Source of the DNA: an uncultured Chloroflexia bacterium | GTDB taxonomy: Bacteria; Chloroflexota; Dormibacteria; CF-121 | Direction of reading: 5' to 3' | DNA length: 64,000 bases | NCBI GenBank assembly: GCA_963795805.1 | Contig: CAWCIV010000004.1 | Location: 79,052 to 143,051, forward strand | Shown here: positions 1 to 64,000 of the stretch, piece by piece | How the letters are laid out: each line of letters starts with the position of its first letter | Numbering within the stretch: the first letter of the stretch is position 1 | The notes under the pieces: model-generated | What the model saw: only the letters and a program-made list of their open reading frames with translations | Databases searched by the model: none | What the model was told of the DNA's origin: nothing | Position numbers and translations under genes: made by a program

Positions 1-1
1 T

Positions 2-469
2 CTGCGGAACCTCAGTGACGAGTTGATCGCGCCGGCCTACCTCCTGGTTGCGAACTGGTTGTGGGCGATGCTGCGTCGTGATCGCCGTCCCCGTCATCTT
101 CTGATCGACGAGGTTGGCCTACTCCTCGAACACGAGCCGATTCGACGTTTTCTGGTGCGACTCGCTCGTCGGATCCGGAAGTACGGCGGCAGTCTCATCC
201 TGGTAAGCCAGAACCCCGGAGACTTCTTTGAGACCAAGGACGGGGCCGTGTTGGCCAGCAACCCCAGCATCCTTTTATTGGGGTCACAGAAGCACTCGGA
301 GGCGATCAAGCTGCAAAAGGCTTACAACCTGACCGATCGCCAGGTCAATTACCTCGAGACCGCCGCTCGCGGTGACTTCCTGCTGGTCGCCGGCCCGAAC
401 CGAATCCCGGTACACATCATGGCGCCTCCATGGATGGACGAGCTCATCGTGGGGTCCCGCAGCCGCTAA
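2..469 (+). CDS. VirB4/TraC-like P-loop ATPase, C-terminal part (5' end outside window)
   Basis: Walker-B-like 'LLIDEVGLLL' followed by 'LARRIRKYGGSLILVSQNPGDF', typical of VirB4/TraC-family C-termini. The frame is open from position 2. Confidence 0.75.
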   Translation: MRNLSDELIAPAYLLVANWLWAMLRRDRRPRHLLIDEVGLLLEHEPIRRFLVRLARRIRKYGGSLILVSQNPGDFFETKDGAVLASNPSILLLGSQKHSEAIKLQKAYNLTDRQVNYLETAARGDFLLVAGPNRIPVHIMAPPWMDELIVGSRSR

Positions 470-571
470 GCAGGCTCTGCCGCGGGGGCGTTCCGTCCTC
501 GTAACGGTTTGGACGGGACCGCGATGAACGCCAATGGTTCCACGCGAAGGTAGCGTTCTGGTCACGAAACT

Positions 572-3500
572 ATGTCCTCGCCTACCCGCGCCAGGCGCGC
601 CGGGATGGTGCTGCTCGCCGCAGCCACTGCGCTGATGCTCGCCCCGGCTCCGAGCCTGGTGCAGGCCGCAGGGCCGGGCTGTGCGACGCCAGGGTCGGCT
701 GGGACGGCCACGATCACCGGGGTCGTCAACACCTATTACCCGGGTACCGCCACCGTCGCTGCCGGGGCGACGACCATCACCCTCGGCACCGCGACCGGCT
801 CCGTCACGCCAATCGCGATCGGGGACCTCGTGCTGGTGATCCAGATGCAGGATGCCGCCATCGACTCGACCAACACCGGCGCCTACGGCAACGGCGTCGC
901 TGGCGATCCGGCGACCGGATCAACCTCTCTCAATAGTGCCGGGCTCTACGAATACGCGGTCGCCACGAGCGCGGTGCCACTCGCCGGCGGCAGCCTGACC
1001 GTCAGTAGCGGACTCATCAATGCGTACACCCAGGCAGCCCCGACCGCGACGCAGGGTCAGCGTGACTTCCAGGTCATCCGGGTGCCCCAATATGTGGCGG
1101 CGACACTGGGCGCCGGCCTGACGGCGGGGCCCTTCAACGGCTCAACCGGGGGCGTGCTGGTGATCGATGTGGACGGGGCCCTCAACCTCAATGGCAACAC
1201 GGCCAGCGTCAACCAGGAAGGCTTCCGGGCTGGCCTCGGCCGGCAGCTCGCCGGCGCGGCCGCCGGGGGAACCGGGACCGACTACGTGAATCTCAGCGCC
1301 AACCCATTCCACGGGCAGAAGGGCGAAGGGATCGCCGGAACGCCGCAGTATCTCTACGACTCCCGAACCGGCACCACCGTGAACAACGGGGCCGATGGCT
1401 ACCCGAACGGGAGCACCGCGCGAGGCGCCCCGGGAACCGCGGGCGGTGGCGGCACCGACCCACATCCGTCAGGAAATGACGAGAACACCGGTGGCGGTGG
1501 GGGCGCGAACGGCGGCGCCGGCGGCATGGGTGGCAACTCGTGGAAGTCCAACATCGCCGTGGGCGGCTTCGGTGGGACGGCATTTCCCGCCACCGCGGCG
1601 CGTGTCACGGCCGGCGCCGGCGGTGGCGCGGGTTCTCGAAACAACTCCGGCGCCATCGTGAATGCGAGCAGCGGCGGCAACGGCGGCGGCATCGTGATGA
1701 TCCGCGCCGGAAGCGTGACCGGCGCTGGCAGCATCACGGCGAACGGCGGGTCAGGCATTGGGCCCGACAACGACGGCGGCGGTGGGGGTGGCGCCGGCGG
1801 CACCGTCGTGGTCGTGACGCAGACCGGCGGACTCGGCGGGCTGACCGTCAGCGCGCAGGGTGGTGCCGGCACGAATGCCTGGGCGGCGGATGCCGGCGGG
1901 CCGGCCGACTACCACGGGCCTGGTGGTGGCGGCGGCGGCGGTCTCGTCCTCACGAGCAGCGTCGCCGGAAGCACAAACGTTGCGGGCGGCACCAACGGGA
2001 CCACGACGACGGATAGAAACGCCTACGGGGCCACCCCTGGAGGCATCGGGTCGCAAGCGGCGATTACCGCCGGCCAGGTCCCCGGCGCCGGGTCGGGCGC
2101 CGCCTGCACCTCAGATCTCACGCTTTCCAAGACCCACACCGACCCGCTGGTTCGCGGCGGGACGGGTGTCTACACGCTAACCGCGAATAACGTCGGCGGA
2201 ACGGCCACCAGCGGCACGACCACGGTGACCGATACGTTGCCCGCCGGCTTGACGCCGACGGCGGCCAGCGGCAGCGGCTGGACCTGCGGCATTGCCACGC
2301 AAACGGTGACCTGTACCAGCACAGCAGCCATTGCCAGCAACGCGTCCTTTCCCGCAATCTCCATGACGGTCGCGGTGGCTCAGTCGGCGCCGGCGTCCTT
2401 GACGAATACGGCCACCGTCTCGGGGGGCGGCGAAGTCAACACCGCGAACGACAGCGCCAGCGACCCGACCACGACGGTCGCCCGAGCCGATGTCGCGGTG
2501 ACCAAGATCGCGAGCAGCGGGACCGTGATGGTGGGCTCGAACGTCGACTTCACCGTGACCGCCTTAAACAACGGCCCGTCCGACGCCACGGGCGTCCAGG
2601 TCACCGACCAATTGCCGGCCGGCCTCTCGTTGGTGTCGGCCACAACGATCAGCGGCAGCTACACGCCCGCGACCGGCGTCTGGAACATCGGCTCGCTGCC
2701 GAGCGGCGCGACCGTGACCTTGACGCTGACGGCCAGGGTCACGGCGACTGGATCGCTGACCAACACCGCGCGCAAGACCGCGGAAACGGAGACCGACCCT
2801 AATTCGGCAAACGACACCGCCAGCGTCACCATTACCGGACAAGCCTCGGACCTGACCCTCGCGAAGTCGCACGTCGGGTCGTTTGTCCGCGGGTCGAGTG
2901 GCACCTACAGCCTGGTCGCCAGCAACAGCGGATCGGCAGCGACGGCCGGACTCGTGACGGTGACCGATACCTTGCCCGCCGGGCTTACCCCGACCAGCGC
3001 AACGGGAACCGGCTGGAGCTGCGGCACCGCGGGTCAGACGGTCACCTGCACCCGCTCTGATGCGCTTCCGATTGCTACGTCCTATCCGGCGATCTCGGTG
3101 AACGTCACCGTCTTGCAAACAGCTACCAATAGCGTGACGAACAGTGCCACGATCGGCGGTGGGGGTGAGGTCAACACCGCCAACGACACCGCGACTGACC
3201 CGACCGCCGTGACATCCAGCGCCGACATTGGTGTCGCGAAGACCGCCAGCAGCGGCACGGCGACGGTCGGGTCGACCGTCCAGTTCACCATTACCGCGAC
3301 GAACACGGGTCCGTCGGATGCCAGCGCTATTGTCGTCACGGACCAGCTTCCTGCCGGCACGAGCTTCCTTCAGGCGAGCGCCACCGTCGGGACCTATAGC
3401 GGCGGTACCGGGCTGTGGACCATTGGCGCGCTTCCCAACGGCGGATCGGCAGTCCTGACGATCACGGCAACGGTGACGACCACCGGCGCTCACACCAATA

Positions 3501-5101
3501 CGGCAACCAAGACCGGGGAGAACGAGCCGGATCCCAACGTCAGCAACGATTCATCGAGCGCCACGGTCAATGGTCTGGGGCCTGATCTGACCATCTCGCT
3601 CAGTCATGTGGATCCGTTCGTGCGAGGTACGACGGGCAGCTACAGCGTGGTCGCGAGCAACGTCGGAACGGCATCCACCAGCGGACTGGTGACTGTCACC
3701 GACACCGTTCCGGCTGGCCTGACGCCGACCGCGGCCTCCGGAACCGGCTGGGCGTGCAGCATCGCCGGCCAGGTCGTGACCTGCACGCGCTCTGACGCGC
3801 TCGCTGCTGGTGGCACGTATCCACCGATCGGACTCACGGTCGCCGTGTTGCAGACCGCGCCCAGCACGGTCATCGACAGCGTGACCATCGCCGGTGGCGG
3901 CGAGACAAACCTCGCGAACGATACCGCCACCGACCCGGCGACGATCGCCTCGCTCGCCGACGTGGCCGTGCTCAAGACTGCCAGCAGTGGGTCGGTGACC
4001 ATTGGCTCGAACGTCACGTTCACGGTCACGGCCCACAACGCCGGCCCGTCGAATGCAACCGGCGTCCAGGTGAGCGATCTGCTCCCATCGGGCCTGACCC
4101 TGGTCACGGCCACCCCAAGCGCGGGCACCTATACCGCGGGCAGCGGGGTCTGGACCATCGGGCCCATCCCCAACGGGTCGTCGGCGAGCCTGGTGGTGGT
4201 GGCAACGGTGACCGCGACCGGAACGATTACCAATACGGCGACGAAGTCGGCGGAAAACGAGTCCGATCCGAATACGACCAATAACAGCGCCAGCGCCGCG
4301 ATCAGTGGCCAGCCCACCGCCGTCGTGCCAGGCCCACCGCCCAGCGGGATGGCCATGGTCGCGAACCATCAGGGCCCTGCCTGGCCAGCGCTTCTGCTGG
4401 CAGGAGGCTTGTTCCTCTTGGTGCTCGTGCTCCTGGCGGTCCGCCGGCGGTCGCTTCACCTCTTCCTGGCGGCTGCAGGCCTGGCGGCCGGCACAAGCCT
4501 GATGCTGAGCGCCCCGGCGCAACCGCTGACCGCGACGCGCGCACTCAGCCTCCACGCCGCGACGACGGTGGCATCGGACATCCAGGTCTACGGAAAGACG
4601 ATCTCGATTCAGAAACCGATCGTTGAGAGTCGTCCAACCCTGCATCAAGCAACCGGACCCATCACACCCACTCGCATTCGCATTCCCGCCCTCAACCTCG
4701 ACACGACGGTGGAGGCGGTCGGGGTCAACCGTCAGGGTGCGATGGACGTGCCGAGCAACATCTGGGACGCCGCATGGCTGCAGACTGGAGCCCGTCCCGG
4801 CGCGGCGGGCCAGGCCGTCATCGATGGCCACCTGGATAGTGTCGCGGGAAAGGCCGTCTTCATCGACCTGCACCGGCTCACGCCCGGCGACATGATCTAC
4901 GTGTCAGACGGTTCGGGTGGCGAGTTGACCTTCCGCGTCACGGCCACGCAGGTTGCGCCGCTCAATGGCTTTCCCGCGCTCAAGGTCTTCGGGCCATCGA
5001 AGGGACGACTCCTCAACCTGATCACGTGCGCCGGCAAGTACGACACCGTGCACCGGACTTATGATCACCGACTGATCGTCTTCACGACGCTGGCTGCCTA
5101 G
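572..5101 (+). CDS. Secreted Gly-rich / 6x DUF11-repeat surface protein fused to a C-terminal class F sortase domain
   Basis: Signal peptide, Gly-rich region, six DUF11-like modules (DLxxxK...VTDxLP...TN), then PPPSG + TM + RRR, a second hydrophobic segment, and a sortase domain with GHLD, LITC and YDHRL motifs. Confidence 0.88.
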   Translation: MSSPTRARRAGMVLLAAATALMLAPAPSLVQAAGPGCATPGSAGTATITGVVNTYYPGTATVAAGATTITLGTATGSVTPIAIGDLVLVIQMQDAAIDSTNTGAYGNGVAGDPATGSTSLNSAGLYEYAVATSAVPLAGGSLTVSSGLINAYTQAAPTATQGQRDFQVIRVPQYVAATLGAGLTAGPFNGSTGGVLVIDVDGALNLNGNTASVNQEGFRAGLGRQLAGAAAGGTGTDYVNLSANPFHGQKGEGIAGTPQYLYDSRTGTTVNNGADGYPNGSTARGAPGTAGGGGTDPHPSGNDENTGGGGGANGGAGGMGGNSWKSNIAVGGFGGTAFPATAARVTAGAGGGAGSRNNSGAIVNASSGGNGGGIVMIRAGSVTGAGSITANGGSGIGPDNDGGGGGGAGGTVVVVTQTGGLGGLTVSAQGGAGTNAWAADAGGPADYHGPGGGGGGGLVLTSSVAGSTNVAGGTNGTTTTDRNAYGATPGGIGSQAAITAGQVPGAGSGAACTSDLTLSKTHTDPLVRGGTGVYTLTANNVGGTATSGTTTVTDTLPAGLTPTAASGSGWTCGIATQTVTCTSTAAIASNASFPAISMTVAVAQSAPASLTNTATVSGGGEVNTANDSASDPTTTVARADVAVTKIASSGTVMVGSNVDFTVTALNNGPSDATGVQVTDQLPAGLSLVSATTISGSYTPATGVWNIGSLPSGATVTLTLTARVTATGSLTNTARKTAETETDPNSANDTASVTITGQASDLTLAKSHVGSFVRGSSGTYSLVASNSGSAATAGLVTVTDTLPAGLTPTSATGTGWSCGTAGQTVTCTRSDALPIATSYPAISVNVTVLQTATNSVTNSATIGGGGEVNTANDTATDPTAVTSSADIGVAKTASSGTATVGSTVQFTITATNTGPSDASAIVVTDQLPAGTSFLQASATVGTYSGGTGLWTIGALPNGGSAVLTITATVTTTGAHTNTATKTGENEPDPNVSNDSSSATVNGLGPDLTISLSHVDPFVRGTTGSYSVVASNVGTASTSGLVTVTDTVPAGLTPTAASGTGWACSIAGQVVTCTRSDALAAGGTYPPIGLTVAVLQTAPSTVIDSVTIAGGGETNLANDTATDPATIASLADVAVLKTASSGSVTIGSNVTFTVTAHNAGPSNATGVQVSDLLPSGLTLVTATPSAGTYTAGSGVWTIGPIPNGSSASLVVVATVTATGTITNTATKSAENESDPNTTNNSASAAISGQPTAVVPGPPPSGMAMVANHQGPAWPALLLAGGLFLLVLVLLAVRRRSLHLFLAAAGLAAGTSLMLSAPAQPLTATRALSLHAATTVASDIQVYGKTISIQKPIVESRPTLHQATGPITPTRIRIPALNLDTTVEAVGVNRQGAMDVPSNIWDAAWLQTGARPGAAGQAVIDGHLDSVAGKAVFIDLHRLTPGDMIYVSDGSGGELTFRVTATQVAPLNGFPALKVFGPSKGRLLNLITCAGKYDTVHRTYDHRLIVFTTLAA
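2111..4310 (+). repeat. Three tandem A-B pairs of DUF11-like modules (period about 735 bp)
   Basis: A modules start near 2111, 2847 and 3581 (with a WxC...VTC Cys pair). B modules start near 2486, 3221 and 3956 (NxGPSxA, GxWxIG motifs). Confidence 0.85.
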
Positions 5102-5143
5102 GTTTGTGGCTGAGTGCCTTGTACAGGCTTACGCAATGGCGGC

Positions 5144-5539
5144 TTAGCGCACGGCGCGCAGGGCGAGCTTGATATCCGACACGCCGAGGTAGGCGCTGAC
5201 TCGCCGGGCGCTTCCGCCTGATCCCAGATAGGCGTAGTCGATGTTGACGCTGGCCTCCCGCAGCTTGTGCGCGACCACGCCGAGGCTGCCCGGCTTGTCG
5301 GGGAGGACGACATGGAGCACGTCCTCCTCGCTCGTTTCCCACTCGTGCTCAGCAAAGACCTTCTTTGCAGCAGCCGGCTTGTCGACGATCATCCGGATGG
5401 TTCCGTGATTCTCATCGAGCGTGGCCATGGCCATGAAGGCCAGGATGTTGACCTTCTTTGCGCCCAGCGCCGAGCCGATGATTCCCAGCATGCCCGGGCG
5501 ATTGTCGACGTGCGCCGTCAGTTGCTTTGCCCTGGGCAT
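5144..5539 (-). CDS. ACT domain-containing protein (tandem ACT)
   Basis: Two ACT-like repeats: 'VDNRPGMLGIIGSALGAKKVNI' and 'LPDKPGSLGVVAHKLREASVNI'. Confidence 0.85.
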   Translation of the reverse strand: MPRAKQLTAHVDNRPGMLGIIGSALGAKKVNILAFMAMATLDENHGTIRMIVDKPAAAKKVFAEHEWETSEEDVLHVVLPDKPGSLGVVAHKLREASVNIDYAYLGSGGSARRVSAYLGVSDIKLALRAVR

Positions 5540-5844
5540 GTGTAGGGCTATCCTAGGCCCTGCGGGTTTCGCTTACTTCGCGGCGACGGTGACCTTGTTC
5601 GAGGCGGCGCTCTCCAGGCCTGCGGCGCGCCCGGTCACGTAGTACGTGTATGTCGCCCCGCCAGTCAAGCCGGAGTCAGTAAAGGTCGTTGTGGTCAGGC
5701 CGGCCTTGATCAGGGTCCAGGCACCACTCCCCGCCATACGGTAGAGCGCGAAGGTCTTGTCACCGGCAGCTGCTTTCCAGCTAAGGGTGATCTTGTGTCC
5801 GGACTGCGCCGTTGCAGTCAATCCGGTCGGCGCCGCGGGTAGCA

Positions 5845-8135
5845 CACGTATCAACGTCTGCGCCGTCAGCGTTCCGAGGTGCGCCGTGACCGTGCCGGTC
5901 CCCGCGGACGCGGCGCTCGCCACGAAGGTCGTTCCGCTCCCGGTGGCAGCCGACAGGGTGCCCGGTGTGCCGGTGCTCAGCGACCACGTCGCGGCGCCCG
6001 AGCTCACTGCATTGCCGTACGCATCAGTTGCCGAGGCCGATAACGCCGCCGTCTTGCCGACCGCGAGCGTGACACCTGTCGGCGATACGGCGAGGGCGCT
6101 CGGCGGCCCTGCGTTGACCGTCAGGCTGGCAGTCGCGGTCTTTCCCTGGCTCGTCGCTGTCACGGTATGGGCTCCGGCCGCGGTGGCGGTGCAGGCAGCG
6201 TTCGTGCAGCTGCCGTCCGGCCCGATGCTGTAGCCGGTCCCCGCGGCGGGTCCCAGGTCATTGCCGTACTGGTCGAAGGCCTCCGCAGCGTAGGCCTGCG
6301 ACCCACCGGCCGTAATCGTTGCGGTCGCCGGCGTCAAGCGGATGTGGTCCAGGCTGCCGGCGTTCACAGTGAGCGAGGCGGTCGCGGTTTTGCCACTGGA
6401 GTTCGCCGTTACGGTGTGGGTGCCTGCCACGGTGGCGGTGCAGGTCGCGCCGTTGCACAACCCGTCCGGCGCGATGCTATAGCCGGTCCCCGCGGCGGGT
6501 CCCAGGTCATTGCCGTACTGGTCGAAGGCCTCCGCAGCGTAGGCCTGCGACCCACCGGCCGTAATCGTTGCGCTACCCGGGGACATAGCGATGTGATCGA
6601 CCGTGGCGGGTGTCACGCTCAATGTCGCTGTCGCTGACTTGCCCCCATCGGCTGCGGTCACCGTGTGGCTTCCGGGCAGCGACGCCGTGCAGGTCGCGCC
6701 GGAGCACGAGCCATCCGGCGTGATCGTGAACGCGCTCGTCGTGGTCTGGCCGCCGAGGTCATTCCCGTATTGGTCGAAGCCCTCGACCGCATAGGTCTGA
6801 ATGCCTCCGGCAATGATCGTCGCTGTCGCGGGCGTCAGGACAAGATGATCTAGCGGCCCGACCGTCACGGTTTGCTGGGTGGTCGTGGTGAGGCCCAGGT
6901 AGGTCGCGGTCACGGTGTAGACGCCCGGCGTCGTTGCGCTGCAAAGGTTGCCGGTGCAGGCGGTGGTCGGCGGCCCGATCGTGAGACCGAAGCCGCTGGT
7001 GATATTCGAGAACGTGGCATTGAAGTACTGGTCATCGCCGTACAGGGCATACGCCTGACCGACGCCCGCTGCGGTGGTCTGCATCCGAGGATTCAGATGA
7101 ATGGTGGCGGTTGGGCCCGCGCTCACAGTCAAGCTAGCCGTGGCCGTCGCTCCAGATGCGCTTGCCGTCACGGTGTGAGGGCCCGCCTTGGTGGCGGAGC
7201 ACGATCCGACGACGCACGATCCATCCGGCGTGATGCTCAGGGTGGCTGCCCCGGCGGGGCCGAGGTCATTCCCGTACTGGTCGTAGCCCTCCATGTTGAA
7301 CGCCTGGGCGGTGCCGGCCGCGACCGCCGCGGTTGCAGGCGTGAGTGCCATATGGTCGAAGGCAGAGGCCGTCACCGTTAGGGAGGCGGTACCCGTCGGC
7401 CCGGGCCCACTTGGGCCACTCAGCGGTGCCGGATACCGTATGGGTGCCCGTTCGGGTGGCTCCGCAGCTGGCGGATGTGCAGCTGCCATCGGGTGCGACG
7501 CTGAAGTTCGTTGACGCGGTGACATCACCGACGCTGTTGCCGTACTGGTCGAATGCCGAGGCGGCGAAGGTCGCCGCTCCGCCCGCGGTGATCGTGGCCG
7601 ATGCGGGCGTGATCGCCAGCCTGGCTGCTGGGCCCGGCGTGATGGTCAGGGTGGCCGTCGCGGTCATACCACTGGACAAGGCGGTAACGGTATGCGGACC
7701 GGCGACCGTCGCAGTGCAGGAGCCGGAGGTGCAGGAACCATCGGGGCTGATCGAGTAGGCTGCCCCGAGCTGAACCATGTAGTTGATTTGGTTGCCGTAC
7801 TGGTCGAAGTACAGGACGGAGTACGGTTCCTGGTCGCCGGCACGGATCGTCCAGCTGCTCGGCGAGAGCGCGATGTGGTCGGCCGCAGCCGCCGTCACGT
7901 TGAGGGTGGCGGTCCCGAAGGCCGCGGCGGCTTGTCCCGTCACTTGCTGGCTGCCGGCCTTCGTGCTCGTGCAGACGTTCGCCGTGCACGTACCCTGGCT
8001 GATCGAGAAGGTGACGTGGTTGGTGTAATCGCCGGCATCCTGCCCGTAGGCGTCATAGGCTTCCGCACCGTAGGCCTGCGTTCCACCGGCCGCCATGGTC
8101 ACGCCTGGGGGCGTGATAACGAGATGGTCAATCGG
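5845..8135 (-). repeat. Nine ~83-aa Ig-like repeats (DHxxLTP...FDQYGN...PDGxCxxxxCTAT...HTVTA...TATAxLTV)
   Basis: Read directly from the two translations. Eight of the nine copies have a CxxxxC pair. Confidence 0.85.
6231..6572. repeat. 93-bp perfect direct repeat (6231-6323 = 6480-6572), spacing 249 bp
   Basis: Base-by-base identity from tagccggtcc to gtaatcgttgcg in both copies. Confidence 0.9.
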
Positions 8136-9746
8136 GCCAGGCGTGGCGCCGCCGATGAGCGCGACACTGTGGGGGCTTCCCGGCGTGGTGTCGTTGATCG
8201 TCAAAGTGCCGTTGCGGGGGCCATAGGCGCTGGGGGTAAACGTCACCAGGACCTGGCACCCTCCACCGTTGTTGAGCGGGCCGCAACTGGAGCTTGCCGT
8301 GTAGTCACCCGACGCCGTGACACTCGAAATCGTGACCGGGCCGGCAAAGTTGTCGCTGATCGCGACCGGGACCGTGGTGCTGGTGCCCAGGCTCTTGACG
8401 CCAAAGTTCACGTTGCCGGGCGCAATCCCGAGGGCGCTGCCGAACAGCGTGAGAGTATCGCCGGCCGGCACGGCCAGGTAGCCGCCGCCAGTTCCGAGAC
8501 CGGCAAGGGGGGCCGAGGCATTTTGTTCGTCGGGTGCCTTGATCGGAGCGCCGACGGCGGCCGACCAGGTTTGTTTCCCGGTGGAGGCGTCGATCCCGAA
8601 GATGTTGCCGAGCGTAGACCCGATATAAACGGTGCCATTGACGACGATCGGAGCAGTCGACAGTGAGGCGTCACCGGTGAAACTCCAGAGCGATGCGTTT
8701 GTCGCGAGGTCAACCGCCTGAAGTGTTGAACCATTCAGGAAAAATCCGGTCGAACCACTGAATGCGGGCGCAACGCTCGCATTGAAGGTGCCGAGGTTCG
8801 CCCCTGTCCCCGCGTCGAGGACCGTGTTGCCGCGGGCGGCGTCACGGACGTAGAGCTTGCCGTTGTAGAGGACGGCGGTCTTTCCGCCGCCACCTTCACA
8901 ACCCGTGGCATGGTGCCAGAGGAGGGCGCCGGTCAGGGGTTCGAAGTCATAGGTTTGTGCGCAGGCGTAGGAAACGTAGACGCCCGAGTTCGTGACGACC
9001 GGGGTGCTGTGGTCGCCATTCATCACCGAGGCCTGCCAGGCAATCGCGCCGGTGGCCTCGTGAATTGCGTACAGGGTGCCGCCCGATCCGGCGCCGCTGG
9101 TGTAGACGAGGTCGGAGTTTGATCCAAAGATCGACCCCGAGGGCGGTGAGGTGAAGCTGGTCTGACCGGGAAGCTGCGTGGCCCACTGGCTGGCGCCACT
9201 CTGGGCATCGAAAGCCTGCATCTGACCGGTCGAGTTAATGGTGAAGACACGTCCGTTGTCGTAGGACGCATTCGCCCAGAACGACCCGCCCAGGTCAACC
9301 GGGCCCCAGGCGATCGCACCCGTGCGGTAGTTGATCGCGTAGAGCTGCGCGTGATTGGTTGTCGGATTGGTCGTGGTGACAAAAATTCCCTCCGGGGCAA
9401 GGAGCGGATATGAGACCGGACCGCCGAGATTGAGTGTCCAGGCTGGCTGGAGTGGCGGAGCCATGGTCTGAATTCCCGGCGAACCGCCGTGCGAAGGATT
9501 GACCTGATAGGTCATGCCCTGGTCAGTCGTGGTCGTTTGCGGGTACGGGTTCCAGGCGGCCGCGGCGACCGGTTGGACGGTGATCAGGGCGAGCGCAACG
9601 GCCGCGCTGGCGCTAAGCGCCAGAGCGCGACGAATCAGCGGCGCGCCTTGCTGGCCCAACGTCATTCGGCCCAGTGAAACATCGGAACCTTGCGGCGAAG
9701 GTAACGGCCCGGCTCGGACTTCGCTTCAGTCGGCCAAAAAACTTCA

Positions 9747-9774
9747 TTGATTTTTGCCGACACGCGCATATAAT
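9747..9774 (+). promoter_or_regulatory. Sigma70-type promoter TTGATT-N16-TATAAT, overlapped by an imperfect inverted repeat (CGGCCAAAAA...TTTTTGCCG)
   Basis: AT-rich patch in the divergent intergenic region. TTGATT at 9747-9752 and TATAAT at 9769-9774. Confidence 0.65.
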
Positions 9775-9865
9775 TAGCGGCTGAAATTGCGCTGACGGTT
9801 ATCGACCGGCCGACCGTGGCGCGCGAGAGATTGTGGGGACGATCTCACGCAAAGGGGAAAAGACG

Positions 9866-10072
9866 GTGCAGGACCTCACGGAGCGTCGTAATGAGGAGGC
9901 CCGCGAAGTTCGCGATCTTCTCGCTGCCAAGTTGAAGGTCCATCCCATCTGGCTGGGCGGCCTCGACACCCAGGCGGCCCGCCACATCTACGTCTTCATC
10001 CAGTCGCTCGAGGGTCGCAAACCGTTCGGGCGCGTCCGGCGTCAGCGGGCGCCGAACCTCACGCTCGACTAG
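9866..10072 (+). CDS. Small hypothetical protein (~68 aa)
   Basis: GTG start after AAAGGGGA, GC3-rich codon usage, located downstream of the predicted promoter. Confidence 0.65.
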   Translation: MQDLTERRNEEAREVRDLLAAKLKVHPIWLGGLDTQAARHIYVFIQSLEGRKPFGRVRRQRAPNLTLD

Positions 10073-10074
10073 CC

Positions 10075-12183
10075 ATCACCCTGGAGCTCAAGGCCCTCGC
10101 CGACCAGGTCGCCGGAACCTTTACCGTGCTCGCCGGCGACCGCACGCTGCTGCGAAAGGCCGCCTGCGCGGTCAAGGTCAATGGGACCTGGCATGCGAGC
10201 ACGGCCTCACCTCAACCACATGAGGACGCGGCGACGATCACCTGGCAAGCCGGGCCGGCGGTAGCGATCGCCCGGCTGATTCAGCACGAGGGCGGCGTCG
10301 TCATCGAATGCGAGCTGAACAATCGCGGCGAGGCCTCGCTCACCTTCAACGCCTGGCGACCCCTGGTCGTGGATGGTGGCGGCTCCGCCCTGCACGTCGG
10401 TGAGGAGCCGTGGCGAGCGAGCGCGCTGATCAACGGCTACCAATCCTGGGACTACGCCGGTATCCATCCGCTGGACGAGGCGATCAAGGAGGGCGACCGA
10501 AACCCGCCCGCCTACTCCTGGTGGACCGCAGCCATTTGTGACGGACAGGCAATGTTCGTGGCCCAGGTGTTGAAAGCTCGGCGCTTCGCCACGGTTTTCA
10601 CCTGGCGCTATCACCGCGATCAGCACCCTGACGACACGCTGCCCACCGACATCCCCAACTTCGTCGCGGAGCAGCACGGCTCCCCCCTGTCGCAGCCGGA
10701 ACAGCGCAGCGGCATGCCGGAGGCCTTGCAGCTCGAGGTCCCGCCTGGCGAAGGGATCGTCTCCGACCCGGTCCTGCTGGTCTATGGCGAGGACGGTACG
10801 GCGACGCTGCGCAAGGCGATCGCGCTCGCCGGCCGGGCCTCCAGTGCCTGCAGCTATCCGGTGGTGCCCCGCGGCTGGTGCAGCTGGTACCACCTCGGGC
10901 TGGGGGTCACCGCCGAGGACATCGCCCGGCACGCGGCCTTTGTCGCGAAGCGATTTCCCGAGCTGGCGAAAACGACCGGCTCGGGGCACCGGCCGATCAT
11001 CCAGCTCGACGATGGCTGGATGCCACGCTGGCAGCGTTGGGGCGACTGGGTCGCGAATGAATACTTCTCGCAGGGGCTGAAGGCGCTGGCCAGTTCGGTG
11101 CGACGCCACCGGCTGGAGAGCGGCATCTGGCTCGCGCCGTTCCACGTGGCGGCCGACTCCCAGCTGGCGCAGGCGCATCCCGACTGGCTGGTGACGACCG
11201 ACGCCGGGCAACCCCTCGTCGACCCGCGGCTCAACCGTGCCTACCACGTGCTCGATCCCACGCACCCCGAGGCGGTCAAGTTTCTCGAAGACCTGTTTCG
11301 CGGCCTTCGCAAGGACGGCTTCACCTATTTCAAGCTGGACTTCCTGTACGGCGCCGCCTACGAAGGGCGCCGGCACGATGCGGAGGTGACCGGGACGCAG
11401 GCGCTCCGGCTCGGCCTGAAGAAGATCTTCGACGCGGTGAACCCGCCGGGCAAGCCGGAGGAGGCCTTCATCCTCGCCTGCGGCGCGCCCCTGCTCCCGA
11501 TCGTGGGCCTCGTCCACGGCAGCCGCACCGGCGGCGACGTTGGTGCCCCGCAAATGGTCGATGGCAAAGTGGCGCCGCCCTACATCGGATTCGCGCTGAT
11601 CCTCTCCATGGCCCGCAACCAGGCGGCGCGGCTCTTTTTCGACCACAGCCTCTTCATCGTCGACGCCGACGTCGTGATGGCCGCCTCGCCGCAGCTCACG
11701 CCCGACCAGGCGCGCGTGATGATCACGATTGCCGCGCTCTCCGGCGGCATCTTCATGCTGAGCGACGACCTCGAGACGCTGCCGCCCGATCGACTGGCGC
11801 TGCTGCGGAACCCGAATGTCCTGGGCCTGGTCGGCGGCCCCGCCGCGGAACCGGTGCACCTCTTCAGCGCGCCGGACCGCGAGGCATCCGACCACTGGTA
11901 CGCCTCACCGCAGGAACTCCCGCCGCTGTGGGTGCGGGCCGACGCCGATGGGACATTCATCGCGGCGGTCTACAACTGGAGTGACCAGGCGCGGCCGTAC
12001 CGCCTCCGGTTCGCCGAGGTCACCGGTGCCGGGGGTGCCTTTACGATCGTCGATCTCTGGTCTCATCGACGCGGCGGACGCAGCCTCGGCGTGCGAACGG
12101 ACGGCCTCCGCTTGCGCCTGGCGCCGCACAGTGTGCGACTACTTAAAATGGAACCCACAACGGCCGGGCCGCCGCGGTCCTGA
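10075..12183 (+). CDS. Glycoside hydrolase family 36 (alpha-galactosidase-like)
   Basis: Motifs GWCSWY, QLDDGW, GIWLAPF and YFKLDF. The track starts it at GTG 10126, but in-frame high-GC3 codons begin at ATC 10075 / CTG 10081, so the start is uncertain. Confidence 0.85.
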   Translation: MTLELKALADQVAGTFTVLAGDRTLLRKAACAVKVNGTWHASTASPQPHEDAATITWQAGPAVAIARLIQHEGGVVIECELNNRGEASLTFNAWRPLVVDGGGSALHVGEEPWRASALINGYQSWDYAGIHPLDEAIKEGDRNPPAYSWWTAAICDGQAMFVAQVLKARRFATVFTWRYHRDQHPDDTLPTDIPNFVAEQHGSPLSQPEQRSGMPEALQLEVPPGEGIVSDPVLLVYGEDGTATLRKAIALAGRASSACSYPVVPRGWCSWYHLGLGVTAEDIARHAAFVAKRFPELAKTTGSGHRPIIQLDDGWMPRWQRWGDWVANEYFSQGLKALASSVRRHRLESGIWLAPFHVAADSQLAQAHPDWLVTTDAGQPLVDPRLNRAYHVLDPTHPEAVKFLEDLFRGLRKDGFTYFKLDFLYGAAYEGRRHDAEVTGTQALRLGLKKIFDAVNPPGKPEEAFILACGAPLLPIVGLVHGSRTGGDVGAPQMVDGKVAPPYIGFALILSMARNQAARLFFDHSLFIVDADVVMAASPQLTPDQARVMITIAALSGGIFMLSDDLETLPPDRLALLRNPNVLGLVGGPAAEPVHLFSAPDREASDHWYASPQELPPLWVRADADGTFIAAVYNWSDQARPYRLRFAEVTGAGGAFTIVDLWSHRRGGRSLGVRTDGLRLRLAPHSVRLLKMEPTTAGPPRS

Positions 12184-12204
12184 CCGCCACCCAGATCCAA
12201 AATC

Positions 12205-12825
12205 ATGCGTCGCGTGCTCTTTTTTCGTGTCTACGACGTGCTGCCCGCCCGGCTCCCGGAGCTGGAGCGCGACACGCGCGATTTCGCCCGCAGCCGAGCC
12301 TGGAGGGGCGATGGCTTCTGGCTGGCAACCTCCCTGACCACCTCGCTCTTCGAGGCGGAGTACTTCCGCCACGCCAGCGAGGAGGAAGGGCCAGCGCTGT
12401 CGGGCGCGGGCTTTATCCGGTTGCTCGGCGATGAGACCGACGCGATCGCCTCGCTCTACTTCCTCAACGACGTCTCGCAGCGCTTCCACGGCCGTGCCGT
12501 GCTGAAAGACGAGGAGAACCCGATCGCCAAGCTTCGCAACCTCGACATCCGGCAAGGACGGCTCCCGTCGGGGATGCCGATCGAGGACGTGCTCGCCGCG
12601 CGGCCCGTGATCAAGAAGCTGGAGGGCGAGGCGATCACGTTTTATCCGCCGACGTACCGGCCGAACCCGTACTTTCGCCGGGACAAGCCCGGCATGTGGG
12701 GCTTCAGCCTCAAGGGTGGGATCCGTGATTTTGCCCCATCGTTCCTGGAAGCCGAGGCGGAGGCGATGCGGATCTATCGCGGGTTCCGGCACATCAAGCG
12801 CGATTTCGAAGACCTCGAGCCATGA
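12205..12825 (+). CDS. Hypothetical protein
   Basis: 206-aa ORF with typical codon bias. ATGA overlap with the next gene. No family recognised. Confidence 0.75.
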   Translation: MRRVLFFRVYDVLPARLPELERDTRDFARSRAWRGDGFWLATSLTTSLFEAEYFRHASEEEGPALSGAGFIRLLGDETDAIASLYFLNDVSQRFHGRAVLKDEENPIAKLRNLDIRQGRLPSGMPIEDVLAARPVIKKLEGEAITFYPPTYRPNPYFRRDKPGMWGFSLKGGIRDFAPSFLEAEAEAMRIYRGFRHIKRDFEDLEP

Positions 12826-13688
12826 CCGACGCCACCGTCACCCTCAAGACCGCCGACGGGCTCGACCTGCACGTCCGGCGCTGGCAGGACCCGGCCGTCC
12901 CGCGGGTGTGGACCTTCGTCGTCGTGCATGGGCTGGGCGAGCACAGCGGCCGTTACCAGCGGTTCGCCGAATGGTTCACCGGGCATGGCGCGACGGTGTA
13001 CGCGATGGACCTGCGCGGCCACGGCCGGAGCGGCGGACCCCGCGGGCACACGCCCAGCCTGGACGCCTTGATCGACGACATCGACCGGGTGGTGAAATAC
13101 GCGCGCGACGAGAGCGGCGGCCCGGTGGTGCTGGTCGCCCATTCCTTCGGCGGGCTGCTCGGGATCGCCTATGCGTTGCGTCATCCCGATCACATCGACC
13201 GGGCCGTCTTCAGCGCGCCGGCGTTGAAGGTCAAGGCCAAGGTGCCCGCCTGGAAGCGCGCCGTCGCCGGGGTGCTTCCACGGATCGCGCCGCGTGCCGC
13301 CCTTTCCAACGAGGTCGACCCGGCCATCCTCAGTCACGACCCGGCGGTCGGCCCCGCCTACGCCAGCGACCCGCTGGTCCACAACCGGATCACGGCCGGC
13401 CTCTATGGGACGACGTTCGCCCAGGGCGAGGCGATCATCGCGCGAGCCGGCGAGCTTCGGCTCCCGTTCCTGCTGCAGCACGGTTCGCAGGACCAGCTCA
13501 TCGATCCCGGCGGCAGCCAGCGGTTCTTCGCCCGCGCCACGGCGCCGGAGCGTGCCTTCTGCCTCTATCCCGGCATGTACCACGAGATCTATAACGAGGT
13601 CGAGCAGGAGATGGTCTTCCAGGACATCGAAAGCTGGCTGACGCAACGCACCGAGGCGCACCTGACCGGCTGGAATCCTCCGCCCTGA
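12822..13688 (+). CDS. Alpha/beta hydrolase (lysophospholipase / monoacylglycerol lipase family)
   Basis: HGLGEHSGRY, DLRGHGRS, nucleophile elbow AHSFG, and C-terminal YPGMYHEIYNE. Confidence 0.9.
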   Translation: MTDATVTLKTADGLDLHVRRWQDPAVPRVWTFVVVHGLGEHSGRYQRFAEWFTGHGATVYAMDLRGHGRSGGPRGHTPSLDALIDDIDRVVKYARDESGGPVVLVAHSFGGLLGIAYALRHPDHIDRAVFSAPALKVKAKVPAWKRAVAGVLPRIAPRAALSNEVDPAILSHDPAVGPAYASDPLVHNRITAGLYGTTFAQGEAIIARAGELRLPFLLQHGSQDQLIDPGGSQRFFARATAPERAFCLYPGMYHEIYNEVEQEMVFQDIESWLTQRTEAHLTGWNPPP

Positions 13689-13704
13689 TCGCGACGCCAG
13701 AGCC

Positions 13705-14163
13705 GTGCGGGTCGTGATCCAGCGGGTCACCGAGGCCTCGGTGACCTGGGAGGGCGGCGCGTCGTCGATCGGCGCCGGCTTCTGCATCCTGGTTGGCGTC
13801 GCGGACACGGACACCGAGCGGGATGCCGACTACCTTGCCGAGAAGATCCTCAAGCTGCGGGTCTTCAGTGACGACGCCGGGAAATTCAACCTGAGCGCGA
13901 CGCAGGTGGGTGGCAGCCTGCTGGTGATCTCGCAGTTCACGCTCTTTGCCGATGCGCGAGGCCAGAATCGGCCCAGCTTTCTCAAGGCGGCACGGCCCGA
14001 GGTTGGACAGCCGCTGCTGGACCGGTTCATCGACCGGCTGCGGACCAGCGGCCTCCGGGTCGAGGCCGGCTCCTTCGGCGCGCAGATGGCGGTGCGGCTG
14101 GTGAATGACGGCCCGGTGACCCTGGTCCTCAGCACCGACGACTGGCAGACGCGCATCGGCTGA
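13705..14163 (+). CDS. dtd: D-aminoacyl-tRNA deacylase
   Basis: MRVVIQRV, SQFTL and NDGPVT signature motifs. Confidence 0.95.
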   Translation: MRVVIQRVTEASVTWEGGASSIGAGFCILVGVADTDTERDADYLAEKILKLRVFSDDAGKFNLSATQVGGSLLVISQFTLFADARGQNRPSFLKAARPEVGQPLLDRFIDRLRTSGLRVEAGSFGAQMAVRLVNDGPVTLVLSTDDWQTRIG

Positions 14164-14317
14164 GTGGCGGTCCGCCTACGCGGCACGCCGTAGGGTCCTG
14201 TCACTTGATTGTGGCGGCGGGTTGCTGCCGGAACACAAGGGGCTATCGAATCGTGACGCTACGAAAGTCGCAATGTTGCGCAGAGAAGCCGGCGATAGCC
14301 TATGGGCGAGGAATCCA

Positions 14318-14923
14318 ATGGTGACCCAGATGACGAACCGGCTGCTCGCGACGGTGATGGCGTTCGCCGTCAGCACAGGCATCGCGGCCCACGCGGCGAA
14401 GGACCCGGGCCATGCGCTGCCGGGCGTCACGGTGACGGCGGTGGCGGGCCCGACCGTGCCGGGGCACACCGTCGCGGCGCCGAGGGTGACCGTCACCGTG
14501 CAGACGGTCAGCCTGCCGGCGGCCACCTCGCTGCCGCAGGCGGTGCAGGTTGCCGCCAACCACGTCAGCGATGCGGCGACCGCCGCGGTCGATCCCACCG
14601 CCGCCGTTCGGGCCGCCTTCCAGCGTGACCACGTCGCCCTGGAGCACCTTCGTCAGCTCGGTTCCGGACTGAACAGCCGGGGCCGCCAGGCGTTCAACCA
14701 GCGCATCTCCGACAACGAGGCGCGGCTGGTGGACATTGAAAAGACGGCGCTGGCTTCGAGGACGCAGGCCGCCTCCAGCATCAAAGACATGGATAGCCTG
14801 GTCGCATCGGTCAACGGGTTACTTAAGGCCGAGCTCGCCCGGGAGCGCGACCAGAAGTCCGGCGACACCAGGTCCGGCGACAACAAGTCGGGCTTAAACC
14901 AGAATCACCAGTCGGAGAACTAA
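14318..14923 (+). CDS. Secreted hypothetical protein
   Basis: ATG at 14318 after GAGGA, signal-peptide-like N-terminus, helical C-terminal half. Confidence 0.65.
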   Translation: MVTQMTNRLLATVMAFAVSTGIAAHAAKDPGHALPGVTVTAVAGPTVPGHTVAAPRVTVTVQTVSLPAATSLPQAVQVAANHVSDAATAAVDPTAAVRAAFQRDHVALEHLRQLGSGLNSRGRQAFNQRISDNEARLVDIEKTALASRTQAASSIKDMDSLVASVNGLLKAELARERDQKSGDTRSGDNKSGLNQNHQSEN

Positions 14924-15555
14924 GCCGCGCTCGTCGCCATACGCCGTCCCCACCGCAGCCGAAGCGCAAGGTACCCGGCCGTCACGAGCGGCAGAAATAA
15001 GATGACGAACGTCAGGACCGCGGCCTCGATGCCCTGCAAGACGGACGGACCCTGGCAGCTACTGGAGATCACCTTGCCCGCGGCGTCAGTGACCGAGGAG
15101 CAGCTGCTGCTGGTGCCATGGGAAGCGATGGCGCCTAACAATCCCACGCCGATGTAGCCGCCCGGGGGCAGCAGTGTCCCAATCAGTTTGTCGCGCCAGT
15201 TCCAGGCCGGCGATATCCAGAGAAGAAGCACGCCGATCGGCCAGAAGAACGGCACGAGGATCACCGCCGCGATTTCGAGCGCGCCGGGCCGAAGGGCCGA
15301 TGGCAGCTGTGGCTCGCGCAGGCCGAGACGCTCGCGCGCGTCGCTGACCACGACCGATGGCTCACCGAGCCGGTCGAGAATGTTGAGGATCGACGCGTCG
15401 CTTTCGGGCTCGGTCTCGCGAGCGCGGGCCTCCGCGATGTGGGCGCGCATGTCATCGATCAGCTCGGCACGCGGGCTTTTGGGAAGATCCGCGGCAGCGG
15501 TCGACAGGCGAGCGAGATAGCCGTCGATCAACTGGTCGGCATGCGGGGCGGTCAT
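14920..15555 (-). CDS. PadR-associated membrane protein (HAAS / DUF1700-like)
   Basis: 'YLARL...ELIDDMRAHIAEA...ILDRLGEPS' N-terminus plus TM segments. Coupled to the padR gene. Confidence 0.8.
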   Translation of the reverse strand: MTAPHADQLIDGYLARLSTAAADLPKSPRAELIDDMRAHIAEARARETEPESDASILNILDRLGEPSVVVSDARERLGLREPQLPSALRPGALEIAAVILVPFFWPIGVLLLWISPAWNWRDKLIGTLLPPGGYIGVGLLGAIASHGTSSSCSSVTDAAGKVISSSCQGPSVLQGIEAAVLTFVILFLPLVTAGYLALRLRWGRRMATSAA

Positions 15556-15890
15556 GATTTCTTCGCCTCCTGAAGGATTCCGTCGACGGCGGCGCGGAAG
15601 CTCGTCCACTCATTCTTGAAAGCCGTCAACGCGCGCCGGCCCTCGGCGGTCAGCTCGTAGTAGCGACGCGGAGGTCCGTCCGTCGACTCCCGCCATTCGG
15701 TCTTCACCAGCCCATCGCGGCGGAGCCGGCTGAGCAGCGGGTAGAGCGTCCCCTCCGTGGTCAGCATGCCGGTCTTCCCGAGAGCGTCGATCAGGTCGAA
15801 GGCGTAGCGGGGCGTCTCTCGCATCAGCGCAAGCACGCAATACTCCAGTGCTCCCCGGCGCATCTGGCTGACCAGGCCGTCGGTAGCCAC
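15552..15890 (-). CDS. PadR-family transcriptional regulator
   Basis: QMRRGALEYCVLAL, EGTLYPLLSRL and GPPRRYYELT motifs. GTG start at 15890. Confidence 0.92.
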   Translation of the reverse strand: MATDGLVSQMRRGALEYCVLALMRETPRYAFDLIDALGKTGMLTTEGTLYPLLSRLRRDGLVKTEWRESTDGPPRRYYELTAEGRRALTAFKNEWTSFRAAVDGILQEAKKS

Positions 15891-15912
15891 AAGTGCAAGG
15901 TAGCACAAGCAT

Positions 15913-15927
15913 CCTTGTAGCGCAAGG
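15913..15927. promoter_or_regulatory. Palindrome CCTTG-N5-CAAGG, candidate PadR operator
   Basis: Perfect 5-bp inverted repeat just upstream of the padR -10 element in the padR/capA divergent region. Confidence 0.45.
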
Positions 15928-15993
15928 GACTGACAGAAATTGTTACCGCTTCGCCAGTTGGACCCGGTCCAAGTCGTGTATCCTACCGGCGGT

Positions 15994-17091
15994 TTGCGTC
16001 CCCGGTCCTTTGCCCTTCTGCTCGTGCCGATCCTGGGTGCCTGCACGGGCGGGCCCACCGGGAGCGTCGGAGCCAGCGGCTCGCCCGTCGGCGCCGTTTC
16101 CACGCTCAAGCCGACTCCTACGCCCACGCCGGTCCCAACCCCGCCGCCCTTGAGCCTGGCCAGCGTGTTCGGCGCTGGGAAGCCCGACCTCTCGGTTGTC
16201 GATCAGAGCAAACTTCGGGTGCTGATCGCCACGGGGGATGTGATCCCCGCCCGCGAGGTCAACTACCAGGTGCTGCTCCACAAGGACTTCCTCTATCCCT
16301 GGCTAAAGACTGCCGATTACTTGAAGACGGGCGACCTGCTCTTCATCAACCTCGAATCACCCCTGCTCAAGCGCTGCCCCACGACCCGCAGCGGCTTCAC
16401 GTTCTGCGGCGATGCCCGCTCGATCGCGGGCCTCGACTATGCCGGCGTCAACGTCGCCAACCTGGCAAACAATCACTCGACCAACTATGGCCCGGCCGGG
16501 ACGAGTGAAACGATCGCGCTGCTGGGCCAGCACGGCATCGGCGTTTCGGGAAACGGGTTATCCGTGGTTCGCGATATTCGCGGAATCAAATTCGGGTTCA
16601 TCGGCTTCAACGGCGTTGGGACGCATATCGATCGAGCCGAGCTCAAGCGCGAAATCGACCTGGTCCGGCCAGCCTGCGACGTCCTCGTGGTCGCCTTTCA
16701 CTGGGGCAAGGAATACGAGCTGCTTCCGACGGTCGGCCCGGGCATCGCGCCGGATAACCCGCGCGACATTGGCCACCTCGCCGTCGACCTGGGCGCCGAC
16801 CTCGTGGTCGGAAATCATCCGCACTGGGTGCAGCCGGTCGAGATCTATCACAACCGGCTGATCGCGTACGCGCATGGCAACTTCATCTTCGACCAGATGT
16901 GGTCGCAGGAGACGCGCGAGGGCGTGGTCGGCCGCTACACCTTCTATGGCACCCAGCTCGTCCGCGTCGATTACAAGCCGCTCGTCATCGACGGCTACGC
17001 CCAGCCACGCTGGCTCGACGAGACCACCGGTGAGGGGAAGGCGATCATCGACCGGATGTCGAAGGCCTCGGACCAGCTCGCCGCCGGCTAG
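15994..17091 (+). CDS. CapA-family (metallophosphoesterase-fold) lipoprotein
   Basis: Lipobox-like LGAC, and motifs GDV, NLESP, NLANNHS, FHWG, GNHPHW and HGNFIFDQ. Confidence 0.88.
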   Translation: MRPRSFALLLVPILGACTGGPTGSVGASGSPVGAVSTLKPTPTPTPVPTPPPLSLASVFGAGKPDLSVVDQSKLRVLIATGDVIPAREVNYQVLLHKDFLYPWLKTADYLKTGDLLFINLESPLLKRCPTTRSGFTFCGDARSIAGLDYAGVNVANLANNHSTNYGPAGTSETIALLGQHGIGVSGNGLSVVRDIRGIKFGFIGFNGVGTHIDRAELKREIDLVRPACDVLVVAFHWGKEYELLPTVGPGIAPDNPRDIGHLAVDLGADLVVGNHPHWVQPVEIYHNRLIAYAHGNFIFDQMWSQETREGVVGRYTFYGTQLVRVDYKPLVIDGYAQPRWLDETTGEGKAIIDRMSKASDQLAAG

Positions 17092-18188
17092 CGATCAGTC
17101 GCGGCCTCCCTCGACGTCTCGCTGGAGCTGACGACGCGCTCGCGAACCGTGTCGCCCCGGTAGACGGCGAGATACCGCTCGGCCATGTGCCGCGGACTGA
17201 ATCGCTCGCGGGCAACTTCGGCGCACCGGACCGGATCGATCTGGTCGAGGCGGCTGGCCGCCGCCACCAGGCCGTCGACGTCGTCGGCCAGGAACCCGGT
17301 CACGCCGTCCTCGATCAACTCCGGCGCTGATCCCGTCCGAAGCGCCACGATCGGCGTCCCGACGACCATGCATTCGACCATCGCGAGCCCGAACGGCTCG
17401 GGCCACTGCAGCGGGAAGATCCCGGCGGCCGCCCGCGAGATCAGCCGGGCTTTCTCGGCGCCAGCCACGTTCGGGTAGTACTCGACGGTCCGGCCGAGGT
17501 GGGGTTCGACCTCGTCCTCGAAGTAGCGCTCCCCCTCACCGCTACGCTCCACCTTCCCGGCGAGGATGAGCTTACGCCCGGTCCTGCGGGCGACCTCGAT
17601 CGCCAGGTGCTGGCCCTTGTCGGGCGTGATCCGAGCAACCTCGATCAGGTAACGCTCGCGGCTATGCGCGGGTGGTGCCGCCGGAATCTCGACCGCGTTG
17701 GGGACGACGGCCGCCACCTTGACCGCCGGCGCGGTGGCTGCCTGGCTGGCGCTGATCGCGCAGAGGCGGACCCGGTCCTCGATCTCCCGGTAGAAGGCGC
17801 AGTAGGGCTCCAGCAACTCCCCGTGAATCGTGTGGACGACGACTGGGGCAACTCCCGAATGCAGGGCGAGGAGCGTCCCGACCAGGCTGGAGTGCTCATG
17901 AATGACATCGAAGCGCTCGCCCGCAAGCCGGCGGTAGACGCGGGCCAGGTAGGTGTCGAGCCGCGGCCACTCATGGGCGCCACCCAGGTCCCTCACCCAG
18001 CGTGCATCCCCCACCGCCACGACCCCCGGCCCGGATCCCTCTGCCCCGAACACGACGACGTCGTGGCCCATCCGGCGAAGCTCGGTGTGGAGCAGGTGGA
18101 CGACGAGTTCCGTGCCTCCGTAGCCGCGCGGCGGCAGCGGATACCACGGCGGAGCCACGAGCGCGATACGGAGCGGGTCCGATGCGAT
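17088..18188 (-). CDS. Glycosyltransferase family 4
   Basis: RIALVAPPWYPLPPRGYGGTE and WPEPFGLAMVE. Probable ATC start at 18188, 6 nt after GGAGGT. The open frame extends to 18257. Confidence 0.9.
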   Translation of the reverse strand: MASDPLRIALVAPPWYPLPPRGYGGTELVVHLLHTELRRMGHDVVVFGAEGSGPGVVAVGDARWVRDLGGAHEWPRLDTYLARVYRRLAGERFDVIHEHSSLVGTLLALHSGVAPVVVHTIHGELLEPYCAFYREIEDRVRLCAISASQAATAPAVKVAAVVPNAVEIPAAPPAHSRERYLIEVARITPDKGQHLAIEVARRTGRKLILAGKVERSGEGERYFEDEVEPHLGRTVEYYPNVAGAEKARLISRAAAGIFPLQWPEPFGLAMVECMVVGTPIVALRTGSAPELIEDGVTGFLADDVDGLVAAASRLDQIDPVRCAEVARERFSPRHMAERYLAVYRGDTVRERVVSSSETSREAATDR

Positions 18189-18350
18189 GAGCGCACCTCC
18201 AGGTGCCGGGTTCCCCTCCCCCGGGACACTCCGATCATATCGGCTGGACGGTGGCACTCCACCCGCATAAAACGTGATAGCGGTTCGTCAGGCTGTCGGA
18301 GTCTCCCAGATGGTGTTAATTGCTGAGTCCGTCGCGGTACAGTTGTGTCA

Positions 18351-20240
18351 GTGACCGACGCGCTCAACCTGCTGCAGTACGCGGTCAGCGCCGGGTTCGT
18401 GGGAATCAGCATCCTCATCCTGGTCGACTGGCTCCGCTACCGGGAGCGGAGCCGCGGCTACCTTGCCCTCGCCATCGGGCTCCTCGGGGTTACCTCGCTC
18501 ATCGGTCGCGTTACCCCGCTGGCCGGGCACAGCGTCAGCGGCATCCTGTCGGCACTGGCCCTGGTGGCCTTCATGGCGTCGGGCTACATGCTCCTCATCT
18601 TCCGCGACACCTTCGTCCCGCTGACCGGGCGCCTTCGCCTCGGGGCGCTGGTTGCCGTCGTGGCGGCCACCGTTTTCGAGGTCATCGTGGTCCCGCCGGG
18701 CACCACGCAGTCGACCTGGCTTCAGAGCGCGGCGGTCCTTGTCCTCATCCTCGTTTGGGCCGGATGCGTGCTGGAGCCGATCGTCCGGTTATGGTTGGCC
18801 TCCCGTGGACGGCCTGCCGTCCAACGGGCCCGGCTCCGGGCACTCAGCGCCGGCTATGCGGGGCTGGTTGCCGTGCTTCTCATCGCCGGCATCGGCGGGT
18901 CGGCCGCCTCGACGCCGCTGGTCCAGCTGATCATCCAGGTGGTCGCCCTCCTGGCGATCCCGCTGCTCTACGCCGGCTTCGCGCCCCCGCGCTGGCTGCG
19001 CCGGACCTGGCGTGACGCGGAGGAGGGTGAGCTGCGCGGCGCCATCCAGGACCTGCTGCTCTTCAGCCCGGACCGTGCCACCCTGGCGACCCGCGGCGCG
19101 GAATGGGCTCGACGGCTGGTGGGGGCCGACGGGGTCGCCGTCATCGAGCCGAATGGCGACCTGCTCGCCATCCAGGGAATGCACGGGGACGATGCCCGCC
19201 AGCTTGCGTCGCATGGCGATCCCAAGGGGCAGCCCACGCTGGTTGCGGGGGAAGGCTCCAACCGGCCGAACGCCATCGTGATCCGCCTCCCGCTCGACAC
19301 CGGCCCGGGCGCCCTCGTGGTCAGGTCGGGGCCGTTCACGCCGTTCTTCGGCACCGACGAGATGAACCGCCTCTGGTACTACGCGACGAACATCACCGCG
19401 GCCCTCGACCGGGCCCGAGTGACGGAGCGGATGGCCACGCTGGAGAAGACCAAGTCGCAGTTCCTGAACCTGGCCTCCCACGAGCTGCGCAGCCCCCTCG
19501 GCGTGATCAATGGGTACCTCTCCATGCTGGAACAGGGCTCGCTCGGCCAGCTCAAGGATTCAGGCGTACGCGCCATCGAGGTGCTGAAAGCCAAAGCCCT
19601 CGAGATGAATATGCTGGTGGCCCAGATGCTCGAGGCGGCCCGCCTCGAGGACGGCCGCCTCGCGCTCAAGCGCGATCGACTGGACCTCCGTCGGATCGCC
19701 AGGGAGGCGACCGAGGGCATCAAGCCGCTGGTCACCAACCGGCACCGCCTCGTCCTCGACAATGCCTCGGACCCAGTGCCGATCGTCGGTGATGAGGACC
19801 GCCTGGTGACGATCATCACCAACTTGCTGGAGAACGCGATCAAGTACTCGCCGCAGGGCGGCACGATCCAGTGCACCGTCCTGCAGGATGGCGGAGCGGG
19901 GGTTATCAAGGTGCGGGATGACGGCGTCGGGATCGGGGAGGAGGATTTACCGCGGCTGTTCAACCGCTTCGAGCGCATCCGCAATCGAGAGACCAGCCAC
20001 GTCGGGGGGACTGGACTCGGCCTGTACCTCTCCCGCGAGCTCGCCCGCCAGCACGGCGGGGATCTGCTGGTGGATTCGAAACCGGGGAAGGGCAGCACCT
20101 TCACACTGACCATGCCGATCGCCGACCAGCGCCCCGAGGTTGACCCCGAGGCCATCCCCTCGCCCGAGCCCGCGCCTGCCGCCGCCGAAGCGCCGAGGCT
20201 GCGCGTCGTGCCGGGAGGCGACGCCGACCTTACGGCGTAA
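18351..20240 (+). CDS. Membrane sensor histidine kinase (orphan)
   Basis: Multiple N-terminal TM helices, H-box LASHELRSPL, and N, G1 and G2 boxes (NLLENAIKYS, DDGVGI, GTGLGL). Confidence 0.92.
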   Translation: MTDALNLLQYAVSAGFVGISILILVDWLRYRERSRGYLALAIGLLGVTSLIGRVTPLAGHSVSGILSALALVAFMASGYMLLIFRDTFVPLTGRLRLGALVAVVAATVFEVIVVPPGTTQSTWLQSAAVLVLILVWAGCVLEPIVRLWLASRGRPAVQRARLRALSAGYAGLVAVLLIAGIGGSAASTPLVQLIIQVVALLAIPLLYAGFAPPRWLRRTWRDAEEGELRGAIQDLLLFSPDRATLATRGAEWARRLVGADGVAVIEPNGDLLAIQGMHGDDARQLASHGDPKGQPTLVAGEGSNRPNAIVIRLPLDTGPGALVVRSGPFTPFFGTDEMNRLWYYATNITAALDRARVTERMATLEKTKSQFLNLASHELRSPLGVINGYLSMLEQGSLGQLKDSGVRAIEVLKAKALEMNMLVAQMLEAARLEDGRLALKRDRLDLRRIAREATEGIKPLVTNRHRLVLDNASDPVPIVGDEDRLVTIITNLLENAIKYSPQGGTIQCTVLQDGGAGVIKVRDDGVGIGEEDLPRLFNRFERIRNRETSHVGGTGLGLYLSRELARQHGGDLLVDSKPGKGSTFTLTMPIADQRPEVDPEAIPSPEPAPAAAEAPRLRVVPGGDADLTA

Positions 20241-20715
20241 CCAGGTTCCAGCTCGGGTAGTGGCCGAGCGTGTCGCCCGATTTCTTGTCGTTGTGGAAGA
20301 AGTAGAGCGGGAGACCCTTGTAGGTAATCTGCAGGCTGCCATCGTCACGGGTGATGGTCGCCAGCGCTCCGGTCACGCCGGGCCCCCCGGTCGGCGTCTG
20401 CCCGGAGGGCACCGTGAGGGGTGGCCAGATGGTGGCGCATCCGCCCTTGCAGGCGCTGACGCCGGGGGAATCGCTGCTGAAGGTATAGACCGTCATCATG
20501 CTCGACGCAGCGACCAGGATCGTCCCGTTGCTCCCGACCGTCTGCGCGAGCACCACGGGGCTCGCGCTCGCTGCCGGCGTCGGGCTGGGCGTCGACGCTG
20601 CGGTCGCGGTGGGGCTTGGTGTTGCGGAAGAGCCTTGTGCGGCCTGGCTTCCGCAGGCGGCCAGCGCGCCAGCCAGCGCGAGTGAAGCGATCGATGCGCG
20701 CCAATTGATGACCAT
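20230..20715 (-). CDS. Predicted lipoprotein, COG4315 / Yx(FWY)xxD repeat family
   Basis: Lipobox LAAC, then TVYTFSSD...C...C...WPPL and YKGLPLYFFHND. Confidence 0.85.
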   Translation of the reverse strand: MVINWRASIASLALAGALAACGSQAAQGSSATPSPTATAASTPSPTPAASASPVVLAQTVGSNGTILVAASSMMTVYTFSSDSPGVSACKGGCATIWPPLTVPSGQTPTGGPGVTGALATITRDDGSLQITYKGLPLYFFHNDKKSGDTLGHYPSWNLVTP

Positions 20716-20720
20716 GCCCA

Positions 20721-20742
20721 GATAACTACGACGACCCGTTAC
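20721..20742 (-). promoter_or_regulatory. Candidate ECF-type promoter GTAAC-N8-GTA-N2-TATC
   Basis: The same spaced motif lies upstream of the ECF sigma gene at 23995-24016. Confidence 0.35.
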
Positions 20743-20758
20743 AGCGGAGCGGAGGGCG

Positions 20759-22669
20759 CTATCGGGTCAGCGATTCTCCCGCGGGCTCTGATTCGGTGAT
20801 CGCACGGCGGATGCGACCGGCGACGCCGGCAGCGTCGAGGCCAAGCTGAGTGAACAGCTCCGCCTGCGAACCCTGCTGGATAAAGGTGTCGGGCACGCCG
20901 ATCGCGGTCACCGGGATGCCGAGCGGGGCGAGGACCTCCGCGACCGCCGATCCGAAGCCGCCGCTGACCACGTTGTCCTCGAGCGTCACGATCGTCGGAT
21001 GGCGCCGTGCCCAGGTCTCCAGCCGCGGATCGAGCGGCTTGATGTAGCGGGCGTTGACCACGGTGATGGCTACCCCATCCTTCTCGAGGATCGTCGCCGT
21101 CTCCCTCGCGACCGACACCATCTTGCCGGTGGCGAGCAGCAGCGCCGCGCCGCCCTGGCGAAGGATCTCCCACTCGCCGACTGCGAGCACGCGCGGCGCT
21201 TGCGCGACGCCCTCGATGACGGCGCCCTTCGGAAACCGGATCGCGAACGGACCGGAATCCTGCAAGGTGACGGCGGTGTGCAGCAGGTCGCGCAACTCCT
21301 GCGCATCACTGGCGGCGGCCAGCGTCAGACCGGGCATCGCCCGCAGAAAGGTCAGGTCGAAGATCCCGTGATGCGACGGCCCGTCATCCCCCGTGATCCC
21401 GGCGCGATCGAGCGCGAAGATCACCGGGAGGCGGTGCAGGCAGACGTCCATCATCACCTGGTCCAGCGCGCGCTGCAGGAACGTCGAGTAGACGACGACG
21501 ACCGGTCGGAGCTTTGCCATGGCGAGCCCGGCGGCAAAGGTCACGGCATGCTGCTCCGCGATCCCGACGTCGAAGAATCGATCCGGAAACCGGTTGAGGA
21601 AGGGCCCCAACCCGGCACTGCTGCCCATGGCGGCCGTGATCGCAACCAGCCGCGGATCCTTCTCGGCCTCGGCGACGAGCGCCTCGCCGAAGACGTCGGT
21701 ATACAAGACCTTGCGACTCAGCGGCTTGGCCGTCACCAGGTCGAACGCGCTCGGACTGTGGAAGTGGTCGATCTCATCCTGCTCGGCGGGGCCGTACCCG
21801 CGGCCTTTGGTGGTGATGACGTGGACCGCCACCGGGCCGCCAAGCCGCTTGACCTGGGTCAACGTTCGCTCGATGTCGCCGATGTTGTGACCGTCGATCG
21901 GCCCCGAATACTTGATGCCGAGATACTCGAACAGGCTGCGCGGGGAAATCAGCTCCTTGAGCCCTTCCTTGATGCGGCGGCCGGCCTCCAGCGCTTTGCC
22001 TCCTGCCGGCACCGCGCGCAGGATGCGGTCAACCCGATTCTTGGTCCGGTGGTAGCTGGGGTTGAGCACGGTCAGCTGTTGCGCCAGGTGTTGGGCCAGG
22101 CCGCCAACCGTCGGAGCATAGGAGCGGCCGTTGTCGTTGAGGATGATGATGACCGGCGTCTTGCGGTGCCCGATATTGTTGAGCGCCTCGTAGGCCATCC
22201 CGCCCGTCAGTGCGCCGTCACCGACGACCACGACGACATGGCCGCTGTCCCCCTGCCGTCGCAGCGCCTCGGCCATACCCGACGCATAGCTGAGCCCGGT
22301 TGAGGCGTGGCTGTTCTCGATGAAGTCGTGCTCGCTTTCCGTCCGGTTTGGATAACCGCTCATGCCGCCCAGCTTTCGAAGCCGCCCGAACCCGCTCCGG
22401 GGCCGGGTGAGCAGCTTGTGGACGTAGGCCTGATGTCCGGTGTCGAAGAGAATGCGATCCGTCGGGCTGTTGAAGACGCGGTGAATCGCCAGCGTGAGTT
22501 CCACCACACCCAGGTTCGGTCCGAGGTGGCCGCCGGTTTTCGACACGGTCTCGATCAGGAACTGGCGGATCTCTTCGGCCAGCGCCTGCATCTCCGCCTC
22601 GCTGAGGGCGCGCAGGTCCGCCGGGCTTTGTACCCGATCGAGGATGGGCGTTTTTGCGCTATCGGTCAT
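20759..22669 (-). CDS. dxs: 1-deoxy-D-xylulose-5-phosphate synthase
   Basis: GGHLGPNLG, FDTGHQAYVHK, GDGALTGGMAYEALNN and DVGIAEQHAV. Confidence 0.97.
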   Translation of the reverse strand: MTDSAKTPILDRVQSPADLRALSEAEMQALAEEIRQFLIETVSKTGGHLGPNLGVVELTLAIHRVFNSPTDRILFDTGHQAYVHKLLTRPRSGFGRLRKLGGMSGYPNRTESEHDFIENSHASTGLSYASGMAEALRRQGDSGHVVVVVGDGALTGGMAYEALNNIGHRKTPVIIILNDNGRSYAPTVGGLAQHLAQQLTVLNPSYHRTKNRVDRILRAVPAGGKALEAGRRIKEGLKELISPRSLFEYLGIKYSGPIDGHNIGDIERTLTQVKRLGGPVAVHVITTKGRGYGPAEQDEIDHFHSPSAFDLVTAKPLSRKVLYTDVFGEALVAEAEKDPRLVAITAAMGSSAGLGPFLNRFPDRFFDVGIAEQHAVTFAAGLAMAKLRPVVVVYSTFLQRALDQVMMDVCLHRLPVIFALDRAGITGDDGPSHHGIFDLTFLRAMPGLTLAAASDAQELRDLLHTAVTLQDSGPFAIRFPKGAVIEGVAQAPRVLAVGEWEILRQGGAALLLATGKMVSVARETATILEKDGVAITVVNARYIKPLDPRLETWARRHPTIVTLEDNVVSGGFGSAVAEVLAPLGIPVTAIGVPDTFIQQGSQAELFTQLGLDAAGVAGRIRRAITESEPAGESLTR

Positions 22670-22754
22670 ATCCGTAAATCGAGTCTAAACGAGAAGGTGC
22701 GCCACCTCGTACGTCGGCATCAACGGCCGGCGGGGCCGTTTGGTTACCGGGCGG

Positions 22755-23426
22755 TCAGACGGTGTAGACCTGCACCTTGCCGGCCGCGACCCGAACCTGC
22801 AACGTCGGGAGGGGCGGCAGCGGACTCGTGTACTGGTCGGTGGGCTGCCCGCTCTTTTCGAAGGTGGCGCCGTGGCACGGGCATTCGAAGCGATCCCGGA
22901 ACTTGCTGTAGTTCAGGATGCAGCCCATGTGCGTGCAGACAGCCGACAGGCCCTTGACCTCCTGCCCGGTTCGTACCAGAAAACCTTCGATCGCGCCGGA
23001 CCGGAAGGCGACCGGCGTTCCCTCGGGCAGATCGGTGACGGCTTTCACGGTTTGCCAGCTTCCCTTCTCGACCAGGAGCTGACCCCCGACGGGCGGTTTC
23101 GGCTTCATCAGCTGGTCGACGCCGACCGCGGCCGCCACGCCGGCGGCTAGCCCGCTGGCCCCGGCCAGCAGCATCGAACGCCGGCTGTGTCGCGCGACGG
23201 CGGGCTTCTCCGGCGACCGCTCCTTGACCCATTCACCGATCGACCCCTGCATCCTGGCCAGAAAGTCGCTCGATGGCAATCCAGCCCCGGGCTTGGCGGC
23301 GTGCAGCATGGCGGCGGTCTGGCGGGCGCCCAGTGCATCCTGGTCGGCCAGCGGGGTGCGCTCCGGCCGGCGGTCCTGCACGATGTCCTCGACGTACTGA
23401 TCGAGCTGCTCGGGATCGTCGTTCAC
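22755..23426 (-). CDS. Rieske [2Fe-2S] protein with ~80-aa N-terminal extension and internal twin-arginine / TM segment (putative anti-sigma factor)
   Basis: CTHMGC and CPCH motifs, and SRRSMLL followed by a hydrophobic helix. GTGA overlap with the ECF sigma gene. Confidence 0.85.
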   Translation of the reverse strand: MNDDPEQLDQYVEDIVQDRRPERTPLADQDALGARQTAAMLHAAKPGAGLPSSDFLARMQGSIGEWVKERSPEKPAVARHSRRSMLLAGASGLAAGVAAAVGVDQLMKPKPPVGGQLLVEKGSWQTVKAVTDLPEGTPVAFRSGAIEGFLVRTGQEVKGLSAVCTHMGCILNYSKFRDRFECPCHGATFEKSGQPTDQYTSPLPPLPTLQVRVAAGKVQVYTV

Positions 23427-23983
23427 GGCGTCCTCCCCCGCTCGCGGCCGGCCCGGTTGAGGGCACGGAACTGCAAGACCTTGACGTTCGTCTCGCTCAA
23501 GTTCAGTTCGTGGGCGGTTTCCCGCACGGAATAGCCGCGGAGAAAGCGGAGCTCGAGCACCCGCCGGTACTGATCGGGCAGGGTGGCAAGCAAGGCATCG
23601 ACCCGCTGGGCGGCCTCGAGGTTCTCGCGCGTCATCGGCCCCCTGGAGATATCCTCGTCGATCCCAGTGGTGTCCTCCGCGTAGTACTCGCGCCAGTGGT
23701 CGGCCAGGGTTGTCTGGGCGACCCGGTACAGCCAGCTCCGCAGCTCCGGAACCGACACGTCGCTGCGCATCCCGTGGATCGCCTTCATGAATACCTTCGA
23801 GGTGAGATCTTCCGCGTCGGCGCGGTTACCGACCCGGCTGTAAACGTACTGGTAGATGGCAGTGACGTGCGTCTGGTAGGCCCAGGTCAGATGCTCCTGA
23901 TCAGCCGCGCCGGGCCGGGGAAGCGCCACGACTTTGGGGGAACTCGCCAGCGCCGGGGCTCCGACCGGGTCTTCTTCTCGCAT
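23423..23983 (-). CDS. ECF RNA polymerase sigma-70 factor
   Basis: Region 2 (IYQYVYSRVGNRADAEDLTSKVF, SWLYRVA) and region 4 (LPDQYRRVLELRF...NVKVLQFRAL). Confidence 0.93.
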   Translation of the reverse strand: MREEDPVGAPALASSPKVVALPRPGAADQEHLTWAYQTHVTAIYQYVYSRVGNRADAEDLTSKVFMKAIHGMRSDVSVPELRSWLYRVAQTTLADHWREYYAEDTTGIDEDISRGPMTRENLEAAQRVDALLATLPDQYRRVLELRFLRGYSVRETAHELNLSETNVKVLQFRALNRAGRERGRTP

Positions 23984-23994
23984 CCGCTCCCGCT

Positions 23995-24016
23995 GTTATA
24001 TACCGGTCAGGGTTAC
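23995..24016 (-). promoter_or_regulatory. Candidate autoregulatory ECF promoter GTAAC-N8-GTA-N2-TAAC
   Basis: Lies 11 nt upstream of the sigma ATG. A matching motif sits at 20721-20742. Confidence 0.35.
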
Positions 24017-24081
24017 GCTGCGCGGCTTCCGGGAATACTGATCAATGGAAATTGCTTAGCTATCATGGAGCCGCATTGCCG

Positions 24082-25074
24082 ATGGACAAGGACCGCGACT
24101 ACGACGTCATCATCATCGGCGCCGGGCCGGCGGGCCTGACCGCCGCCCTGTACGCCGGTCGCGCGCGGGTCAAGACCGTGCTGCTGGAGCGGGGTGTGCC
24201 CGGTGGGCAGTTGCTGAACACGGACGCCATCGAGGACTACCCGGGATTCGATCACATCACGGGCGTCGAGCTGGCCCAACGCATGGCGGAGCAGGTGACC
24301 AAGTTCGGGGTCGCCCTGGAGACGACCGGCGTGACGGCCATCCGGTCGCATGGCAACAAGAAAGTCGTTGAAACCGAGAACGGTTCGTACACCGCCGACT
24401 TCGTCATCCTGACCGCCGGCGGCTCGCCGAAAAAGCTTGGTATCCCCGGGGAAGACGAGTTCCAGGGCCACGGGGTATCCCAATGCGCCGTCTGTGATGG
24501 CGCCTTCTTCAAAAACGAGGAGGTGGCGGTCATCGGCGGCGGCGACGCCGCGGTCGAGGAAGCCGTCTTCCTCACCCGCTACTGCAAGAAGGTCTACCTC
24601 ATCCACCGGCGCGACACCTTTCGCGCCCAGGCGATCCTGGTCGAAGCGGCCCGCCAAAATCCCAACGTCGAGATCATCATGAACACGGTCGTCACCGAGG
24701 TCACCGGGCACGACGGCCAGGTCACGGGGATCACCATCAAGGACGTCACGACGGGAGCCATGCGACCGCTGCCGGTTACCGGCGTCTTCGTCTTCGTCGG
24801 GTTCCTCCCGAACACCCAGTTCTTCGACCACCGCGACCACGTCGAGCACGACCCGCTGGGATTCCTGACGACCGACGCCACCATGCAGACGAGCGTGCCC
24901 GGGGTCTACGCGGCCGGCGACGTGCGCTCCCAGCTGACGCGCCAGATCACCACGGCGGTGGGCGATGCCACGACCGCGGCCATCGACGCCGTCAAAAAGC
25001 TCGAGCTCCGCAAGCATCAGCCGACGCCCGTCCCGGTCGATGCCTACGGGTCAACCCACCCAACCGAAAGCTAG
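24082..25074 (+). CDS. trxB: Thioredoxin-disulfide reductase
   Basis: GAGPAG FAD motif, CAVC active site, GGGDAAVEEA and YAAGDV. Confidence 0.95.
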   Translation: MDKDRDYDVIIIGAGPAGLTAALYAGRARVKTVLLERGVPGGQLLNTDAIEDYPGFDHITGVELAQRMAEQVTKFGVALETTGVTAIRSHGNKKVVETENGSYTADFVILTAGGSPKKLGIPGEDEFQGHGVSQCAVCDGAFFKNEEVAVIGGGDAAVEEAVFLTRYCKKVYLIHRRDTFRAQAILVEAARQNPNVEIIMNTVVTEVTGHDGQVTGITIKDVTTGAMRPLPVTGVFVFVGFLPNTQFFDHRDHVEHDPLGFLTTDATMQTSVPGVYAAGDVRSQLTRQITTAVGDATTAAIDAVKKLELRKHQPTPVPVDAYGSTHPTES

Positions 25075-26692
25075 CCTCGATCGCCGGCCCGGTCACAAGG
25101 GACCGGCCGTGGTCGCCCTCGCCCTGATCGCCCTTGCTCTTCGCCTTCTCGGGCTGAACTTCGGCTTGCCGGCGATCTACCGGCCCGATGAGAACGTGAC
25201 CGTGGGGCGCGCCATGGGCCTGCTCCACGGGGTGCTCGACCCCCACTTCGCCGACTGGCCTCACCTGTTTTTCAATCTCTCGGCGGCCTGGCTCGCCCCG
25301 CTGCGCCTCGCCGGTGTCGTCTCCGACCAGCCCTCGGCGCACCTGTGGGTGCGGGCGCTGAGCGCGGTGCTCGGGACGCTGACGGTGCTCCTGGTGGTGG
25401 ACTTCGGACGCCGGGCCTACGGCTGGAGCGCCGGATTGATCGCGGGCGTCGCGCTGGCGGTCGCCTTTCTCCCGGTGCGCGACAGTCATTTCGGCACGCC
25501 CGACGGAGCCCTCGCCCTCGCGGCCACCGGCGCACTGTATGTCGCCTACCGCACCGCTCACTCCCGCGGGAGGAGTCCACTGCTCCTGAATGGTGTCGCG
25601 CTCGGGGTCGCCGCCAGCCTGAAGTACAACGGGGCGATCGTCTTCCTTGCCGCCCTCGCCAGCCAGGTATGGCGGGCGCGGACGGAGGGCTCCACCCTGT
25701 GGCCGGCCGCGAAGCGCCTGGTCGTGATCGGCGTGGTCGGGCTGACGACCCTGGTGCTGACCTCGCCGTTCCTGGTCGTCGATCCAGCCATGACACAGCA
25801 CGGCCTCGGGTACATCGTTTCGCACCTCGCCAGCGAGACCGTGCCGGAGATCGGCTTTGTCCGGCTGATCCTCGCCCTCTGGTATGGGCTCGACCCGGGA
25901 CTCTTCCTTTTGGTGTTGGCCGGCGCCGGTTACGCTGCCTGGCGCCGCACGCTGGCCGACTGGATCGTCCTGGCCTTCCTCGTCCCCTTTTACCTCGTCA
26001 TCGGCACCGGCCATTCCGCATTTTTCCGCTACGCGGATCCACTGATTCCGGCGCTCACCCTGCTCGCCGGCCGGGCGGCGGCGGACCTGGTCAACGCCAT
26101 CACAACGCGTCGCGTGCGAGCCCTGGCGGTCGCGGCGATCGTCACCATCATCGCGCTGCCGTCGCTCATCCACGACCTTCGCTTCGACACGCTGATCCTG
26201 GAACCGGATACCCGGACACTCGCCTACACCTGGTTGAACGACCATGTGCCCGGCGGAGCCCTGGTTGCGATTCCGTACAAGCCAGGGCCGGCCCACGACC
26301 AGGCGATGGTCGACAGCCGGGCGCAGAGCCTTGGCGCGACCGACCCATACGTGGCGTCGTTCCTCGAGAACCGGCTCGAAACCAGGTATCGCATTCGCGA
26401 TCTCTCCGAGGACGACTTGCAGGTAGCGACCCTGGCCGATCTCCGCGCCGCTGGCGTCACGATGGTCGTCGTCGCCCGAAAGCGTCCCGATCTCGGCTGC
26501 GCCGGGCCGACCCCGCTCGAACGGCAGCTCCAGTCGAAGGCACGCCTGGCCGCCAGTTTCAATCCAACAGCGTCCGGCTGCCCAACCGACGCCGTCTTCG
26601 ACCCGATCGATACCTATTACGTGCCGCTCGCCGGCTACGCCGGCTCTCAGCGACCCGGGCCCCCGATCCGGATCTATGCGCTTGGAGATTGA
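25040..26692 (+). CDS. Glycosyltransferase family 39 / PMT-like (GT-C) membrane protein
   Basis: RPDE acidic motif in the first loop, many TM helices, SLKY motif. The start (ATG 25040 or GTG near 25109) is uncertain. Confidence 0.8.
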   Translation: MPTGQPTQPKASLDRRPGHKGPAVVALALIALALRLLGLNFGLPAIYRPDENVTVGRAMGLLHGVLDPHFADWPHLFFNLSAAWLAPLRLAGVVSDQPSAHLWVRALSAVLGTLTVLLVVDFGRRAYGWSAGLIAGVALAVAFLPVRDSHFGTPDGALALAATGALYVAYRTAHSRGRSPLLLNGVALGVAASLKYNGAIVFLAALASQVWRARTEGSTLWPAAKRLVVIGVVGLTTLVLTSPFLVVDPAMTQHGLGYIVSHLASETVPEIGFVRLILALWYGLDPGLFLLVLAGAGYAAWRRTLADWIVLAFLVPFYLVIGTGHSAFFRYADPLIPALTLLAGRAAADLVNAITTRRVRALAVAAIVTIIALPSLIHDLRFDTLILEPDTRTLAYTWLNDHVPGGALVAIPYKPGPAHDQAMVDSRAQSLGATDPYVASFLENRLETRYRIRDLSEDDLQVATLADLRAAGVTMVVVARKRPDLGCAGPTPLERQLQSKARLAASFNPTASGCPTDAVFDPIDTYYVPLAGYAGSQRPGPPIRIYALGD

Positions 26693-26732
26693 CGGTTTGG
26701 TCCGGCGGTGCTCCCGCTTTATAGTGGGATGA

Positions 26733-27059
26733 GTGAACCTGATCGCCCTGATCAAAGAGCGCGCGAAGTACTACAAGTGCCTCGCCTGTTCCCAGGCGCT
26801 CGCCGACTGTGACGTGAACCTGCTCAACGAGAGCGACGGGCACTGCACGGTCGAGGTCACCTGCGCCAATTGTGGCGTCAGTTTCGTCGCGGTGCTCCTG
26901 CTCAAGAAGGCCAAGCATCCGGACGGGCTTCCGCGTGCGGCAAAGGCGGGACCGATCAGCGGTGACGAGTTGCTCGACGTCCACCAGGAGCTGCAGTCGT
27001 TCAACGCGCCGCTGAAGGAGCTGGTCCGCTGGCGGCGGACGCACCCACAGACCTCCTAG
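26733..27059 (+). CDS. Hypothetical protein with two CxxC motifs (putative Zn-binding)
   Basis: CLAC and CANC motifs, and C-terminal PISGDELLDVH. Confidence 0.8.
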   Translation: MNLIALIKERAKYYKCLACSQALADCDVNLLNESDGHCTVEVTCANCGVSFVAVLLLKKAKHPDGLPRAAKAGPISGDELLDVHQELQSFNAPLKELVRWRRTHPQTS

Positions 27060-27091
27060 CCCGGTTCCGACCCAAACCTAGAATGACGACC

Positions 27092-28249
27092 ATGGTCTAT
27101 CTCGACCATTCCGCCACGACGCCGCTCGACCCGGAGGTCCTCCAGGCGATGATGCCGTACCTCACCGGAGAGTTTGGCAATGCCTCGAGCGTCTACGGCC
27201 TGGGCCAGCGAGCGCGCCAGGCCATTGACCAGGCGCGGGACGAGGTGGCGGCATTCTATGGGGTAGCCGCCAAGGAGGTCATCTTCACCTCGGGCGGGAC
27301 CGAGGGCGATAACTTTGCCTTCCGGGGCATCGCCGAGCGCAATGCCGACCGAGGCCGGCACGTCATCACCTCGACCATCGAGCATGACGCCGTCCTCCGC
27401 TCGGCCGACGAGCTCGAGCGCGAAGGCTTCGAGGTCACGCGGCTGCCGGTGGACCGGACCGGGTTGGTCGACCCGATGGATCTGGAACGCGCCCTTCGAA
27501 AGGACACCATCCTGGTCAGCATCATGATGGCGAATAACGAGATCGGGACGATCGAGCCGATCGCGGAACTGGTCGCGCTCACCCGCAATCACAGTGCTGC
27601 CTACTTTCACACCGATGCCGTGCAAGCCACCGGCAAGATCCCAATCTCGGTGGAGGGGCTCGGCGTCGATCTCCTATCGATGTCGGCGCACAAGCTGCAC
27701 GGCCCGAAGGGGGTCGGCGCGCTGATCGTGAGGTCCGGCGTCCGGGTGCAACCGCAAATCGTCGGCGGCGGGCACGAGCGGAACCGGCGGGCGGGCACGG
27801 AAAACGTGGCCGGCATCGTGGGGTTAGCCAGGGCCCTGACCATCGCCCATCGGGATCTCGCCAAAAACACGGAGCACCTGACGAGGTTGCGCGACCGCTT
27901 GATCGAGGGCGTGCTCGACCGCATTCCCCGCGCCGAGCTGACCGGCCATCCGACCAAGCGGCTTCCCCATCACGCGAGCTTCCTGTTCCAGGGCGTCGAG
28001 GGGGAATCGCTCCTGCTCCAACTCGACATGGAGGGGATCGCCGCCTCGTCCGGCTCGGCCTGTACCTCCGGATCGCTGGAGCCCAGTCATGTCATCCTGG
28101 CGCTCGGCTATCCGCGAGACCGTGCGCTGGGGAGCCTCCGGCTGTCCGTGGGCAAGGACACCTCCGACGAGGACATCGACCTGGTCCTGGATCGCCTCCC
28201 CGGCATGGTCGCCCGCCTGCGAACGATGGCGCCGATCTCCGCGGCATGA
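27092..28249 (+). CDS. iscS: Cysteine desulfurase (IscS/NifS family)
   Basis: YLDHSATT, HTDAVQA, SAHKLHGPKG (PLP Lys) and SSGSACTS (catalytic Cys). Confidence 0.95.
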   Translation: MVYLDHSATTPLDPEVLQAMMPYLTGEFGNASSVYGLGQRARQAIDQARDEVAAFYGVAAKEVIFTSGGTEGDNFAFRGIAERNADRGRHVITSTIEHDAVLRSADELEREGFEVTRLPVDRTGLVDPMDLERALRKDTILVSIMMANNEIGTIEPIAELVALTRNHSAAYFHTDAVQATGKIPISVEGLGVDLLSMSAHKLHGPKGVGALIVRSGVRVQPQIVGGGHERNRRAGTENVAGIVGLARALTIAHRDLAKNTEHLTRLRDRLIEGVLDRIPRAELTGHPTKRLPHHASFLFQGVEGESLLLQLDMEGIAASSGSACTSGSLEPSHVILALGYPRDRALGSLRLSVGKDTSDEDIDLVLDRLPGMVARLRTMAPISAA

Positions 28250-28259
28250 GCGCCGGTTG

Positions 28260-28634
28260 ATGGCGCAGCGGTTTTACACGCCGGAGGAAGCCAACGCCCT
28301 GCTACCAGCGGTCCGCCCGGTGGTTGAGCGGATCCGTCACGCGCAGCGGACCCTGGCCGCGGACACGTCGGTGGCGGTGGTTGCGGAGAAGGCCAGCCAC
28401 AATGGCGGCGGGCTCCCGAGCCGGCAGGTTGGCGAGCAGACACGGGCGCTCGAACGAGATCTCCGGCAATTGGATGAATGGGGGATCGTGCTCCGCGACC
28501 CGAGCGTGGGCTTGATCGATTTCTTCTGGCAGCGTGAGAGTGAGACGGTCTTCCTCTGCTGGAAGCTGGGCGAGGCCCGCGTCGAGTGGTGGCACCCGGT
28601 CCAAACCGGGATTGCCGGACGCACCCGGCTCTAG
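28260..28634 (+). CDS. DUF2203-family protein
   Basis: FYTPEEANALLP...GLIDFF...FLCWKLGE pattern. ATG at 28260. Confidence 0.85.
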   Translation: MAQRFYTPEEANALLPAVRPVVERIRHAQRTLAADTSVAVVAEKASHNGGGLPSRQVGEQTRALERDLRQLDEWGIVLRDPSVGLIDFFWQRESETVFLCWKLGEARVEWWHPVQTGIAGRTRL

Positions 28635-28644
28635 TTGATGCCTC

Positions 28645-29743
28645 CTAGGGGGTTCGGAACAGAAGGGCGAGCAGGCCGAGGAGGTGGAGCATCCCGCTGA
28701 TGGTGAGCCCGATGATCCCCAGCAACCGCCCGTTCTTGGCGCGTTCTTCGCCCTGCACGCGGTCCGGTGCCTTGCGAATCTCGCGTAACGCGGTCCGCGC
28801 GAAAACGATCGACAGGATGCCGGTCACGATCGGAACCAGCGGAATGAAGAAGAGGACGACCGTGACCACCCCCAGGCCCATCGCCTGGCGGGCGTTGCGG
28901 TCGACCGGTCGGAAGCGGTGAGACGCCCTCGCGTTCCGCGAGCTGATCGAGCGCCGCCAGCGGCCCGTTGGTCGCGACGACGTCGGGCAAGGCACGCCGC
29001 AGGGCCGGCTCGGCGCTCGCCGCGAGCGCCTGCCGACGCGCCACCGGCAACTCCTCCCGGCGGGCCGCGTAGGCGACCACCAACCGCCGCAGGGCCTGGT
29101 CCAGGCCGCCGTGCTCGGCCGGCGACGGCACTGCCGCGGTGCCCGTCGGCACATCGCCCGGTTGCGCCCAGATCGAGACAGGTGCGGGTTGGGCGTTGAT
29201 TGGCTGCGGAAAGGCCGCCCCGGTCGATGGTGCGCTCGACAGATCGTGCAAGCTAATCCGCTGACGGTCGCGCACCACCACGGTACCGGCGGCGAAGTCC
29301 CCGAGGCGTTTGCCGCGGGCGTTGACGAAGAGGGTAATGATCCCGACGCCGTAGAAGACGGGCAGGAAGTCGACGATCCGAATCAGGTTGCGCGTTGCCG
29401 CCTGGCCTACCGTGATCGGCTGACCCTGGTCCCCGACCACCCGGAGCCGGGCCGCGCGCTTTCCCAGTGTTTGCCCGGAGAGGACCGCCTCGCTGATCAG
29501 AAAGTATCCGGCGAAGAGGATGAAGCCGAGGATCAATCCGAAGAGCACCGCGACCTGGGCCGAATTGAGGATGACGCCGATCGCGATCGCGCCGATGAGG
29601 ATCACGACGCCGATGGCGAGGAGGATCAAGGCGTCGACGAGTTGGGCCAGAAAGCGGCTGCCGATCCCGGCGATCTCGTACTCAAACGCGACCCGTTCCG
29701 GGGTGGCGATGACGAGGTCGTCCGATTGATCCGGGGGTCGCAC
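28645..29743 (-). pseudogene. RDD-family protein with C-terminal DUF4190-like membrane segment, +1 frameshift near 28911
   Basis: RDD motifs (GSRFLAQLVD, GQTLGKR, RLGDFAAGT). Deleting one C in CTTCCGA gives EGVSPLRPVDRNARQAMGLGV..., joining the hydrophobic C-terminus of ORF 28645-29154. Confidence 0.75.
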
Positions 29744-29799
29744 GGGGTGCAGTGTACTGCTGGCAAGGTCGGAACCCTGCGCTGCGTCATGATTGCTGT

Positions 29800-30762
29800 A
29801 TGCGCGCCGACGATTTCGTGACCCGCCGGCGGCCGGAGTGGGAACGGCTGGAGGCACTCCTCGGCAGGACCGGGACCAGTCGGTTCGGCGGGCTGCGTCC
29901 GACCGAGGTCCTGGCGCTCGCGGGCCTTTACCGGCGGGCGACCGCCGACCTGGCTCGAGCGAAACGTGACTGGCCGAACGCGCCGGTGGCCGGATACCTC
30001 AACGGGCTGGTGGCACGCGGCCATGCCGCCGTCTACCAGTCAGGCGGCAACCTCCGGCAGCGGATCGCGACCTTCTATGGCCTGACGCTCCCGCAGACCT
30101 ATCGCGCCTCGGGTCGATACATGCTGGCGGCGGCGGCCTTGCTGTTTGGGCCGGCGATCATTGCCTTCATCGCGATCCGGCTGGACCCGCGGCTTGCCTA
30201 CGCCCTGGTCCCCGCCCAGATTGTCCAGCTGGTTCACAATCACCAGCTCTGGACGCAGATCCCGGCGTCGGAGCGGCCGCTGATGGCCGGCGTGATCATG
30301 ACGAACAACATCAATGTCTCGATCCTGGCCTTCGCCTTCGGCGTCCTGCTCGGACTCCCCACGATCTACATCTTGATGACCAATGGGATCCAGCTCGGCG
30401 GCCTGCTCGGCCTGACCAGCGCCTACGGCATCGGTGGCGGCCTGCTGGATTTCGTCATCGCGCACGGCGTGATCGAGCTGTCGGTCGTGGTGGCGGCCGG
30501 CGCCTCGGGCCTGATGATGGGCTGGGCCCTCGTCATGCCGGGCGCCTACCGGCGGCGGGACGCGCTCGTGCTGGCGGCGCGCAAATCGGTGATCATCCTC
30601 GCCGGGCTCGCGCCGCTCCTGATCATCGCCGGCATCATCGAAGGCAACCTGAGCCCGTCCACCGCGCCGACGGCGGTGAAGGCCGCGGTTGGCCTGACCT
30701 CAGGCGTGCTCCTCTACACCTACCTGCTGCGAACCGGCCGTCCCAAGCGTCAGCCCGGGTAA
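29800..30762 (+). CDS. SpoIIM / DUF95-family membrane protein
   Basis: EWERLEALL...[25 protein letters not shown] and IIEGNLSP. Confidence 0.9.
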
Positions 30763-32696
30763 GCGGCGAGGAAGATCGGCCCGTTCACGACTTTCTCAGC
30801 GTGACCGTCCGCCCGGACGAGCAGGATCCCATCGACATCGCCGCTCGAGTTGGGGTTTCCCACCGCGACCATGAACGCGGTGCCGTTTGGTTGCGGCAGC
30901 GCCACCACCGGTAGCTGGCCGGTCGCGGCCGGGTTGCCGCCCAGACGCCAGCGCACCGTCCCGCGATGCCAGTCCAGCAGCCTGATTTCGCCCGGCGTTT
31001 GGACCATAAAGGACGGTGCGGTGACGACCAACGATCCATCCCAGGAGAAGGCGATCACCCGCTGATCGGTCAACCGCGCGACGACGCCTCCGTCACTCAG
31101 GCGGCGGATGACCGTCGCCGAGGGACCAGGGCCAAGGTTGCTCTCCGCGACGTAGCGGCCGTCGCGCGAGCCAACCAGCATCTGTGACGAGTTCGTGTAT
31201 GCGTGGCTGTACAGGGTGCGGCCCGTCGAAAGCGCGATCACGCGCACGTCGAGGTATCCGCCCTGCACCTGCTGGCCGAGGATGGCGCGATCCGCCAGGT
31301 CGCTGCAAGCGATCAGCGCGTAGCCGCTCTGGCGTCCAATCGGGCCAAGCGTGACCACCCGGCGCGCGGCGCCCCCGACCTTGCCCACGGCGAGCCACTG
31401 GGTCGGATTCGCGTTGGCGCCACCGGGATCAAAGCCGATCTCGCAATACCGGCCCGGAACATCCGACCAGACCGCGCCGAAGTATTGGCGGTCTGATACC
31501 GCGCGCCCCTGCCGGTCCATCGCGACGCCCGTGCCGTCCATCAATTGGAACCAGGACCCGTCCGCATTCTGGTGCGTGTTCCCACGCGCGTAAACTGAGC
31601 CGACCATCGCGCCGCTCCAGTCGAGGGCGGTGAAGCGAGTCGGGTCGCCGGACGGCGACAGCCACGGGCTGGAGGTCGAGTACCACACCACCGGGACTCC
31701 ATCAGGCGGCGCGCCGGCTTCCGTGAGGAAGGTCCAGGTTCGGTGAATTCGGGCTGTCGGATCGGTCGACCCGACGGTGACGTCAGCGGCGTACTGGGTC
31801 CGCGGCTGGAGATCGGAATAGCGAACCGACCATGTCGCGCCGCTCCAGACGCCGGGCGCAAGCGTCGCCGGCGGCTGCAGCGTGATGACCGGGTCGCTGC
31901 TTGGGCGCCGGCTGAAGCCGATACTCAGCTGGCCGTAGCGCGCGACCGTGCCGGCGCCATCGATCGGTTCCAGCCGAGCGAGTCGTGGCGGTCCCTCGGC
32001 TACGAAGGTCCAGCGTTTGACGAAGTGTCCGGTGTCATGAAGGTGGCTCTGGTACTGCGCGTCCAGCACGAGCTCATAGCGCTGGCCGAAGTGCAGGCCG
32101 CTGTATTCGATGAGGAGCGTGCTTCCGTCCCAGAAGGTCACATGCTGGTTCCCGTCCGAAGGCTGATGCGTGAGCGTCGGCGTGCCAAGCGGGCGGCGGG
32201 CGAACTGAACCCGAAACTGTCCATCCACTCCGACTTCGCGGGCGCCCGCCGGCGGCGCCAGGTCCGAAATCGTCGGCGCGGCGGCTGCCAGCGCGTCCGA
32301 CCGGGTTCGCTGCAGCTGCACCAGCCCCGCGGCGGCAAGGATCAGCACCGCCAGCCCGAGGGCGGTGAGACGGGAGCGGGCCGGCCGCGAGGTGTACTGC
32401 CGATCTTCGACCGCATCCAGGATTCGCAGGTGCAGGTCACGGGAAACGCGCTGGTCTCGTGGCGGAAGCGTCTGCAGGAGCGGGCCCGCCGTCCTGCCAC
32501 CGGCCAGCTTGCGGATCGCCGCACACAGTCTCGACTCGATGTCCTGCCCGCGTGAGGTCAGGACATCGGCAAGGGCCTGCTCGGTGATCCGCTCAGCTCG
32601 TGGCTCGTCCTGAACGAGCGTGCGGGCGTAGCCGAAGACCCGATCCTCGTATTCGCGCACCGGCGCTTCGAACGATTCCCGACTCTGCGGTTCCAG
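30750..32696 (-). CDS. Membrane protein: sigma-region-2-like N-terminus, one TM, two Ig-like domains and a beta-propeller-like C-terminus
   Basis: CTG at 32696, 5 nt after GGAGG. N-terminus [29 protein letters not shown] near residues 110-130. Ig-like repeats end in WTFxT/A. Confidence 0.7.
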
Positions 32697-32727
32697 ATTG
32701 GCCTCCCACCGGGCGATCTACTGACAG

Positions 32728-32753
32728 AACGCAGCCGAGGGTCGGAAGTTACA
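32728..32753 (-). promoter_or_regulatory. Candidate ECF-type promoter TGTAAC-N16-CGTT
   Basis: Matches the AAC-N16-CGT pattern of Bacillus-type ECF promoters. It lies about 30 nt upstream of the CTG start. Confidence 0.35.
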
Positions 32754-32854
32754 GGAGATACCATCAAAGAACCGTATGGAACCACAGGTCATCACTCGAG
32801 TCCTAAACGACCCGCCTGTCGAGGAATTACGGGTCCCCATCGGGTATACCTCGC

Positions 32855-33937
32855 GTGGCTGAGTCGCTATCTGAGCAGTCGAGCTTCTTGAATCGGCTGA
32901 CCGCATCATGCCTTGGGACATTCGACATGGCCACGATGTACCTCGGCCTGCAGCTGGGCCTCTACCGGTCCCTCACCGACGGTGGCCCAGCCACCTCGAG
33001 CGAGCTTGCTAGCCGGACTGCGACCGTCGAACGCTATGTTCGGGAATGGCTGGAACAGCAGACCGTGACCGGTGTCTTGCAGGTTGAGGACGCCGGCGCC
33101 GAGGCCGTCGTCCGTCGTTACTCGATTCCCACCGCGCACGCCGAGATCCTTTTGGATGCCGACAGCCTGAACTATATGGGCGCCTACCCGCAGCAGATGA
33201 TCAGCACCCTGGCACCCTTGCCTTCGCTCGTGAAAGCCTTTCGCCAGGGTGGAGGCGTACCGTACGAGGCTTACGGCCAGGACTGCCGCGGAGGCATTGC
33301 GGCGGGTAATCGCGTCGCCTTCATCAACCTGCTCGGTAGCAAGTGGTTTCCCGCGATCCCGGAGCTCGACGCCCGGCTGCGTGCCGATCCACCGGCACGC
33401 ATCGCCGACGTCGGATGCGGCTTCGGCTGGTCGGCCATCAGCATCGCCCGTGCCTACCCGCGCGTGCGCGTCGACGGCCTGGATTTGGACGAGTCGTCGG
33501 TGCGTGCGGCGCAACAAAACGCCAGGGACTCGGGCGTCGCGGATCGCGTCACGTTTGCCGTCCGCGATGCGGCCGACCCGGCCCTCACCGACAGGTACGA
33601 CCTCGTCGTCGCCTTCGAGACCATCCATGACATGGCGCGACCGGTGGAGGCGCTCCACGCGATGCGGCGCCTCGCGGCAGACCGCGGCATGGTCCTGGTG
33701 GTCGATGAGCGCGTCAACGAGACGTTCACCGTCGATCCGGGCGACATCGAACGGCTCTATTACGGCTTCAGCATCCTCCATTGCTTGCCCGCCGGGATGG
33801 ACGCCCGACCCTCAGCCGCAACCGGCACCGTCATGCGCCCGGCGACCTTGCGGTCGTACGCCCAGAAGGCAGGCTTCAGGGACATCGAGGAGCTTCCAAT
33901 CGAATTCGACTTCTGGCGCTTCTACCGGTTGTCGTAA
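32855..33937 (+). CDS. Class I SAM-dependent methyltransferase with N-terminal winged-helix domain
   Basis: GLQLGLYRSL, ERYVREWL, ADVGCGFGW and FETIHDMARP. Confidence 0.9.
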   Translation: MAESLSEQSSFLNRLTASCLGTFDMATMYLGLQLGLYRSLTDGGPATSSELASRTATVERYVREWLEQQTVTGVLQVEDAGAEAVVRRYSIPTAHAEILLDADSLNYMGAYPQQMISTLAPLPSLVKAFRQGGGVPYEAYGQDCRGGIAAGNRVAFINLLGSKWFPAIPELDARLRADPPARIADVGCGFGWSAISIARAYPRVRVDGLDLDESSVRAAQQNARDSGVADRVTFAVRDAADPALTDRYDLVVAFETIHDMARPVEALHAMRRLAADRGMVLVVDERVNETFTVDPGDIERLYYGFSILHCLPAGMDARPSAATGTVMRPATLRSYAQKAGFRDIEELPIEFDFWRFYRLS

Positions 33938-33973
33938 GCATCAACCGATGGGCGCTGGATGCTGGCGATCAAG

Positions 33974-35290
33974 CTATAGGAGTGCGCGCTCTTTGAGCTC
34001 GAGGTAGCGCTCGACCAGCGCCGGGCTCAGCTTGCCGGCCTCGACGTCAAGGCCCAGGACGCCGCCCTTGCGGAGGGCCTCGAAGCTTTCGCGGCGGGCG
34101 GAGAGCAGCTCCTCGGCGGCCGCCCACTCGTAGCTTCGCGCGGCGCGGTCGATCGGGGCGTCACGCGCCGCCAGCACCTCGGGGTCGGCCATCGCGACGA
34201 CCATCACGAGGTGACGCTGGCTGAGCCGGATGGCATGCGCGACGAGATCGCGCGAGGCTTCCGGGTCGAGGACGTCGGTGAGCACCACGATCAGGGTGCG
34301 GCGGTTCAGGCGAAAGGCGAGTTGCGAGAAGGCCTCGCCGAAGTCCGGTTCGGTGTACTCCGCCTTGACGTCGTAGAGCACCCGGTTCAGCTGACTCACC
34401 TGGGCCGGCCCGCGCTGCGGCGCGACGAATTTCCGAATCTCGTCGGCGAAGGTGACCATGCCCACCCGATCGCCCTGACTCTGCGCCACCCAGGCCAGCA
34501 GCAAGGCGGCATTGACGGCATGGTCGAGCTTGGTCAGGAGTCCGGCGGGCGCCGTCATCAACCGGCCGCAGTCAAGGGCGATCACCGCCTGCTGACCGCG
34601 CTCGGCCTCGACCTCCATGACCACCGGGCTGTCCCGGCGGGCCGTCGCCTTCCAGCTGATGCGCCGGATCTCATCGCCCGGCAGGTAGTCGCGCAATCCC
34701 GCGAACGCGGTCGTCGCGCCGGGCGGGCGGGCGCGGCGGAGGCCCTGCATGAACCGCATGCCGCGGCGCAGCGTCAGCTGGTATCGCTTGATGGCGAGCA
34801 CGCTCGGGTAGACCGCGGCCGCCTCCGCAGCCGGGATCCGGACCTGCCGCAGCAACCAGCCACCCTCGCGCCAGCAGCGCACGTCCACGGGACCGAAATG
34901 GTAGGCCCCGCGATGCGGGGGTTGGACGAGGTATTCGACGGTGAGAAACCCCTCGTGATCAAACCGGGTGGGGATGACCCGCAGGTCCGGTCGCAGGTCG
35001 GCGGGGACGTGGTCGGCAACCTCGGCCGGGAGTCCTGCCGCGGCGGCGTGGCCCACGACCACCTGGACGGCCTGCCGTTCCCCGAGCGAGAACGGTTGCG
35101 GCAGGACGCGGCTTGCCGCGAACCCGCGCCGGCGTGGCAGGCGCCGTCCGTCGGCGACGACCAGCCCGACCAGCACGGCGTGGTAGCCGATCACGAGCAA
35201 CCAGGAAAGCGGACTCAGCAGCACGAGCACCACTGAGAGGGCGCCAACAAGCAACGCGAGGAGAAGACGCGGTTGTGGCGCCAGCGACAT
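33974..35290 (-). CDS. DUF58-family protein (MoxR partner)
   Basis: FAGLRDYLPGDEIRRISWKATARR, DCGRLM, and LDHAVNAALLL. Confidence 0.92.
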   Translation of the reverse strand: MSLAPQPRLLLALLVGALSVVLVLLSPLSWLLVIGYHAVLVGLVVADGRRLPRRRGFAASRVLPQPFSLGERQAVQVVVGHAAAAGLPAEVADHVPADLRPDLRVIPTRFDHEGFLTVEYLVQPPHRGAYHFGPVDVRCWREGGWLLRQVRIPAAEAAAVYPSVLAIKRYQLTLRRGMRFMQGLRRARPPGATTAFAGLRDYLPGDEIRRISWKATARRDSPVVMEVEAERGQQAVIALDCGRLMTAPAGLLTKLDHAVNAALLLAWVAQSQGDRVGMVTFADEIRKFVAPQRGPAQVSQLNRVLYDVKAEYTEPDFGEAFSQLAFRLNRRTLIVVLTDVLDPEASRDLVAHAIRLSQRHLVMVVAMADPEVLAARDAPIDRAARSYEWAAAEELLSARRESFEALRKGGVLGLDVEAGKLSPALVERYLELKERALL

Positions 35291-36237
35291 CAGCGCGGGG
35301 GCGTGACGCGAGCGATGATCGAGTCGAGCAGGCTGTCAGCGGTCTGGCCGCCGACCTCCGCCTCCGGGCGCAGCAGCAAGCGGTGTCGGAAGGTGGGCCG
35401 AAGCAGGCCCTTCACATCGTCGGGTGTGACGTAGTCGCGCGAATCGAAGGCCGCCGCCGCTTTCGAGGCGAGCAGCAGCAGCACCTCGGCGCGCGGGCTC
35501 GCGCCCAGCACCAGCTCTTGAGACTGTCGCGTTGAGACCGCGAGCTCGATGATGTATCGACGGAGCTTCTCGTCGACCACGACCCTGGCCACCTCCGCGC
35601 GACATTCCATGATCGAGGCGGTGTCGATCACGGGCTGAACCCCGGCGGCTATCGGGTCTTTGAGCTCGATCCCCGAATCCCAGCGACGCAAGACCTCGAG
35701 CTCCTGTTCCGGCGTGGGGTAGCCGAGCACGGCCTTGAACAGGAACCGATCCTGTTGTGCTTCAGGCAGTGGATAGGTCCCCTCGTACTCAATCGGATTC
35801 TGCGTGGCGAGCACCAGGAACGGATCCGGCAGCGGCAACTGCTGGCCCTCGAGGCTGACCCCGTGTTCCTCCATTGCCTCGAGCAGGGCGGACTGGACCT
35901 TGGCCGGGGCGCGGTTGATCTCGTCGGCAAGCAGGATGTTGGTAAAGATCGGCCCCTGGCGGACCCGGAACGATCGCGACTGCAGGTCGTAGATGGCGGT
36001 TCCCACGATGTCGGCGGGCATCAGGTCGGGAGTGAATTGGATGCGTCCGTACTGCACCGACAGCAACCGGGCCACCGTCTTGGCGAGCAGCGTTTTGCCC
36101 ACGCCGGGGACACCCTCCAGCAGGACATGGCCTCGCGCCATGACGGCGAGGGCGCAGAGGCGCACCGCATCGTCCTGACCGACGACCGCTTTGGCCGCTT
36201 CCGTTCGAAACCGTTGGTAAAAGTCGGCGGCTTTCAT
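35290..36237 (-). CDS. MoxR-family AAA+ ATPase
   Basis: EGVPGVGKT, IQFTPDLMPAD, DEINRAP and ATQNPIEYEGTYPLPEAQ. Confidence 0.96.
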   Translation of the reverse strand: MKAADFYQRFRTEAAKAVVGQDDAVRLCALAVMARGHVLLEGVPGVGKTLLAKTVARLLSVQYGRIQFTPDLMPADIVGTAIYDLQSRSFRVRQGPIFTNILLADEINRAPAKVQSALLEAMEEHGVSLEGQQLPLPDPFLVLATQNPIEYEGTYPLPEAQQDRFLFKAVLGYPTPEQELEVLRRWDSGIELKDPIAAGVQPVIDTASIMECRAEVARVVVDEKLRRYIIELAVSTRQSQELVLGASPRAEVLLLLASKAAAAFDSRDYVTPDDVKGLLRPTFRHRLLLRPEAEVGGQTADSLLDSIIARVTPPR

Positions 36238-37385
36238 CCGGGCTCCTTTCTGCTGACGTTGGATGCTAGTGGATAGGCCAGGTCATGCAGTCGGCGGGCG
36301 GCGTCCAGGACCGAAGCTTCGCTGTCGGTCGCGCGAGGCAGGTCGGCCTCGATCCCCGTCAGGTCGCGGCTCACGGACGGCGCCCGGGTGGCCACGGCAT
36401 GCTCGAAGTCCGACGTGGGCGCGCCGGCTCCAAGGCCAACCCGTTCGGCGATCGCCCGTCGGGTCGCCGTCCGCAGCGTCTCCAGGGTGACCGCGCGGGC
36501 GCCGGTGCGATGGAGCAGGCTGCCGATGGCGGCCGCATATTCGGCGGAGGACCGATCCCTTACCGAGTGCAGCGAGATGGCGGGACCAAATGCCCGGCCG
36601 CGCAGAGCCAGGCCCGCGAAGAGCACGATCACCGCCCAGACGAGCGCCGCACCCCAGGGGGTGGCCATCCACGCGGTCTGGGGTGACCCCGCGGCGGCCG
36701 CGCCATGATGAAACTCGTCGAAGAGCACCTGGCTCCCGGCCGGGGCAAGCGCGATCAGGTCGGCGGCGAAGCGGCCGTTGTCGGGTTTCCCGAGGTACCC
36801 ATTGGCGAGGATCAGCGGGTCGGTCATGGCCAGGAGCTGGCCCTGCCCGACGGTTTGTCGAATGGCGATCGCCTGGTTGGTCGCGTTGACCAGCACGGTG
36901 ACCTGGCTAGGGGATGGTTTCAGCCAGTCCGTCGGCGTGCCACCTTCAACGTGCTGCACGCCACCGAAGATGGGCGCCGGAGCATTGGCCGTCGCCGATC
37001 CGCCTAACGGATTCGGCCGCGTCCCGCGATGAATGCCAAACTGCGTGTCCAGCTGTGGCTCAGCCTGTTCGTCGGCATAGACGGCAATGCCGCCCGCGGT
37101 CAGCCAGCTGCTGACCTGTTGGGCCTCGGCGGCACTGAACCCGCTGGTGGGCGTAAAGATCAGCAACAAGCCCGGGCTCGAGGGCAGCGTGAAGTCGCCT
37201 TCGACGGTCGCGGTCGGGTGCCCGAGCGCCTGCGCGTAGAGGCGCAGCGCGGACGTGCCTCCCGGCCCGTCGCTGTCGGACCGGTGCTCGGGCGAGTCGC
37301 CGGAACCGGATGGGCCGCGGAGCAGGACAAGAACGGCCACCAGCAAGGCGAGCCCACCGAGCACGGCCCAGCCGCGACGCCTCAT
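36234..37385 (-). CDS. DUF4350-family protein
   Basis: N-terminal TM, GPGGTSAL, DPLILANGYL and VLFDEFHHG. Confidence 0.85.
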   Translation of the reverse strand: MRRRGWAVLGGLALLVAVLVLLRGPSGSGDSPEHRSDSDGPGGTSALRLYAQALGHPTATVEGDFTLPSSPGLLLIFTPTSGFSAAEAQQVSSWLTAGGIAVYADEQAEPQLDTQFGIHRGTRPNPLGGSATANAPAPIFGGVQHVEGGTPTDWLKPSPSQVTVLVNATNQAIAIRQTVGQGQLLAMTDPLILANGYLGKPDNGRFAADLIALAPAGSQVLFDEFHHGAAAAGSPQTAWMATPWGAALVWAVIVLFAGLALRGRAFGPAISLHSVRDRSSAEYAAAIGSLLHRTGARAVTLETLRTATRRAIAERVGLGAGAPTSDFEHAVATRAPSVSRDLTGIEADLPRATDSEASVLDAARRLHDLAYPLASNVSRKEPG

Positions 37386-38294
37386 GCCGCGACCTGGCGG
37401 TAGGGGGCAGCGGCTTCCGCCGCGCGGGCATAGATGGTCGCATCAGCCGGACGGTGCCCATAGATAGCCTCCTCGAACAGGCGCAGCAGGGGCTGCAACG
37501 TGTCGCGACGATCGGACCGCGCGAACAGCTCGCGGACGGTGAGGGGACTCCGCACCCAGGCCTGTTCCCCGCTGATGCGAACCGCGACGCCCCCGGCGAG
37601 CATCCTGATCGCTCCCCGATAGTCCCCGGCCGCCGCGAGCCGGTCCGCCTCGCCGAAGAAGTCGGCGGGCGCCCGCTGCACCGGACCCCGGGAGCGCGCC
37701 CCTGGCCTCACCGCCGCCGCCGCTCAGGCCGCTGCGGAGCACCAGCACCACCAGCGCCAGGATGATGAACAGGGCCAGGGCCAGGATGAGGAGGATTGGC
37801 AGGTGAAGATGCAGGTTCTGGACACCGAGCCGATTCAGCAGCCAGGCAATCGCCTTGACCACGGTGCCGAGGACCAGCTCAGGGATCGAGGGGGCGGTTG
37901 TCAGATTGGAGTAGCGGGGCATCGAGAGCGTGCGGCCGAGAGCCTGCGACGCCAGCGCTGGATCCGGCGTGTCGACTCGTCCCTGCAACGCCGCGTAGAG
38001 CGCCTGCAGCCGCTGGTCGGCATCGACCAGGCGCGGCGGCTCTGCCCGCAGGTCGGCGAGGATCTCGGGCTGTCCATTCCCGGTCGCCTCGGTCAGCACG
38101 GTGATCGCCTGGGTTCGCGACGGCGAATCCCCGCGCTCAGCGAACTGGACGAGCGTCAGGGCGCGGTGGATGGCGTTGGCGTAATCGTCGGCGGTGCCGG
38201 CAGCCGCAACCGGACCGGGGCGCCCCAGGAGCACGACGACAGCGAGGACGATGCAGAGTCCGGCCCGGGCCGGACGGCCGCTAGGCGGGCGCAG
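37382..38294 (-). pseudogene. DUF4129-family membrane protein with +1 frameshift near 37711
   Basis: The signal peptide, helical and TM part lie in the frame of ORF 37443-38573. The DUF4129-like tail (GDYRGAIR...TVRE...FEEAIYG) lies in ORF 37382-37711. Probable CTG start at 38294. Confidence 0.72.
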
Positions 38295-39225
38295 TGCCTG
38301 GGGTGGTCTGCCTGGCGAGCTGGTCGAGGTCGACGCCTTCTTTACGCACCCGAAGATCAAGATAGAGCATCGTAACGGCGATCGGGGAGATCGCGCCGAC
38401 GACCGCACTGACCAGGGCGGAAACCACGGTGACCGCCGCCGCCCGGACGTCGTCACTGAGGCCGGGCACGAGCGCGGCGATGCCGGTAAAGAGGGCGCCG
38501 ATCGCGGATTGGATGATCGAAACGAGGATGCCCACCAGCAGCAGAATGCCGGCGGTACGCCACCAGTTGCCACTCACCAGCGCAAAGCTCCGCTGGAGCG
38601 ACCGCGCGGGGTTGACCCGCTCGGCGAGGAGCACCGCGTAGGCCAGGGTCCAGCGGACCAACAGCCAGACGATGAAGACGAAGGCCGCGAGCCCGCCAAG
38701 GATTCCGATCGCCACCGCGACCGCGTTCGCCTTGAGGGCGATGAAGATGACGACCAGGATGCCGACCACGAGGATGGCCCCCACCGCGGGGAGGCCGCTC
38801 AGGATGGCGGTGCCGAGAATGCCGAAATAGCGGCGCAGCGTGCCGAGCAGAACGGAGCCCACCGTTTCCGTGTGCCCGGCGGCGAGCGAGGTGGCCGCAT
38901 AGTAGATGGCCCCCAGCGTGAGCGGTAGCAGCAGGAGGGCGATGGGAAAGGTCAGGAAGTAGATCGGCGAGAACTGCGGCTGACGAGACTGGAGGGCCTG
39001 CAACGCGGCGGGATCATTCGAATTCTGGATCAGTTGCTGGAAGTAGGAGAAGTTATTCGCCCGGTAGGAGCCTGAGATCAGGGTGACGACCAGGGTGGGC
39101 AAAATGACCGCCAGGGAAACGCCGGCAATAACCGCGAAGTGGCGGCGGTACAGCTTGAAGGACTCGTCGAGCAGCTCCCCCAGGGGCATCGGCCGAAGGC
39201 GCACGGGCGTGCCAGCGGTTCCCAC
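38281..39225 (-). CDS. Integral membrane protein (GDPD membrane-domain / DUF7544-like)
   Basis: LRPMPLGELLDESFKLYRRHF, SLQRSFALVSGNWWR and LYLDLRVRKEG. GTG at 39225. Confidence 0.85.
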   Translation of the reverse strand: MGTAGTPVRLRPMPLGELLDESFKLYRRHFAVIAGVSLAVILPTLVVTLISGSYRANNFSYFQQLIQNSNDPAALQALQSRQPQFSPIYFLTFPIALLLLPLTLGAIYYAATSLAAGHTETVGSVLLGTLRRYFGILGTAILSGLPAVGAILVVGILVVIFIALKANAVAVAIGILGGLAAFVFIVWLLVRWTLAYAVLLAERVNPARSLQRSFALVSGNWWRTAGILLLVGILVSIIQSAIGALFTGIAALVPGLSDDVRAAAVTVVSALVSAVVGAISPIAVTMLYLDLRVRKEGVDLDQLARQTTPGTAPA

Positions 39226-39226
39226 G

Positions 39227-39451
39227 TCAGTTGGAGCAGGCGCAACCGCCGCCGCAGCCGCAACCACCCGACGTCGAGCCGCTCGCCTTCGATGCCGACT
39301 CGCCGCCAGTGACCGCGAACATCGAGAAGAGCGCCCTGGTCCTGGTGCCCTCGCAGGAGGGGCAGACCTGCCGCTCGTCGCGGCTTGCGAAGGTGCCGAG
39401 CACCTCAAACGTATGCCGGCAGGTCAGGCATGAGAACTCGTAAATCGGCAC
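39227..39451 (-). CDS. FmdB-family zinc-ribbon protein
   Basis: MPIYEFSCLTC...CPSC with a Cys/Gly-rich tail. Confidence 0.9.
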   Translation of the reverse strand: MPIYEFSCLTCRHTFEVLGTFASRDERQVCPSCEGTRTRALFSMFAVTGGESASKASGSTSGGCGCGGGCACSN

Positions 39452-39456
39452 CTACT

Positions 39457-39463
39457 TATTGTA
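39457..39463. promoter_or_regulatory. Overlapping divergent -10 hexamers (TATTGT on +, TACAAT on -) for rsmG and the fmdB-like gene
   Basis: Each hexamer ends 6 nt before its GTG start, within a 17-bp intergenic gap. Confidence 0.6.
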
Positions 39464-39468
39464 GAGAG

Positions 39469-40098
39469 GTGCCTGATCCGGTGACGCGCTATGCGCAGCT
39501 CCTGCTCGACTGGAACCACACCGTCAACCTGACCGGAGCCCGGACGAGGGCCGAGGTCGAGCGCCACATCCGGGACGCCTACCGACTGCTCGAGGTGTCG
39601 TGGGAGGGGATCCAGCGCGCGGTGGACATCGGCAGCGGCGGCGGCCTGCCGGCGATCCCCCTGGCGCTGCGCCTGCCCGAGGTCGAATTCAGCCTTCTCG
39701 AGGCCAATACTCGCAAGTGCGCCTTCCTGCAGCAGGTCGCCATCACCCTCGAGCTGGCAAATGTCCGGGTGCTGCCGGGTCGGGCGGAGGAACTCGCCCG
39801 CCGGCCCGAGTTGCGGGAGCAATTCGATCGGGCGATCTCACGGGCGGTGGCGAAGCCGCCGGTTCTGCTGGAGCTGGCCCTTCCCTTCGTTAGAACCGGT
39901 GGAGACCTGCTTGCAGAAGTCAGCGAATTCGATCCAGAACCGCTCAGCGGGGTGGCCCGGCTGCTCGGCGGTGGCTCGCCGCGTCTTCGGCGCGGATCAA
40001 CCGGCGCGGACGCCATCCTCGAGATCGACAAGATCGGGCCGACGCCATCGGGTTACCCTCGGCGTACCGGCGTGCCAAACCGGAAGCCCCTGGCGTAA
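39469..40098 (+). CDS. rsmG: 16S rRNA (guanine527-N7)-methyltransferase
   Basis: WNHTVNLTG, DIGSGGGLPAIPL, RKCAFL and FDRAISRAV. Confidence 0.92.
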   Translation: MPDPVTRYAQLLLDWNHTVNLTGARTRAEVERHIRDAYRLLEVSWEGIQRAVDIGSGGGLPAIPLALRLPEVEFSLLEANTRKCAFLQQVAITLELANVRVLPGRAEELARRPELREQFDRAISRAVAKPPVLLELALPFVRTGGDLLAEVSEFDPEPLSGVARLLGGGSPRLRRGSTGADAILEIDKIGPTPSGYPRRTGVPNRKPLA

Positions 40099-40128
40099 CT
40101 TCGCCGACGACGGGGGCGTTTCACTCCC

Positions 40129-40992
40129 ATGAGGCCGGCCCTCCGCCTGATCCCCCTGATGGTTATCGGCGCCGTCGCGGCCTTCCTGCTGGTTGGGCCG
40201 CTGACATCTCTTCTCAAGACCCACGCCGTGGCGGGCCGGCCTCAACCCTCCGCCAGCGCGACCATCGACCCGCATGCCGCACCGACCAGCTGCCCGGCAT
40301 CGCTGCCCATGCCGAAATCGGCAGCCGCGACGGCTCCAGTCGCCGCGCCGGTATTTCCCACTCCGGTCTGGGTGAACATTCCCCTTGGCGTCAACCTCCG
40401 ATCGGCACCATCCGCGGCAAGCACGAGGATCGCAACCCTGTCGCAGGGCACGCAGGCGGTGGCCGATAGCCGCATCACGGACGCCGCCGGGGATCCCTGG
40501 TACCACGTCAAGGTGGGCAGCCAGATCGGATACGTTCGGGCCGACTTCACGGCGACCACCGCGCTGCATCCCGTGAGCGGGACGGGATGGTCGCTGATGC
40601 TCCCGCAGGATCTCATCGCAAAGACGACCGACCCGTCGCTGATGGTGATGGGGCGCGCTGGTGACGACCTTCCCTTCCTGACCGTCCAGACCTCCAGCAC
40701 CGGTACCCTGGCGCTTCCGGTGCCTGCCACCGTCCGGGCGGATCTGGCTCCGGTCCAGGACCACAACGCGACGATCCAGGTCTGGAACTACACCGTGGTC
40801 GAGCAGGTCTCGCGCGTCGCCCTCGACACCTGCAAGGTCCCGACGGCCTGGGCGCGTGCCGACCAGGGCTGGCCCTACCAGGCATCGGTCTTCGTGCATA
40901 CGGCGACTCGTGATTACGAGTTCTACTTCCTGACCAGTGACCCCACGTCGCCGCTCGTCAGGCAGGTCCTGGACAGCATCTCGCTATTCTGA
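40129..40992 (+). CDS. Membrane-anchored SH3b-domain protein
   Basis: N-terminal TM, then VNLRSAPS...WYHVKVGSQIGYVRADF. Confidence 0.82.
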   Translation: MRPALRLIPLMVIGAVAAFLLVGPLTSLLKTHAVAGRPQPSASATIDPHAAPTSCPASLPMPKSAAATAPVAAPVFPTPVWVNIPLGVNLRSAPSAASTRIATLSQGTQAVADSRITDAAGDPWYHVKVGSQIGYVRADFTATTALHPVSGTGWSLMLPQDLIAKTTDPSLMVMGRAGDDLPFLTVQTSSTGTLALPVPATVRADLAPVQDHNATIQVWNYTVVEQVSRVALDTCKVPTAWARADQGWPYQASVFVHTATRDYEFYFLTSDPTSPLVRQVLDSISLF

Positions 40993-40996
40993 GTCG

Positions 40997-41764
40997 GTGA
41001 CGGCACAGCGGTGGGAACGAGCCGCCGAGCAGTACGCGACCGGCGAGCATAAGTCCGGCGACGAACTTCCCCTCGCGGTCAAATTCGCCGCCCCGCAGCC
41101 GACTGACCGGGTCCTCGATATCGGCGCCGGAGCCGGCCACATGGCCTTGGCGCTCGCCCCACACGTCAAGTCGGTGGTCCTGACGGACCCGGTCGGTGCC
41201 ATGCTCGACGCGGCGCGCGGCGTCTTCGGCAACGCCGGCCAGACCAACGCCGAGTTCGTCAAGGCCGCCGCCGAGACGCTACCGTTCGATGAAGCGTCGT
41301 TCGACATCGTCACCTCGCGCCTGGCGGCGCATCATTTTGACGACCTCCCCGGTGCGTTGCGGGAAATCGAGCGCGTCCTCAAGCCGGGTGGCGTCTTCGT
41401 GCTGGTTGACACCGTCGCGCCCGACCACGGGGAAACTGGCCGCTTCCTGCATGAAGTCGAGAGCCTGCGGGATCCGACGCACCGCCACACGCTCACCGAG
41501 GACGCGTGGGTGCGGCTGATCGAAGCGGGCGGCTACCGGATCGAGCAGAAAGGCATGGTGCGAAAGGCCCACGACTTCGAGCCCTGGCTGGAGCGCGGCG
41601 GCGAGGACGCGGCGACCATGGCCCGCGTCAGGGAGCGCTTCCTCAACGCCCCGCCTGCGGCTGCCGCCGCATTCGCCGTGGTCGTCGCGGACGGCAAGGT
41701 TCGGTCGTTCACCGACTTCAAGCTGGTGCTCGGCGCCCGCCAGGCTCGGCCCAGGAACTATTGA
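40997..41764 (+). CDS. Class I SAM-dependent methyltransferase
   Basis: VLDIGAGAGH, AETLPFDEASFDIVTSRLAAHHF and LRDPTH. Confidence 0.9.
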   Translation: MTAQRWERAAEQYATGEHKSGDELPLAVKFAAPQPTDRVLDIGAGAGHMALALAPHVKSVVLTDPVGAMLDAARGVFGNAGQTNAEFVKAAAETLPFDEASFDIVTSRLAAHHFDDLPGALREIERVLKPGGVFVLVDTVAPDHGETGRFLHEVESLRDPTHRHTLTEDAWVRLIEAGGYRIEQKGMVRKAHDFEPWLERGGEDAATMARVRERFLNAPPAAAAAFAVVVADGKVRSFTDFKLVLGARQARPRNY

Positions 41765-41771
41765 TCCAAAC

Positions 41772-43052
41772 TTATCGACGCTCGGCACGGACGAGGATCC
41801 ACGCCGTGTTGGTGTGGAGGACATCGCGTTTCACACCCGAGGCCGGATCCACTTCCAGAATGGCTGGCCCGCCCCACGACGAGGCATAAAGCGCGGCCCC
41901 ATCGTCGCTCATGACCACGCTTTCGATGCCCGGATCGCTCAGCAGCGGTCGATCCAGCGTTAGAGCTGGCACATCAATCGACACGGTGCCGGTACTGCCA
42001 GTTGCAACCAGGATCCGGTCATTCATCGCCAACGCCGCCGATCCAATCTGGACGCCCTTGGCAACCGCATCCACGAGGGGGCCAGGCTTTTGGGAGGTGA
42101 GCGGCGTCGGGTTGAACGAGCTCGCAGAGCTAACCTCGTTCGATGGTCCGTCGGATGTGACGTCAATCCGGGCCACTTTTCCAAGGGTCGGGTTTACTGC
42201 GAATAACTCCCTGCCGTCCTTCTTTATCGCCAATGACCACATCATTTGCTCGTCACGCGTTCCGCCCAGCGGCAGATCGATGCACCAGGCGAACGTTTGG
42301 TCGAGATTGAGCGCGTGGACAAAGGCTCCGGTTTTTTCGTTGATGTACAGGCTGTACTGCCAGCCGCCGTCGGGAGCGAAGACACCCGAGATGCGCGTCC
42401 CGGTCATCGACGCGCTCGCGATCTCGCGTTTATCAACGATGACCTGCGGCTGCAGGCCGCCGAGCGCGACGTCGTACCGACGGACGCGGTAGTGGCCCGG
42501 TTGGACCGCGGCGAGGCTTTCGATGAGGTAGAGCCGCTGGCCATCATTACTCATCGCGTCGAAGTCGAAATCGCCAGGGAGCACGACTCGTCGCGGATGC
42601 TGGTCGAAACTGGTCGACACCAGCATGAAGCTCGTCTCGCGTGTCTGGGCAACGCTCCGGAGCGCCAGCCATTTGCCATTGGGGGACAGTCCACCGGTCA
42701 TGCCGGAGGGATCAGCGATTGGAAGATCGAACCAGCCGTCGAAGGAGACCTGCGACACCACCTGGGCCGTGTGCACGTCAATGGCCTGAAGACTCGTTCG
42801 GCGGTTGTCGTGCTTGACGGCGTAGAGCCGGGACCAGTCTGGCGAGGGCGTTCCAACCGGCAGTGACTGTTCGACCCTGCCGGTCGCGGCGTCGATGACG
42901 TCGAGGGGCGCGTTCGCAAGCTGCGCGTTCCGTGCGTAGAGGACATACCCGCTCGTTTGCGCGGCGGCGGTCGAAACACTCGACGTGGTCGCGCACCCGG
43001 TCAGAACAATCGCGGAGGCCGCAACGGCCGCCATACCTCGGATCATCGTCAT
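41772..43052 (-). CDS. Lipoprotein with beta-propeller-like repeats
   Basis: Lipobox LTGC, and repeated SPD/SPN/APD-GxW turns. Confidence 0.75.
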   Translation of the reverse strand: MTMIRGMAAVAASAIVLTGCATTSSVSTAAAQTSGYVLYARNAQLANAPLDVIDAATGRVEQSLPVGTPSPDWSRLYAVKHDNRRTSLQAIDVHTAQVVSQVSFDGWFDLPIADPSGMTGGLSPNGKWLALRSVAQTRETSFMLVSTSFDQHPRRVVLPGDFDFDAMSNDGQRLYLIESLAAVQPGHYRVRRYDVALGGLQPQVIVDKREIASASMTGTRISGVFAPDGGWQYSLYINEKTGAFVHALNLDQTFAWCIDLPLGGTRDEQMMWSLAIKKDGRELFAVNPTLGKVARIDVTSDGPSNEVSSASSFNPTPLTSQKPGPLVDAVAKGVQIGSAALAMNDRILVATGSTGTVSIDVPALTLDRPLLSDPGIESVVMSDDGAALYASSWGGPAILEVDPASGVKRDVLHTNTAWILVRAERR

Positions 43053-43071
43053 GATTACCCTCCGCCTCTAC

Positions 43072-43097
43072 TACACCGGCCGAGGCGTCGGGGTTCC
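43072..43097 (-). promoter_or_regulatory. ECF-type promoter GGAAC-N16-GTGTA upstream of the lipoprotein gene
   Basis: GGAACcCCGacgcctCGGCCGGTGTA. It shares 19 of 26 positions with the motif upstream of the neighbouring sigma gene. Confidence 0.7.
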
Positions 43098-43113
43098 AGC
43101 CGCCGGGGACGGC

Positions 43114-43881
43114 CTAGTCAGTCGAGTTCGCGAGCGCGAGGGCCGCGGCTTTACTGAGGCCCGACTCGATCCGGATCGTCAACGAGCCCTGATCCCAGAG
43201 CACCGTGTTGCCGGCCAGACGGAACGTGTCCTCCTGGGGCACGCCCTGCGTATCGAGGAAGAAGAAGCCGTGCGGCTTCCCGCCGATCCAGTAGCCCGGG
43301 CTGGCGTTGATGTTGACCGGCTCGAGCGTCGCATCGGGGCCGAGCTCCTTCATGAAGAAGTCGGGTTGAACCCGTCCGGGGAACTCGATCAGCAGCGCGC
43401 CAACGCCCGTCTTCCCGGCCTGCGGCAGATCCTGGCTCGGATTCCAGACGAGCGCCACTGCATGACGATCGACAGGCTGGACGAGGTAGACGGCATCCGG
43501 AGGCCCGAGCGAATGGGGATAGGCAATGGCATACGGCAGCGCACCCTGCGCGGCGGCAAAGGTGCTGGGCTGGCCGAGGTTCAGGCGCTGGCCGGCTGAT
43601 CCACCGCGCGTGCTGCCAGGGGACGCGAGGCTGGGAACGCGCTGGATGAGAACACCCTTCAGTCCAAAGAACCCGGCGATTGCGTCGCGCGTCGTTGGAA
43701 ACGCCAGCAGCGCCCCGATTGCCACGACCAGGATGGCCGCCGCGATCGCGAGACGGCGCGGATCGAAATAGGGTGGGCGGGCCGGCGACAACCGCCGGCG
43801 GACGCTGACCACGAACGCTGGCGTTTCCGGGAACTGGATCGCCTGCCCGAGTTCGCTGAGGCGCTGCTCCAGGTCAGCCAT
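43114..43881 (-). CDS. Putative membrane anti-sigma factor
   Basis: Start overlaps the sigma stop. N-terminal LEQRLSELG..FPETP segment, one TM, and an extracytoplasmic domain. Confidence 0.75.
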   Translation of the reverse strand: MADLEQRLSELGQAIQFPETPAFVVSVRRRLSPARPPYFDPRRLAIAAAILVVAIGALLAFPTTRDAIAGFFGLKGVLIQRVPSLASPGSTRGGSAGQRLNLGQPSTFAAAQGALPYAIAYPHSLGPPDAVYLVQPVDRHAVALVWNPSQDLPQAGKTGVGALLIEFPGRVQPDFFMKELGPDATLEPVNINASPGYWIGGKPHGFFFLDTQGVPQEDTFRLAGNTVLWDQGSLTIRIESGLSKAAALALANSTD

Positions 43882-44434
43882 CGCGGCCTCCCAGTTGCTC
43901 TCGAAGGCGGTCGAGCGCCCGCGACAATCGCGATTTGACGGTGCCTTCCGGCCAACCCAGGACTCCCGCGCTCTCGTCCGATGACAGGTCGAGGAAATAC
44001 CGGCAGGCGATGACAAGCCGGTCCTCATGGCGAAGGGTATTAACGGCACGGAGGAGCTCCGCACGCTCCTCCGTGGCCACGGCCAGGCTCTCGGGTGATG
44101 GGGCCGCACCACCCGTGCCCAGCTGGTCGGCAACGCGCAACGAGAGATCGATGCGGCGGCCCGAGCCGCGACGCTGGTTGCGGGCTTCGTTGGCGACGAT
44201 CTGGAGGATCCACGGCCGGAAGCTCGCGCCCGGGCGAAAGCGGGCAAGGGCGCGGAAGGCCTTGACGAATGCCTCCTGGCAGGCGTCCTGCGCGTCGGCC
44301 TCGGACTGGGCGATCAGATAGGCAGTGCGAAAGGACACGGTTGAATAACGCTCCACAAGTTGCTCGTAGGCGTTGACATCGCCGGCACGCGCTCGATCGA
44401 TAAGCTGCGACTCCTCCAGTGGACGGCCCTCCAC
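43874..44434 (-). CDS. ECF RNA polymerase sigma-70 factor
   Basis: AYEQLVERY...DAQDACQEAF, FRPWILQIVANEARN and GTVKSRLSRA. The start is either GTG 44434 or CTG 44419 (after GGAGG). Confidence 0.93.
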   Translation of the reverse strand: MEGRPLEESQLIDRARAGDVNAYEQLVERYSTVSFRTAYLIAQSEADAQDACQEAFVKAFRALARFRPGASFRPWILQIVANEARNQRRGSGRRIDLSLRVADQLGTGGAAPSPESLAVATEERAELLRAVNTLRHEDRLVIACRYFLDLSSDESAGVLGWPEGTVKSRLSRALDRLREQLGGRDG

Positions 44435-44456
44435 CGAGTTACTACCCTGCGATCTA

Positions 44457-44482
44457 TACACCGGCCGCGCTACCGGCGTTCC
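44457..44482 (-). promoter_or_regulatory. ECF-type autoregulatory promoter GGAAC-N16-GTGTA
   Basis: GGAACgCCGgtagcgCGGCCGGTGTA, with identical spacing to the copy at 43072-43097. Confidence 0.7.
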
Positions 44483-44485
44483 GTT

Positions 44486-45973
44486 CTAGGCGCCCAGTCC
44501 CCTGATCGCGGCTTCGACGGCCGCGCGTTCGTCCCACGGCTGCTTTCCGCGACCCACCAGGATGCTTCGCTCATGTCCCTTGCCGGCTAAGAGAATGGTG
44601 TCCCCGGGTGCCGCGCGGCGGACCGCATGGGCGATCCCCTTTTGCCGGTCTTCGATGCGGGCATAGTTGACGCCGACCTTCCAGCCGACCTCTTCGGCGC
44701 CGGCAGCGATCTCGTCGAGGATCACCCCGGCGTCTTCCTCGCGCGGATCCTCGTTGGTGAAGACGGCGTAGTCGCTGAGACGGGCCGCGATCTCGCCCAT
44801 CCAGGGCCGCTTCTCTCGATCGCGATCGCCTGCGCTCCCGAAGACGGCGATCAGCTTGCCGCTGGTCACCGGCCGCAATTCGCGCAGGACCTTTTCCAGG
44901 CTCTGTGGGGTGTGGGCGTAGTCGATGATGACGGCGAAGGGCTGGCCGAGATCGACCCGTTCCATCCGGCCACTGACGCCGGTGTAGGTCTCGAGACCTT
45001 TGCGGATCTCGTCGAGGGAGAGGCCGAGCGCAATGCCGGTGGCCGCGGCCGCGAGCGCGTTGGCGGCGTTCCAGCGCCCACTCACGGCGAGGTGGAACGC
45101 CAGCGGGCCGAGTGGCGTGGTCGCCTCGACCTGGAGGCCCTCGGCCGACGGCTCCACCCGCTGCGCCTTGAGGTCGGCATCGAGCTGGACGCCGTAGGTC
45201 ATCTGCCGCGCGATCGGCCGGCGGACGAGGTAGCCGTAGCTCGGGTCGTCGCGGTTCAGAATCGCGGTCTTTGCCAATCCCTTCGGCGCACTCTGGGCGG
45301 TGAGATCGATCAACGATGCCTTCGCCTCGCGATACGCCTCGATGGTCCGGTGGAAGTCCAGGTGCTCATGGGCGATGTTGGTAAAGACGGCGACGTCATA
45401 GTCACAGCCGCTCACCCGCTGCAGAGCCAGCCCGTGCGAGCTCGTTTCGATGACGACGTCCTGGATGCCTGAATCGCGCATCCTGGCCAGCTGCTCCTGG
45501 ATCTCGAGGGCCTCGAGCGTCGTCTGCCGTGAGTCGTTGGCGTTGATCTCCGTGCCGAGGCGGATGTCAACGGTGCTCATCGATCCGGCGCGCCGGCCAC
45601 TGCTCAGCAGCATGTGCTGGATCATGGTGGTGGTGGTGGTCTTGCCATCCGTCCCCGTCACGCCGATGACCACCATGGCCCGCGTCGGATGATGGAAGAA
45701 CGCGCTCGAGATCAGGGCCAGCGCACGCCGGGTGTCGGCGACCACCACCTGCGGCCAGGCGGTCCCGGTTTGTCGCTGCACCACGGCAACCGCGGCGCCG
45801 TCGCGGAGGGCCGTCTCCACGTAGCGATGGCCGTCCGTGTGCTCGCCGGGAATGGCGACGAAGCAATCGCCCGGGCGCACCCGCCGCGAGTCGTAACAAA
45901 CCCCGGTCACGTCGGGGTCGGCGGGCGGCGCTTCGATGACGGCGACGCCCGCAAGCAACTCGCTCAGCTTCAC
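44486..45973 (-). CDS. murE: UDP-N-acetylmuramoyl-L-alanyl-D-glutamate--diamino acid ligase
   Basis: GVTGTDGKTTT, ETSSHGL, FTNIAHEHLDFH, DYAHTP and LLAGKGHE. Confidence 0.96.
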   Translation of the reverse strand: MKLSELLAGVAVIEAPPADPDVTGVCYDSRRVRPGDCFVAIPGEHTDGHRYVETALRDGAAVAVVQRQTGTAWPQVVVADTRRALALISSAFFHHPTRAMVVIGVTGTDGKTTTTTMIQHMLLSSGRRAGSMSTVDIRLGTEINANDSRQTTLEALEIQEQLARMRDSGIQDVVIETSSHGLALQRVSGCDYDVAVFTNIAHEHLDFHRTIEAYREAKASLIDLTAQSAPKGLAKTAILNRDDPSYGYLVRRPIARQMTYGVQLDADLKAQRVEPSAEGLQVEATTPLGPLAFHLAVSGRWNAANALAAAATGIALGLSLDEIRKGLETYTGVSGRMERVDLGQPFAVIIDYAHTPQSLEKVLRELRPVTSGKLIAVFGSAGDRDREKRPWMGEIAARLSDYAVFTNEDPREEDAGVILDEIAAGAEEVGWKVGVNYARIEDRQKGIAHAVRRAAPGDTILLAGKGHERSILVGRGKQPWDERAAVEAAIRGLGA

Positions 45974-45980
45974 GATCGTG

Positions 45981-45990
45981 ATGCTACGCT
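45981..45990. promoter_or_regulatory. Overlapping divergent -10 hexamers (TAGCAT on -, TACGCT on +) for murE and folP
   Basis: The hexamers end 7 and 6 nt before the murE GTG (45973) and folP TTG (45997), within a 23-bp gap. Confidence 0.65.
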
Positions 45991-45996
45991 CAGCCC

Positions 45997-46842
45997 TTGG
46001 TGGTCAGGCTCCGCCGCGATCCCCTTCGCATCGGCGCGTTCGAATTCGACTGGGGCTCGCGCACCTACGTGATGGGCATCGTCAACGTCACGCCCGATTC
46101 CTTCTCGGGAGATGGGGTCACCTCGGTGGAGGCGGCGCTGAAGCGCGCGCTGCAGATGGAGTCCGACGGTGCCGACCTGATCGATGTGGGAGCCGAGTCC
46201 ACACGGCCGGAAACCTGGGCAGGGCCGGGGCTCCCGGAGGCGGAAGAGATCGCACGAGTCCTCCCGGTGATCGAGGCGATCACGCGCGCGGTCCGGCTGC
46301 CGGTCTCGGTCGATACGTACAAGGCGGCGGTGGCACGGCAGGCCATTGCAGCCGGTGCCACGATCGTCAACGACGTCTTCGCCCTGCGCCGCGACCCGGC
46401 GATGGCGGCGGTGGTTGCCGAGGCAGGCGTGCCCGTGATCCTGATGCACAACGGGGTGTCACCGGGAGGCGATCTGGTCAACGAGATCCGCCGCGGGCTC
46501 GAAGACAGCATCGCGCTTGGCACCGGCGCCGGGATCGACCGCGAGCGGATCCTCATCGATCCGGGGATCGGCTTCGGGAAAGACCGCGAGGGAAACCTGG
46601 AGATCGTCCGACGGCTGGCCGAGTTTCGCGCGCTCGACTGTCCCATCCTCGTTGGTCCGTCCCGCAAGTCGTTCATTGGCAAGACCCTCGACCTGCCCGT
46701 CGGCGAACGACTCGAGGGAACGGCGGCCGCGGTCGCGCTCAGCATCGCCGGCGGCGCCGACGTCGTCCGCGTGCACGACGCCCGGGCGATGGTCCGCGTG
46801 GCACGGATGGCCGACGCGATCGTGCGAGGAACGCCCTCATGA
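45997..46842 (+). CDS. folP: Dihydropteroate synthase
   Basis: MGIVNVTPDSFS, DVGAESTRP, SVDTYK, DPGIGFGK and SRKSFIG. Confidence 0.96.
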   Translation: MVVRLRRDPLRIGAFEFDWGSRTYVMGIVNVTPDSFSGDGVTSVEAALKRALQMESDGADLIDVGAESTRPETWAGPGLPEAEEIARVLPVIEAITRAVRLPVSVDTYKAAVARQAIAAGATIVNDVFALRRDPAMAAVVAEAGVPVILMHNGVSPGGDLVNEIRRGLEDSIALGTGAGIDRERILIDPGIGFGKDREGNLEIVRRLAEFRALDCPILVGPSRKSFIGKTLDLPVGERLEGTAAAVALSIAGGADVVRVHDARAMVRVARMADAIVRGTPS

Positions 46843-47237
46843 CGCGGGCCTGGCTCGCCCTGGGGAGCAACCTCGGGGACCGGGCCGCGTACCTGGCGGC
46901 GACACGCAACGGGTTGGCCCGCGAGGGCATCGCCGTGGTCCGCGCCTCGGAGGTGGCCGAGACCGAGCCGGTTGGGATCGTCTCCCAGCCGCGCTTCCTC
47001 AACCAGGTGCTCGAGGTGGAGACGGCCCTCGAACCACGGCCCCTGCTTGACACGATCAAGCGTCTCGAGACGGATCTCGGGCGGCAGCCCCGCCAGCGCT
47101 GGGGTCCGCGGGAGATCGACATCGACATCCTTCGCTACGACGAGCGGTCGGTGGACGAGCCGGGGCTCAAGATCCCGCATCCCGAGCTGCGGAACCGGCC
47201 ATTCCTGCAGACGCTCCTTGCCGAGGTTGACTCCTGA
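46839..47237 (+). CDS. folK: 2-amino-4-hydroxy-6-hydroxymethyldihydropteridine diphosphokinase
   Basis: ATGA overlap with folP. ALGSNLGDR, FLNQV, WGPREIDIDIL and IPHP. It is the C-terminal part of track ORF 45936-47237. Confidence 0.95.
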   Translation: MTRAWLALGSNLGDRAAYLAATRNGLAREGIAVVRASEVAETEPVGIVSQPRFLNQVLEVETALEPRPLLDTIKRLETDLGRQPRQRWGPREIDIDILRYDERSVDEPGLKIPHPELRNRPFLQTLLAEVDS

Positions 47238-48373
47238 CAGGGCCGCCGCTACGCGTTGCCTGGCTGGGACACCAGAGCGGCCGCTCTGGGGACGGTCTGC
47301 TGACCTATTCCCGCGAGACGGTCGCCGGACTTCGGTCGCGTGGGGTCAAGGTGTTCTTCGTGCATCACGGCGATCTCGGAACCGCGACCGACGACACGAT
47401 CGCCTTGAAGTCGCTGACGAGCAGCCATCGCTACATCATCTCGTCGCCACGGACCAAGCGGACCATCACCGAGCTCCTGCGCCGGGAGCGCGTCGACCTG
47501 GTGCATGTGAGCCTGAGCTTCTCCACGCTGATCGACTTCGGTCTTCCCGAGCTCTGTCACGAGCTCGGTCTGCCGGTGGTCGCTACCTTTCATGTCCCGT
47601 ACGACTCACGCTTCTCACTCTGGCAGGGAATCAGTACCGCCCTCTACCGCTTCTACTCGCAGTCACTCGCCAGCTACGACCGGGTCGTGATCTTTTCCGA
47701 GCAACAGAAGACCTTGCTGGTGCATTACGGCGTCCCCGAGGCCAACATCGCGGTGATTCCCAATGGGGTCGACGTGGCCAAGTACACGCCCGGCCCAAGC
47801 GCCTTTGCACAGGGGATGGGCGCGGGGACCCTGATCGGCTACCTCGGGCGCATCGACCCGGAGAAGAATGTCGACACGCTCCTGCGCGCGTTCCAGGACC
47901 TCGATCCGCCGGAGGAGGTCAAGCTGGTGCTGGTTGGCAGCGGAAGTGACCGCCGCCGTCTCACCCGCCGGTTCGCCGGCGAGCGCGTGGTCTTCACCGG
48001 GCAGGTGATCGACGAGGCCGAGCGGATCGGGATGCTGCGCGCCATGGACATCTTTGTCCTGCCATCAACCGTCGAAGGACTCTCACTCTCGTTGCTGGAG
48101 GCCATGGCGTGCGGTGTCGCCCCGGTGGCGACCGACGTCGGGTCCGATGGCGAGGCGATTCGCAACGCCGGCATCGTTCTGGACCCGCGCGACCTGGAGA
48201 GCCAGCTTCGCCTCGCGCTCCGGACGCTGCTGGAATTTCCGGACTTCCGCGCTGAATTGGGGCGGCGGGCGCGCGCCCGCGCGTTAGAGCGCTACAGCCT
48301 CGAGGACAACCTCGAGCGTCTGCTCGCGGTCTACCGCGAGCTGCGACCGGCGGCTGACGTCGCGGTCTCCTGA
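47234..48373 (+). CDS. Glycosyltransferase family 4
   Basis: The in-frame N-terminus (PLRVAWLGHQ..GDGLLTYSRE) begins at CTG 47234, overlapping the folK TGA. Also EGLSLSLLEAMACG. Confidence 0.9.
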   Translation: MTGPPLRVAWLGHQSGRSGDGLLTYSRETVAGLRSRGVKVFFVHHGDLGTATDDTIALKSLTSSHRYIISSPRTKRTITELLRRERVDLVHVSLSFSTLIDFGLPELCHELGLPVVATFHVPYDSRFSLWQGISTALYRFYSQSLASYDRVVIFSEQQKTLLVHYGVPEANIAVIPNGVDVAKYTPGPSAFAQGMGAGTLIGYLGRIDPEKNVDTLLRAFQDLDPPEEVKLVLVGSGSDRRRLTRRFAGERVVFTGQVIDEAERIGMLRAMDIFVLPSTVEGLSLSLLEAMACGVAPVATDVGSDGEAIRNAGIVLDPRDLESQLRLALRTLLEFPDFRAELGRRARARALERYSLEDNLERLLAVYRELRPAADVAVS

Positions 48374-48460
48374 GTCTTGACGGCGTCCCCAGCCTTTGCC
48401 CGTCGGTGACAGGGGAACATCTGATGGGAACTGATTGGCCGCCCCGTTATTCGTGGAGGG

Positions 48461-49090
48461 ATGGGCGAAAGGGTTTGCCGCCGCTGTGGGTTGTCATATC
48501 CGGCGGGCTACGCCGCCTGCCTGCAATGCGGCCGACCCCTGGGCGGGCGTGGCGGATCAGGCGGCGGCGCCGTGTTCGGCAAGCTCCTGCTGATCATCGG
48601 AATCGGGATCAGCATGGCGAGCATCGCGGGGTTGCTCCTGGGCGCCACGACCGGCACGCCCGACCGGATCACGGCGGCCGATGGAAGCTTCTCCGTGAAG
48701 CCACCGGCGGCCTGGCATCGCAGCGATGTCAATTTCAGCACCGGCGTCAAACCGTTGCTGGCGTTGCTGGGTCCGACAGAGGAAAGCCTGCCGGCCCGTT
48801 TCGTCGTGAGCATTCATCCAGGCCCGTACCTGTCAATGGCCGAGATCATGTCCACCTGGCCGAAGAATGGTGGATCGGGTGGTATTCCAGGACCGCCTTC
48901 CAACAGCATGCTCGATGGCGTCCCCGACATCACCGCGGAGGGCTCGGAGGGACCGAATCGGATCGAGTGGGCGATCGTCGATCATGGGGGTCAAACCTAC
49001 GAGGTGATCTTCTTCGCTCCGGAGCGGGAGTTCGACCACCTGCGCTCCGACGGCTTCGACCCCATCATCGCCTCCTGGCACTGGAACTAA
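48461..49090 (+). CDS. Zinc-ribbon + TM + PsbP-like domain protein (paralog 1)
   Basis: CRRC...CLQC, one TM, DGSFSVKPP, and C-terminal GFDPIIASWHWN. Confidence 0.7.
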   Translation: MGERVCRRCGLSYPAGYAACLQCGRPLGGRGGSGGGAVFGKLLLIIGIGISMASIAGLLLGATTGTPDRITAADGSFSVKPPAAWHRSDVNFSTGVKPLLALLGPTEESLPARFVVSIHPGPYLSMAEIMSTWPKNGGSGGIPGPPSNSMLDGVPDITAEGSEGPNRIEWAIVDHGGQTYEVIFFAPEREFDHLRSDGFDPIIASWHWN

Positions 49091-49145
49091 CGGCGCGGCC
49101 GGTGACGGGAATCGATCGACAGTCACGTTAATCGCCTCAGCAGCC

Positions 49146-49895
49146 ATGGGCGATAAGGTGTGCCGGAATTGCTGGAGCTGGTACCCGGCCACCCATCTGG
49201 TCTGCCCAAAGTGCCGGATCCGCCTGACCGCGGCCGAGGCGAACCCTCCTCCAGCCATCGAAGCGGTCCCATCCGCGCCCACCCAGGAACCCGCGGCCAG
49301 TGCGTCTGGGCCAACCGTTCCGATACCGGCCGAGGCGGCTCCGGCGGAGTCGGGGCTGCTCAGCAGCCTGAGCAGCAAGGTCACGGTGGCCGCCGGCGCC
49401 GTTGTTCTTGTTGCCATCTTCGTTCTGTTGCTCGGGGCCCGATACTTCAGTCCGGTCTCCGCCACGGACGGAAGCTTTTCCGTCAAGGCGCCGTCCGGCT
49501 GGACCGCGACCAGCGATTTCAAGTTTTCCTCGGGTGAGAAACCCCTGCTCGCGCTCGTCGGTCCCATTCAGGATGGCCTCCAGGCGCATTTTCTTGTCGC
49601 CCAGTACCCGGGTGGCTATATCCCTATGAGCGAGATCGAAGCAGCCTGGCCGAGGCTAGTCGAAACCCAGGGAGCCGGACAGAACGGGGCGCCGGGGCCG
49701 CTATCGAAGGCAACGCTCGATGGCGCACCGGCCATCACCTCCGACTCCTCAATCGCAAAGGCTCGCATCGAATTTGTCGTGGTGGACCACGCCAACAAGA
49801 CCTACTTCGTGTGGTTCACCGGGGCCGCCAGCACGTTCGCCGACCTGCGTAGCAGCGGTTTCGACCGGATCGTTGCGTCCTGGCACTGGAACTGA
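49146..49895 (+). CDS. Zinc-ribbon + TM + PsbP-like domain protein (paralog 2)
   Basis: CRNC...CPKC, one TM, DGSFSVKAP, and C-terminal GFDRIVASWHWN. Confidence 0.7.
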   Translation: MGDKVCRNCWSWYPATHLVCPKCRIRLTAAEANPPPAIEAVPSAPTQEPAASASGPTVPIPAEAAPAESGLLSSLSSKVTVAAGAVVLVAIFVLLLGARYFSPVSATDGSFSVKAPSGWTATSDFKFSSGEKPLLALVGPIQDGLQAHFLVAQYPGGYIPMSEIEAAWPRLVETQGAGQNGAPGPLSKATLDGAPAITSDSSIAKARIEFVVVDHANKTYFVWFTGAASTFADLRSSGFDRIVASWHWN

Positions 49896-49913
49896 CGGCG
49901 AGCCCGATCTGGA

Positions 49914-50624
49914 CTAGGCGACTCTCCCGGCGCTGGTGAAGCGGTAGCCGATGCCGGGCACCGCCAGGATGAAAAAGGGATGCGAGGGATCCTGCTCGAT
50001 CTTCCGGCGCAGGTTGCGGATGTGGACGTCGATGACCCGGGTTTCGATTGGATACTCGTAGCCCCAGACATGGTTGAGAATTTTTTCGCGGGAGAGCACC
50101 TTGCCGGCGTTGGCGGCGAGAAACGCGAGCAGATCGAACTCGGTGTGCGTGAGCATGACCTCGGCCGACTCGTGGAAGACGCGGCGCTCATTGAGATCGA
50201 TGACCAGCTCCTTGAACTCCAGCCGTCCCTGGTTGACAGCCTCCTCTTCCTGTCGCGCCTTTCGCAGGTGGGCCGCGATCCGCGCGAGGAGCTCGCGCGT
50301 GCGGAACGGCTTGGTGATGTAATCGTCGGCGCCGATCTCGAGACCGACCACGACGTCGATCTCTTCCGTCTTGGCACTGAGAATGATGATGGGCACGCGC
50401 AAGCCCGCTTTGCGGATGTCGCGGCATACGTCGAAGCCCGAGACGTCCGGCAGCATGACGTCGAGCAGGATCAGGTCCGGCTTGCTCACCTCGAGCCGGC
50501 GCATCGCCTCGCCACCAGTCTCGGCTTCGACGACCTCGTACCCCTCTTTCTCCAGGGCAAGGTGGATCGCCTTGCGGATCATGGCCTCGTCGTCGACGAT
50601 CAGAATCTTCTTGGCTGGCGGCAT
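49914..50624 (-). CDS. OmpR/PhoB-family response regulator (WalR-like)
   Basis: ILIVDDE, LLDVMLP, GADDYITKPF and VIDVHIRNLRRKIE. Confidence 0.95.
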   Translation of the reverse strand: MPPAKKILIVDDEAMIRKAIHLALEKEGYEVVEAETGGEAMRRLEVSKPDLILLDVMLPDVSGFDVCRDIRKAGLRVPIIILSAKTEEIDVVVGLEIGADDYITKPFRTRELLARIAAHLRKARQEEEAVNQGRLEFKELVIDLNERRVFHESAEVMLTHTEFDLLAFLAANAGKVLSREKILNHVWGYEYPIETRVIDVHIRNLRRKIEQDPSHPFFILAVPGIGYRFTSAGRVA

Positions 50625-51766
50625 CAGCGGGCTCCGGCGGCGACACGCGTGACCGGCACAATCCGGCGGCGTTGCCGGGCGGCGCCCGCCGGGCTCGTTT
50701 CAGCACGCGGGACCGTCACGATGAACACGCTGCCCTTCCCATGCTCGCTGCGGACCTGGACCTGGCCGCCGAGCATCGTCACAAGGTTGCGCACGATGTA
50801 CAGCCCAAGGCCGGTTCCGGACACCCGCCGCACCGCCGGGTCATCGGCGCGGTAGAACTTCTCGAAGAGGCGCGCCAGATGTTCCTCGCGGATTCCGACT
50901 CCCTGGTCTCTAACCTCGAACCTCACAACCGCCTGGTCGCCACGAACGCTGAGTTTGATCCGGGTTCCGGGCTCGGAATATTTTATGGCATTGCTGACGA
51001 GGTTGACGAGAATCTGGTGAAGCTTGCGCGCCTCACCGAAAACCGGCGGGATATCCTCGGGCACGCGGCAGGTCAGGCTGCGTCCCTTGAGCATGGGCCG
51101 CAACTCCTCGCAGACGTGCTTGACAACCGGCGCGACGTCGACGCGCGAAAAGTCGACCGACACGCGGCCCGAATCGATCCGGCTGACCGCGAGGATGTCC
51201 CCGATCAGCCGGTCCATCCGGTCCGCCTGGCCATGCAGATCCGTGAGAAGCTCACGCCGCTGCGCCTCGGTCAGCTCGAAGTCGAGCAGCAGCTCGCTCA
51301 GGCCCTTGAGCGTCGTGAGCGGCGTCTTGAGCTCGTGCGAGGCGGCCAGCATCAAGGCATCCCTGGCCTCGATCGTTTCCAGCTCGGGCGTCACATCATG
51401 GATGGCGATCACGGCTCCGTCCGGCGTCTTGCCTCGCGAGCGGAGCGCCGAGACCGAGTAGGAGACGCGGACCGGGTCGTCGCTGGTCCGCAGCCGGAAC
51501 AGATAGGCGAAATGCGTGTTGACCGACGCGCCCAGTCGCAGGGTGCGCCTAAGGGCGCCGTTTGGCGCACACAGGTTGACACCGGTTTCGGTCCGGATTT
51601 CCAGGATGTCAGCCGCCGGGCGACCGACCGCGTCGCCGCGGAGCCACCCGGTCAACCGCTCCGCGACGGCGTTCATCGATTGCACCGTCGCCTCGCGGTC
51701 GACGACGATCAGTGCCTGGGGGAACTGCTCAAACGCCTGGTCGGAAAGCGTCCGTTCCCGCGCCAT
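50624..51766 (-). CDS. Cytoplasmic PAS-domain sensor histidine kinase
   Basis: N-terminal PAS, ASHELKTPL, NLVSNAIKYS and GTGLGL. No TM seen. Confidence 0.93.
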   Translation of the reverse strand: MARERTLSDQAFEQFPQALIVVDREATVQSMNAVAERLTGWLRGDAVGRPAADILEIRTETGVNLCAPNGALRRTLRLGASVNTHFAYLFRLRTSDDPVRVSYSVSALRSRGKTPDGAVIAIHDVTPELETIEARDALMLAASHELKTPLTTLKGLSELLLDFELTEAQRRELLTDLHGQADRMDRLIGDILAVSRIDSGRVSVDFSRVDVAPVVKHVCEELRPMLKGRSLTCRVPEDIPPVFGEARKLHQILVNLVSNAIKYSEPGTRIKLSVRGDQAVVRFEVRDQGVGIREEHLARLFEKFYRADDPAVRRVSGTGLGLYIVRNLVTMLGGQVQVRSEHGKGSVFIVTVPRAETSPAGAARQRRRIVPVTRVAAGAR

Positions 51767-52792
51767 TCAGCGCAGTATAGGCGGGCGTATGCGCGCCTTC
51801 ACCTGCTGCAGGCGGCGCTCGAGACGATAGGACGCGGGCCGTAGGACCCGCTCGTAGAGGCCCACGTAACGGACGGTTTCGCCGCCGAAGCCGGTCTTGA
51901 ACCGGTAGAGGCCGAACCACGGATGGTCCGGGGCCGGCTCCTCCGGGATGCCCCACCAGTCGTACGTGTCGCAACCGAGCGCCCGGAAATCGAGCATCGC
52001 CTGCCAGTGCAGGAGGTAATTGGGCATCAGCTCCCGCTTCAGGTCGGTCGAGCCCCCAAAGAGGTAGTACGCGGTCTTGCCGAAGCGGAAGACCATGATG
52101 CCGCCGAGGGCGTCGCCCTCGTGAAAGGCGAGGTAGATTCGGATCTCATCGCGCGGCTCGAACAGGTCGAGGCACGCCTGGTAATACGCAACACCGGGGA
52201 GATGAATCCCCTGTCGTTTGGCCGTGTCGCTGGCCAGCCGGGCGAAGGTCGTCACGTCGCGCGACGCCTGGACCGTCACCCCCTTCCGCTCTGCGAGGGA
52301 CAGGTTGTAGCGCGTCTTGGGTTTGAAGCCGGCGCGCAGCGCCTCCGGCGTCCCACCGATCGGGAGGAGCCGGGTGGCTTCAGGCTGAACCGGCCGGCCG
52401 TTGGTGAAGCCGCGGCCCTCGAAGAACGCCGGCCATTCATCGCCCACCCGGGCATTGGGCTCGACCCGGAGCGCCAGACCGCGGCCGCTGCGCGCGCGCC
52501 GCTCGAGCTCATCGAGGGCCGTCAGCCGCTCCGCTTCGATGACGGCCGGCCCGCGCGGGACATAATAGACGGCCCCGCCGGGTAGCAGGCTCGGGTTTCG
52601 CTGCAGCGAGCACACCCCGGCGCGACCGTGGTGGAAGGCGAGGCGCTCGATGCTCCAGCCGAACCGTGACTGCAGCACGCCCCAGGTCCAACTCTGCAGC
52701 AGGTTGCCTTCGGGCTGCGCGAGCAGGAGCCGATCCCATTCCTGCGCCCCGATGGCGTCGCCGTCGGTGACGACGAGCGAGGGATCAGACAA
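51767..52792 (-). CDS. FemABX-family peptidyltransferase (lipid II aminoacyltransferase-like)
   Basis: LLQSWTWG, YYVPRGP, FKPKTRYNL, YDWWG and GLYRFKTGFGG. Confidence 0.88.
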   Translation of the reverse strand: MSDPSLVVTDGDAIGAQEWDRLLLAQPEGNLLQSWTWGVLQSRFGWSIERLAFHHGRAGVCSLQRNPSLLPGGAVYYVPRGPAVIEAERLTALDELERRARSGRGLALRVEPNARVGDEWPAFFEGRGFTNGRPVQPEATRLLPIGGTPEALRAGFKPKTRYNLSLAERKGVTVQASRDVTTFARLASDTAKRQGIHLPGVAYYQACLDLFEPRDEIRIYLAFHEGDALGGIMVFRFGKTAYYLFGGSTDLKRELMPNYLLHWQAMLDFRALGCDTYDWWGIPEEPAPDHPWFGLYRFKTGFGGETVRYVGLYERVLRPASYRLERRLQQVKARIRPPILR

Positions 52793-53804
52793 ACTCTGGC
52801 TGGCCGGCTCGCGCGAATCGTTCCGCCAGCCTGAGCGTCATGGCCGCCGCTCGGTTGACGGGAAGGTCGTAGATGCCCAGGTAGCGAACGAACTCACCGT
52901 TGAAACGCGACTTGAACACGTAGTAGCCGTAGCCGGGGTGCCCGGGCTGCGGATCGACCGGCACGCCCCACATGTCGTAGGTGGTGCAGCCGCGCTGCTG
53001 GGCGTCCTGGATGGCGCGCCAGTGCAGCACGTACCCGGTCTTGAGATCCTTGCCTTCGCTGCTGGTGCCGCCAAACAGGTAGATAAGCCGATGCCCGAAG
53101 AAGAGCATCACCGCCCCCGCGAGGAGGTGCTCGTCGTGGCGCGCCAGGTAGACGGCCACCTGTCCGCGCTCCCGAAAGAGCGCAAGCAGATCCTGGTAAT
53201 AGCCGCGCGACCGGATCTTGAAGCCCTCGCGGCTGGCGGTCTCCTGGAGGAGGCCGTAAAAGTGATCCATCGCGGCGCTCGCTTCGGACGCCTCGACCCG
53301 AATGCCCGCCCGCTCCCCGGCCCGAATGTTTCGCCGGGTGGATTCCTTCAACCGCTTCAGGGCGTCGTCGCCGCCGCTGATGTCGACGCGCATGGTGGCC
53401 TGGTGCTGGATCGCATGCCGCCCGGGTCGTGCACCGGCCGCCTCGAGCGCCGCGCGCTGCGCATCCAGGGTCCACTCCGGGTCGACCTTGAGAACGGTGC
53501 CGCCGTCGGCCGCCAACCGCTCGCGAAGCGCTTGCCAGAATCCGGGCCACTCCTCGAGCCGGTTGTCGAGTACGGGGCCGCGGGGCGCGTAGTCGAGGGC
53601 GAGGCCGCCTGGCAAGCCTCGACGCAAAACCGAGATCGCGGCCAGTGGCCGGTCACCGTCCGCCCAGAAATAGCGCGTGACCCGCCATCCGTAACGGGCT
53701 TTCAGACTTCCCCAGGCCCAGGCCTGCAGCAGGGAGCCGTCCCGCGCCTGGGAGACGAAGCCGTCCCACGCCGAGGGGTCGGCGCAGGTTCTCAGTTCCG
53801 GCAC
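52785..53804 (-). CDS. FemABX-family peptidyltransferase
   Basis: LLQAWAWG, YAPRGP, STRRNIR, YDMWG and YYVFKSRFNG. Confidence 0.88.
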   Translation of the reverse strand: MPELRTCADPSAWDGFVSQARDGSLLQAWAWGSLKARYGWRVTRYFWADGDRPLAAISVLRRGLPGGLALDYAPRGPVLDNRLEEWPGFWQALRERLAADGGTVLKVDPEWTLDAQRAALEAAGARPGRHAIQHQATMRVDISGGDDALKRLKESTRRNIRAGERAGIRVEASEASAAMDHFYGLLQETASREGFKIRSRGYYQDLLALFRERGQVAVYLARHDEHLLAGAVMLFFGHRLIYLFGGTSSEGKDLKTGYVLHWRAIQDAQQRGCTTYDMWGVPVDPQPGHPGYGYYVFKSRFNGEFVRYLGIYDLPVNRAAAMTLRLAERFARAGQPEFV

Positions 53805-53917
53805 TCGGTAGAGCTTACCCGGGATGGCCCACGCCAGCGCCCCGTTCTTAGCTTCGGAATCCTATTTGGCCTGTGCTAGCATGGGGAAATCTCGGGGCAG
53901 TGGAGGCTTTTGGACAG

Positions 53918-55435
53918 GTGAGTTCCACAGAGCAGGCGCCGAGGCTTCTGGACTACAAGGGCACGCTTAGCGAAACCCCACTCTTATCACTCTTACAGTC
54001 CATGCAAGCCCAGCGCGCGACAGGTACACTTCAAGTCCGTCACGGTGGAGAGGCGTTTTCGCTGTTCTTCCTGTTCGGACACCTCTTTCACGCCTTCGGA
54101 GATGGTAGCCAGGGCGAGGATGCCGTCTTTGCCCCGCTGGGCTGGCAGCAGGGCGACTACTCCTTCGATCCCAAGTCCAAGTTGCCGACCGAAGAAACCA
54201 TCACCGCTCCCACCGCCGACATCCTCGCCGAGGCAAAGCGGCGTGGCGTTCCCGGGAGCCAGAACGGCGGACAGCCGGCGCCCGGCCGGGCTGCGACGGC
54301 TCCACCACCGGCGGCCCCAGCCGCAACCCCGGTTCCCGCGGCGACGGCGCCTCCCGCGCCAGCATCGGAGCGCCAGGTCGTGAGTAGCAGCCAGCCCGTG
54401 GCCCCCCATGAGCCGGCGCAGGACGGACCGCCGACCACCGAGCTCTACCCCCTGCCGGTTGGCAAGCTCGTCTACGAGTCACTCAAGACGGCGTTCGTCG
54501 ACTTCCCCAAATTGCTGCGCTCGCTGAGCGCGGACCGCCTGACCGGTTACCTCCGGCTGACCGGCTCGGCCTCGCGCGGCATGATCCTCTTCTACCAGGG
54601 CAGCCTGATCGAAAGCTTCTACGACGGCGGCGCCGTCGTGACAACCGGCCGCAACGCCTTCTCCCTGTTCAAGAACGACGTCGATCGCGGCGAGGGCAGC
54701 ATGGACGTGATCGAGCTGACCGCCGAGGTCGTTACGGCCATTTACCAGTTGCTCACCGCCCCCACCATTCTCCAGGGACTGCTGGCCCGCTTCGTCGATG
54801 TGCGGGCGCTGCTGCAGTACCTCCAGGAGGAGCAACTGCACGGCAGCCTGCTGGTACGCGCCCCCGAGGAGATGGGGATCGTCCTCCTCCGCGGCGGGCA
54901 CTTGCTCGGTGCCTTCACCCGCGGTCAACCGCAGCTCGTCCAGGATCCGGAGATCGTCACCCGGCTCTGCGCCGACCCCAAAACGCGGATCGAGGTCAAG
55001 GCGGTCGCCGACCTCGAGGAGCCGGAATCGGTCAGCCTGGAAGAGATGCTGGCGATGGCACCCTCGATCCCGGCAACCGTTTACCGGCCGAACCCGGCGC
55101 CCGTCCAGGGCGCAGCGGTCCAGGCGCCGACGGCGCCGCGCGCGGCCGCCTCTGCCCCCGCCTACCAAACGCCGGTCGCCGAGCCCGCGCGCGGGGGCGC
55201 GGAGCCGGAGATCGACTGGCAATCGCTCATGAACGAGCTCAATTCCATGGCCGACAACGCGCTACAGAACCGCTCCAAGAAGGTCAAAGAGATGCTGGCC
55301 TCGACCGAGCACAGTCTCGATGCGCTCGATCGGACCCTCGACCGCATCTCCCAGACGTCGATCATGTTCGTCGACCCGGCACGCCTTACCAACCTCGCCA
55401 ACGAGATGCGTCAGGTCGTCGAAGAACAGCGCTAG
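53918..55435 (+). CDS. Multi-DUF4388 (PATAN-like) domain protein
   Basis: GTLSETPLLSLLQ..TGTLQV, plus two further copies (FVDFPKLL..TGYLRL; FVDVRALL..HGSLLV), with Pro/Ala linkers. Confidence 0.75.
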   Translation: MSSTEQAPRLLDYKGTLSETPLLSLLQSMQAQRATGTLQVRHGGEAFSLFFLFGHLFHAFGDGSQGEDAVFAPLGWQQGDYSFDPKSKLPTEETITAPTADILAEAKRRGVPGSQNGGQPAPGRAATAPPPAAPAATPVPAATAPPAPASERQVVSSSQPVAPHEPAQDGPPTTELYPLPVGKLVYESLKTAFVDFPKLLRSLSADRLTGYLRLTGSASRGMILFYQGSLIESFYDGGAVVTTGRNAFSLFKNDVDRGEGSMDVIELTAEVVTAIYQLLTAPTILQGLLARFVDVRALLQYLQEEQLHGSLLVRAPEEMGIVLLRGGHLLGAFTRGQPQLVQDPEIVTRLCADPKTRIEVKAVADLEEPESVSLEEMLAMAPSIPATVYRPNPAPVQGAAVQAPTAPRAAASAPAYQTPVAEPARGGAEPEIDWQSLMNELNSMADNALQNRSKKVKEMLASTEHSLDALDRTLDRISQTSIMFVDPARLTNLANEMRQVVEEQR

Positions 55436-57149
55436 CCGACAGCCCTCGAGGGCGCGGCGGGCGAACCTGGTCCTCCTGGCGCTGGTCGCGCCGCTGATCA
55501 GCGCCGCGTGCGCCATCAACCCGCCGCGGATCGTCGCCATCACGCCGGCACGCGACGCAACCGAAGTCGGCACCAACCAGCAGATCCAGATCGGGTTCGA
55601 CCGGGCGATGAATCATCCGTCGGTCGAATCGCGCTTTGAGTTGCAGCCAAAGCTCGCCGGTTGCGAGGTGACCCCCCGCGACTGCGGCTTCGCCTGGACG
55701 AATAACACGCTGGTGTACCAGCACGCCCATGTCAATCTCGAGCTCTCGACGACCTACACGGTGAGGCTGAAGGGCGGCTACGCAGACGCCAGCGGCCAGG
55801 CGAACTCGCTCGATCACTCCTGGCATTTCTCCACCGAAGGCCGGCCGTCGCTGGCTGCCGTAGATCCGCCCGACAACGCCACCGCCATCGGTCTGGACCG
55901 AAACATCGTCCTGACCTTCAGCCGGCCGATGAAGCCCGACAGCATGCAGGCTGGAGTTCAGCTGACGCCGGACACGCCCTTTTTGATCAGGACCCGGCCC
56001 GGCGGTGATACCTCGCAGTTCGAGATCATCCCGCAAGCCTTACTGCAACCGAACCAGTCCTACACGGTCTCCGTCGACCGCCCGGTCGACGTTCACGGCA
56101 ACGCGATCTTCGGCCGGGTGCAGAGCCGCTTCAAGACGGGCCCCTTCGCCCTCAGCCGGAAGATCGGCTACCTGATCGGGCAGCGTGACCAACCCGCCTT
56201 CGGCGTCGCCGTCGTCGACCCGCACGCGGACACCTTCCTCAACCGGTCCACGCCGAAGCTGGCCTGGAAGCTGGCCGACCAGGCGGTCGTCACCGATGCC
56301 ATCCTTTCCTTCGACTGGGCGCCCGATGGCCGGCGACTGGTCGTGGTCGATGCCCCTCGCGCGGCCACCGAAGGCGCGATCCGGATCGAGGACCTCTCGA
56401 CCGGGCAGGACATCACGCTCGCGATCCACGCCTCGGATGTCTATTGGTCGCCCGACGGCAGCATCGTCTACCTCACGAACGGCATCCTGCACCGCTTCCG
56501 GCCCGCCACGCTGGAGGACGCGGCCCTGACGGATCCGGCCGACGGTCGGGTCGTCACGCCGCTGACGTTCAGCCCCGACGGGAAGTCGATCGCCTACGCG
56601 GCGACCGATGCCCTGGGAGCGAATCATGTCTGGATCCTGAATGTCGACTTGCGAACCCGCTTCCGGCCACCAGGCCTCGACGATCCCGCCGACCACCCGG
56701 CGTGGTCGCTCGACGGGACCCGGCTGGCCTTCAGGCGGCTGGCCAGTGGCGGGCCGGCCCTCTGGATCTACGATCTCTCGGCCAGCGGCGCGAACGCCTA
56801 TCGCCGGGCGGCCGCCATCGACCTGACCGGCGCCGCCTGGCTCAACGACAACAGCACGCTGATCGCGGCGGCCGGCACCGGATCGAGCGGCGTGCTCTCC
56901 CGGGTGAACATCTTTTCCGCGGGCGAGGCGGGCGGCGTGGTCAAGGTGACGGGGACCAAGGAGGCGCCCAACGGCTCGACGCCCGCAACGCCCGCCTACG
57001 ACCGTCGGGTCGCCTACGTCGGGGTCATCGACCAGCTCCCGCAGATCTTCGTGATGAACGGGGATGGATCCCGGCCGCAGCAACTGTCCGAGTGGGAGGC
57101 CGACTTCCCCTATACCGGCCTGTCGCCGAACTGGACCGCGAGCGGATAA
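55320..57149 (+). CDS. Lipoprotein with two Ig-like (Big_5-type) domains and TolB/PD40-like propeller (true start uncertain, probably near 55440-55467)
   Basis: Lipobox ISAAC, IGFDRAMN / LTFSRPMK, and repeated WSPDG / FSPDG. Confidence 0.8.
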   Translation: MRSIGPSTASPRRRSCSSTRHALPTSPTRCVRSSKNSASRQPSRARRANLVLLALVAPLISAACAINPPRIVAITPARDATEVGTNQQIQIGFDRAMNHPSVESRFELQPKLAGCEVTPRDCGFAWTNNTLVYQHAHVNLELSTTYTVRLKGGYADASGQANSLDHSWHFSTEGRPSLAAVDPPDNATAIGLDRNIVLTFSRPMKPDSMQAGVQLTPDTPFLIRTRPGGDTSQFEIIPQALLQPNQSYTVSVDRPVDVHGNAIFGRVQSRFKTGPFALSRKIGYLIGQRDQPAFGVAVVDPHADTFLNRSTPKLAWKLADQAVVTDAILSFDWAPDGRRLVVVDAPRAATEGAIRIEDLSTGQDITLAIHASDVYWSPDGSIVYLTNGILHRFRPATLEDAALTDPADGRVVTPLTFSPDGKSIAYAATDALGANHVWILNVDLRTRFRPPGLDDPADHPAWSLDGTRLAFRRLASGGPALWIYDLSASGANAYRRAAAIDLTGAAWLNDNSTLIAAAGTGSSGVLSRVNIFSAGEAGGVVKVTGTKEAPNGSTPATPAYDRRVAYVGVIDQLPQIFVMNGDGSRPQQLSEWEADFPYTGLSPNWTASG

Positions 57150-57159
57150 GGCTCGCGCC

Positions 57160-58425
57160 CTACGCGGCGAGCGGCAGCGCGTCGTCCGCCACCACCGCGA
57201 CCGGCAGCGGTGGCCTGAGGTAGTTCGCATGGAAATACGCCCGCACCATCACGGTCGCCACCATGGCGGCGGCCATCAGCACGGCCGATGACCAGAACGG
57301 GATGCCCGCCTGGATGCCGTACATCCAGCCGCCAACCGGATAGGCAAGCGCGGCGGCCGCGCCGGTCACGAGCGCAAACAGCCCATAGCCTTTCGCCATC
57401 GCCGCGTCCGGGAGGACCTCGCCCACAACCGCCGTCATGACATGCCGGAATGACCAGAAGGCCCCTCGCAGGAAGAACGCGAGGATGAGGACCGCAAGCG
57501 CGCGGGTGGAGAAGAGGAGGACCGCCGAGAGGACGTAGACCGCTTCGAACAGGACGATGATCGTGACCGAGCCAAGCGACCGGCGCAGCCGCGCGAGGCT
57601 GAGTCCGACCAGCACCGAGCCAAGATAGAGGCCGCCCATCAGGATCCCGATCCAGAGGTTGTCGACACGGCCGAAGTCCCGCGCATACAGCGCGGTGTAC
57701 GTCCACGGGAGAAAGATGATCGCCGTCACGAGCGTGAACAGTGAGAGCAGCACCATGTAGGCGGGATACCGGAGGAGGTCCTGGTAGCGGACCGCCCGGG
57801 CGGCCTTGGCCGGTTGCGCCTTGTGGGGCAGGAATGTAATGCACACCGTGGCCAGGACGTAGAAGCCGAAGGAGGCCCAGAAGAGCGCGTAGAGGGGCGC
57901 GATCTGGGCCAGCCAGCCGGTCAGGAGGCTGGAGGCGATCAGGCCGATCGAGTACGCCGACATGACGGTGGTCATGACCAGGGCGATGCGGTCACGGGGC
58001 ACGCCGATGGTCAAGTAGACGCTGATCGCCGGGGCGTTGATCACCGACGCCTGGAGGAAGACCATGCCCACCGCCGTCCAGGCCCAGTGCGGGGCAATCG
58101 CAAAGAACAGCGGGGCGGGAATCGCGATAATCCAGCCGGCAATGATCGTTTTCCGGAGGCTATGGTGCTCCGCCAGGCGAGTCCCCGGGATCATGACCAG
58201 GGTCGCCACCACCATCGCGACCGCGGCCAGCAGCCCGATCTCGACGGCGCTGGCGCCGAGTTGGCGCTGGTAAATCGCGCCAAAGGCGACAAAGGGGCCC
58301 GCGCCCAGGCCCGAAAGCCCCTGGGCGAAGAAGAGCAGCCACGCCCCCCGGTCGATCTGCGGCCTGACTTCCGGGCGGTGGCCGCCGGTGGATGGCCGTG
58401 GCACCGGCACGCGAAGGGGGAGCAC
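57160..58425 (-). CDS. Major facilitator superfamily transporter
   Basis: About 12 hydrophobic segments and MFS motif-A-like GTRLAEHHSLRK. Confidence 0.85.
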   Translation of the reverse strand: MLPLRVPVPRPSTGGHRPEVRPQIDRGAWLLFFAQGLSGLGAGPFVAFGAIYQRQLGASAVEIGLLAAVAMVVATLVMIPGTRLAEHHSLRKTIIAGWIIAIPAPLFFAIAPHWAWTAVGMVFLQASVINAPAISVYLTIGVPRDRIALVMTTVMSAYSIGLIASSLLTGWLAQIAPLYALFWASFGFYVLATVCITFLPHKAQPAKAARAVRYQDLLRYPAYMVLLSLFTLVTAIIFLPWTYTALYARDFGRVDNLWIGILMGGLYLGSVLVGLSLARLRRSLGSVTIIVLFEAVYVLSAVLLFSTRALAVLILAFFLRGAFWSFRHVMTAVVGEVLPDAAMAKGYGLFALVTGAAAALAYPVGGWMYGIQAGIPFWSSAVLMAAAMVATVMVRAYFHANYLRPPLPVAVVADDALPLAA

Positions 58426-58499
58426 ATCCGTATATCGGGGCGGTTGGCCGGTCCCGGTGGCCGATCAGGCGACGATGCCGTAAAAGAGTCGGCCGGGGG

Positions 58500-60755
58500 T
58501 CAGGCGGCGCTGCGACCCTCGGCGGCAGCCCCCGGCTCTCCCAGGTTGACCCGTCGGTACAGATGCCTGAGGGGGGCCGGCGCCCACCAGTTCGCCCGGC
58601 CGAGCAGCCTCATCAGCGCCGGCACGATCAGCGCCCGCACCAGGGTGGCGTCGATCGCGACCGCGATCGCCAGCCCGAGGCCGATCGACTTGATGACGAC
58701 GACGTCGGCCAGCCCGAACGCGAGGAAGACCGCCACCATGATGGCGGCGGCGCCCGTGATCAGCCGTCCACTCCGCTCGAGCCCCTCGGCGATGGCCGCG
58801 GTCGTATCGCCCGAGCGGCGATATTCCTCCTGGATCCGGCTGATGAGCAGGACCTCGTAGTCCATCGAGAGGCCGAAGACGATACAGAAGAGGAGGACGG
58901 GCACCGACGGGTCGAGCGCGGCCGGGGTGAAGTTCAGCAGCGAGCTGAGGTGTCCCTGTTGGAAAATCCAGACCAGGGCGCCGAAGGATGCCCCGATCGA
59001 GAGGATGTTCATGATCACCGCCTTGAGCGGCAGCACGACCGAGCCGGTCAGGAGGAAGAGCACCAGATAGGTCACCAGGAGGACGTAGCCGACCGCCAGC
59101 GGGATCCGCTGCACGATGAAATCGGTGAAGTCGATGTCGAAGGCGGCGACCAGCATCTGGCTCCCCGACGGCGCGCTCAGGCTTCGCAGGGAGTGGACGA
59201 TGGCGCGCGCGCCGGTGCTCTCCGCCTTCTCCTTGGTGACCACCGAAAGCACGGCAATATGCTGCCCGACGCTCTGGTGCACCGCCTCGGCCACCCGGGT
59301 TGGGAGCTGGCTCGGCGCTTGGACCAGGAGCGCCTGGTACTCGGCTCGGCTTGTCGCCGGGTCGACGTTGACCGCGCTTTCAACCTGCTCGACGCCCGGA
59401 ATGCGGCCGACCTGGCGGCTGAGGTCGTAGAGGGCACCGATCCGAGCCGGGGTGAGCGGGTTCCCGTCCGGGTAATTGATCACGACATCGAAGCGGGTCT
59501 GGCCCTGCCCGGGAAACTTCTGCAGCAGGTCATAGCCGCGCCGCGATTCGGCCGACGGTGGCAGCATCCCGACGTCGCCGTTGGCGATCTGGATCTGCAG
59601 GACCGGCGAGGCGAGCAGGGCGAGGACCGCCACGACCGGCACCAGCACCAGGAACGGCCGTCGCATCACCCAGGTGGCGAGGGCGTGCCAGAAGCCCCGG
59701 CCTTCGGGGCGGCGGGGAAGGGGGAGGCGGACCCAGTTCACGCGGTGGCCGAGGATGGCGAGCAGGGCGCCCAGGAAGGTCAGCGCATAGAGCACCGCGA
59801 TCGCCACCACGATGGCGCCGGCGAACCCCATCGAAGCCAGGAAGGATCCCTGGAAGAAGAGCATCGCGCTCAAGCCAATCGCGACCGTGATGCCGGAGAA
59901 CAGGACGGCTCGCCCGGAGGTCGCCATGGCGGCGGCCAGCGCGTCCTCGACGGAGCTCTGCTTGGGGAGCTCCTCGCGAAACCGGTTGACGATGAAGAGC
60001 GAATAGTCGATGGCGACCCCGAGGCCGATCAGGGTGACGATGTTCTGGGCGTAGGTCGAGACGTCGGTGACCCGTGACAGTAACCCGACGCCGGCCAGCC
60101 CGCCGACGACGGCCAGGCCTCCGACCCCCAGCGGCAGCAACATGCTGATCACCGTGGCGAAGACGATCAGGAGCAGCGGGACGACCAGCGCCAGGGAGAT
60201 GATCTCGGCCCGGCTCAGGTCGGCGGCCAGATACTTGTCGAACTCGTAGCCGATCGCGACGCTCCCGGTGCCGTAGACCACGAGGTGATCGGAGCGGACC
60301 TCCGAACGCAGCGACGGGTACAAGCTCCGCGCCGTCGCGTAGTCGTCTTTCAGGGAGACGACGGCAAACGCATGATGCTGGTCTAACGAGGTCAGCGCCC
60401 GGGCCTGGTCCGGCAGGCCGTCGTATGGCGTCGTAACGCTCTTGACCCGTGAATCCGCACGGAGCGGTTGGAGCGCCGCCAGCATCGCCTGCTTGAACGC
60501 CGCATCGCTGACCCGCATGGAATCACTGCCAAAGACCAGCTCGAAGGATGAGCCGGCGCCACTCTGCGGCAGCTCGTTCTGCATCAGGGTGAGGGCGCGT
60601 CCCGATTCGGTCTTGCTGCCGCCGCTGTTCTTCAAGGTCCCGCCGTGGCTGAGCGAGAGGATCGACGCCACGAGCAGCACGGTCGAAGCGGCGAGGACCA
60701 GCCACCGGAAGCGGTAGACCAGGTGACCCCAGCGTTCCAGCACGATCAATGTCAA
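58500..60755 (-). CDS. MMPL (RND-family) transporter
   Basis: GLGVAIDYSLFIVNRFREEL, FGLSMDYEVLLISRIQEEY and DATLVRALIVPA. Confidence 0.93.
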   Translation of the reverse strand: MTLIVLERWGHLVYRFRWLVLAASTVLLVASILSLSHGGTLKNSGGSKTESGRALTLMQNELPQSGAGSSFELVFGSDSMRVSDAAFKQAMLAALQPLRADSRVKSVTTPYDGLPDQARALTSLDQHHAFAVVSLKDDYATARSLYPSLRSEVRSDHLVVYGTGSVAIGYEFDKYLAADLSRAEIISLALVVPLLLIVFATVISMLLPLGVGGLAVVGGLAGVGLLSRVTDVSTYAQNIVTLIGLGVAIDYSLFIVNRFREELPKQSSVEDALAAAMATSGRAVLFSGITVAIGLSAMLFFQGSFLASMGFAGAIVVAIAVLYALTFLGALLAILGHRVNWVRLPLPRRPEGRGFWHALATWVMRRPFLVLVPVVAVLALLASPVLQIQIANGDVGMLPPSAESRRGYDLLQKFPGQGQTRFDVVINYPDGNPLTPARIGALYDLSRQVGRIPGVEQVESAVNVDPATSRAEYQALLVQAPSQLPTRVAEAVHQSVGQHIAVLSVVTKEKAESTGARAIVHSLRSLSAPSGSQMLVAAFDIDFTDFIVQRIPLAVGYVLLVTYLVLFLLTGSVVLPLKAVIMNILSIGASFGALVWIFQQGHLSSLLNFTPAALDPSVPVLLFCIVFGLSMDYEVLLISRIQEEYRRSGDTTAAIAEGLERSGRLITGAAAIMVAVFLAFGLADVVVIKSIGLGLAIAVAIDATLVRALIVPALMRLLGRANWWAPAPLRHLYRRVNLGEPGAAAEGRSAA

Positions 60756-60799
60756 GCTTACGCGGCCGTCAACGCCGAACTCGGGGTGCCGCCGGGATC

Positions 60800-62068
60800 C
60801 TAGCCGGCGACGGCGGGGGCCAGCGCCGGCTGGCGCGGCGCTGCGTATTCGACGAGCAGACGGTCAACGGTCGACTGCCAGGTGAACTGGGTCGCCACCA
60901 GCCGGCTGCGCCGGCTGAAGCAGCGCCGCAGCTCCTCATCGGAGAGGAGCCGCGCGATCCGATCCGCGTAGCGGGCGGGATCGCGGGAGACCAGCGTGTA
61001 GCCGGTCAGCCCATCCTTGACGATCGTCGGGAGACCGCCGACCCGGGCGGCGACCACCGGGGTGCCGCAGGCTTCGGCTTCGAGGGCCACCAGGCCGAAG
61101 GACTCGCTGTAGGAGGGGACGACACAGACCGAGGCCAGGTTCAGGTAGGTCGCCAGCGTCGGCTGGTCAACCGCTCCGACGAACCGAACCTGGGAGGCGA
61201 TGCCAAGCTCGCGCGCGAGCGCCTCGAGGCGGGCGCGCTCGCCTCCGGTCGCTCGGCTCTCGGAGGCGCCGTTCTGGCTGTCGCCGCCGATGATGACCAG
61301 CGCCAGGGGAGCGGCGACCATCCCGTCGTTGGCCAGGATGCCGAAGGCCCGGACCAGCGTCTCGGCACCCTTGAGGCGCTCCAGGCGGCCGGCAAACATG
61401 ATCACCCGGGCCTCGCCCAGTCCCAGCTCTGCTCGAAGGGTCTCGCTCGGCCTCGGCCCGAAGAGCCGGAGGTCAACGCCGGGCGGCACCACCGCGACCT
61501 TGTTCCGGGACGCCCCGTAGAGGCGCACCAGGTCGTCGGCTTCCTGCACGCTGGACGCGATCAGCCGGTCGCTGTTGCGGACCACGCCCTGCTCGACCGC
61601 GATCCGGTGATCCGGCTCCAGCACGGCGCCCTCGGCGGCCTGCTCGTTCTTGACCCGCGCCAGGGTGTGGAAGGTGTGGAACCAGGGGAGCTTCCACTCG
61701 TCCCGCAGGCGGGACCCGGCCCAGCCGGAGAGCCAGTAGTGACTGTGGACCAGGCTGTACTCGCGCTTCCGCCGCCGCTGCTCCAAAAGGACGGCCTCGG
61801 TGAAGGTCGGCAGCAGGTCGAAGAGCCGGTCCTTGCCGACCGAGGTGGCCGGCCCGGCCTTGATCTGGGTGACCCAGCTGTTGGCGCCCAGCCGCACCCG
61901 GTCGGGGCCGTCGGCCGAGGCGCGCCGGGTAAAGACCTCCGTTGGGATCCCCCGCCGGCCCAGCTCCTGGCAGACGGCGCGGATGTACACGTTCATGCCG
62001 CCGTTCTCGCCCGACCCGAGGTCGGCGATCGGCGACGCGTGCATACTGACGATCGCGAGCGGCTTCAC
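60800..62068 (-). CDS. MshA-like GT4 glycosyltransferase (D-inositol-3-phosphate glycosyltransferase family)
   Basis: HASP..GGMNVY, HSHYWLSG, HTFHTLA.VK and PSYSESFGLVALEA. Confidence 0.8.
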   Translation of the reverse strand: MKPLAIVSMHASPIADLGSGENGGMNVYIRAVCQELGRRGIPTEVFTRRASADGPDRVRLGANSWVTQIKAGPATSVGKDRLFDLLPTFTEAVLLEQRRRKREYSLVHSHYWLSGWAGSRLRDEWKLPWFHTFHTLARVKNEQAAEGAVLEPDHRIAVEQGVVRNSDRLIASSVQEADDLVRLYGASRNKVAVVPPGVDLRLFGPRPSETLRAELGLGEARVIMFAGRLERLKGAETLVRAFGILANDGMVAAPLALVIIGGDSQNGASESRATGGERARLEALARELGIASQVRFVGAVDQPTLATYLNLASVCVVPSYSESFGLVALEAEACGTPVVAARVGGLPTIVKDGLTGYTLVSRDPARYADRIARLLSDEELRRCFSRRSRLVATQFTWQSTVDRLLVEYAAPRQPALAPAVAG

Positions 62069-62269
62069 AAACTCTCCTTGCTACGCGGCTGTCCCTTCAT
62101 TAACGCCGGTTCAGTGCCGCCCGGTCAACTTCAAAGCGGTACAAGGCCAGCGCGATCCGGCAGCAACTCTGCTCGAGTGCGGCGACGGTCCGTCACCGGG
62201 CAGCCTGTGCTACGGTTATCGAAATCTTAGCCACCCTGGCCTGAAAGCAAACCTGCTCATACCATTCAT

Positions 62270-63268
62270 CTGAAGCCAGTCAACCCGCTCCGGCGCTTCC
62301 AGCTGCCCCTCCTGATCCTCACGCTCGTCTTCTGCTACGGCGTGATCGGCTACATGGTGATCGAGCGCTGGAACTTCATCGACGCCCTGTACATGGTGGT
62401 CACCACCGTGGCGACGGTCGGCTACCAGGAGGTTCATCCGCTCGGCACCGTGGGTCGGGTCTTCACCATGACGGTGATCGTCAGCGGGGTCGGCACCATG
62501 CTCTACACCCTGGGAATCTTCGGCGAGCTGCTGGTCGATGGGCAGCTCGCTCGGTACGCTAGGATGCGCGGCATGGAGCGCCGGATCACGGACCTGAAGG
62601 AGCACTTCATCGTCTGCGGATACGGCCGGATGGGGACCCGCGTGGCCCAGGAGTTCCGCCAGCTGGACACGCCCTTCGTCGTGGTGGAAAGCAACAGCGC
62701 CTCGCTCGACCGCCTGCGCAGCGCTGAAATCCTCTACGTCGAAGGTGACGCCACCTCGGACGAGTCGTTGCTCAGGGCCGGCATCCTCCGCGCCAAGGGA
62801 CTCGTGACCGCGGTGGACTCCGACGAGCGGAATGTGTTCATCACGCTCACGGCCCGGGCTCTCAACCCGGCCCTCTTCATCGTGGCCCGCTCCTCGTTCC
62901 CGGATTCGGTCGAGAAGCTGCGCCGCGCGGGCGCCAATCAGGTCGTGTCTCCTTACTTGATGGGGGCCCATCGGATGGCGGCGCTGGCCGTGCGGCCGGT
63001 TGCCGTCGACGTCCTCGATTCCGTCCTGAACGGCGAGAACATCGACCTCGTCGTGGAGGAGATGCTGGTCCCGTCGGCGTCCAGGCTGCTGGGCCGGTCA
63101 CTCGCCGAGTCCGGTATGCGCGAGGCGGGAGCCAACATCCTGGCCATCCGCAAGCGCAGCGGCCAGTTGCGCATCAACCCGCCCGACAGCCAGGTCCTGG
63201 AAAGCGACGACCTGCTGGTCGCGATCGGGACCCGCGCGCAGATGAGCGCGGCAGAACGCCTCCTCTGA
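62270..63268 (+). CDS. Two-TM ion channel with RCK (TrkA-N / TrkA-C) domains
   Basis: TM1 (FQLPLLILTLVFCYGVIGY) requires a start upstream of the track GTG 62342, with CTG 62270 in frame. Also pore TVGYQ, CGYGRMG, and GDAT. Confidence 0.88.
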   Translation: MKPVNPLRRFQLPLLILTLVFCYGVIGYMVIERWNFIDALYMVVTTVATVGYQEVHPLGTVGRVFTMTVIVSGVGTMLYTLGIFGELLVDGQLARYARMRGMERRITDLKEHFIVCGYGRMGTRVAQEFRQLDTPFVVVESNSASLDRLRSAEILYVEGDATSDESLLRAGILRAKGLVTAVDSDERNVFITLTARALNPALFIVARSSFPDSVEKLRRAGANQVVSPYLMGAHRMAALAVRPVAVDVLDSVLNGENIDLVVEEMLVPSASRLLGRSLAESGMREAGANILAIRKRSGQLRINPPDSQVLESDDLLVAIGTRAQMSAAERLL

Positions 63269-64000
63269 CGGAGCCCGGCCGGCTCCTCTTCCTCTTCTCG
63301 GACACGGGAGCCGGACATCGTGCCGCCGCCGAGGCCGTCGCCGCCGCCACCGAACGGCGCTACCCCGGCCGCTTTTTGATCGACCTCTACGACCCGATGT
63401 CCGACCATGCCCTGCTCGCGGGCCGGCTGACCGCGCTCTACGGGCCGATCACCCGCCGGCTGCCCCTCCTCTGGGCCGCCTCGTACCACCTCACCAACAT
63501 GGAGCCGACGGTCCGCCTCTTCCAGCACTCCATCGGCCGGGGCCTGCGCCGAAAGCTCCGGCGGGTCCTTGCGCCGGAACCGGTCCTGGTCGCAAGCTTC
63601 CACCCGCTGCTCAACCACGTGGCGAGCGAGGTCATCCCGGCCGGGATTCCGCGCGTCACGGTCATCACGGACTGGATCGATTTTCACCGGGCCTGGACCG
63701 ATCTGCCGGCCGATTGCATCATCTGTCCGTCGGAGGCCGCCGTTGAGCTCTGCCGCAAGCGCGGGGTCCCAGCCGGCCGCCTGGCCCGGGCCGGACTGCC
63801 CATCCATCCCCGCTTCAAGGACGCGATGCAACGGTATCCGACCAAGGTGGCTGCCCGGCAGGCGCTGCGGCTACGGCCGCACGCCCCCACCGTGCTGCTC
63901 GCGGGCGGCGGGGACGGCACCGAGCCCCTCGGGAAATACGCGGCCGCCCTGGCTCAATCCAGGGACGATGTCCAGGTCCTCGCCGTCTGTGGGCGGAATG
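63265..64000 (+). CDS. MGDG synthase / UgtP-like diacylglycerol glycosyltransferase (3' end outside window; absent from ORF track)
   Basis: Manual translation from CTG 63265: MTEPGRLLFLFSDTGAGHRAAAEA...SFHPLLNH...VTVITD..FHRAW...GLPIHPRF...LLAGGGDG. Confidence 0.88.
   Translation, partial: MTEPGRLLFLFSDTGAGHRAAAEAVAAATERRYPGRFLIDLYDPMSDHALLAGRLTALYGPITRRLPLLWAASYHLTNMEPTVRLFQHSIGRGLRRKLRRVLAPEPVLVASFHPLLNHVASEVIPAGIPRVTVITDWIDFHRAWTDLPADCIICPSEAAVELCRKRGVPAGRLARAGLPIHPRFKDAMQRYPTKVAARQALRLRPHAPTVLLAGGGDGTEPLGKYAAALAQSRDDVQVLAVCGRN

Follow-up and report, generated by a model that had tools for sequence, protein, structure and literature searches.

In the 64,000-nucleotide window analysed here, from the genome of a soil member of the Dormibacteria (Chloroflexota), a single gene combines a long stalk protein of the cell surface with a sortase and with the worn-down remains of a cell-wall sorting signal (Table 1). 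Cell-wall sorting signals of this kind are normally cut by a sortase. The gene was confirmed to be one uninterrupted frame of 1509 codons plus stop, as the first-pass annotation had read it. From the N- to the C-terminus, its product comprises a signal peptide, a Gly-rich head resembling AgmC-N, six DUF11/CLIPPER modules, the motif PGPPPSGMA, a TM helix, RRR, a second hydrophobic helix and a class-F-like sortase. The same annotation had placed substrate, sorting signal and sortase in one chain; this architecture is real and is conserved in homologues, with the signal being only sorting-signal-like. No paper describing an adhesin–sortase fusion was found in the literature.

Table 1. Features of the fused adhesin–sortase gene (coordinates in the window).
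Feature	Residues	Position (nt)	Strand	Basis or remark
Whole fused gene	1509 aa + stop	572..5101	+	Single open frame; fusion kept in 24 close homologues and in class-level genomes
Sec-type signal peptide	1-32	572..667	+	Sequence and hydropathy; Arg-rich n-region, h-region MVLLAAATALMLA
Gly-rich N-terminal head	about 33-515	668..2116	+	Resembles AgmC N-terminal domain
Stalk, six DUF11/CLIPPER Ig-like modules of two alternating types	about 516-1245	2117..4306	+	Pfam, NCBIfam
Motif P-G-P-P-P-S-G-M-A	1253-1261	4328..4354	+	Conservation island; positional homology to sorting motifs
TM helix 1, WPALLLAGGLFLLVLVLLAV	1271-1290	4382..4441	+	Hydropathy, AlphaFold2
Short basic loop RRRS	1291-1294	4442..4453	+	Sequence; read as cytoplasmic
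Hydrophobic helix 2, LHLFLAAAGLAAGTSLML	1295-1312	4454..4507	+	Hydropathy, AlphaFold2
Pre-sortase segment SDIQVYGKTIS		4574..4606	+	Alignment A1; family consensus SDxxLFGKxIS
Class-F-like sortase catalytic domain		4676..5092	+	Pfam, NCBIfam, AlphaFold2, Foldseek

The h-region of the signal peptide has a mean Kyte–Doolittle hydropathy of 2.42, and VQA↓A is a candidate cleavage site. The head matches NCBIfam NF047640 (gliding_AgmC_N) over residues 15–471 with 110.8 bits, under the cut-off of 275, and a sequence search with this domain found no solved relative. The head is kept in all full-length homologues and is probably the distal or adhesive part of the protein. The six DUF11 modules seen in the first reading were recovered by Pfam (PF01345) as six stretches with 416 bits, and the stalk is also matched by TIGR01451 and by the fimbrial isopeptide domain TIGR04226. 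DUF11 has been described as an isopeptide-bonded stalk domain in fibrillar adhesins (PMC12617251). Homologues of 1018–2232 aa share the head and the C-terminal module, so the difference in length sits in the DUF11 region. The ectodomain contains only 10 Lys residues, of which Lys250 lies within the strongly conserved head motif FHGQKGEG.

The pentapeptide PPPSG (residues 1255–1259, nucleotides 4334–4348) lies exactly where the first-pass annotation had put it, at the LPXTG position. Within the extended motif, three Pro and one Gly never vary, and Met and Ala reach at least 90% conservation. PGPPxxGMA is conserved to the same degree as the active-site residues while the neighbouring linker drifts, which argues for selection on this particular sequence. 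In sister-clade fusions its counterparts are LPNTG, MPNTG and LPNTS, where the textbook LPNTG is kept within the same fused layout, and in split gene pairs it aligns with PPNTG; a graded series leads from VPNPPNTG (the split pairs) through LPNPPNGG and LPGPPNGG to VPGPPPSG. The graded series and the sister-clade LPNTG and LPNTS show that PPPSG occupies a genuine LPXTG-type motif position. In the canonical sense, however, the element is not the complete cell-wall sorting signal of the earlier description: it has lost Leu and Thr, lies away from the C-terminus and is matched by none of the NCBIfam sorting-signal models. At the scissile position (P1), the Thr of LPXT↓G is Ser in the fused protein and mostly Gly across the clade, and Leu (P4) is replaced by Pro. 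To our knowledge, PPxGG and PPxSG are used by no characterised sortase, so that with Thr and Leu lost the motif could have changed its role. The combination of PGPPxxG, TM helix and basic tail is absent from the other ORFs of the genome. In 8 of the 43 family genomes, a DNA search for the PGPPxxGMA pattern gave exactly one match, in the fused gene, and none elsewhere (the reversed pattern, used as a control, gave three matches). The extended motif is private to the fused gene and occurs once per genome.

The two-TM hairpin proposed at first reading has the right topology and is explained as a substrate anchor followed by the N-terminal anchor of a sortase. Helix 1 (mean Kyte–Doolittle hydropathy 2.58) is interpreted as the hydrophobic stretch left from a sorting signal, RRRS as the positively charged tail of that signal and helix 2 (mean 1.72) as the signal-anchor with which the sortase once began; the stand-alone relatives P0199, P0200 and P0034 start with one helix like helix 2. 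RRR (residues 1291–1293) is found in most homologues, and in a 17-row alignment (A1) its first Arg is invariant and its second at least 90% conserved. AlphaFold2, which the first-pass annotation had suggested as a check, bore out the two helices (model residues 47–66 and 71–88, pLDDT about 70–79) and the sortase domain (pLDDT >90), but the motif reached a pLDDT of about 50 and the model contained no confident docking of it into the active site.

The pre-sortase segment is found in stand-alone relatives too; its Asp and Gly are invariant and its Lys and Ile at least 90% conserved (A1), and AlphaFold2 predicts a short helix within it (model residues 112–116). The catalytic domain is matched by Pfam Sortase (PF04203; residues 1369–1507, 70.2 bits, cut-off 26.6). 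The proposed assignment to class F stands as the best-scoring NCBIfam class (NF033748), but at 125.6–127.3 bits the score is under the NCBI cut-off of 166; the other classes reach at most 32 bits against 127, with 18.5 for the class C model. In Foldseek, the domain matched solved class C, E and A sortases with probability 1.0 and nearly equal class scores, and the top matches were class C pilus sortases. The catalytic residues are His1420 (4829–4831), Cys1486 in LITC (5027–5029) and Arg1500 in DHR (5069–5071), intact and located as previously annotated; across 82 sequences His and Cys never vary and Arg reaches a conservation of at least 90%. An intact triad and a confidently predicted fold suggest a functional catalytic domain.

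Each of the 24 close homologues, drawn from independent JGI, ENA and NCBI assemblies, contains the same fusion with exactly one PGPPxxG, 253–267 residues from the C-terminus. The remark in the first-pass annotation on uncharacterised repeat-plus-sortase fusions in Chloroflexota proved correct; the split arrangement occurs in more distant relatives. Within the class, about 25 of 301 genomes carry the fusion, and it is likewise present in further members of the genus, of the family and of a sister family, in frames of 1020–3046 aa without stops. Within the family it is patchy (about 9 of 43 genomes, many of them incomplete metagenome-assembled genomes), and those close homologues whose frames are short either run into a contig end or lie on contigs of at most 3.7 kb. 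Amino-acid conservation continues through the substrate–sortase junction, and none of these fused genes has a stop there. All fused forms fall into one clade of the sortase tree (SH-aLRT 96), and motif type changes together with the tree.

P0199 and P0200, the closest true stand-alone sortases, are encoded about 150 nt downstream of giant surface-protein genes on the same strand. These substrates (2318–2622 aa) end with VPNPPNTG, a spacer, a TM helix and the counterpart of RRR, followed by a stop codon. Comparison of the two arrangements shows the origin of the fusion, in which a substrate gene ending in (P/L)PNTG, spacer, TM helix, RRR and stop merged with its own class-F-like sortase gene about 150 nt downstream. 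The two-helix hairpin is explained by the loss of stop and spacer, which joined the anchor helix of the substrate to the N-terminal anchor helix of the sortase.

Judged from its sequence and that of its relatives, the fused gene is probably a dedicated, self-contained sortase–substrate unit, that is, a fibrillar adhesin with a single-purpose sortase serving that adhesin. The predicted product is most likely a self-sorting adhesin with one enzyme and one substrate. The signal peptide would export head and stalk across the membrane, helix 1 would act as a stop-transfer sequence leaving RRRS in the cytoplasm, and helix 2 would re-insert and place the sortase domain outside, so that motif and enzyme would both be tethered at the outer face of one hairpin. 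Cys1486, acting within its own chain or on an adjacent copy, would then attack the motif at PPP-S↓G; sequence does not distinguish action in cis from action in trans. The ectodomain would be held as a thioester and transferred to the amine of a peptidoglycan precursor, yielding a wall-linked adhesin and a two-helix sortase remnant of roughly 250 aa starting Gly-Met-Ala. The recognition sequence would have drifted along with its private enzyme in this clade, from PPNTG to PGPP-x-(S/G)-G-M-A. Wall anchoring in a single-membrane cell fits the genome, because eight loci match the PBP transpeptidase domain and neither Omp85 nor LpxC was found.

The loss of Thr at P1 (now Ser or Gly) and of Leu at P4 (now Pro) would also suit a permanent membrane-anchored adhesin, in which the motif stays uncleaved, the hairpin is fixed in the membrane and the sortase at the C-terminus either works as a general enzyme, for instance on LAxTG proteins, or is held in check by the tethered motif as a pseudo-substrate. 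The lack of a matching sorting-signal model, the low-confidence placement of the motif in the AlphaFold2 model and the four LAxTG proteins of the genome are consistent with this reading, but the LAxTG cargo could be served by two separate class E/C-like sortases. The catalytic-like conservation of PGPPxxGMA in a drifting linker, its joint shift with the sortase clade and the LPNTG of identically laid-out sister-clade fusions further make permanent anchoring unlikely. It is quite improbable that the sortase acts in a class C-like manner, linking the cleaved C-terminal end of one ectodomain to a Lys in a second copy (e.g. Lys250) in a covalent filament instead of, or before, wall anchoring. The class C pilus sortases at the top of the Foldseek matches, the TIGR04226 match, the scarcity of Lys with one in a conserved head motif, and a pre-sortase segment that could be a class C-like lid all point that way, but the Foldseek scores scarcely separate the classes, class C scores far below class F in sequence, no YPKN-type pilin motif was noticed on reading the sequence by eye, and the neighbourhood contains no separate genes for a tip or base pilin.

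Ala-x-Ala-like sequences follow helix 2, and a cut there by signal peptidase might free the enzyme without sortase chemistry. Taken as the whole explanation, such a polyprotein, in which helix 2 is an internal cleavable signal peptide cut by signal peptidase I at Ala-Pro-Ala↓Gln, the free sortase acts in trans and the fusion merely couples expression, is very improbable. Helix 2 is moderately hydrophobic and preceded by the basic n-region RRRS, and small-x-small sequences follow it in the family (SAPA↓Q, ASA↓Q, APAGA); however, Pro stands at +1 of the best candidate sites in several members, stand-alone relatives appear to retain their single N-terminal anchor helix and have no obvious cleavable peptide, and a single-membrane cell would not retain a sortase freed in soluble form. 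Such a cut is compatible with a self-sorting adhesin. Although distant relatives have adjacent substrate and sortase genes that a missed stop or indel could wrongly join, an artefact of assembly or annotation is effectively refuted by the identical in-frame join in 24 close homologues and many independent genomes, none with a stop, and by the conserved junction.

Dedicated sortases encoded next to a single substrate are known, such as the class GN 'marine' sortase with its adjacent LPQTG-type protein and class B sortases with adjacent substrates. The fused protein resembles such pairs, including those of P0199 and P0200, in its private sortase with one cargo, in the motif, hydrophobic segment and basic tail of the cargo and in the N-terminal membrane helix of the sortase; it differs in being one polypeptide with a two-helix hairpin and no stop or intergenic spacer, and in a motif drifted to PGPPx(S/G)GMA. 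With class F sortases (NF033748) it shares the His-Cys-Arg triad and the membrane helix N-terminal to the catalytic domain. The characterised class F enzyme, SrtF of Cutibacterium (Propionibacterium) acnes, is a stand-alone housekeeping enzyme for many LPXTG proteins (Di Girolamo et al. 2019, cited in PMC8225981); the fused sortase, in contrast, has a single cargo, a non-canonical motif, an SDxxLFGKxIS segment before the domain and a score below 166. Pentapeptide, short spacer, hydrophobic helix and Arg-rich stretch follow the canonical (Schneewind-type) LPXTG signal, whereas the fused element is internal, with about 216 residues including the enzyme after it, and has Ser/Gly in place of Thr. 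A motif that opens with Pro is a known variant, and (S/P)PXTG is listed for class B sortases (PMC8225981). The tandem DUF11 stalk, distal head and Chloroflexota surface location recall the DUF11/CLIPPER fibrillar adhesins (PMC12617251) and GhlA, a DUF11 'grappling-hook' filament protein of Litorilinea aerophila (PMC13319060); those proteins terminate in conventional anchors or sorting domains, and a sortase domain is reported in none of them. Engineered fusions of SrtA, LPXTG and a target serve as self-cleaving purification tags (e.g. PMC2901362), which indicates that a sortase is able to act on a motif within the same chain. Both designs unite sortase and recognition motif in one polypeptide, but the tags are man-made and soluble, with the enzyme N-terminal to the motif and hydrolytic or Gly-mediated release, whereas in the natural protein the order is reversed, a membrane hairpin is present and the acceptor is presumably in the wall.

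The uninterrupted 1509-aa frame that the first-pass annotation had claimed for the fused gene was recovered, and the positions it gave for the PPPSG pentapeptide and the three catalytic residues were exact. The sortase domain (residues 1369–1507) is recognized by Pfam PF04203 (peptidase C60) at 70.2 bits (cut-off, 26.6). The triad is present, as reported: His1420 (DGHLDS), Cys1486 (LITC) and Arg1500 (DHR) all lie in conserved motifs, and across 82 sequences the His and Cys are invariant and the Arg at least 90% conserved. Among the NCBIfam sortase classes, class F (NF033748) scores best by about 95 bits (125.6 bits with the full-length protein and 127.3 with the isolated domain), yet stays below its cut-off of 166 bits; the class F assignment made earlier thus stands as the best-scoring class and not as membership, and the enzyme is called class-F-like from its sequence. 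The single membrane helix that class F demands N-terminal to the catalytic domain is helix 2, and stand-alone relatives begin with an equivalent helix. A review lists the function of class F as unknown and gives LPXTG as the specificity of P. acnes SrtF (PMC8225981).

Features of the fused gene, its neighbors and related loci in the same genome (window positions unless a contig of that genome, C1, C2 or C4, is named)
Feature	Position	Strand	Residues or product
Fused surface protein–sortase gene	572-5101	+	1509 aa
Signal peptide			1-32; candidate cleavage site between VQA and A
Fifth DUF11 module, Leu for first-strand Lys (DLTISLSH)	about 3590-3610		1008-1014
PPPSG, at the LPXTG position	4334-4348		1255-1259
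TM1			1271-1290
Helix 2			1295-1312
His1420	4829		1420
Cys1486	5027		1486
Arg1500	5069		1500
ACT-domain protein	5144-5539	-	131 aa; adjoins the fused gene downstream, convergent
ORF	5573..7528	-	651 aa; Ig-like repeats, FN3
ORF	7266..9665	-	799 aa; signal peptide, PQQ-like beta-propeller, Ig-like repeats
Further sortase locus, outside the window	C1:733475-734116	-
Further sortase locus, outside the window	C4:762474-763190	-
Further sortase locus, outside the window	C2:137433-137871	+
LAxTG proteins, outside the window	C1		248-aa and 712-aa ORFs
LAxTG proteins, outside the window	C4		249-aa and 465-aa ORFs

Structure prediction agrees with this assignment. With a 17-row alignment AlphaFold2 reached a pLDDT of only 53; with 82 rows the sortase domain rose above 90 (whole-model mean 80.7), and Foldseek aligned it to solved sortases of classes C, E and A (probability 1.0, E values of about 1e-10), so that the modeled domain has the sortase beta-barrel fold. 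Sequence comparison reaches solved structures only at a distance (best E 3e-4): in the PDB the sortase part has only weak class C/E matches, and a sequence search with the head domain returned nothing. Hydropathy and AlphaFold2 agree on the two membrane helices, TM1 and helix 2, with RRRS between them, which upholds the two-helix arrangement proposed at first reading. Because the pLDDT of the motif region is about 50 even with the 82-row alignment, the model says nothing about docking of the motif.

Aligning 30 C-terminal regions brings out one conserved stretch, P-G-P-P-x-x-G-M-A, in an otherwise variable linker: three prolines and one glycine are invariant and the Met and Ala at least 90% conserved, which puts it on par with the active-site residues His, Cys and Arg. 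The pentapeptide within it is PPPSG in the fused protein and PPNGG as the clade consensus; the Leu and Thr of LPXTG are lost, and PPPSG is the positional counterpart of the PPNTG and LPNTG that relatives carry. This element had been described as a complete cell-wall sorting signal. The hydrophobic helix (TM1, mean Kyte-Doolittle hydropathy 2.58) and the RRR that follows it bear the description out; its completeness does not hold, since 216 residues (helix 2, linker and sortase) come after RRR, away from the extreme C-terminus of a usual signal, and residues 1225–1316 matched no curated NCBIfam sorting-signal model at E values up to 1 (a chance-level 'invert_tail' hit, E 0.16, was the sole return).

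The same join is found in relatives. A search limited to long proteins gave 24 close homologues from JGI, ENA and NCBI assemblies, each with DUF11 and sortase and 54–67% identical over the C-terminal 270 aa; the closest named one is P0003, a 'Candidatus Dormibacteraeota' protein. All 24 carry exactly one PGPPxxG, 253–267 residues before the C-terminus, and homologues are therefore not always split, the outcome that would have spoken against the first-pass reading. Across 301 genomes of the class to which the window is assigned (Dormibacteria, presumably of the phylum Chloroflexota), long stop-free frames of 1020–3046 aa end in this sortase, in the same genus (genomes G151 and G256), the same family (G153, G211 and G235) and a sister family (G396, G298, G185, G308, G203, G254, G154, G206 and others); the short frames of two close matches (G241 and G217) are truncated by contig ends. 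That the fusion itself is real is thus virtually certain, and an assembly artefact as its source is effectively excluded. Close homologues that seemed to be stand-alone sortases (55–68% identical) were rejected as such, because they occur only on contigs of at most 3.7 kb and several of them begin within TM1 or with the GMA methionine, which marks them as fragments. An internal start at this conserved Met was also dropped, as the DNA upstream has no ribosome-binding site. A promoter and terminator scan was uninformative and gave no sign of two transcription units at the substrate–sortase junction.

More distant fusions, which phmmer found when the sortase part was searched exhaustively, carry a graded series of motifs, all at one position: TLPGLPNTG (P0033, 2875 aa), MPNTG (P0038, P0042 and P0053), LPGLPNTS (a sister-family clade, with relatives L025–L028, P0047, P0074 and others), LPAPPDTG (P0031), LPNPPNGG (P0030), LPGAPNGG (P0028), LPGPPNGG (the majority of the window's clade) and VPGPPPSG (the fused protein). 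In a sister sub-clade (P0036, P0039, P0046 of 2448 aa and P0048 of 578 aa), (M/L/V)PNTG is followed by about 30 residues and then the sortase, with no membrane helices; by its predicted layout this is a cargo–motif–enzyme fusion that exists without an anchor.

The origin of the fusion can be read from split pairs, in which a surface-protein gene precedes a separate sortase gene. P0199 and P0200 (50–52% identical, on 308-kb and 39-kb contigs) are the closest sortases that genuinely stand alone. Their genes lie 146–158 nt downstream of, and in the same orientation as, genes for surface proteins of 2622 aa and 2318 aa. Both of these cargo genes end in VPNPPNTGQ, about 20 aa, a hydrophobic helix, RRRNQN and the stop, and both sortases start with one hydrophobic helix followed by SDLEMFGK, the counterpart of SDIQVYGKTIS in the fused protein. 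Removing the stop and spacer from such a pair yields exactly the fused layout. The two-helix hairpin is therefore the anchor of the cargo joined to that of the enzyme, and PPPSG descends from an authentic PPNTG sorting motif. The comparison of gene layouts shows an origin of the fused gene by merger of a cargo–sortase pair. In a tree of 230 sortase domains, all 45 two-helix and all 4 helix-less fusions fall in one clade (SH-aLRT 96), which also includes a few stand-alone enzymes, P0199 and P0200 among them, and within which motif type tracks sub-clade. The closest stand-alone relatives outside Dormibacteria (L007–L017, from other Chloroflexota genomes) have lipobox-like N-termini (LLAACGS, LLNSCGS), on account of which some class-F-like sortases may be lipoproteins rather than helix-anchored.

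Upstream of the motif, the N-terminal 470 or so residues resemble the AgmC N-terminal domain (NF047640, 110.8 bits over residues 15–471) without reaching its cut-off of 275, a resemblance rather than membership. The six DUF11 modules noted at first reading correspond to six tandem PF01345 (DUF11/CLIPPER) stretches, with 416 bits, above cut-off; TIGR01451 matches five stretches of the stalk. DUF11 has been described as CLIPPER, the isopeptide domain from which the stalks of fibrillar adhesins are built (PMC12617251), and Litorilinea has a DUF11 filament (PMC13319060); sortase fusions are reported in neither paper. As for the Lys-Asp-Asn triad, the Asp of T-D-x-L-P and the late N-D Asn can be read in all six modules and the first-strand Lys (xxT/AK) in five; if the modules make isopeptide bonds, the fifth probably does not. 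Downstream, the ACT-domain gene has no evident link to the fused gene. The two minus-strand ORFs beyond it overlap by about 260 nt and share repeated 'FDQYGNDLG...ITPDGSC...HTVTA' modules, and they look like a single secreted protein of about 1400 aa (5573–9665) broken by a frameshift, whether genuine or an assembly error.

Within the window's own genome the motif belongs to the fused protein. No second ORF there has PGPPxxG, a helix and a basic tail, and a C4 ORF ending in KNPGGMSS, a TM helix and RRRR was set aside as a second bearer, its motif abutting the helix without PGPP. In 8 of the 43 family genomes a DNA pattern for PGPPxxGMA had a single match, which was the fused gene, and it matched nowhere else (the reversed pattern, run as a control, matched three times). 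Four other proteins of the genome end in LA(T/N/R)TG, a helix and RR or Arg/Lys (LATTG twice, LANTG and LARTG); by their C-termini they are a class-E-type cargo set apart from the fused protein, and the 712-aa member is rich in Ser, Thr and Gly. Their natural candidate enzymes are two stand-alone, weakly class E/C-like sortases of the genome; a third locus, split over two reading frames, is likely a frameshifted remnant. In this genome, at 90% completeness, eight loci match the PBP transpeptidase domain and neither Omp85 nor LpxC occurs, a pattern consistent with a cell that has peptidoglycan and one membrane, for which anchoring by a sortase would be sensible.

We favor, with somewhat better than even confidence, the explanation that the fused gene is a dedicated sortase–substrate unit. 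The inferred topology would place motif and enzyme both outside the membrane, where Cys1486 would attack PPPSG between Ser and Gly, in cis or between neighboring copies; the cleaved ectodomain would be handed to a wall precursor, leaving a two-helix sortase remnant with Gly-Met-Ala at its N-terminus. Cleavage may persist through co-evolved specificity despite the change of Thr to Ser or Gly at the scissile position and of Leu to Pro. These same substitutions favor the rival reading, in which the motif may have turned into an uncleaved tether or pseudo-substrate. Pilus-like self-polymerization by the fused sortase is improbable, and a cut by signal peptidase after helix 2 hardly to be expected. 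Within the dedicated-unit explanation, a bolder proposal, which we hold only tentatively, is that self-sorting is obligate and single-use: every adhesin molecule would share its membrane hairpin with a sortase of its own and be cut in cis between PGPPx(S/G) and GMA, coupling export and covalent wall attachment 1:1 at the export site, and the physical tether between enzyme and motif would have left the motif free to drift from LPXTG. The clade would then offer a natural case of private, orthogonal sortase specificity. If PGPPx(S/G)GMA is still cleaved, the specificity of the fused enzyme would be orthogonal to that of the SrtA-type sortases on which 'sortagging' in protein engineering relies.

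The fusion supplies a first concrete hypothesis for what class-F-like sortases do outside Actinomycetota, and it is relevant to surface construction in uncultivated soil Dormibacteria. In the textbook view, sortases are trans-acting enzymes whose cargo is encoded separately, a picture that a conserved natural chain of cargo, signal and enzyme challenges; the fused design also lets intramolecular sortase action be tested directly in vivo. Full-text searches of the literature open without subscription turned up engineered self-cleaving sortase tags only and no natural substrate–sortase fusion. A sortase with a dedicated substrate is known, and the fused protein shares with such systems the private pairing; what sets it apart is the covalent join and, in the window's clade, the drifted motif.

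Follow-up and report, generated by a model that had tools for sequence, protein, structure and literature searches.

At least six genes of the window (the whole stretch of DNA analysed, 64,000 nucleotides) seem, from comparison with related genomes, to start at near-cognate codons that would be read by the ordinary initiator tRNA and rescued by their context, a reading to which we give a probability of about 0.7. Some 6-7 of the ~55 window genes (11-13%) appear to begin at CTG, ATC or ATT rather than at ATG, GTG or TTG, a share well over that in model bacteria, where it is a fraction of a percent; CUG would be used four or five times, and AUC and AUU once each. The source genome is that of an uncultured soil bacterium belonging to Candidatus Dormibacterota, with 67% GC.

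These organisms are uncultured, and the evidence for start codons is comparative throughout. Gene starts were aligned codon by codon with those of 20-30 independently assembled relatives, codon-position diversity and the period-3 pattern were computed for the N-terminal extensions at CTG 47234, the channel start and CTG 10081, and domains were assigned with Pfam (Melibiase, Sigma70_r2/r4, Glyco_transf_4, Ion_trans_2, TrkA_N, TrkA_C, MGDG_synth). In the extended proteins, amino-acid matches to orthologues begin between residues 1 and 6. Because relatives keep the odd starts, standard gene finders trim the N-terminus of the proteins affected.

A sequence-only reading of the window had proposed eight such sites, and when the sequence was re-read every codon that it had named lay at the place, on the strand and in the context given. 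Its observation holds in part: six of the eight sites were upheld, CTG 38294 is only probable, CTG 44419 had to be abandoned, and the codon assigned to the channel gene (CTG 62270) gave way to another. The accompanying claim that no in-frame ATG, GTG or TTG lies upstream is true of 47234, 63265, 32696, 10081 and the channel gene, but not of ATC 18188 (GTG 18257), CTG 38294 (TTG 38360) or CTG 44419 (GTG 44434).

Starts at or near an upstream stop codon

47234..47236, + strand: CTG start of a gene for a GT4 glycosyltransferase (47234-48373); the codon overlaps the folK stop (47235-47237) as CTGA
63265..63267, + strand: CTG start of an MGDG-synthase-like glycosyltransferase gene (Pfam MGDG_synth) that runs past 64000; the codon overlaps the stop of the channel gene as CTGA
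10081..10083, + strand: CTG start of an alpha-galactosidase-like (Melibiase) gene (10081-12183), from orthologue alignment and Pfam

The GT4 reading frame opens at 47231, and its first canonical codon, GTG 47351, is codon 40. The 39 intervening codons are conserved (70-95% amino-acid identity, with variation at third positions; diversity by codon position 0.08/0.06/0.50), which bears out the proposal of a start within the CTGA overlap. In the CTG-started protein, Glyco_transf_4 begins at residue 21, and the part that a downstream start would skip holds the first strand and the Gly loop of the fold. Orthologues match from residue 3-6 on and have ATG or GTG at the next codon: the start reads CTG ATG in genomes G003 and G004, and G012 too has no canonical start, so that the odd start is seen only in the present genome and in G012.

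At the second overlap, 172 open codons upstream of CTG 63265 include no canonical one, and the first canonical codon downstream, TTG 63376, lies past the FLFSDTGAGH motif. In relatives, the junction between channel and glycosyltransferase takes the form CTGA in seven genomes and CTAA in two, while 13 have a separate GTG, ATG or TTG start; the CTGA genomes and the canonical starts together confirm this site also. In both CTAA orthologues the only near-cognates left are ACG or AAG.

CTG 10081, placed 8 nt past the TAG of the upstream gene (10070-10072), is invariant in 24/24 orthologues, whereas a leucine codon two positions further on varies (ctc, tta, ctg, cta). In genus g5 the frame opens just four codons upstream of the CTG, and among the orthologues the next canonical codon shifts from +3 to more than +80. 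Diversity by codon position in the extension is 0.17/0.13/0.31, with a period-3 pattern that starts at CTG 10081 and is absent upstream. No Shine-Dalgarno motif precedes this CTG. The sequence-only reading had listed ATC 10075 and CTG 10081 together as a weaker case; the evidence for the CTG is very strong, while the ATC is not conserved.

Could the codon at such junctions be incidental, a product of the C before TGA, with the protein made by codon-independent re-initiation or by ribosome sliding? CTGA arises easily by chance, C preceding 542 of the 1131 TGA stops of the genome (48%), and the CTAA orthologues, which still lack a canonical start, together with a channel orthologue in which GTC apparently replaces ATC (the alignment being read by eye), suggest that codon identity may be dispensable at coupled junctions. 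Three orthologues of fmt, a gene outside the window, have CTT, CAG and AAG at the start position. On the other hand, the fmt position is nearly always NTG (25/28 genomes: CTG 14, TTG 7, GTG 4), CTG 10081 is invariant although it lies outside the stop (8-12 nt downstream), and the starts at 32696, 18188 and the channel are away from junctions. We regard this explanation as improbable, and prefer near-cognate initiation favoured by context.

Starts behind a strong Shine-Dalgarno sequence

18186..18188, - strand: ATC start of a GT4 glycosyltransferase gene (17088-18188), from orthologue alignment
18195..18200, - strand: Shine-Dalgarno GGAGGT, 6 nt before ATC 18188, read from the sequence and kept in orthologues
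32694..32696, - strand: CTG start of a gene for a Big_5-domain protein (30750-32696), from orthologue alignment
32702..32707, - strand: Shine-Dalgarno GGGAGG, 5 nt before CTG 32696, read from the sequence and kept in G003 and G005

The arrangement of GGAGGT, 6 nt and ATC is common to four species (the present genome, G004, G003 and G002), and the aligned codon is GTG in G005 and TTG in G006 and G001, so ATC 18188 is confirmed as proposed. The in-frame GTG 18257, 23 codons upstream, is an alternative start in the window genome only, and the G004 orthologue has no canonical codon upstream of its ATC. CTG 32696 fared equally well: GGGAGG, a 5-6 nt spacer and CTG occur in all three genus-g1 genomes (the window genome, G003 and G005), and the aligned codon in 11 genus-g5 orthologues is GTG (8) or ATG (3). 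In place of the downstream GTG 32660 of the window, G003 has CTG and G005 has GTT.

The potassium channel

62264..62266, + strand: ATT, likely start of a K+ channel gene (62264-63268; Ion_trans_2, TrkA_N and TrkA_C), from orthologue alignment
62208..62263, + strand: extended -10-like element TGcTACGGT (62208-62216), a putative promoter, and a leader of ~40 nt, conserved upstream of the channel gene

None of 23 relatives has a canonical start ahead of the first membrane helix of the channel. ATC or ATT stands at the start codon in 20/23 orthologues, the remaining three having a nearby CTG, and relatives with a canonical codon begin 1-3 codons from the ATT position (some have ATG three codons later, giving MQPVNPL, or GTG nearby). 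The claim that CTG 62270 is needed for the first transmembrane helix thus stands in that a canonical start is missing; the candidate that is conserved, however, and the more likely start, is ATT 62264, two codons upstream. Ion_trans_2 begins at residue 18 of the ATT-started protein, and diversity by codon position in the extension is 0.15/0.13/0.39, with only weak period-3 in the leader upstream.

In the leader region, TGnTAnnGT and the string AGCCACCCTGGCC..AAAC..ACGATC are conserved among 27 sequences. No Shine-Dalgarno motif was found in the leader, nor any unusual structure (z = -0.24), and a generic promoter scan upstream of the channel gave zero matches.

For the channel, public gene calls of the Prodigal and PGAP type give 304 or 308 amino acids in this genome and in most close relatives, and a GTG or ATG lies 20-24 codons into the reading frame in 22/23 relatives (the exception, L072, lacks one over the range examined). 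If these and similar calls were correct, the shorter proteins would be made from downstream ATG, GTG or TTG and the upstream conservation would have some other cause. However, the downstream codons of the channel lie inside the first helix, most of which the called proteins lack; elsewhere the skipped parts comprise strand 1 and the Gly loop of GT4 and the FLFSDTGAGH motif. The skipped parts vary at third positions like the downstream coding sequence, the downstream canonical codons shift position among relatives (in the genes at 10081 and 32696), and the canonical codons of relatives sit at the upstream position. It is thus very improbable that the public calls are right, and the upstream, near-cognate starts are to be preferred.

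A probable and a rejected start

37443..38294, - strand: gene for a secreted protein, its probable start being CTG (38294-38292), from orthologue alignment
44432..44434, - strand: canonical GTG start of an ECF sigma factor gene (Pfam Sigma70_r2/r4), conserved in relatives

CTG 38294 had been proposed because it gives a clean signal peptide. The aligned codon is CTG in ~22/30 orthologues, of which ~10 have no canonical codon compatible with a signal peptide, and many genus-g5 orthologues have TTG six codons downstream. The start remains ambiguous because CTG 38294 sits inside the coding sequence of the upstream gene, 11 nt before its stop, and an in-frame TTG (38360) lies 22 codons upstream; CTG is nevertheless the probable start.

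At the sigma factor gene, the in-frame GTG 44434, five codons upstream of CTG 44419, is conserved (the string GTG gag ggc cgt cca CTG is kept in G003 and G005), so the CTG is not needed and was rejected as a start.

Odd starts beyond the window

A CTG start of fmt recurs in two sister-family genomes, and the window gene 60800-62080, otherwise with GTG or TTG, has CTG after GGAGG in G020 and G017. In 28/28 genomes infC lacks a canonical start; it appears to start at ACG, behind a GGAGG core. This core precedes all three uncoupled cases examined (32696, 18188 and infC), against ~7% of 993 unambiguous canonical starts, whereas the starts at 47234, 63265, 38294, 10081 and fmt lie at -14 to +10 nt relative to the stop of an upstream gene.

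Coding signal of at least 8 bits was found upstream of the first canonical codon in 54 of 2254 long ORFs, and same-strand junctions gave 21 odd-start candidates against 319 canonical ones, with CTG or ATC/ATT at 13 of the 21. The genome-wide scan suggests that 2-5% of genes are concerned, below the rate in the window. Compared with all non-start codons (7.1%), there was no genome-wide enrichment behind Shine-Dalgarno motifs of CTG (6.9%) or ATC (8.0%), so odd starts led by such motifs must be few; ATG, GTG and TTG are enriched.

Among the scan matches are several genes with frameshifts or with possible indels of the assembly (one ORF resembling 6PGDH begins mid-protein), and the genome, assembled from a metagenome in four contigs, is 89.7% complete. 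It might accordingly be supposed that the odd starts themselves are artefacts of sequencing or assembly, frameshifts or decaying pseudogenes, the more so for CTG 47234 with its single parallel in G012. This is the least probable of the explanations considered: all of the ORFs are intact at full length, the start region at 47234 differs from that of G003 by substitutions and not by indels, and identical odd codons recur in many assemblies made independently, in different studies and with different assemblers, which rules out sequencing error at 63265, 32696, 18188, 38294, 10081 and the channel. We would instead see the odd starts as a habit inherited within the family Dormibacteraceae.

Relaxed selection or helpful context?

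The recurrence of CTG and ATC/ATT starts across the family, and in the sister family, supports the sequence-only reading in so far as it spoke of recurrent non-canonical starts. How might such codons be tolerated? The explanation first offered, relaxed start-codon selection, would mean that IF3, the ribosome or the initiator tRNA of the lineage accepts CUG and AUY nearly as well as UUG, making them ordinary start codons here. The high rate of odd starts would fit, as would the ease with which CTG alternates with TTG and GTG (in fmt, a housekeeping gene, as well), the share of TTG among unambiguous starts genome-wide (18%), and the initiator tRNA, which has U1-A72 in place of the usual C1xA72 mismatch. 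The apparent ACG of infC is weaker than AUU, and would be sensible if discrimination against AUU and AUC had faded.

Against this, IF3 retains R99, D106, R131 and E134, the residues that we take, from E. coli mutants, to govern its fidelity (Y75 is replaced by Phe, as in Geobacillus). The initiator tRNA keeps the three G-C pairs of its anticodon stem. A non-canonical start of infC is a classical sign of IF3 discrimination, and its presence in every genome indicates that autoregulation is apparently intact. With the lack of Shine-Dalgarno enrichment for CTG and ATC, this makes four tests in which weaker policing by IF3 found no support; moreover, the odd starts cluster where context compensates. 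We therefore think a general relaxation of the codon hierarchy unlikely. The odd starts lie in helpful contexts and some are under strong purifying selection, so that their use looks site-specific rather than sloppy.

On our preferred reading, fMet-tRNA would initiate at weak start codons, which work because context compensates, in one of three ways. A perfect Shine-Dalgarno core may stand 5-6 nt upstream (32696, 18188 and infC); the codon may lie on, or within ~10 nt of, an upstream stop, where terminating ribosomes could re-initiate (47234, 63265, 10081, fmt and probably 38294); or, in the channel (62264), a conserved leader free of Shine-Dalgarno motifs probably keeps expression low on purpose. 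Over time the position of a start is kept but its codon changes, ATG, GTG, TTG and CTG replacing one another, or ATC and GTG/TTG doing so. Each of the odd codons can be seen as the T-to-C version of an accepted one (TTG to CTG, ATT to ATC and, in infC, ATG to ACG), a pattern that would fit GC-biased mutation in soil bacteria that grow slowly and are under weak selection for strong starts.

Comparison with known systems

Initiation at CUG, AUC, AUU and AUA in E. coli reaches ~1-2% of that at AUG (Hecht et al., bioRxiv 10.1101/063800). The best non-canonical class in those measurements of all 64 codons comprises exactly the codons seen here; what was measured is laboratory leakiness, however, whereas the codons of Dormibacterota are fixed and conserved at native starts. 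Closer in kind are Deinococcus deserti and other Deinococcaceae, with ATC in dnaA, CTG in rpsL and in a folK-like gene, and ATA in infC, four genes in all, with mass-spectrometric proof for dnaA and rpsL (Baudet et al. 2010, PMC2830850). These organisms likewise have high GC and conserved ATC or CTG starts, of the same codon classes, that were found through N-terminal conservation; they belong to another phylum and the genes are others, and against their four there are here 6-7 in a 64-kb window and several elsewhere, identified by comparison.

The infC and pcnB genes of E. coli (both AUU) resemble the present cases in having a weak near-cognate behind a good Shine-Dalgarno sequence, used by the initiator tRNA and policed by IF3, and infC of Dormibacteraceae is like that of E. 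coli in lacking a canonical start, though its codon is apparently ACG and not AUU. In E. coli one or two regulators are concerned, whereas here the genes affected are many and ordinary (they include glycosyltransferases, a channel, a glycosidase and fmt).

Finally, ATGA and TGATG overlaps are associated with termination-reinitiation coupling (Huber et al. 2019, PMC6728339; reviewed in PMC12548453). The starts at 47234 and 63265 are 4-nt CTGA overlaps, 38294, 10081 and fmt lie within ~14 nt of an upstream stop, and this genome has 155 canonical NTGA junctions of the same geometry; but the known class is defined by ATG or GTG, whereas here the overlapped start is CTG, and CTA in two relatives.

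Fixed start positions with toggling codons

The recurrent odd starts proposed for the window in the sequence-only reading are real and heritable, on evidence that is comparative throughout: a start keeps its position, and its codon switches among ATG, GTG, TTG and CTG, or else ATC alternates with GTG/TTG. The window (G000:C4:79052-143051) belongs to a 3.2-Mb genome in 4 contigs (67% GC). A search with the K+ channel protein gathered relatives, nearly all of them labelled as metagenome-assembled genomes of Candidatus Dormibacterota or Dormibacter and produced in several studies with several assemblers. Synteny with these relatives extends over the region, and five of them (about 60 kb each), with parts of a sixth, were compared gene by gene, covering all the conserved genes of the window. 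All eight proposed codons are present at their coordinates, strands and contexts. That no in-frame canonical codon (ATG, GTG or TTG) lies upstream of them holds for CTG 47234, CTG 63265, CTG 32696, the channel gene and CTG 10081, but not for ATC 18188 (GTG 18257), CTG 38294 (TTG 38360) or CTG 44419 (GTG 44434).

Alignment of orthologues revealed coding conservation upstream of the canonical starts, with amino-acid matches from residues 1-6 of the extended proteins, and the extensions show period-3 nucleotide diversity. No frameshift, pseudogene or indel was indicated at the sites, where each ORF is undisrupted and runs co-linear with its orthologues across many assemblies. The odd codon falls on or directly beside the ATG/GTG/TTG position of the orthologues at 47234 (the adjacent codon), 63265, 32696 and 18188, and also in fmt and in gene 60800-62080. 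At 10081 and in the channel gene it has been kept beyond synonymous drift (by the criterion of codon conservation, which is uninformative at 47234, 63265 and 38294, each of which overlaps another gene). A perfect GGAGG core precedes 32696, 18188 and infC, and the channel gene and CTG 10081 have no Shine–Dalgarno (SD) sequence.

Candidate starts at stop–start overlaps and behind perfect SD sequences

CTG 47234: start of a GT4 glycosyltransferase gene, in a CTGA overlap with the stop of the upstream gene, folK
CTG 63265: start of a gene for an MGDG-synthase-like glycosyltransferase, in a CTGA overlap with the stop of the channel gene
CTG 32696, minus strand: GGGAGG, a spacer of 5-6 nt (5 nt in the window), then CTG, in the window genome, G003 and G005
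ATC 18188, minus strand: GGAGGT, 6 nt, then ATC, in the window genome, G004, G003 and G002

The frame of the GT4 glycosyltransferase opens at 47231, and its first canonical codon, GTG 47351, is codon 40. Orthologues from 22 genomes of the family (Dormibacteraceae) and several at the class level match from residue 3-6, with 41-97% identity (70-97% within the family), and nearly all have ATG or GTG one codon after the CTG position; in two relatives (G003 and G004) the resulting CTG ATG gives a TGATG overlap with folK. The window genome has ACA at that codon, and G012 likewise lacks a canonical one. Nucleotide diversity in the 34 codons before GTG 47351 is 0.08, 0.06 and 0.50 at codon positions 1, 2 and 3, and this divergence mainly at the third position indicates that they are translated. 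Read from CTG 47234, the protein has its Pfam Glyco_transf_4 domain starting at residue 21. A CTG start for folK itself, as in Deinococcus, was also considered and is ruled out, folK having a conserved ATG or GTG.

For the MGDG-synthase-like protein, no canonical codon occurs in 172 open codons upstream of CTG 63265, and the next one downstream, TTG 63376, lies past the FLFSDTGAGH motif. Among 22 orthologues, seven overlap the channel stop with CTGA, two have CTAA and 13 have a separate GTG, ATG or TTG start in the same place. Fusion of channel and glycosyltransferase by frameshifting is ruled out by the separate genes with canonical starts in those 13 genomes.

Behind the SD sequences, the codon aligned with CTG 32696 is GTG in eight and ATG in three of eleven orthologues from another genus (g5), and the downstream GTG 32660 of the window genome is replaced by CTG in G003 and GTT in G005. 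A paralogue of this gene (N-terminus LKSNDRPWFEP...) in G020 (L036/L037) and G015 has AGGGAGGGCGCT and then CTG, with an alternative start, TTG, 11 codons upstream. The codon aligned with ATC 18188 is GTG in G005 and TTG in G006 and G001, and in G004, which shares the ATC, there is no canonical alternative upstream.

The K+ channel gene

In 22 of 23 family orthologues of the channel gene (62264-63268), no ATG, GTG or TTG occurs until 20-24 codons past the NPL motif, a point already within the first membrane helix; the remaining one (L072) has no canonical codon in the range examined. The CTG 62270 put forward as the start is confined to the window's own genus. The conserved candidate is instead the sixth codon ahead of the Asn of NPL, which is ATC or ATT in 20 of the 23 (ATT 62264 in the window), the other three having a CTG nearby. 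Database relatives with a canonical codon begin MQPVNPL or VSPPANPL, a few residues from the ATT 62264 point, and those called from an ATG close to the true N-terminus have 332 aa. Public calls for the window genome and most close relatives give 304 or 308 aa (clusters P0001-P0069), with a Met or Val of the first membrane helix as first residue and most of that helix missing.

Upstream lies a conserved extended -10-like element, TGcTACGGT (TGnTAnnGT), followed by a leader of about 40 nt without an SD sequence (window 62208-62263), which is better conserved than the gene's own first codons. The element is the only conserved one of its kind at the channel and ends 47 nt before ATT 62264; in a leaderless transcript a -10 element would stand about 6-7 nt upstream of the start codon. 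A generic promoter scan upstream of the gene returned nothing, an Rfam search of the window gave no matches (and so no riboswitch or known RNA before the channel gene), and the fold of the leader was not unusually structured.

Other genes of the window

CTG 10081 is invariant (24/24 orthologues), while the Leu codon two positions later varies freely (ctc in 4 genomes, tta in 10, ctg in 9 and cta in 1). In genus g5 the frame opens just four codons upstream, at the TAG of the preceding gene, and the next canonical codon lies anywhere from +3 to beyond +80. The neighbouring ATC 10075 is not conserved. At 44419 an odd start is unneeded, since GTG 44434, five codons upstream, is conserved. The case of CTG 38294 is mixed: about 22 of 30 orthologues keep it, and in some ten of these no canonical codon would spare the signal peptide, but it sits inside the upstream gene, and many genomes of genus g5 have a TTG six codons later. 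On balance of the alignments, it is probably the start codon.

A semi-automatic pass over 28 assessable genes of the window yielded one further case, in relatives: gene 60800-62080 (minus strand) starts with GTG in the window and TTG in G005 and G015, and with CTG, 6-7 nt after GGAGG, in G020 and G017. Ten other positions, where conservation in tblastn reached further upstream than the first canonical codon (12184, 12729, 23866, 35290, 36234, 40099, 44486, 51767, 57160 and 58500), proved to have conserved canonical starts after all. That of 51767-52792 (minus strand) is a TTG in all seven genomes compared.

Genome-wide frequency and stop–start coupling

How common are such starts outside the window? 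Of 993 ORFs whose start is unambiguous, 49% begin with ATG, 32% with GTG and 18% with TTG, and about 7% have GGAGG at 4-10 nt; the TTG share is unusually high. In an SD-anchored test on 2254 long ORFs, which took every in-frame codon from the preceding stop as far as the earliest canonical start, ATG (19.8%), GTG (11.9%) and TTG (10.6%) were enriched behind an SD sequence relative to all non-start codons (7.1%), whereas CTG (6.9%), ATC (8.0%) and ATT (4.3%) were not, in a test of low power for coupled or SD-less starts. In a coding-potential scan, 54 of the 2254 had a coding signal of 8 bits or more ahead of their first canonical codon. The scan retrieved the channel gene, the gene at 10081, fmt, an SDR gene at a CTGA junction and, as positive control, the RF2 frameshift. 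It missed 47234, 63265 and 32696, its hits were mixed with likely broken genes, and it gives only a rough lower bound. The scans together put the rate of odd starts at an uncertain 2-5% genome-wide, against 11-13% in the window.

In fmt (G000:C1:412184, locus L221) the CTG start comes one nt after the def stop. The start codon in 28 family genomes is CTG in 14, TTG in seven, GTG in four and something else in three, and the CTG start is present in two sister-family genomes too.

Many of these starts lie at or near a same-strand stop: the CTGA overlaps at 47234 and 63265, CTG 10081 (8 nt after TAG), CTG 38294 (with the stop of the upstream gene 11 nt downstream of it) and the fmt CTG (1-10 nt after the def stop). 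In the ATGA/TGATG class of junction the canonical start lies within the overlap, whereas here the overlapped codon is CTG, or CTA in two relatives of the gene at 63265. Among same-strand junctions genome-wide, 319 downstream genes have a canonical codon between -4 and +20 nt from the upstream stop; 21 have none nearby and a gap that carries coding signal, with CTG or ATC/ATT standing at the junction in 13 of them. A count of NTGA overlaps by first base is uninformative for C, since C precedes 48% of TGA stops and about 30 of 55 CTGA junctions are in fact CTGATG. The literature on coupling leaves start-codon specificity in re-initiation unsettled (PMC6728339; PMC12548453).

IF3, infC and the initiator tRNA

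Weaker policing by IF3, offered earlier as the cause, finds no support: the IF3 residues, the initiator tRNA and the weak start of infC are all retained, and CTG and ATC lack SD enrichment genome-wide. The single IF3, aligned with those of E. coli, Geobacillus and Thermus, keeps R99, D106, R131 and E134, and has Phe for Y75, as in Geobacillus (residues chosen from E. coli fidelity mutants). The initiator tRNA (G000:C4:839341-839415) keeps the three G-C pairs beside the anticodon loop, and no extra initiator-like tRNA for CUG or AUC was found among the 50 tRNAs. In its ARAGORN fold the initiator has a U1-A72 pair, not the C1xA72 mismatch usual in bacterial initiators.

The infC gene (G000:C1:838783-839403, locus L192) has no ATG, GTG or TTG before the conserved INDQIR in any of 28 family genomes (28/28). 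It does have an invariant ACG, which directly follows an in-frame TGA and stands 8 nt behind AAGGAGG; the next five codons (A, R, E, L, R) change only synonymously. The invariance of the ACG in this setting, together with the synonymous variation beyond it, makes ACG the likely start codon of IF3 in the family, and autoregulation of infC through a weak codon appears intact.

Interpretation and significance

The odd codons stand behind a perfect SD core, at stop–start junctions or after a conserved leader, and each is a T-to-C version of an accepted start. As judged from the alignments, the odd codon itself is under purifying selection in some genes. In E. coli the same codons have about 1-2% of the activity of AUG (bioRxiv 10.1101/063800), and in Deinococcus there is proteomic precedent for ATC and CTG starts (PMC2830850). 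This activity and precedent, together with fixed positions, toggling codons and helpful contexts, lead us to favour ordinary near-cognate initiation, which its context would rescue and which weak selection, together with GC pressure, would allow to persist.

Alternatively, the hierarchy of start codons may have shifted across Dormibacterota, such that CUG (perhaps also AUC/AUU) is used routinely and fairly efficiently, on a par with UUG and GUG, in 5-10% of genes including fmt, IF3 autoregulation having moved to the still weaker ACG. We regard such a shift as unlikely; if it were true, Dormibacterota would be the first phylum of bacteria whose set of start codons has expanded in nature.

As a natural system in which ATG, GTG, TTG and CTG replace one another at an unchanging start position, the lineage bears on the strength of selection on start-codon identity, on the buffering of weak codons by SD strength and translational coupling, and on the effect of GC pressure on initiation signals. 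There is also a practical aspect. Metagenome gene finders accept only ATG, GTG and TTG, and several percent of this phylum's proteins appear to be cut short or given a wrong start by them; such calls skew protein families, structure predictions and calls of signal peptides and topology across an uncultured soil phylum.

Finally, several hits of the coding-potential scan, among them G000:C4:1255271, are ORFs that begin mid-protein (e.g. one resembling 6-phosphogluconate dehydrogenase, at ...GDVIIDGGNS) and are probably frameshifts, pseudogenes or assembly indels. The programmed +1 frameshift of RF2 (prfB), at about G000:C1 499653, has the form CTT TGA C after AGGAGC.

Follow-up and report, generated by a model that had tools for sequence, protein, structure and literature searches.

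A Rieske-domain protein as candidate anti-sigma factor of an ECF127-like sigma factor in Dormibacteria

Introduction

RsrA, the partner of sigma-R, is a zinc-thiol switch, and RsmA, the partner of sigma-M of Streptomyces coelicolor, holds a [2Fe-2S] cluster; both are soluble cytoplasmic proteins. Respiratory Rieske subunits are inserted into the membrane in a Tat-dependent manner by means of an uncleaved N-terminal signal anchor, and in actinobacterial QcrA, too, the RR motif is internal. To our knowledge, no anti-sigma factor with an extracytoplasmic Fe–S sensor has been characterised experimentally.

In the sigma-BldN/RsbN pair of Streptomyces venezuelae (ECF121, class III, PDB code: 6DXO), the anti-sigma factor RsbN is encoded at position +1 and comprises three helices, one membrane helix and an outside domain; helix 3 is clamped between the sigma2 and sigma4 domains of the sigma factor, with helices 1 and 2 lying on sigma4 (PMC6101532). 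For the group ECF127, the supplement of Casas-Pastor et al. (2021) gives a Rieske protein at +1, a TAT signal and a ‘GTAACCC’ promoter, regards the partner as a possible anti-sigma factor and asserts that it is similar to ECF121 anti-sigma factors. The group is described there as 100% Actinobacteria, with a partner scored as soluble (0 TM helices) and a TAT signal in 10–40% of the members (Casas-Pastor et al., 2021); a 2022 review gives it an ‘unknown mechanism’, with no experimental data (PMC8999054).

Here we analyse a 64-kb stretch of DNA (hereafter the window) from an uncultured soil bacterium of the Dormibacteria (Chloroflexota), in which a stress-type sigma factor gene is coupled to a gene for a membrane protein with a Rieske domain. 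The module to which the pair belongs is not confined to Actinobacteria but is widespread in Chloroflexota, uncultured Dormibacteria included.

The sigma–Rieske gene pair and its relation to ECF127

A preliminary description of this DNA had proposed that an ECF sigma factor gene is paired with the gene of a Rieske protein and that the two overlap by GTGA at the sigma stop codon. The pair is real, both open reading frames having matching Pfam domains, and the sequence bears out the overlap:

23423–23983, minus strand: ECF sigma factor gene, 186 aa (Pfam Sigma70_r2 and r4 matches)
22755–23426, minus strand: gene of the Rieske protein, the anti-sigma candidate, 223 aa, with an N-domain, a Tat-type signal anchor and a Rieske domain (Pfam)
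23423–23426, minus strand: 4-nt GTGA overlap of the sigma TGA with the GTG start of the Rieske protein, giving translational coupling (sequence)

An overlap of 4 or 8 nt can be inferred in 27 of 30 related loci, the start picked for the Rieske gene being the one nearest to the sigma stop. According to Pfam, the sigma factor is a minimal ECF protein, made of sigma2 and sigma4 only and without regulatory extension. Its best solved relative is BldN sigma2 (6dxo, E 1.6e-16). The Rieske-linked sigmas, to which the ECF127-like sigma of the window belongs, form one clade with 100/100 support; the actinobacterial sigmas are nested inside it and BldN is its sister (91/81 support). In Streptomyces that have the Rieske pair, a true BldN is present as a separate protein. 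The HMM of the family, used as a proxy for the ECF127 group HMM in comparing membership, gives 241 bits for the window sigma, 180–198 bits for sigmas of the order Mycobacteriales in an ECF127s1-like context, 124 bits for BldN and 104 bits for the highest-scoring paralogue encoded by the genome of the window. At two of the loci (L157 and L160), the sigma and the N-domain match the family profiles and are accompanied by a cupredoxin gene, a PF00149 phosphoesterase gene and a 4-TM gene.

The locus thus resembles ECF127: a Rieske [2Fe-2S] protein is encoded at +1 from an ECF sigma gene and bears a TAT signal, the GTAACCC word is present and the partner is a proposed anti-sigma factor; in addition, the calcineurin-like phosphoesterase context of ECF127s1 occurs in the actinobacterial relatives that we found. 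The locus differs in that (i) ECF127 is described as wholly actinobacterial whereas the window comes from Dormibacteria, its fit to the group being set by description and proxy HMM; (ii) the ECF127 partner is scored soluble, with TAT in 10–40%, whereas the RR pair and a hydrophobic anchor are nearly universal here; (iii) the cupredoxin/phosphoesterase operon of ECF127 contrasts with a co-regulated PF03640 lipoprotein gene in the window. The Actinobacteria-only range is descriptive rather than defining and reflects a 2018-era database; by description and profile, the window extends the ECF127-type group to Dormibacteria and other Chloroflexota. As to whether an ECF group already covers the pair, a point raised in the preliminary description, ECF127 does; because it already comes with both the pairing and the proposed role, the anti-sigma idea is not new.

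Conservation of the linkage

A sigma homologue lies immediately upstream of the Rieske gene in 30/30 loci of the phylum, drawn from 151 genomes; locus L031 is a truncated copy. A profile search of public contigs, based on an alignment of 13 sequences, yielded 80 loci, 75 of which have a sigma homologue directly upstream, i.e. 75 of the 77 informative ones: of the remaining five, the end of a contig truncates three, and the other two encode unrelated Rieske proteins. The adjacency spans Chloroflexota and Actinomycetota. These counts, which also answer how often this sigma clade adjoins such Rieske proteins, place the pairing beyond chance. When neighbouring ORFs of related loci were compared, no other anti-sigma candidate was found conserved beside the sigma gene; all-against-all clustering of these ORFs was swamped by shadow ORFs, the DNA being high in GC.

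Other neighbours had been taken to fit a redox/Fe–S theme:

24052–25074, plus strand: trxB, divergent
20759–22669, minus strand: dxs, downstream
27083–28249: iscS

This part of the earlier reading is not supported, these genes being conserved as neighbours within the close Dormibacteria family but in none of the more distant loci. A functional link to trxB, dxs, iscS or a PMT-like gene was rejected, tblastn finding the neighbours only in close Dormibacteria loci (L032–L052); by its distribution, the trxB, dxs, iscS neighbourhood is lineage synteny only. The dxs gene has been inserted between the Rieske gene and the lipoprotein gene that usually adjoins it.

A promoter-like motif shared with a lipoprotein gene

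Two copies of a promoter-like motif flank the locus on the strand of the pair, the second one preceding the lipoprotein gene:

24001–24016, minus strand: promoter-like motif GTAACCCTGACCGGTA, 33 nt before the start codon (ATG) of the sigma gene (conservation)
20727–20742, minus strand: second motif copy GTAACGGGTCGTCGTA, 27 nt before the ATG of the lipoprotein gene
20230–20715, minus strand: PF03640 (Lipoprotein_15 / SCO0930-like) lipoprotein gene, predicted regulon member (Pfam, NCBIfam)

The GTAACCC word at 24016–24010 matches the promoter word given for ECF127, and some 77 related loci have the pattern GTAAC-N6/7-(C/G)GTA in front of the sigma gene. Before the PF03640 gene, the motif is conserved in 12–13 Dormibacteria loci, in most of which the Rieske gene directly precedes the lipoprotein gene. 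More generally, in three gene arrangements the motif is common to the sigma gene and adjacent lipoprotein or cupredoxin genes, the motif-bearing neighbour being the PF03640 lipoprotein gene in the window and a cupredoxin gene in other lineages. The occurrence of GTAAC-N6/7-(C/G)GTA before the sigma gene and the neighbouring lipoprotein gene is new in this analysis. Because the sigma and lipoprotein/cupredoxin genes share it, we predict an envelope regulon that is autoregulated and whose theme is copper or redox. For the PF03640 lipoprotein itself, the AlphaFold2 model was unusable (pLDDT 43), and we found neither a sequence relative in the PDB nor literature on PF03640 function.

The BldN, ShbA and SigD promoters have the form (C)GTAAC-N16-18-CG(T/A)T, with a 16-nt spacer in those of BldN, whereas the spacing within the motif is ~10 bp too short for a −35/−10 pair. 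A canonical −10 element 16–18 nt after GTAAC was rejected because the CG(A/G)TG(A/G) words found there contain the start codon and their spacing varies. Given this unusual spacing, recognition of the motif by this sigma is not certain. The short spacing would also suit an operator for a separate DNA-binding regulator, e.g. one of the OmpR type that recognises two GTA repeats spaced by one helical turn; this factor, and not the sigma, would then co-regulate the sigma operon and the lipoprotein gene. One genomic copy of the motif does lie upstream of a response-regulator gene, but the 21 copies genome-wide are not above chance expectation, so that this match may be noise. Moreover, the closest sigma groups use GTAAC as −35 word, the motif accompanies this sigma gene through two phyla and autoregulation is usual for ECF sigmas, and we consider the operator quite unlikely.

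The Tat motif, the anchor and the Rieske domain

All the elements listed in the preliminary description for the 223-aa protein are present, namely an N-terminus of ~80 aa, SRRSMLL followed by a hydrophobic helix, and the CTHMGC and CPCH boxes of a Rieske domain. Downstream of the N-domain, the protein comprises:

23166–23186, minus strand: twin-arginine motif S-R-R-S-M-L-L, residues 81–87 (sequence)
23118–23174, minus strand: Ala/Gly-rich hydrophobic segment of 19 residues, residues 85–103 (sequence, alignment)
22758–23069, minus strand: bc-type Rieske [2Fe-2S] domain, predicted extracytoplasmic, residues 120–223 (pLDDT above 90)
22920–22937, minus strand: cluster-binding box I, CTHMGC, with Cys and His ligands and a disulfide Cys, residues 164–169 (sequence)
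22860–22883, minus strand: cluster-binding box II, CPCHGATF, with ligands, a disulfide Cys and Ala/Phe for Ser/Tyr, residues 182–189 (sequence)

The RR pair is kept in 28/29 phylum loci and in ~97% of wider relatives. It forms part of an (S/T)-R-R-x-(F/L)-L motif that precedes a moderately hydrophobic helix, and the genome encodes TatC; motif, helix and Tat machinery being present, export is predicted. Residues 85–103, which have low pLDDT in the AlphaFold2 model, are predicted to be a signal anchor, i.e. a single membrane helix.

The domain beyond the predicted anchor matches Pfam Rieske over residues 123–197 (E 1.9e-14), and its top Foldseek matches are the Chlorobaculum Rieske domain 8hn2, Kuenenia 9rk4, AioB, PetC and PetC3. 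The cluster ligands are retained in 96–100% of relatives, although natural variants with His replaced by Asp also occur; the disulfide cysteines and the Pro-loop of the bc-type domain are also retained. The A-T-F that had been noticed after CPCHG, in place of S-x-Y, is indeed there and is a hallmark of the family (A-x-F in ~90% of relatives, with Phe almost invariant). Among the bc-type Rieske proteins of the genome, only this one lacks both Ser and Tyr.

The names given to homologues in many sources, ‘cytochrome b6-f complex iron-sulfur subunit’ or QcrA, would make the protein a Rieske subunit of the usual respiratory kind (QcrA/PetC), belonging to a cytochrome bc or b6f complex. PetC and QcrA are indeed its best partial matches in NCBIfam, but with scores far under the cut-offs (42.9 versus 154–250 bits), and the bc-type fold, with its CxH...CxxH ligands and disulfide cysteines, occurs here in a setting where the partner gene is always a sigma factor gene and where cytochrome b is adjacent in none of the loci examined. 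The 64-kb window contains no cytochrome b gene, in keeping with what had been stated for the vicinity of the pair, and the three cytochrome b genes of the genome lie elsewhere, each adjoining its own Rieske gene, so that the genome owns three separate Rieske/cytochrome b modules. Gene context already contradicts the respiratory reading, which we hold to be highly improbable; the database labels cytochrome b6f and QcrA are probably wrong for these proteins. In short, the protein shares the fold, ligands, disulfide and Pro-loop of QcrA, PetC, PetC3 and AioB but differs from them in that it has no partner gene for cytochrome b or a catalytic subunit, its own gene is obligately paired with a sigma gene, it carries an extra cytoplasmic head of 79 aa, and Ser and Tyr near the cluster are both replaced (A-x-F).

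The cytoplasmic N-domain

23190–23426, minus strand: cytoplasmic N-domain, residues 1–79, three predicted helices (AlphaFold2)

The AlphaFold2 model places the helices at residues 5–16, 29–44 and 53–70, with moderate confidence only (pLDDT 60–75), and has the class III layout of three linker-joined helices N-terminal to a single membrane helix. The conserved positions, in 286 sequences, are L15, R19, R20, P21, A38, L41, P51, F55, L/M59 and L/I63. A profile search with the N-domain returned 740 clusters, with a Rieske domain on every full-length member, and no paralogue was found in the same genome; as far as these sequences go, the N-domain is found only together with this Rieske domain. Apparent members joined to other outside domains proved frameshifted or truncated, and the few candidates for natural sigma–N-domain fusions (P0144, P0136 and P0167) were frameshifted or mis-called fragments.

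In none of 29 members did the N-domain match a Pfam anti-sigma family at E up to 10, and the same Pfam comparison gave no class I or ZAS feature (zf-HC2, RskA, RseA_N or similar). Residues 1–79 contain no Cys, hence no HxxxCxxC motif, and the predicted helices are three, not four. A PDB profile search with the N-domain gave no significant match. Likewise, hhalign of the N-domain against an alignment of 26 RsbN N-domains gave E 0.37 (probability 0.2%), and against a single RsbN sequence E 0.18. The pair nevertheless resembles sigma-BldN/RsbN in its sister sigma clade, its partner gene at +1, its layout of helices, membrane segment and outside domain, and the GTAAC word, which is the −35 word of the BldN promoter; it differs in that the N-domains have no significant profile similarity and in that RsbN lacks a Tat motif and has an outside domain of another type than Rieske.

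Given the helical cytoplasmic head, the one membrane segment, the outside domain, the translational coupling and the linkage in two phyla, the analysis supports the view that both the build of the Rieske protein and its strict linkage are those to be expected if it is a membrane anti-sigma factor.

Proposed mechanism

The pair may well consist of an ECF sigma and a single-pass membrane anti-sigma factor of the ECF127 type, with the Rieske domain as sensor, and we favour this reading with some confidence. The corresponding scheme would be as follows: (i) the N-domain (residues 1–79) would bind and sequester the sigma made just upstream; (ii) the internal S-R-R and the Ala/Gly-rich helix would serve as a Tat signal anchor, and the Rieske domain would be exported folded and cluster-loaded, as the motif, tatC and the known behaviour of Rieske proteins suggest; (iii) the Rieske domain, with a [2Fe-2S] cluster of low-potential type, would act as the sensor outside the cell; (iv) cluster loss, damage, a redox change, or failed loading or export might inactivate the anti-sigma factor; (v) the freed sigma would then transcribe its own operon and the neighbouring envelope lipoprotein gene from GTAAC-N6/7-(C/G)GTA promoters, as predicted from motif conservation, the gene switched on being that of PF03640 here and of a cupredoxin in other lineages. 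The analysis gave no support either way to the quinone pool as input, a possibility raised in the preliminary description.

The lack of detectable homology between the N-domain and known anti-sigma domains leaves room for another role, that of a co-transcribed, Tat-exported electron carrier for the cupredoxin or lipoprotein. The Rieske protein would then not be an inhibitor, its N-domain would serve assembly or Tat proofreading (e.g. by binding a chaperone), and control of the sigma would be exerted by other means. A co-regulated cupredoxin is a plausible redox partner, and the protein retains all the ligands, the disulfide cysteines and the Pro-loop that a working bc-type Rieske domain has; the sigma, however, is minimal and has no other conserved anti-sigma candidate beside it, the layout is a standard anti-sigma one (a conserved cytoplasmic head, a membrane segment and codon overlap with the sigma gene), and this layout recurs in the sister group BldN/RsbN. 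On balance, an electron carrier seems unlikely to us.

As a membrane anti-sigma factor, the protein would resemble RsrA and RsmA in that a redox-active or Fe–S cofactor would set sigma activity; it would differ from them in the position of the cofactor domain, which we predict to be beyond the membrane, and in an N-domain devoid of cysteine and of the HxxxCxxC motif. A more specific version, which we put forward only tentatively and think doubtful, is that the input is the Fe–S cluster outside the cytoplasm: only protein loaded with [2Fe-2S] would pass Tat proofreading and become anchored, so that the sigma would respond to iron limitation, oxidants or copper as a reporter of Fe–S supply or of the integrity of the cluster, and would turn on cupredoxin, PF03640 or other envelope redox proteins. 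Its promoters would then be unusual, with GTAAC at about −25 to −21, one helical turn nearer to the −10 than in those of BldN, ShbA and SigD.

The comparison yields a testable regulon, consisting of the sigma operon and a cupredoxin or PF03640 lipoprotein gene behind a common motif. Culturable carriers of the pair exist in Amycolatopsis, Streptomyces, Catenulispora and members of the order Mycobacteriales, which makes direct tests possible of binding to the sigma, dependence on Tat, the potential of the cluster and the signal that induces the system.

An overlapping pair of sigma factor and Rieske protein genes

The pair is made up of two genes on the minus strand:

23423–23983 (–), ECF sigma factor of 186 residues, matching Pfam Sigma70_r2, Sigma70_r4/r4_2 and Sigma70_ECF
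22755–23426 (–), Rieske protein of 223 residues, the anti-sigma candidate

The GTG start codon of the Rieske gene and the TGA stop codon of the sigma gene share the word GTGA. The only Pfam domain of the 223-residue protein is Rieske (residues 123–197), and its best NCBIfam matches, partial ones to PetC, QcrA and AioB, score well short of the cut-offs. It contains the segment S81-R-R-S-M-L-L87, followed by an Ala/Gly-rich hydrophobic stretch of 19 residues, and the cluster boxes CTHMGC (164–169) and CPCHGATF (182–189). The pair is flanked by a divergent trxB and, 85 nt downstream, by dxs; iscS is located 3 kb from the sigma gene, on its upstream side. The features noted in the preliminary description (the GTGA overlap, the twin-arginine motif, the hydrophobic helix, the Rieske boxes and the neighboring genes) are thus all present in the window. 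The redox/Fe–S theme that it read in trxB, dxs and iscS is instead lineage synteny, as these genes accompany the pair only in the close Dormibacteria family. Note that an ORF of 108 codons (26733–27059, +), located between a PMT-like gene and iscS, encodes two CxxC pairs and is zinc-ribbon-like; it has no match in Pfam or NCBIfam and is conserved in 17 Dormibacteria loci (55–95% identity).

Conservation of the pairing

The preliminary description had proposed a survey of how often this sigma clade neighbors such Rieske proteins. In the 151 genomes of the phylum set, a sigma homolog lies directly upstream in 30 of the 30 best loci, with an overlap of 4 or 8 nt inferred in 27 of them when the start codon nearest to the sigma stop is picked, which is where the protein alignment does start. 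Of 80 loci retrieved by scanning species-representative genomes, 75 have the sigma gene; of the other five, three are truncated by a contig end and two are weak matches to unrelated Rieske proteins. On the Chloroflexota side, the hosts belong to Dormibacteria (close homologs carry the names Candidatus Dormibacteraeota or Dormibacteria), Limnocylindria, Chloroflexia and Ktedonobacterales; actinomycetotal hosts include Amycolatopsis, Streptomyces, Catenulispora, Actinocrinis and Streptosporangiaceae, and the pair is additionally found in 7 of 151 genomes of the order containing Amycolatopsis.

A profile of the N-domain alone (residues 1–79) retrieved 740 clusters (50% identity) among 1.84 billion representatives, and every full-length member has the Rieske boxes, the exceptions being frameshifted or truncated. 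The window's genome contains no N-domain paralog. With the sigma family HMM, Rieske-linked sigma factors score 179–254 bits, compared to 124 and 115 for BldN and 104 for the best paralog from the same genome. In a maximum-likelihood tree, 25 Rieske-linked sigma factors form one clade (support 100/100) with BldN as its sister (91/81), and the actinobacterial members are nested inside Dormibacteria-class diversity. Altogether, the sigma factor and its candidate anti-sigma partner form a pair that is real and strongly conserved.

In one locus of another genome of the set (L031, G051:C56:92000–96000, ORF end near 1881, –), a paralog comprises the N-domain, the twin-arginine motif and the membrane helix, followed by a stop, without a Rieske domain; it may be a pseudogene that was truncated, or else a variant lacking the sensor.

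Relation to ECF127 and to BldN/RsbN

A catalogued ECF group already describes a pair of this kind, a point that the preliminary description had left to be checked: Casas-Pastor et al. 2021 mention Rieske proteins in their supplement, under ECF127, though not in the main text. That group, listed there with a Rieske protein at +1 that has a TAT signal and is a possible anti-sigma factor, is described as 100% Actinobacteria, with 'GTAACCC -35' as the promoter word and with acyltransferase and calcineurin-like phosphoesterase genes nearby (Casas-Pastor et al. 2021); a 2022 review places it under 'unknown mechanism' for want of experimental data (PMC8999054). Loci of the Amycolatopsis order display the sigma and Rieske genes, then the GTAAC motif described below and genes for a cupredoxin lipoprotein, a PF00149 phosphoesterase with a Tat signal and a protein with four TM segments, and their sigma factor and N-domain fit the window's family profiles. 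Given this shared gene context and these profile matches, the window's pair is, as judged from sequence, a member of an ECF127-like group whose range now extends to a second phylum. What is new in the window is thus the phylum and the target gene, within a catalogued, experimentally untouched group; the interest of the pair, tempered by this prior cataloguing, lies in the predicted extracytoplasmic Fe–S sensor and in the odd promoter geometry.

The nearest solved sigma factor is BldN (6dxo, E 1.6e-16). The class III anti-sigma domain is defined by BldN's partner RsbN, which is encoded at +1 and consists of three helices with flexible linkers followed by a single membrane helix (PMC6101532). 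The likeness between RsbN and the Rieske protein is architectural only: when RsbN N-domains collected from 26 genomes of Streptomycetaceae were compared, profile against profile, to the N-domain family of the window, the match was not significant (E 0.37).

Anatomy of the Rieske protein

AlphaFold2, run with a 38-sequence alignment, predicted N-domain helices at residues 5–16, 29–44 and 53–70 (pLDDT 60–75), an anchor of low confidence and a Rieske domain (120–223) with pLDDT >90. Across 286 relatives, the helices carry the signatures L-x2-(Y/F)-(V/I)-(E/D)-D-L-L-x2-R-R-P, (D/E)2-x4-R-x-A-(I/A)-x-L-R-A-A-R-P-G and P-x3-F-V-x2-L-x3-L, respectively; the PSSDFLARM segment singled out in the preliminary description is the beginning of helix 3, the most conserved portion of the N-domain. 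The twin-arginine motif is conserved in ~97% of relatives and both His ligands in 96–100%. The replacement of S-x-Y by A-T-F after CPCHG, also pointed out earlier, is typical of the family, A-x-F being found in ~90% of relatives with an almost invariant Phe. An Asp replaces one His ligand in four related loci (CPCD in L016, L021 and L028, CTD in L025) and in 2 of 49 representatives, the rest of the protein being conserved. In Foldseek, the domain falls among the small Rieske domains of bc type (Chlorobaculum 8hn2, Kuenenia 9rk4, AioB, PetC, PetC3).

Eight Rieske-domain ORFs and tatC are present in the window's genome (G000; 3.2 Mb in four contigs). Three of these ORFs adjoin the three cytochrome b genes, all of which lie outside the window, in agreement with the initial remark that none is near the pair:

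C3:68419–69509, separate Rieske/cytochrome b module
C4:751018–752146, separate Rieske/cytochrome b module
C2:250109–251201, separate Rieske/cytochrome b module

After CPCHG, their Rieske proteins read S-x-F, G-x-Y and S-x-Y, a variation that suggests several bc-type complexes differing in potential. Among the genome's Rieske proteins compared, the sigma-linked one (A-x-F) is the only one with neither hydrogen-bond donor.

A shared promoter-like motif and the predicted regulon

The motif GTAAC-N6/7-(C/G)GTA occurs immediately ahead of the sigma gene in ~77 loci, with a chance expectation of ~0.005 per 330-nt upstream region, and the same motif precedes an operon-adjacent small lipoprotein gene:

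24016–24001 (–), motif before the sigma gene
20742–20727 (–), motif before the PF03640 lipoprotein gene, 27 nt ahead of the ATG at 20715

The motif-bearing neighbor encodes a PF03640 protein in Dormibacteria and a cupredoxin with His/Cys/His/Met copper ligands in Limnocylindria, other Chloroflexota and actinobacterial loci. In the majority of Dormibacteria, no gene separates the PF03640 gene from the Rieske gene, which it follows at +660 to +720; compared to L035–L047, dxs (20759–22669) seems to be inserted between them only in the window's subclade. Of the three PF03640 genes of the window's genome, two have the exact motif and the third a near-motif. Other copies and near-copies in this genome, at C1:220625 (–), C4:1106300–1106950 (+), C1:1107368 (–) and C4:474142 (–), precede two further PF03640 lipoprotein genes and genes for DUF899 (thioredoxin-like) and a family-less secreted protein of 360 residues. 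Since the genome-wide count (21) does not exceed a simple chance expectation (43), the DUF899, secreted-protein and response regulator hits are leads only. Another ECF sigma gene (C4:1108169–1108711) lies ~1.2 kb from the third PF03640 gene.

A possible mechanism

The architecture of the protein, the strict linkage, the conserved ligands, the twin-arginine motif, the shared motif and tatC are all observed, and a mechanism may be proposed in which the N-domain would bind the sigma factor, the protein would be inserted by Tat with its Rieske domain outside, and the sigma operon would be autoregulated; more hypothetically, the Rieske domain would sense the signal. The preliminary description had proposed the quinone pool as a possible signal; nothing among the findings of this analysis points to it. 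Co-regulation of the cupredoxin suggests either that it may form a redox relay with the Rieske domain or that the cell would switch to copper-type envelope proteins upon failure of Fe–S supply or of cluster integrity.

Promoter geometry

In the window (24001–24016 and 20727–20742) and in loci L002–L109 and L156–L161, genes without a Shine–Dalgarno sequence (leaderless) have their start codon 24–28 nt past the G of GTAAC, and those with one at least 32 nt past it, a pattern consistent with transcription starting ~25 nt past this G. Such a predicted start implies that the TA would lie at about –12/–11 and GTAAC at about –25 to –21. The related ECF promoters (BldN, ShbA, SigD) have a spacer of 16–18 nt between this GTAAC word and the –10 element, whereas only 6–7 nt separate it here from the –10-like TA; by this comparison, the upstream word is about one helical turn too close, so that the motif is either recognized in an unusual way or read by another factor. 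Finally, the word AGTATTCC is found at ~24028–24040 (–), upstream of the sigma promoter motif, and, at varying distance, upstream in L006, L007, L059 and L071, from several Dormibacteria-class lineages; it could be part of the divergent promoter or another operator.
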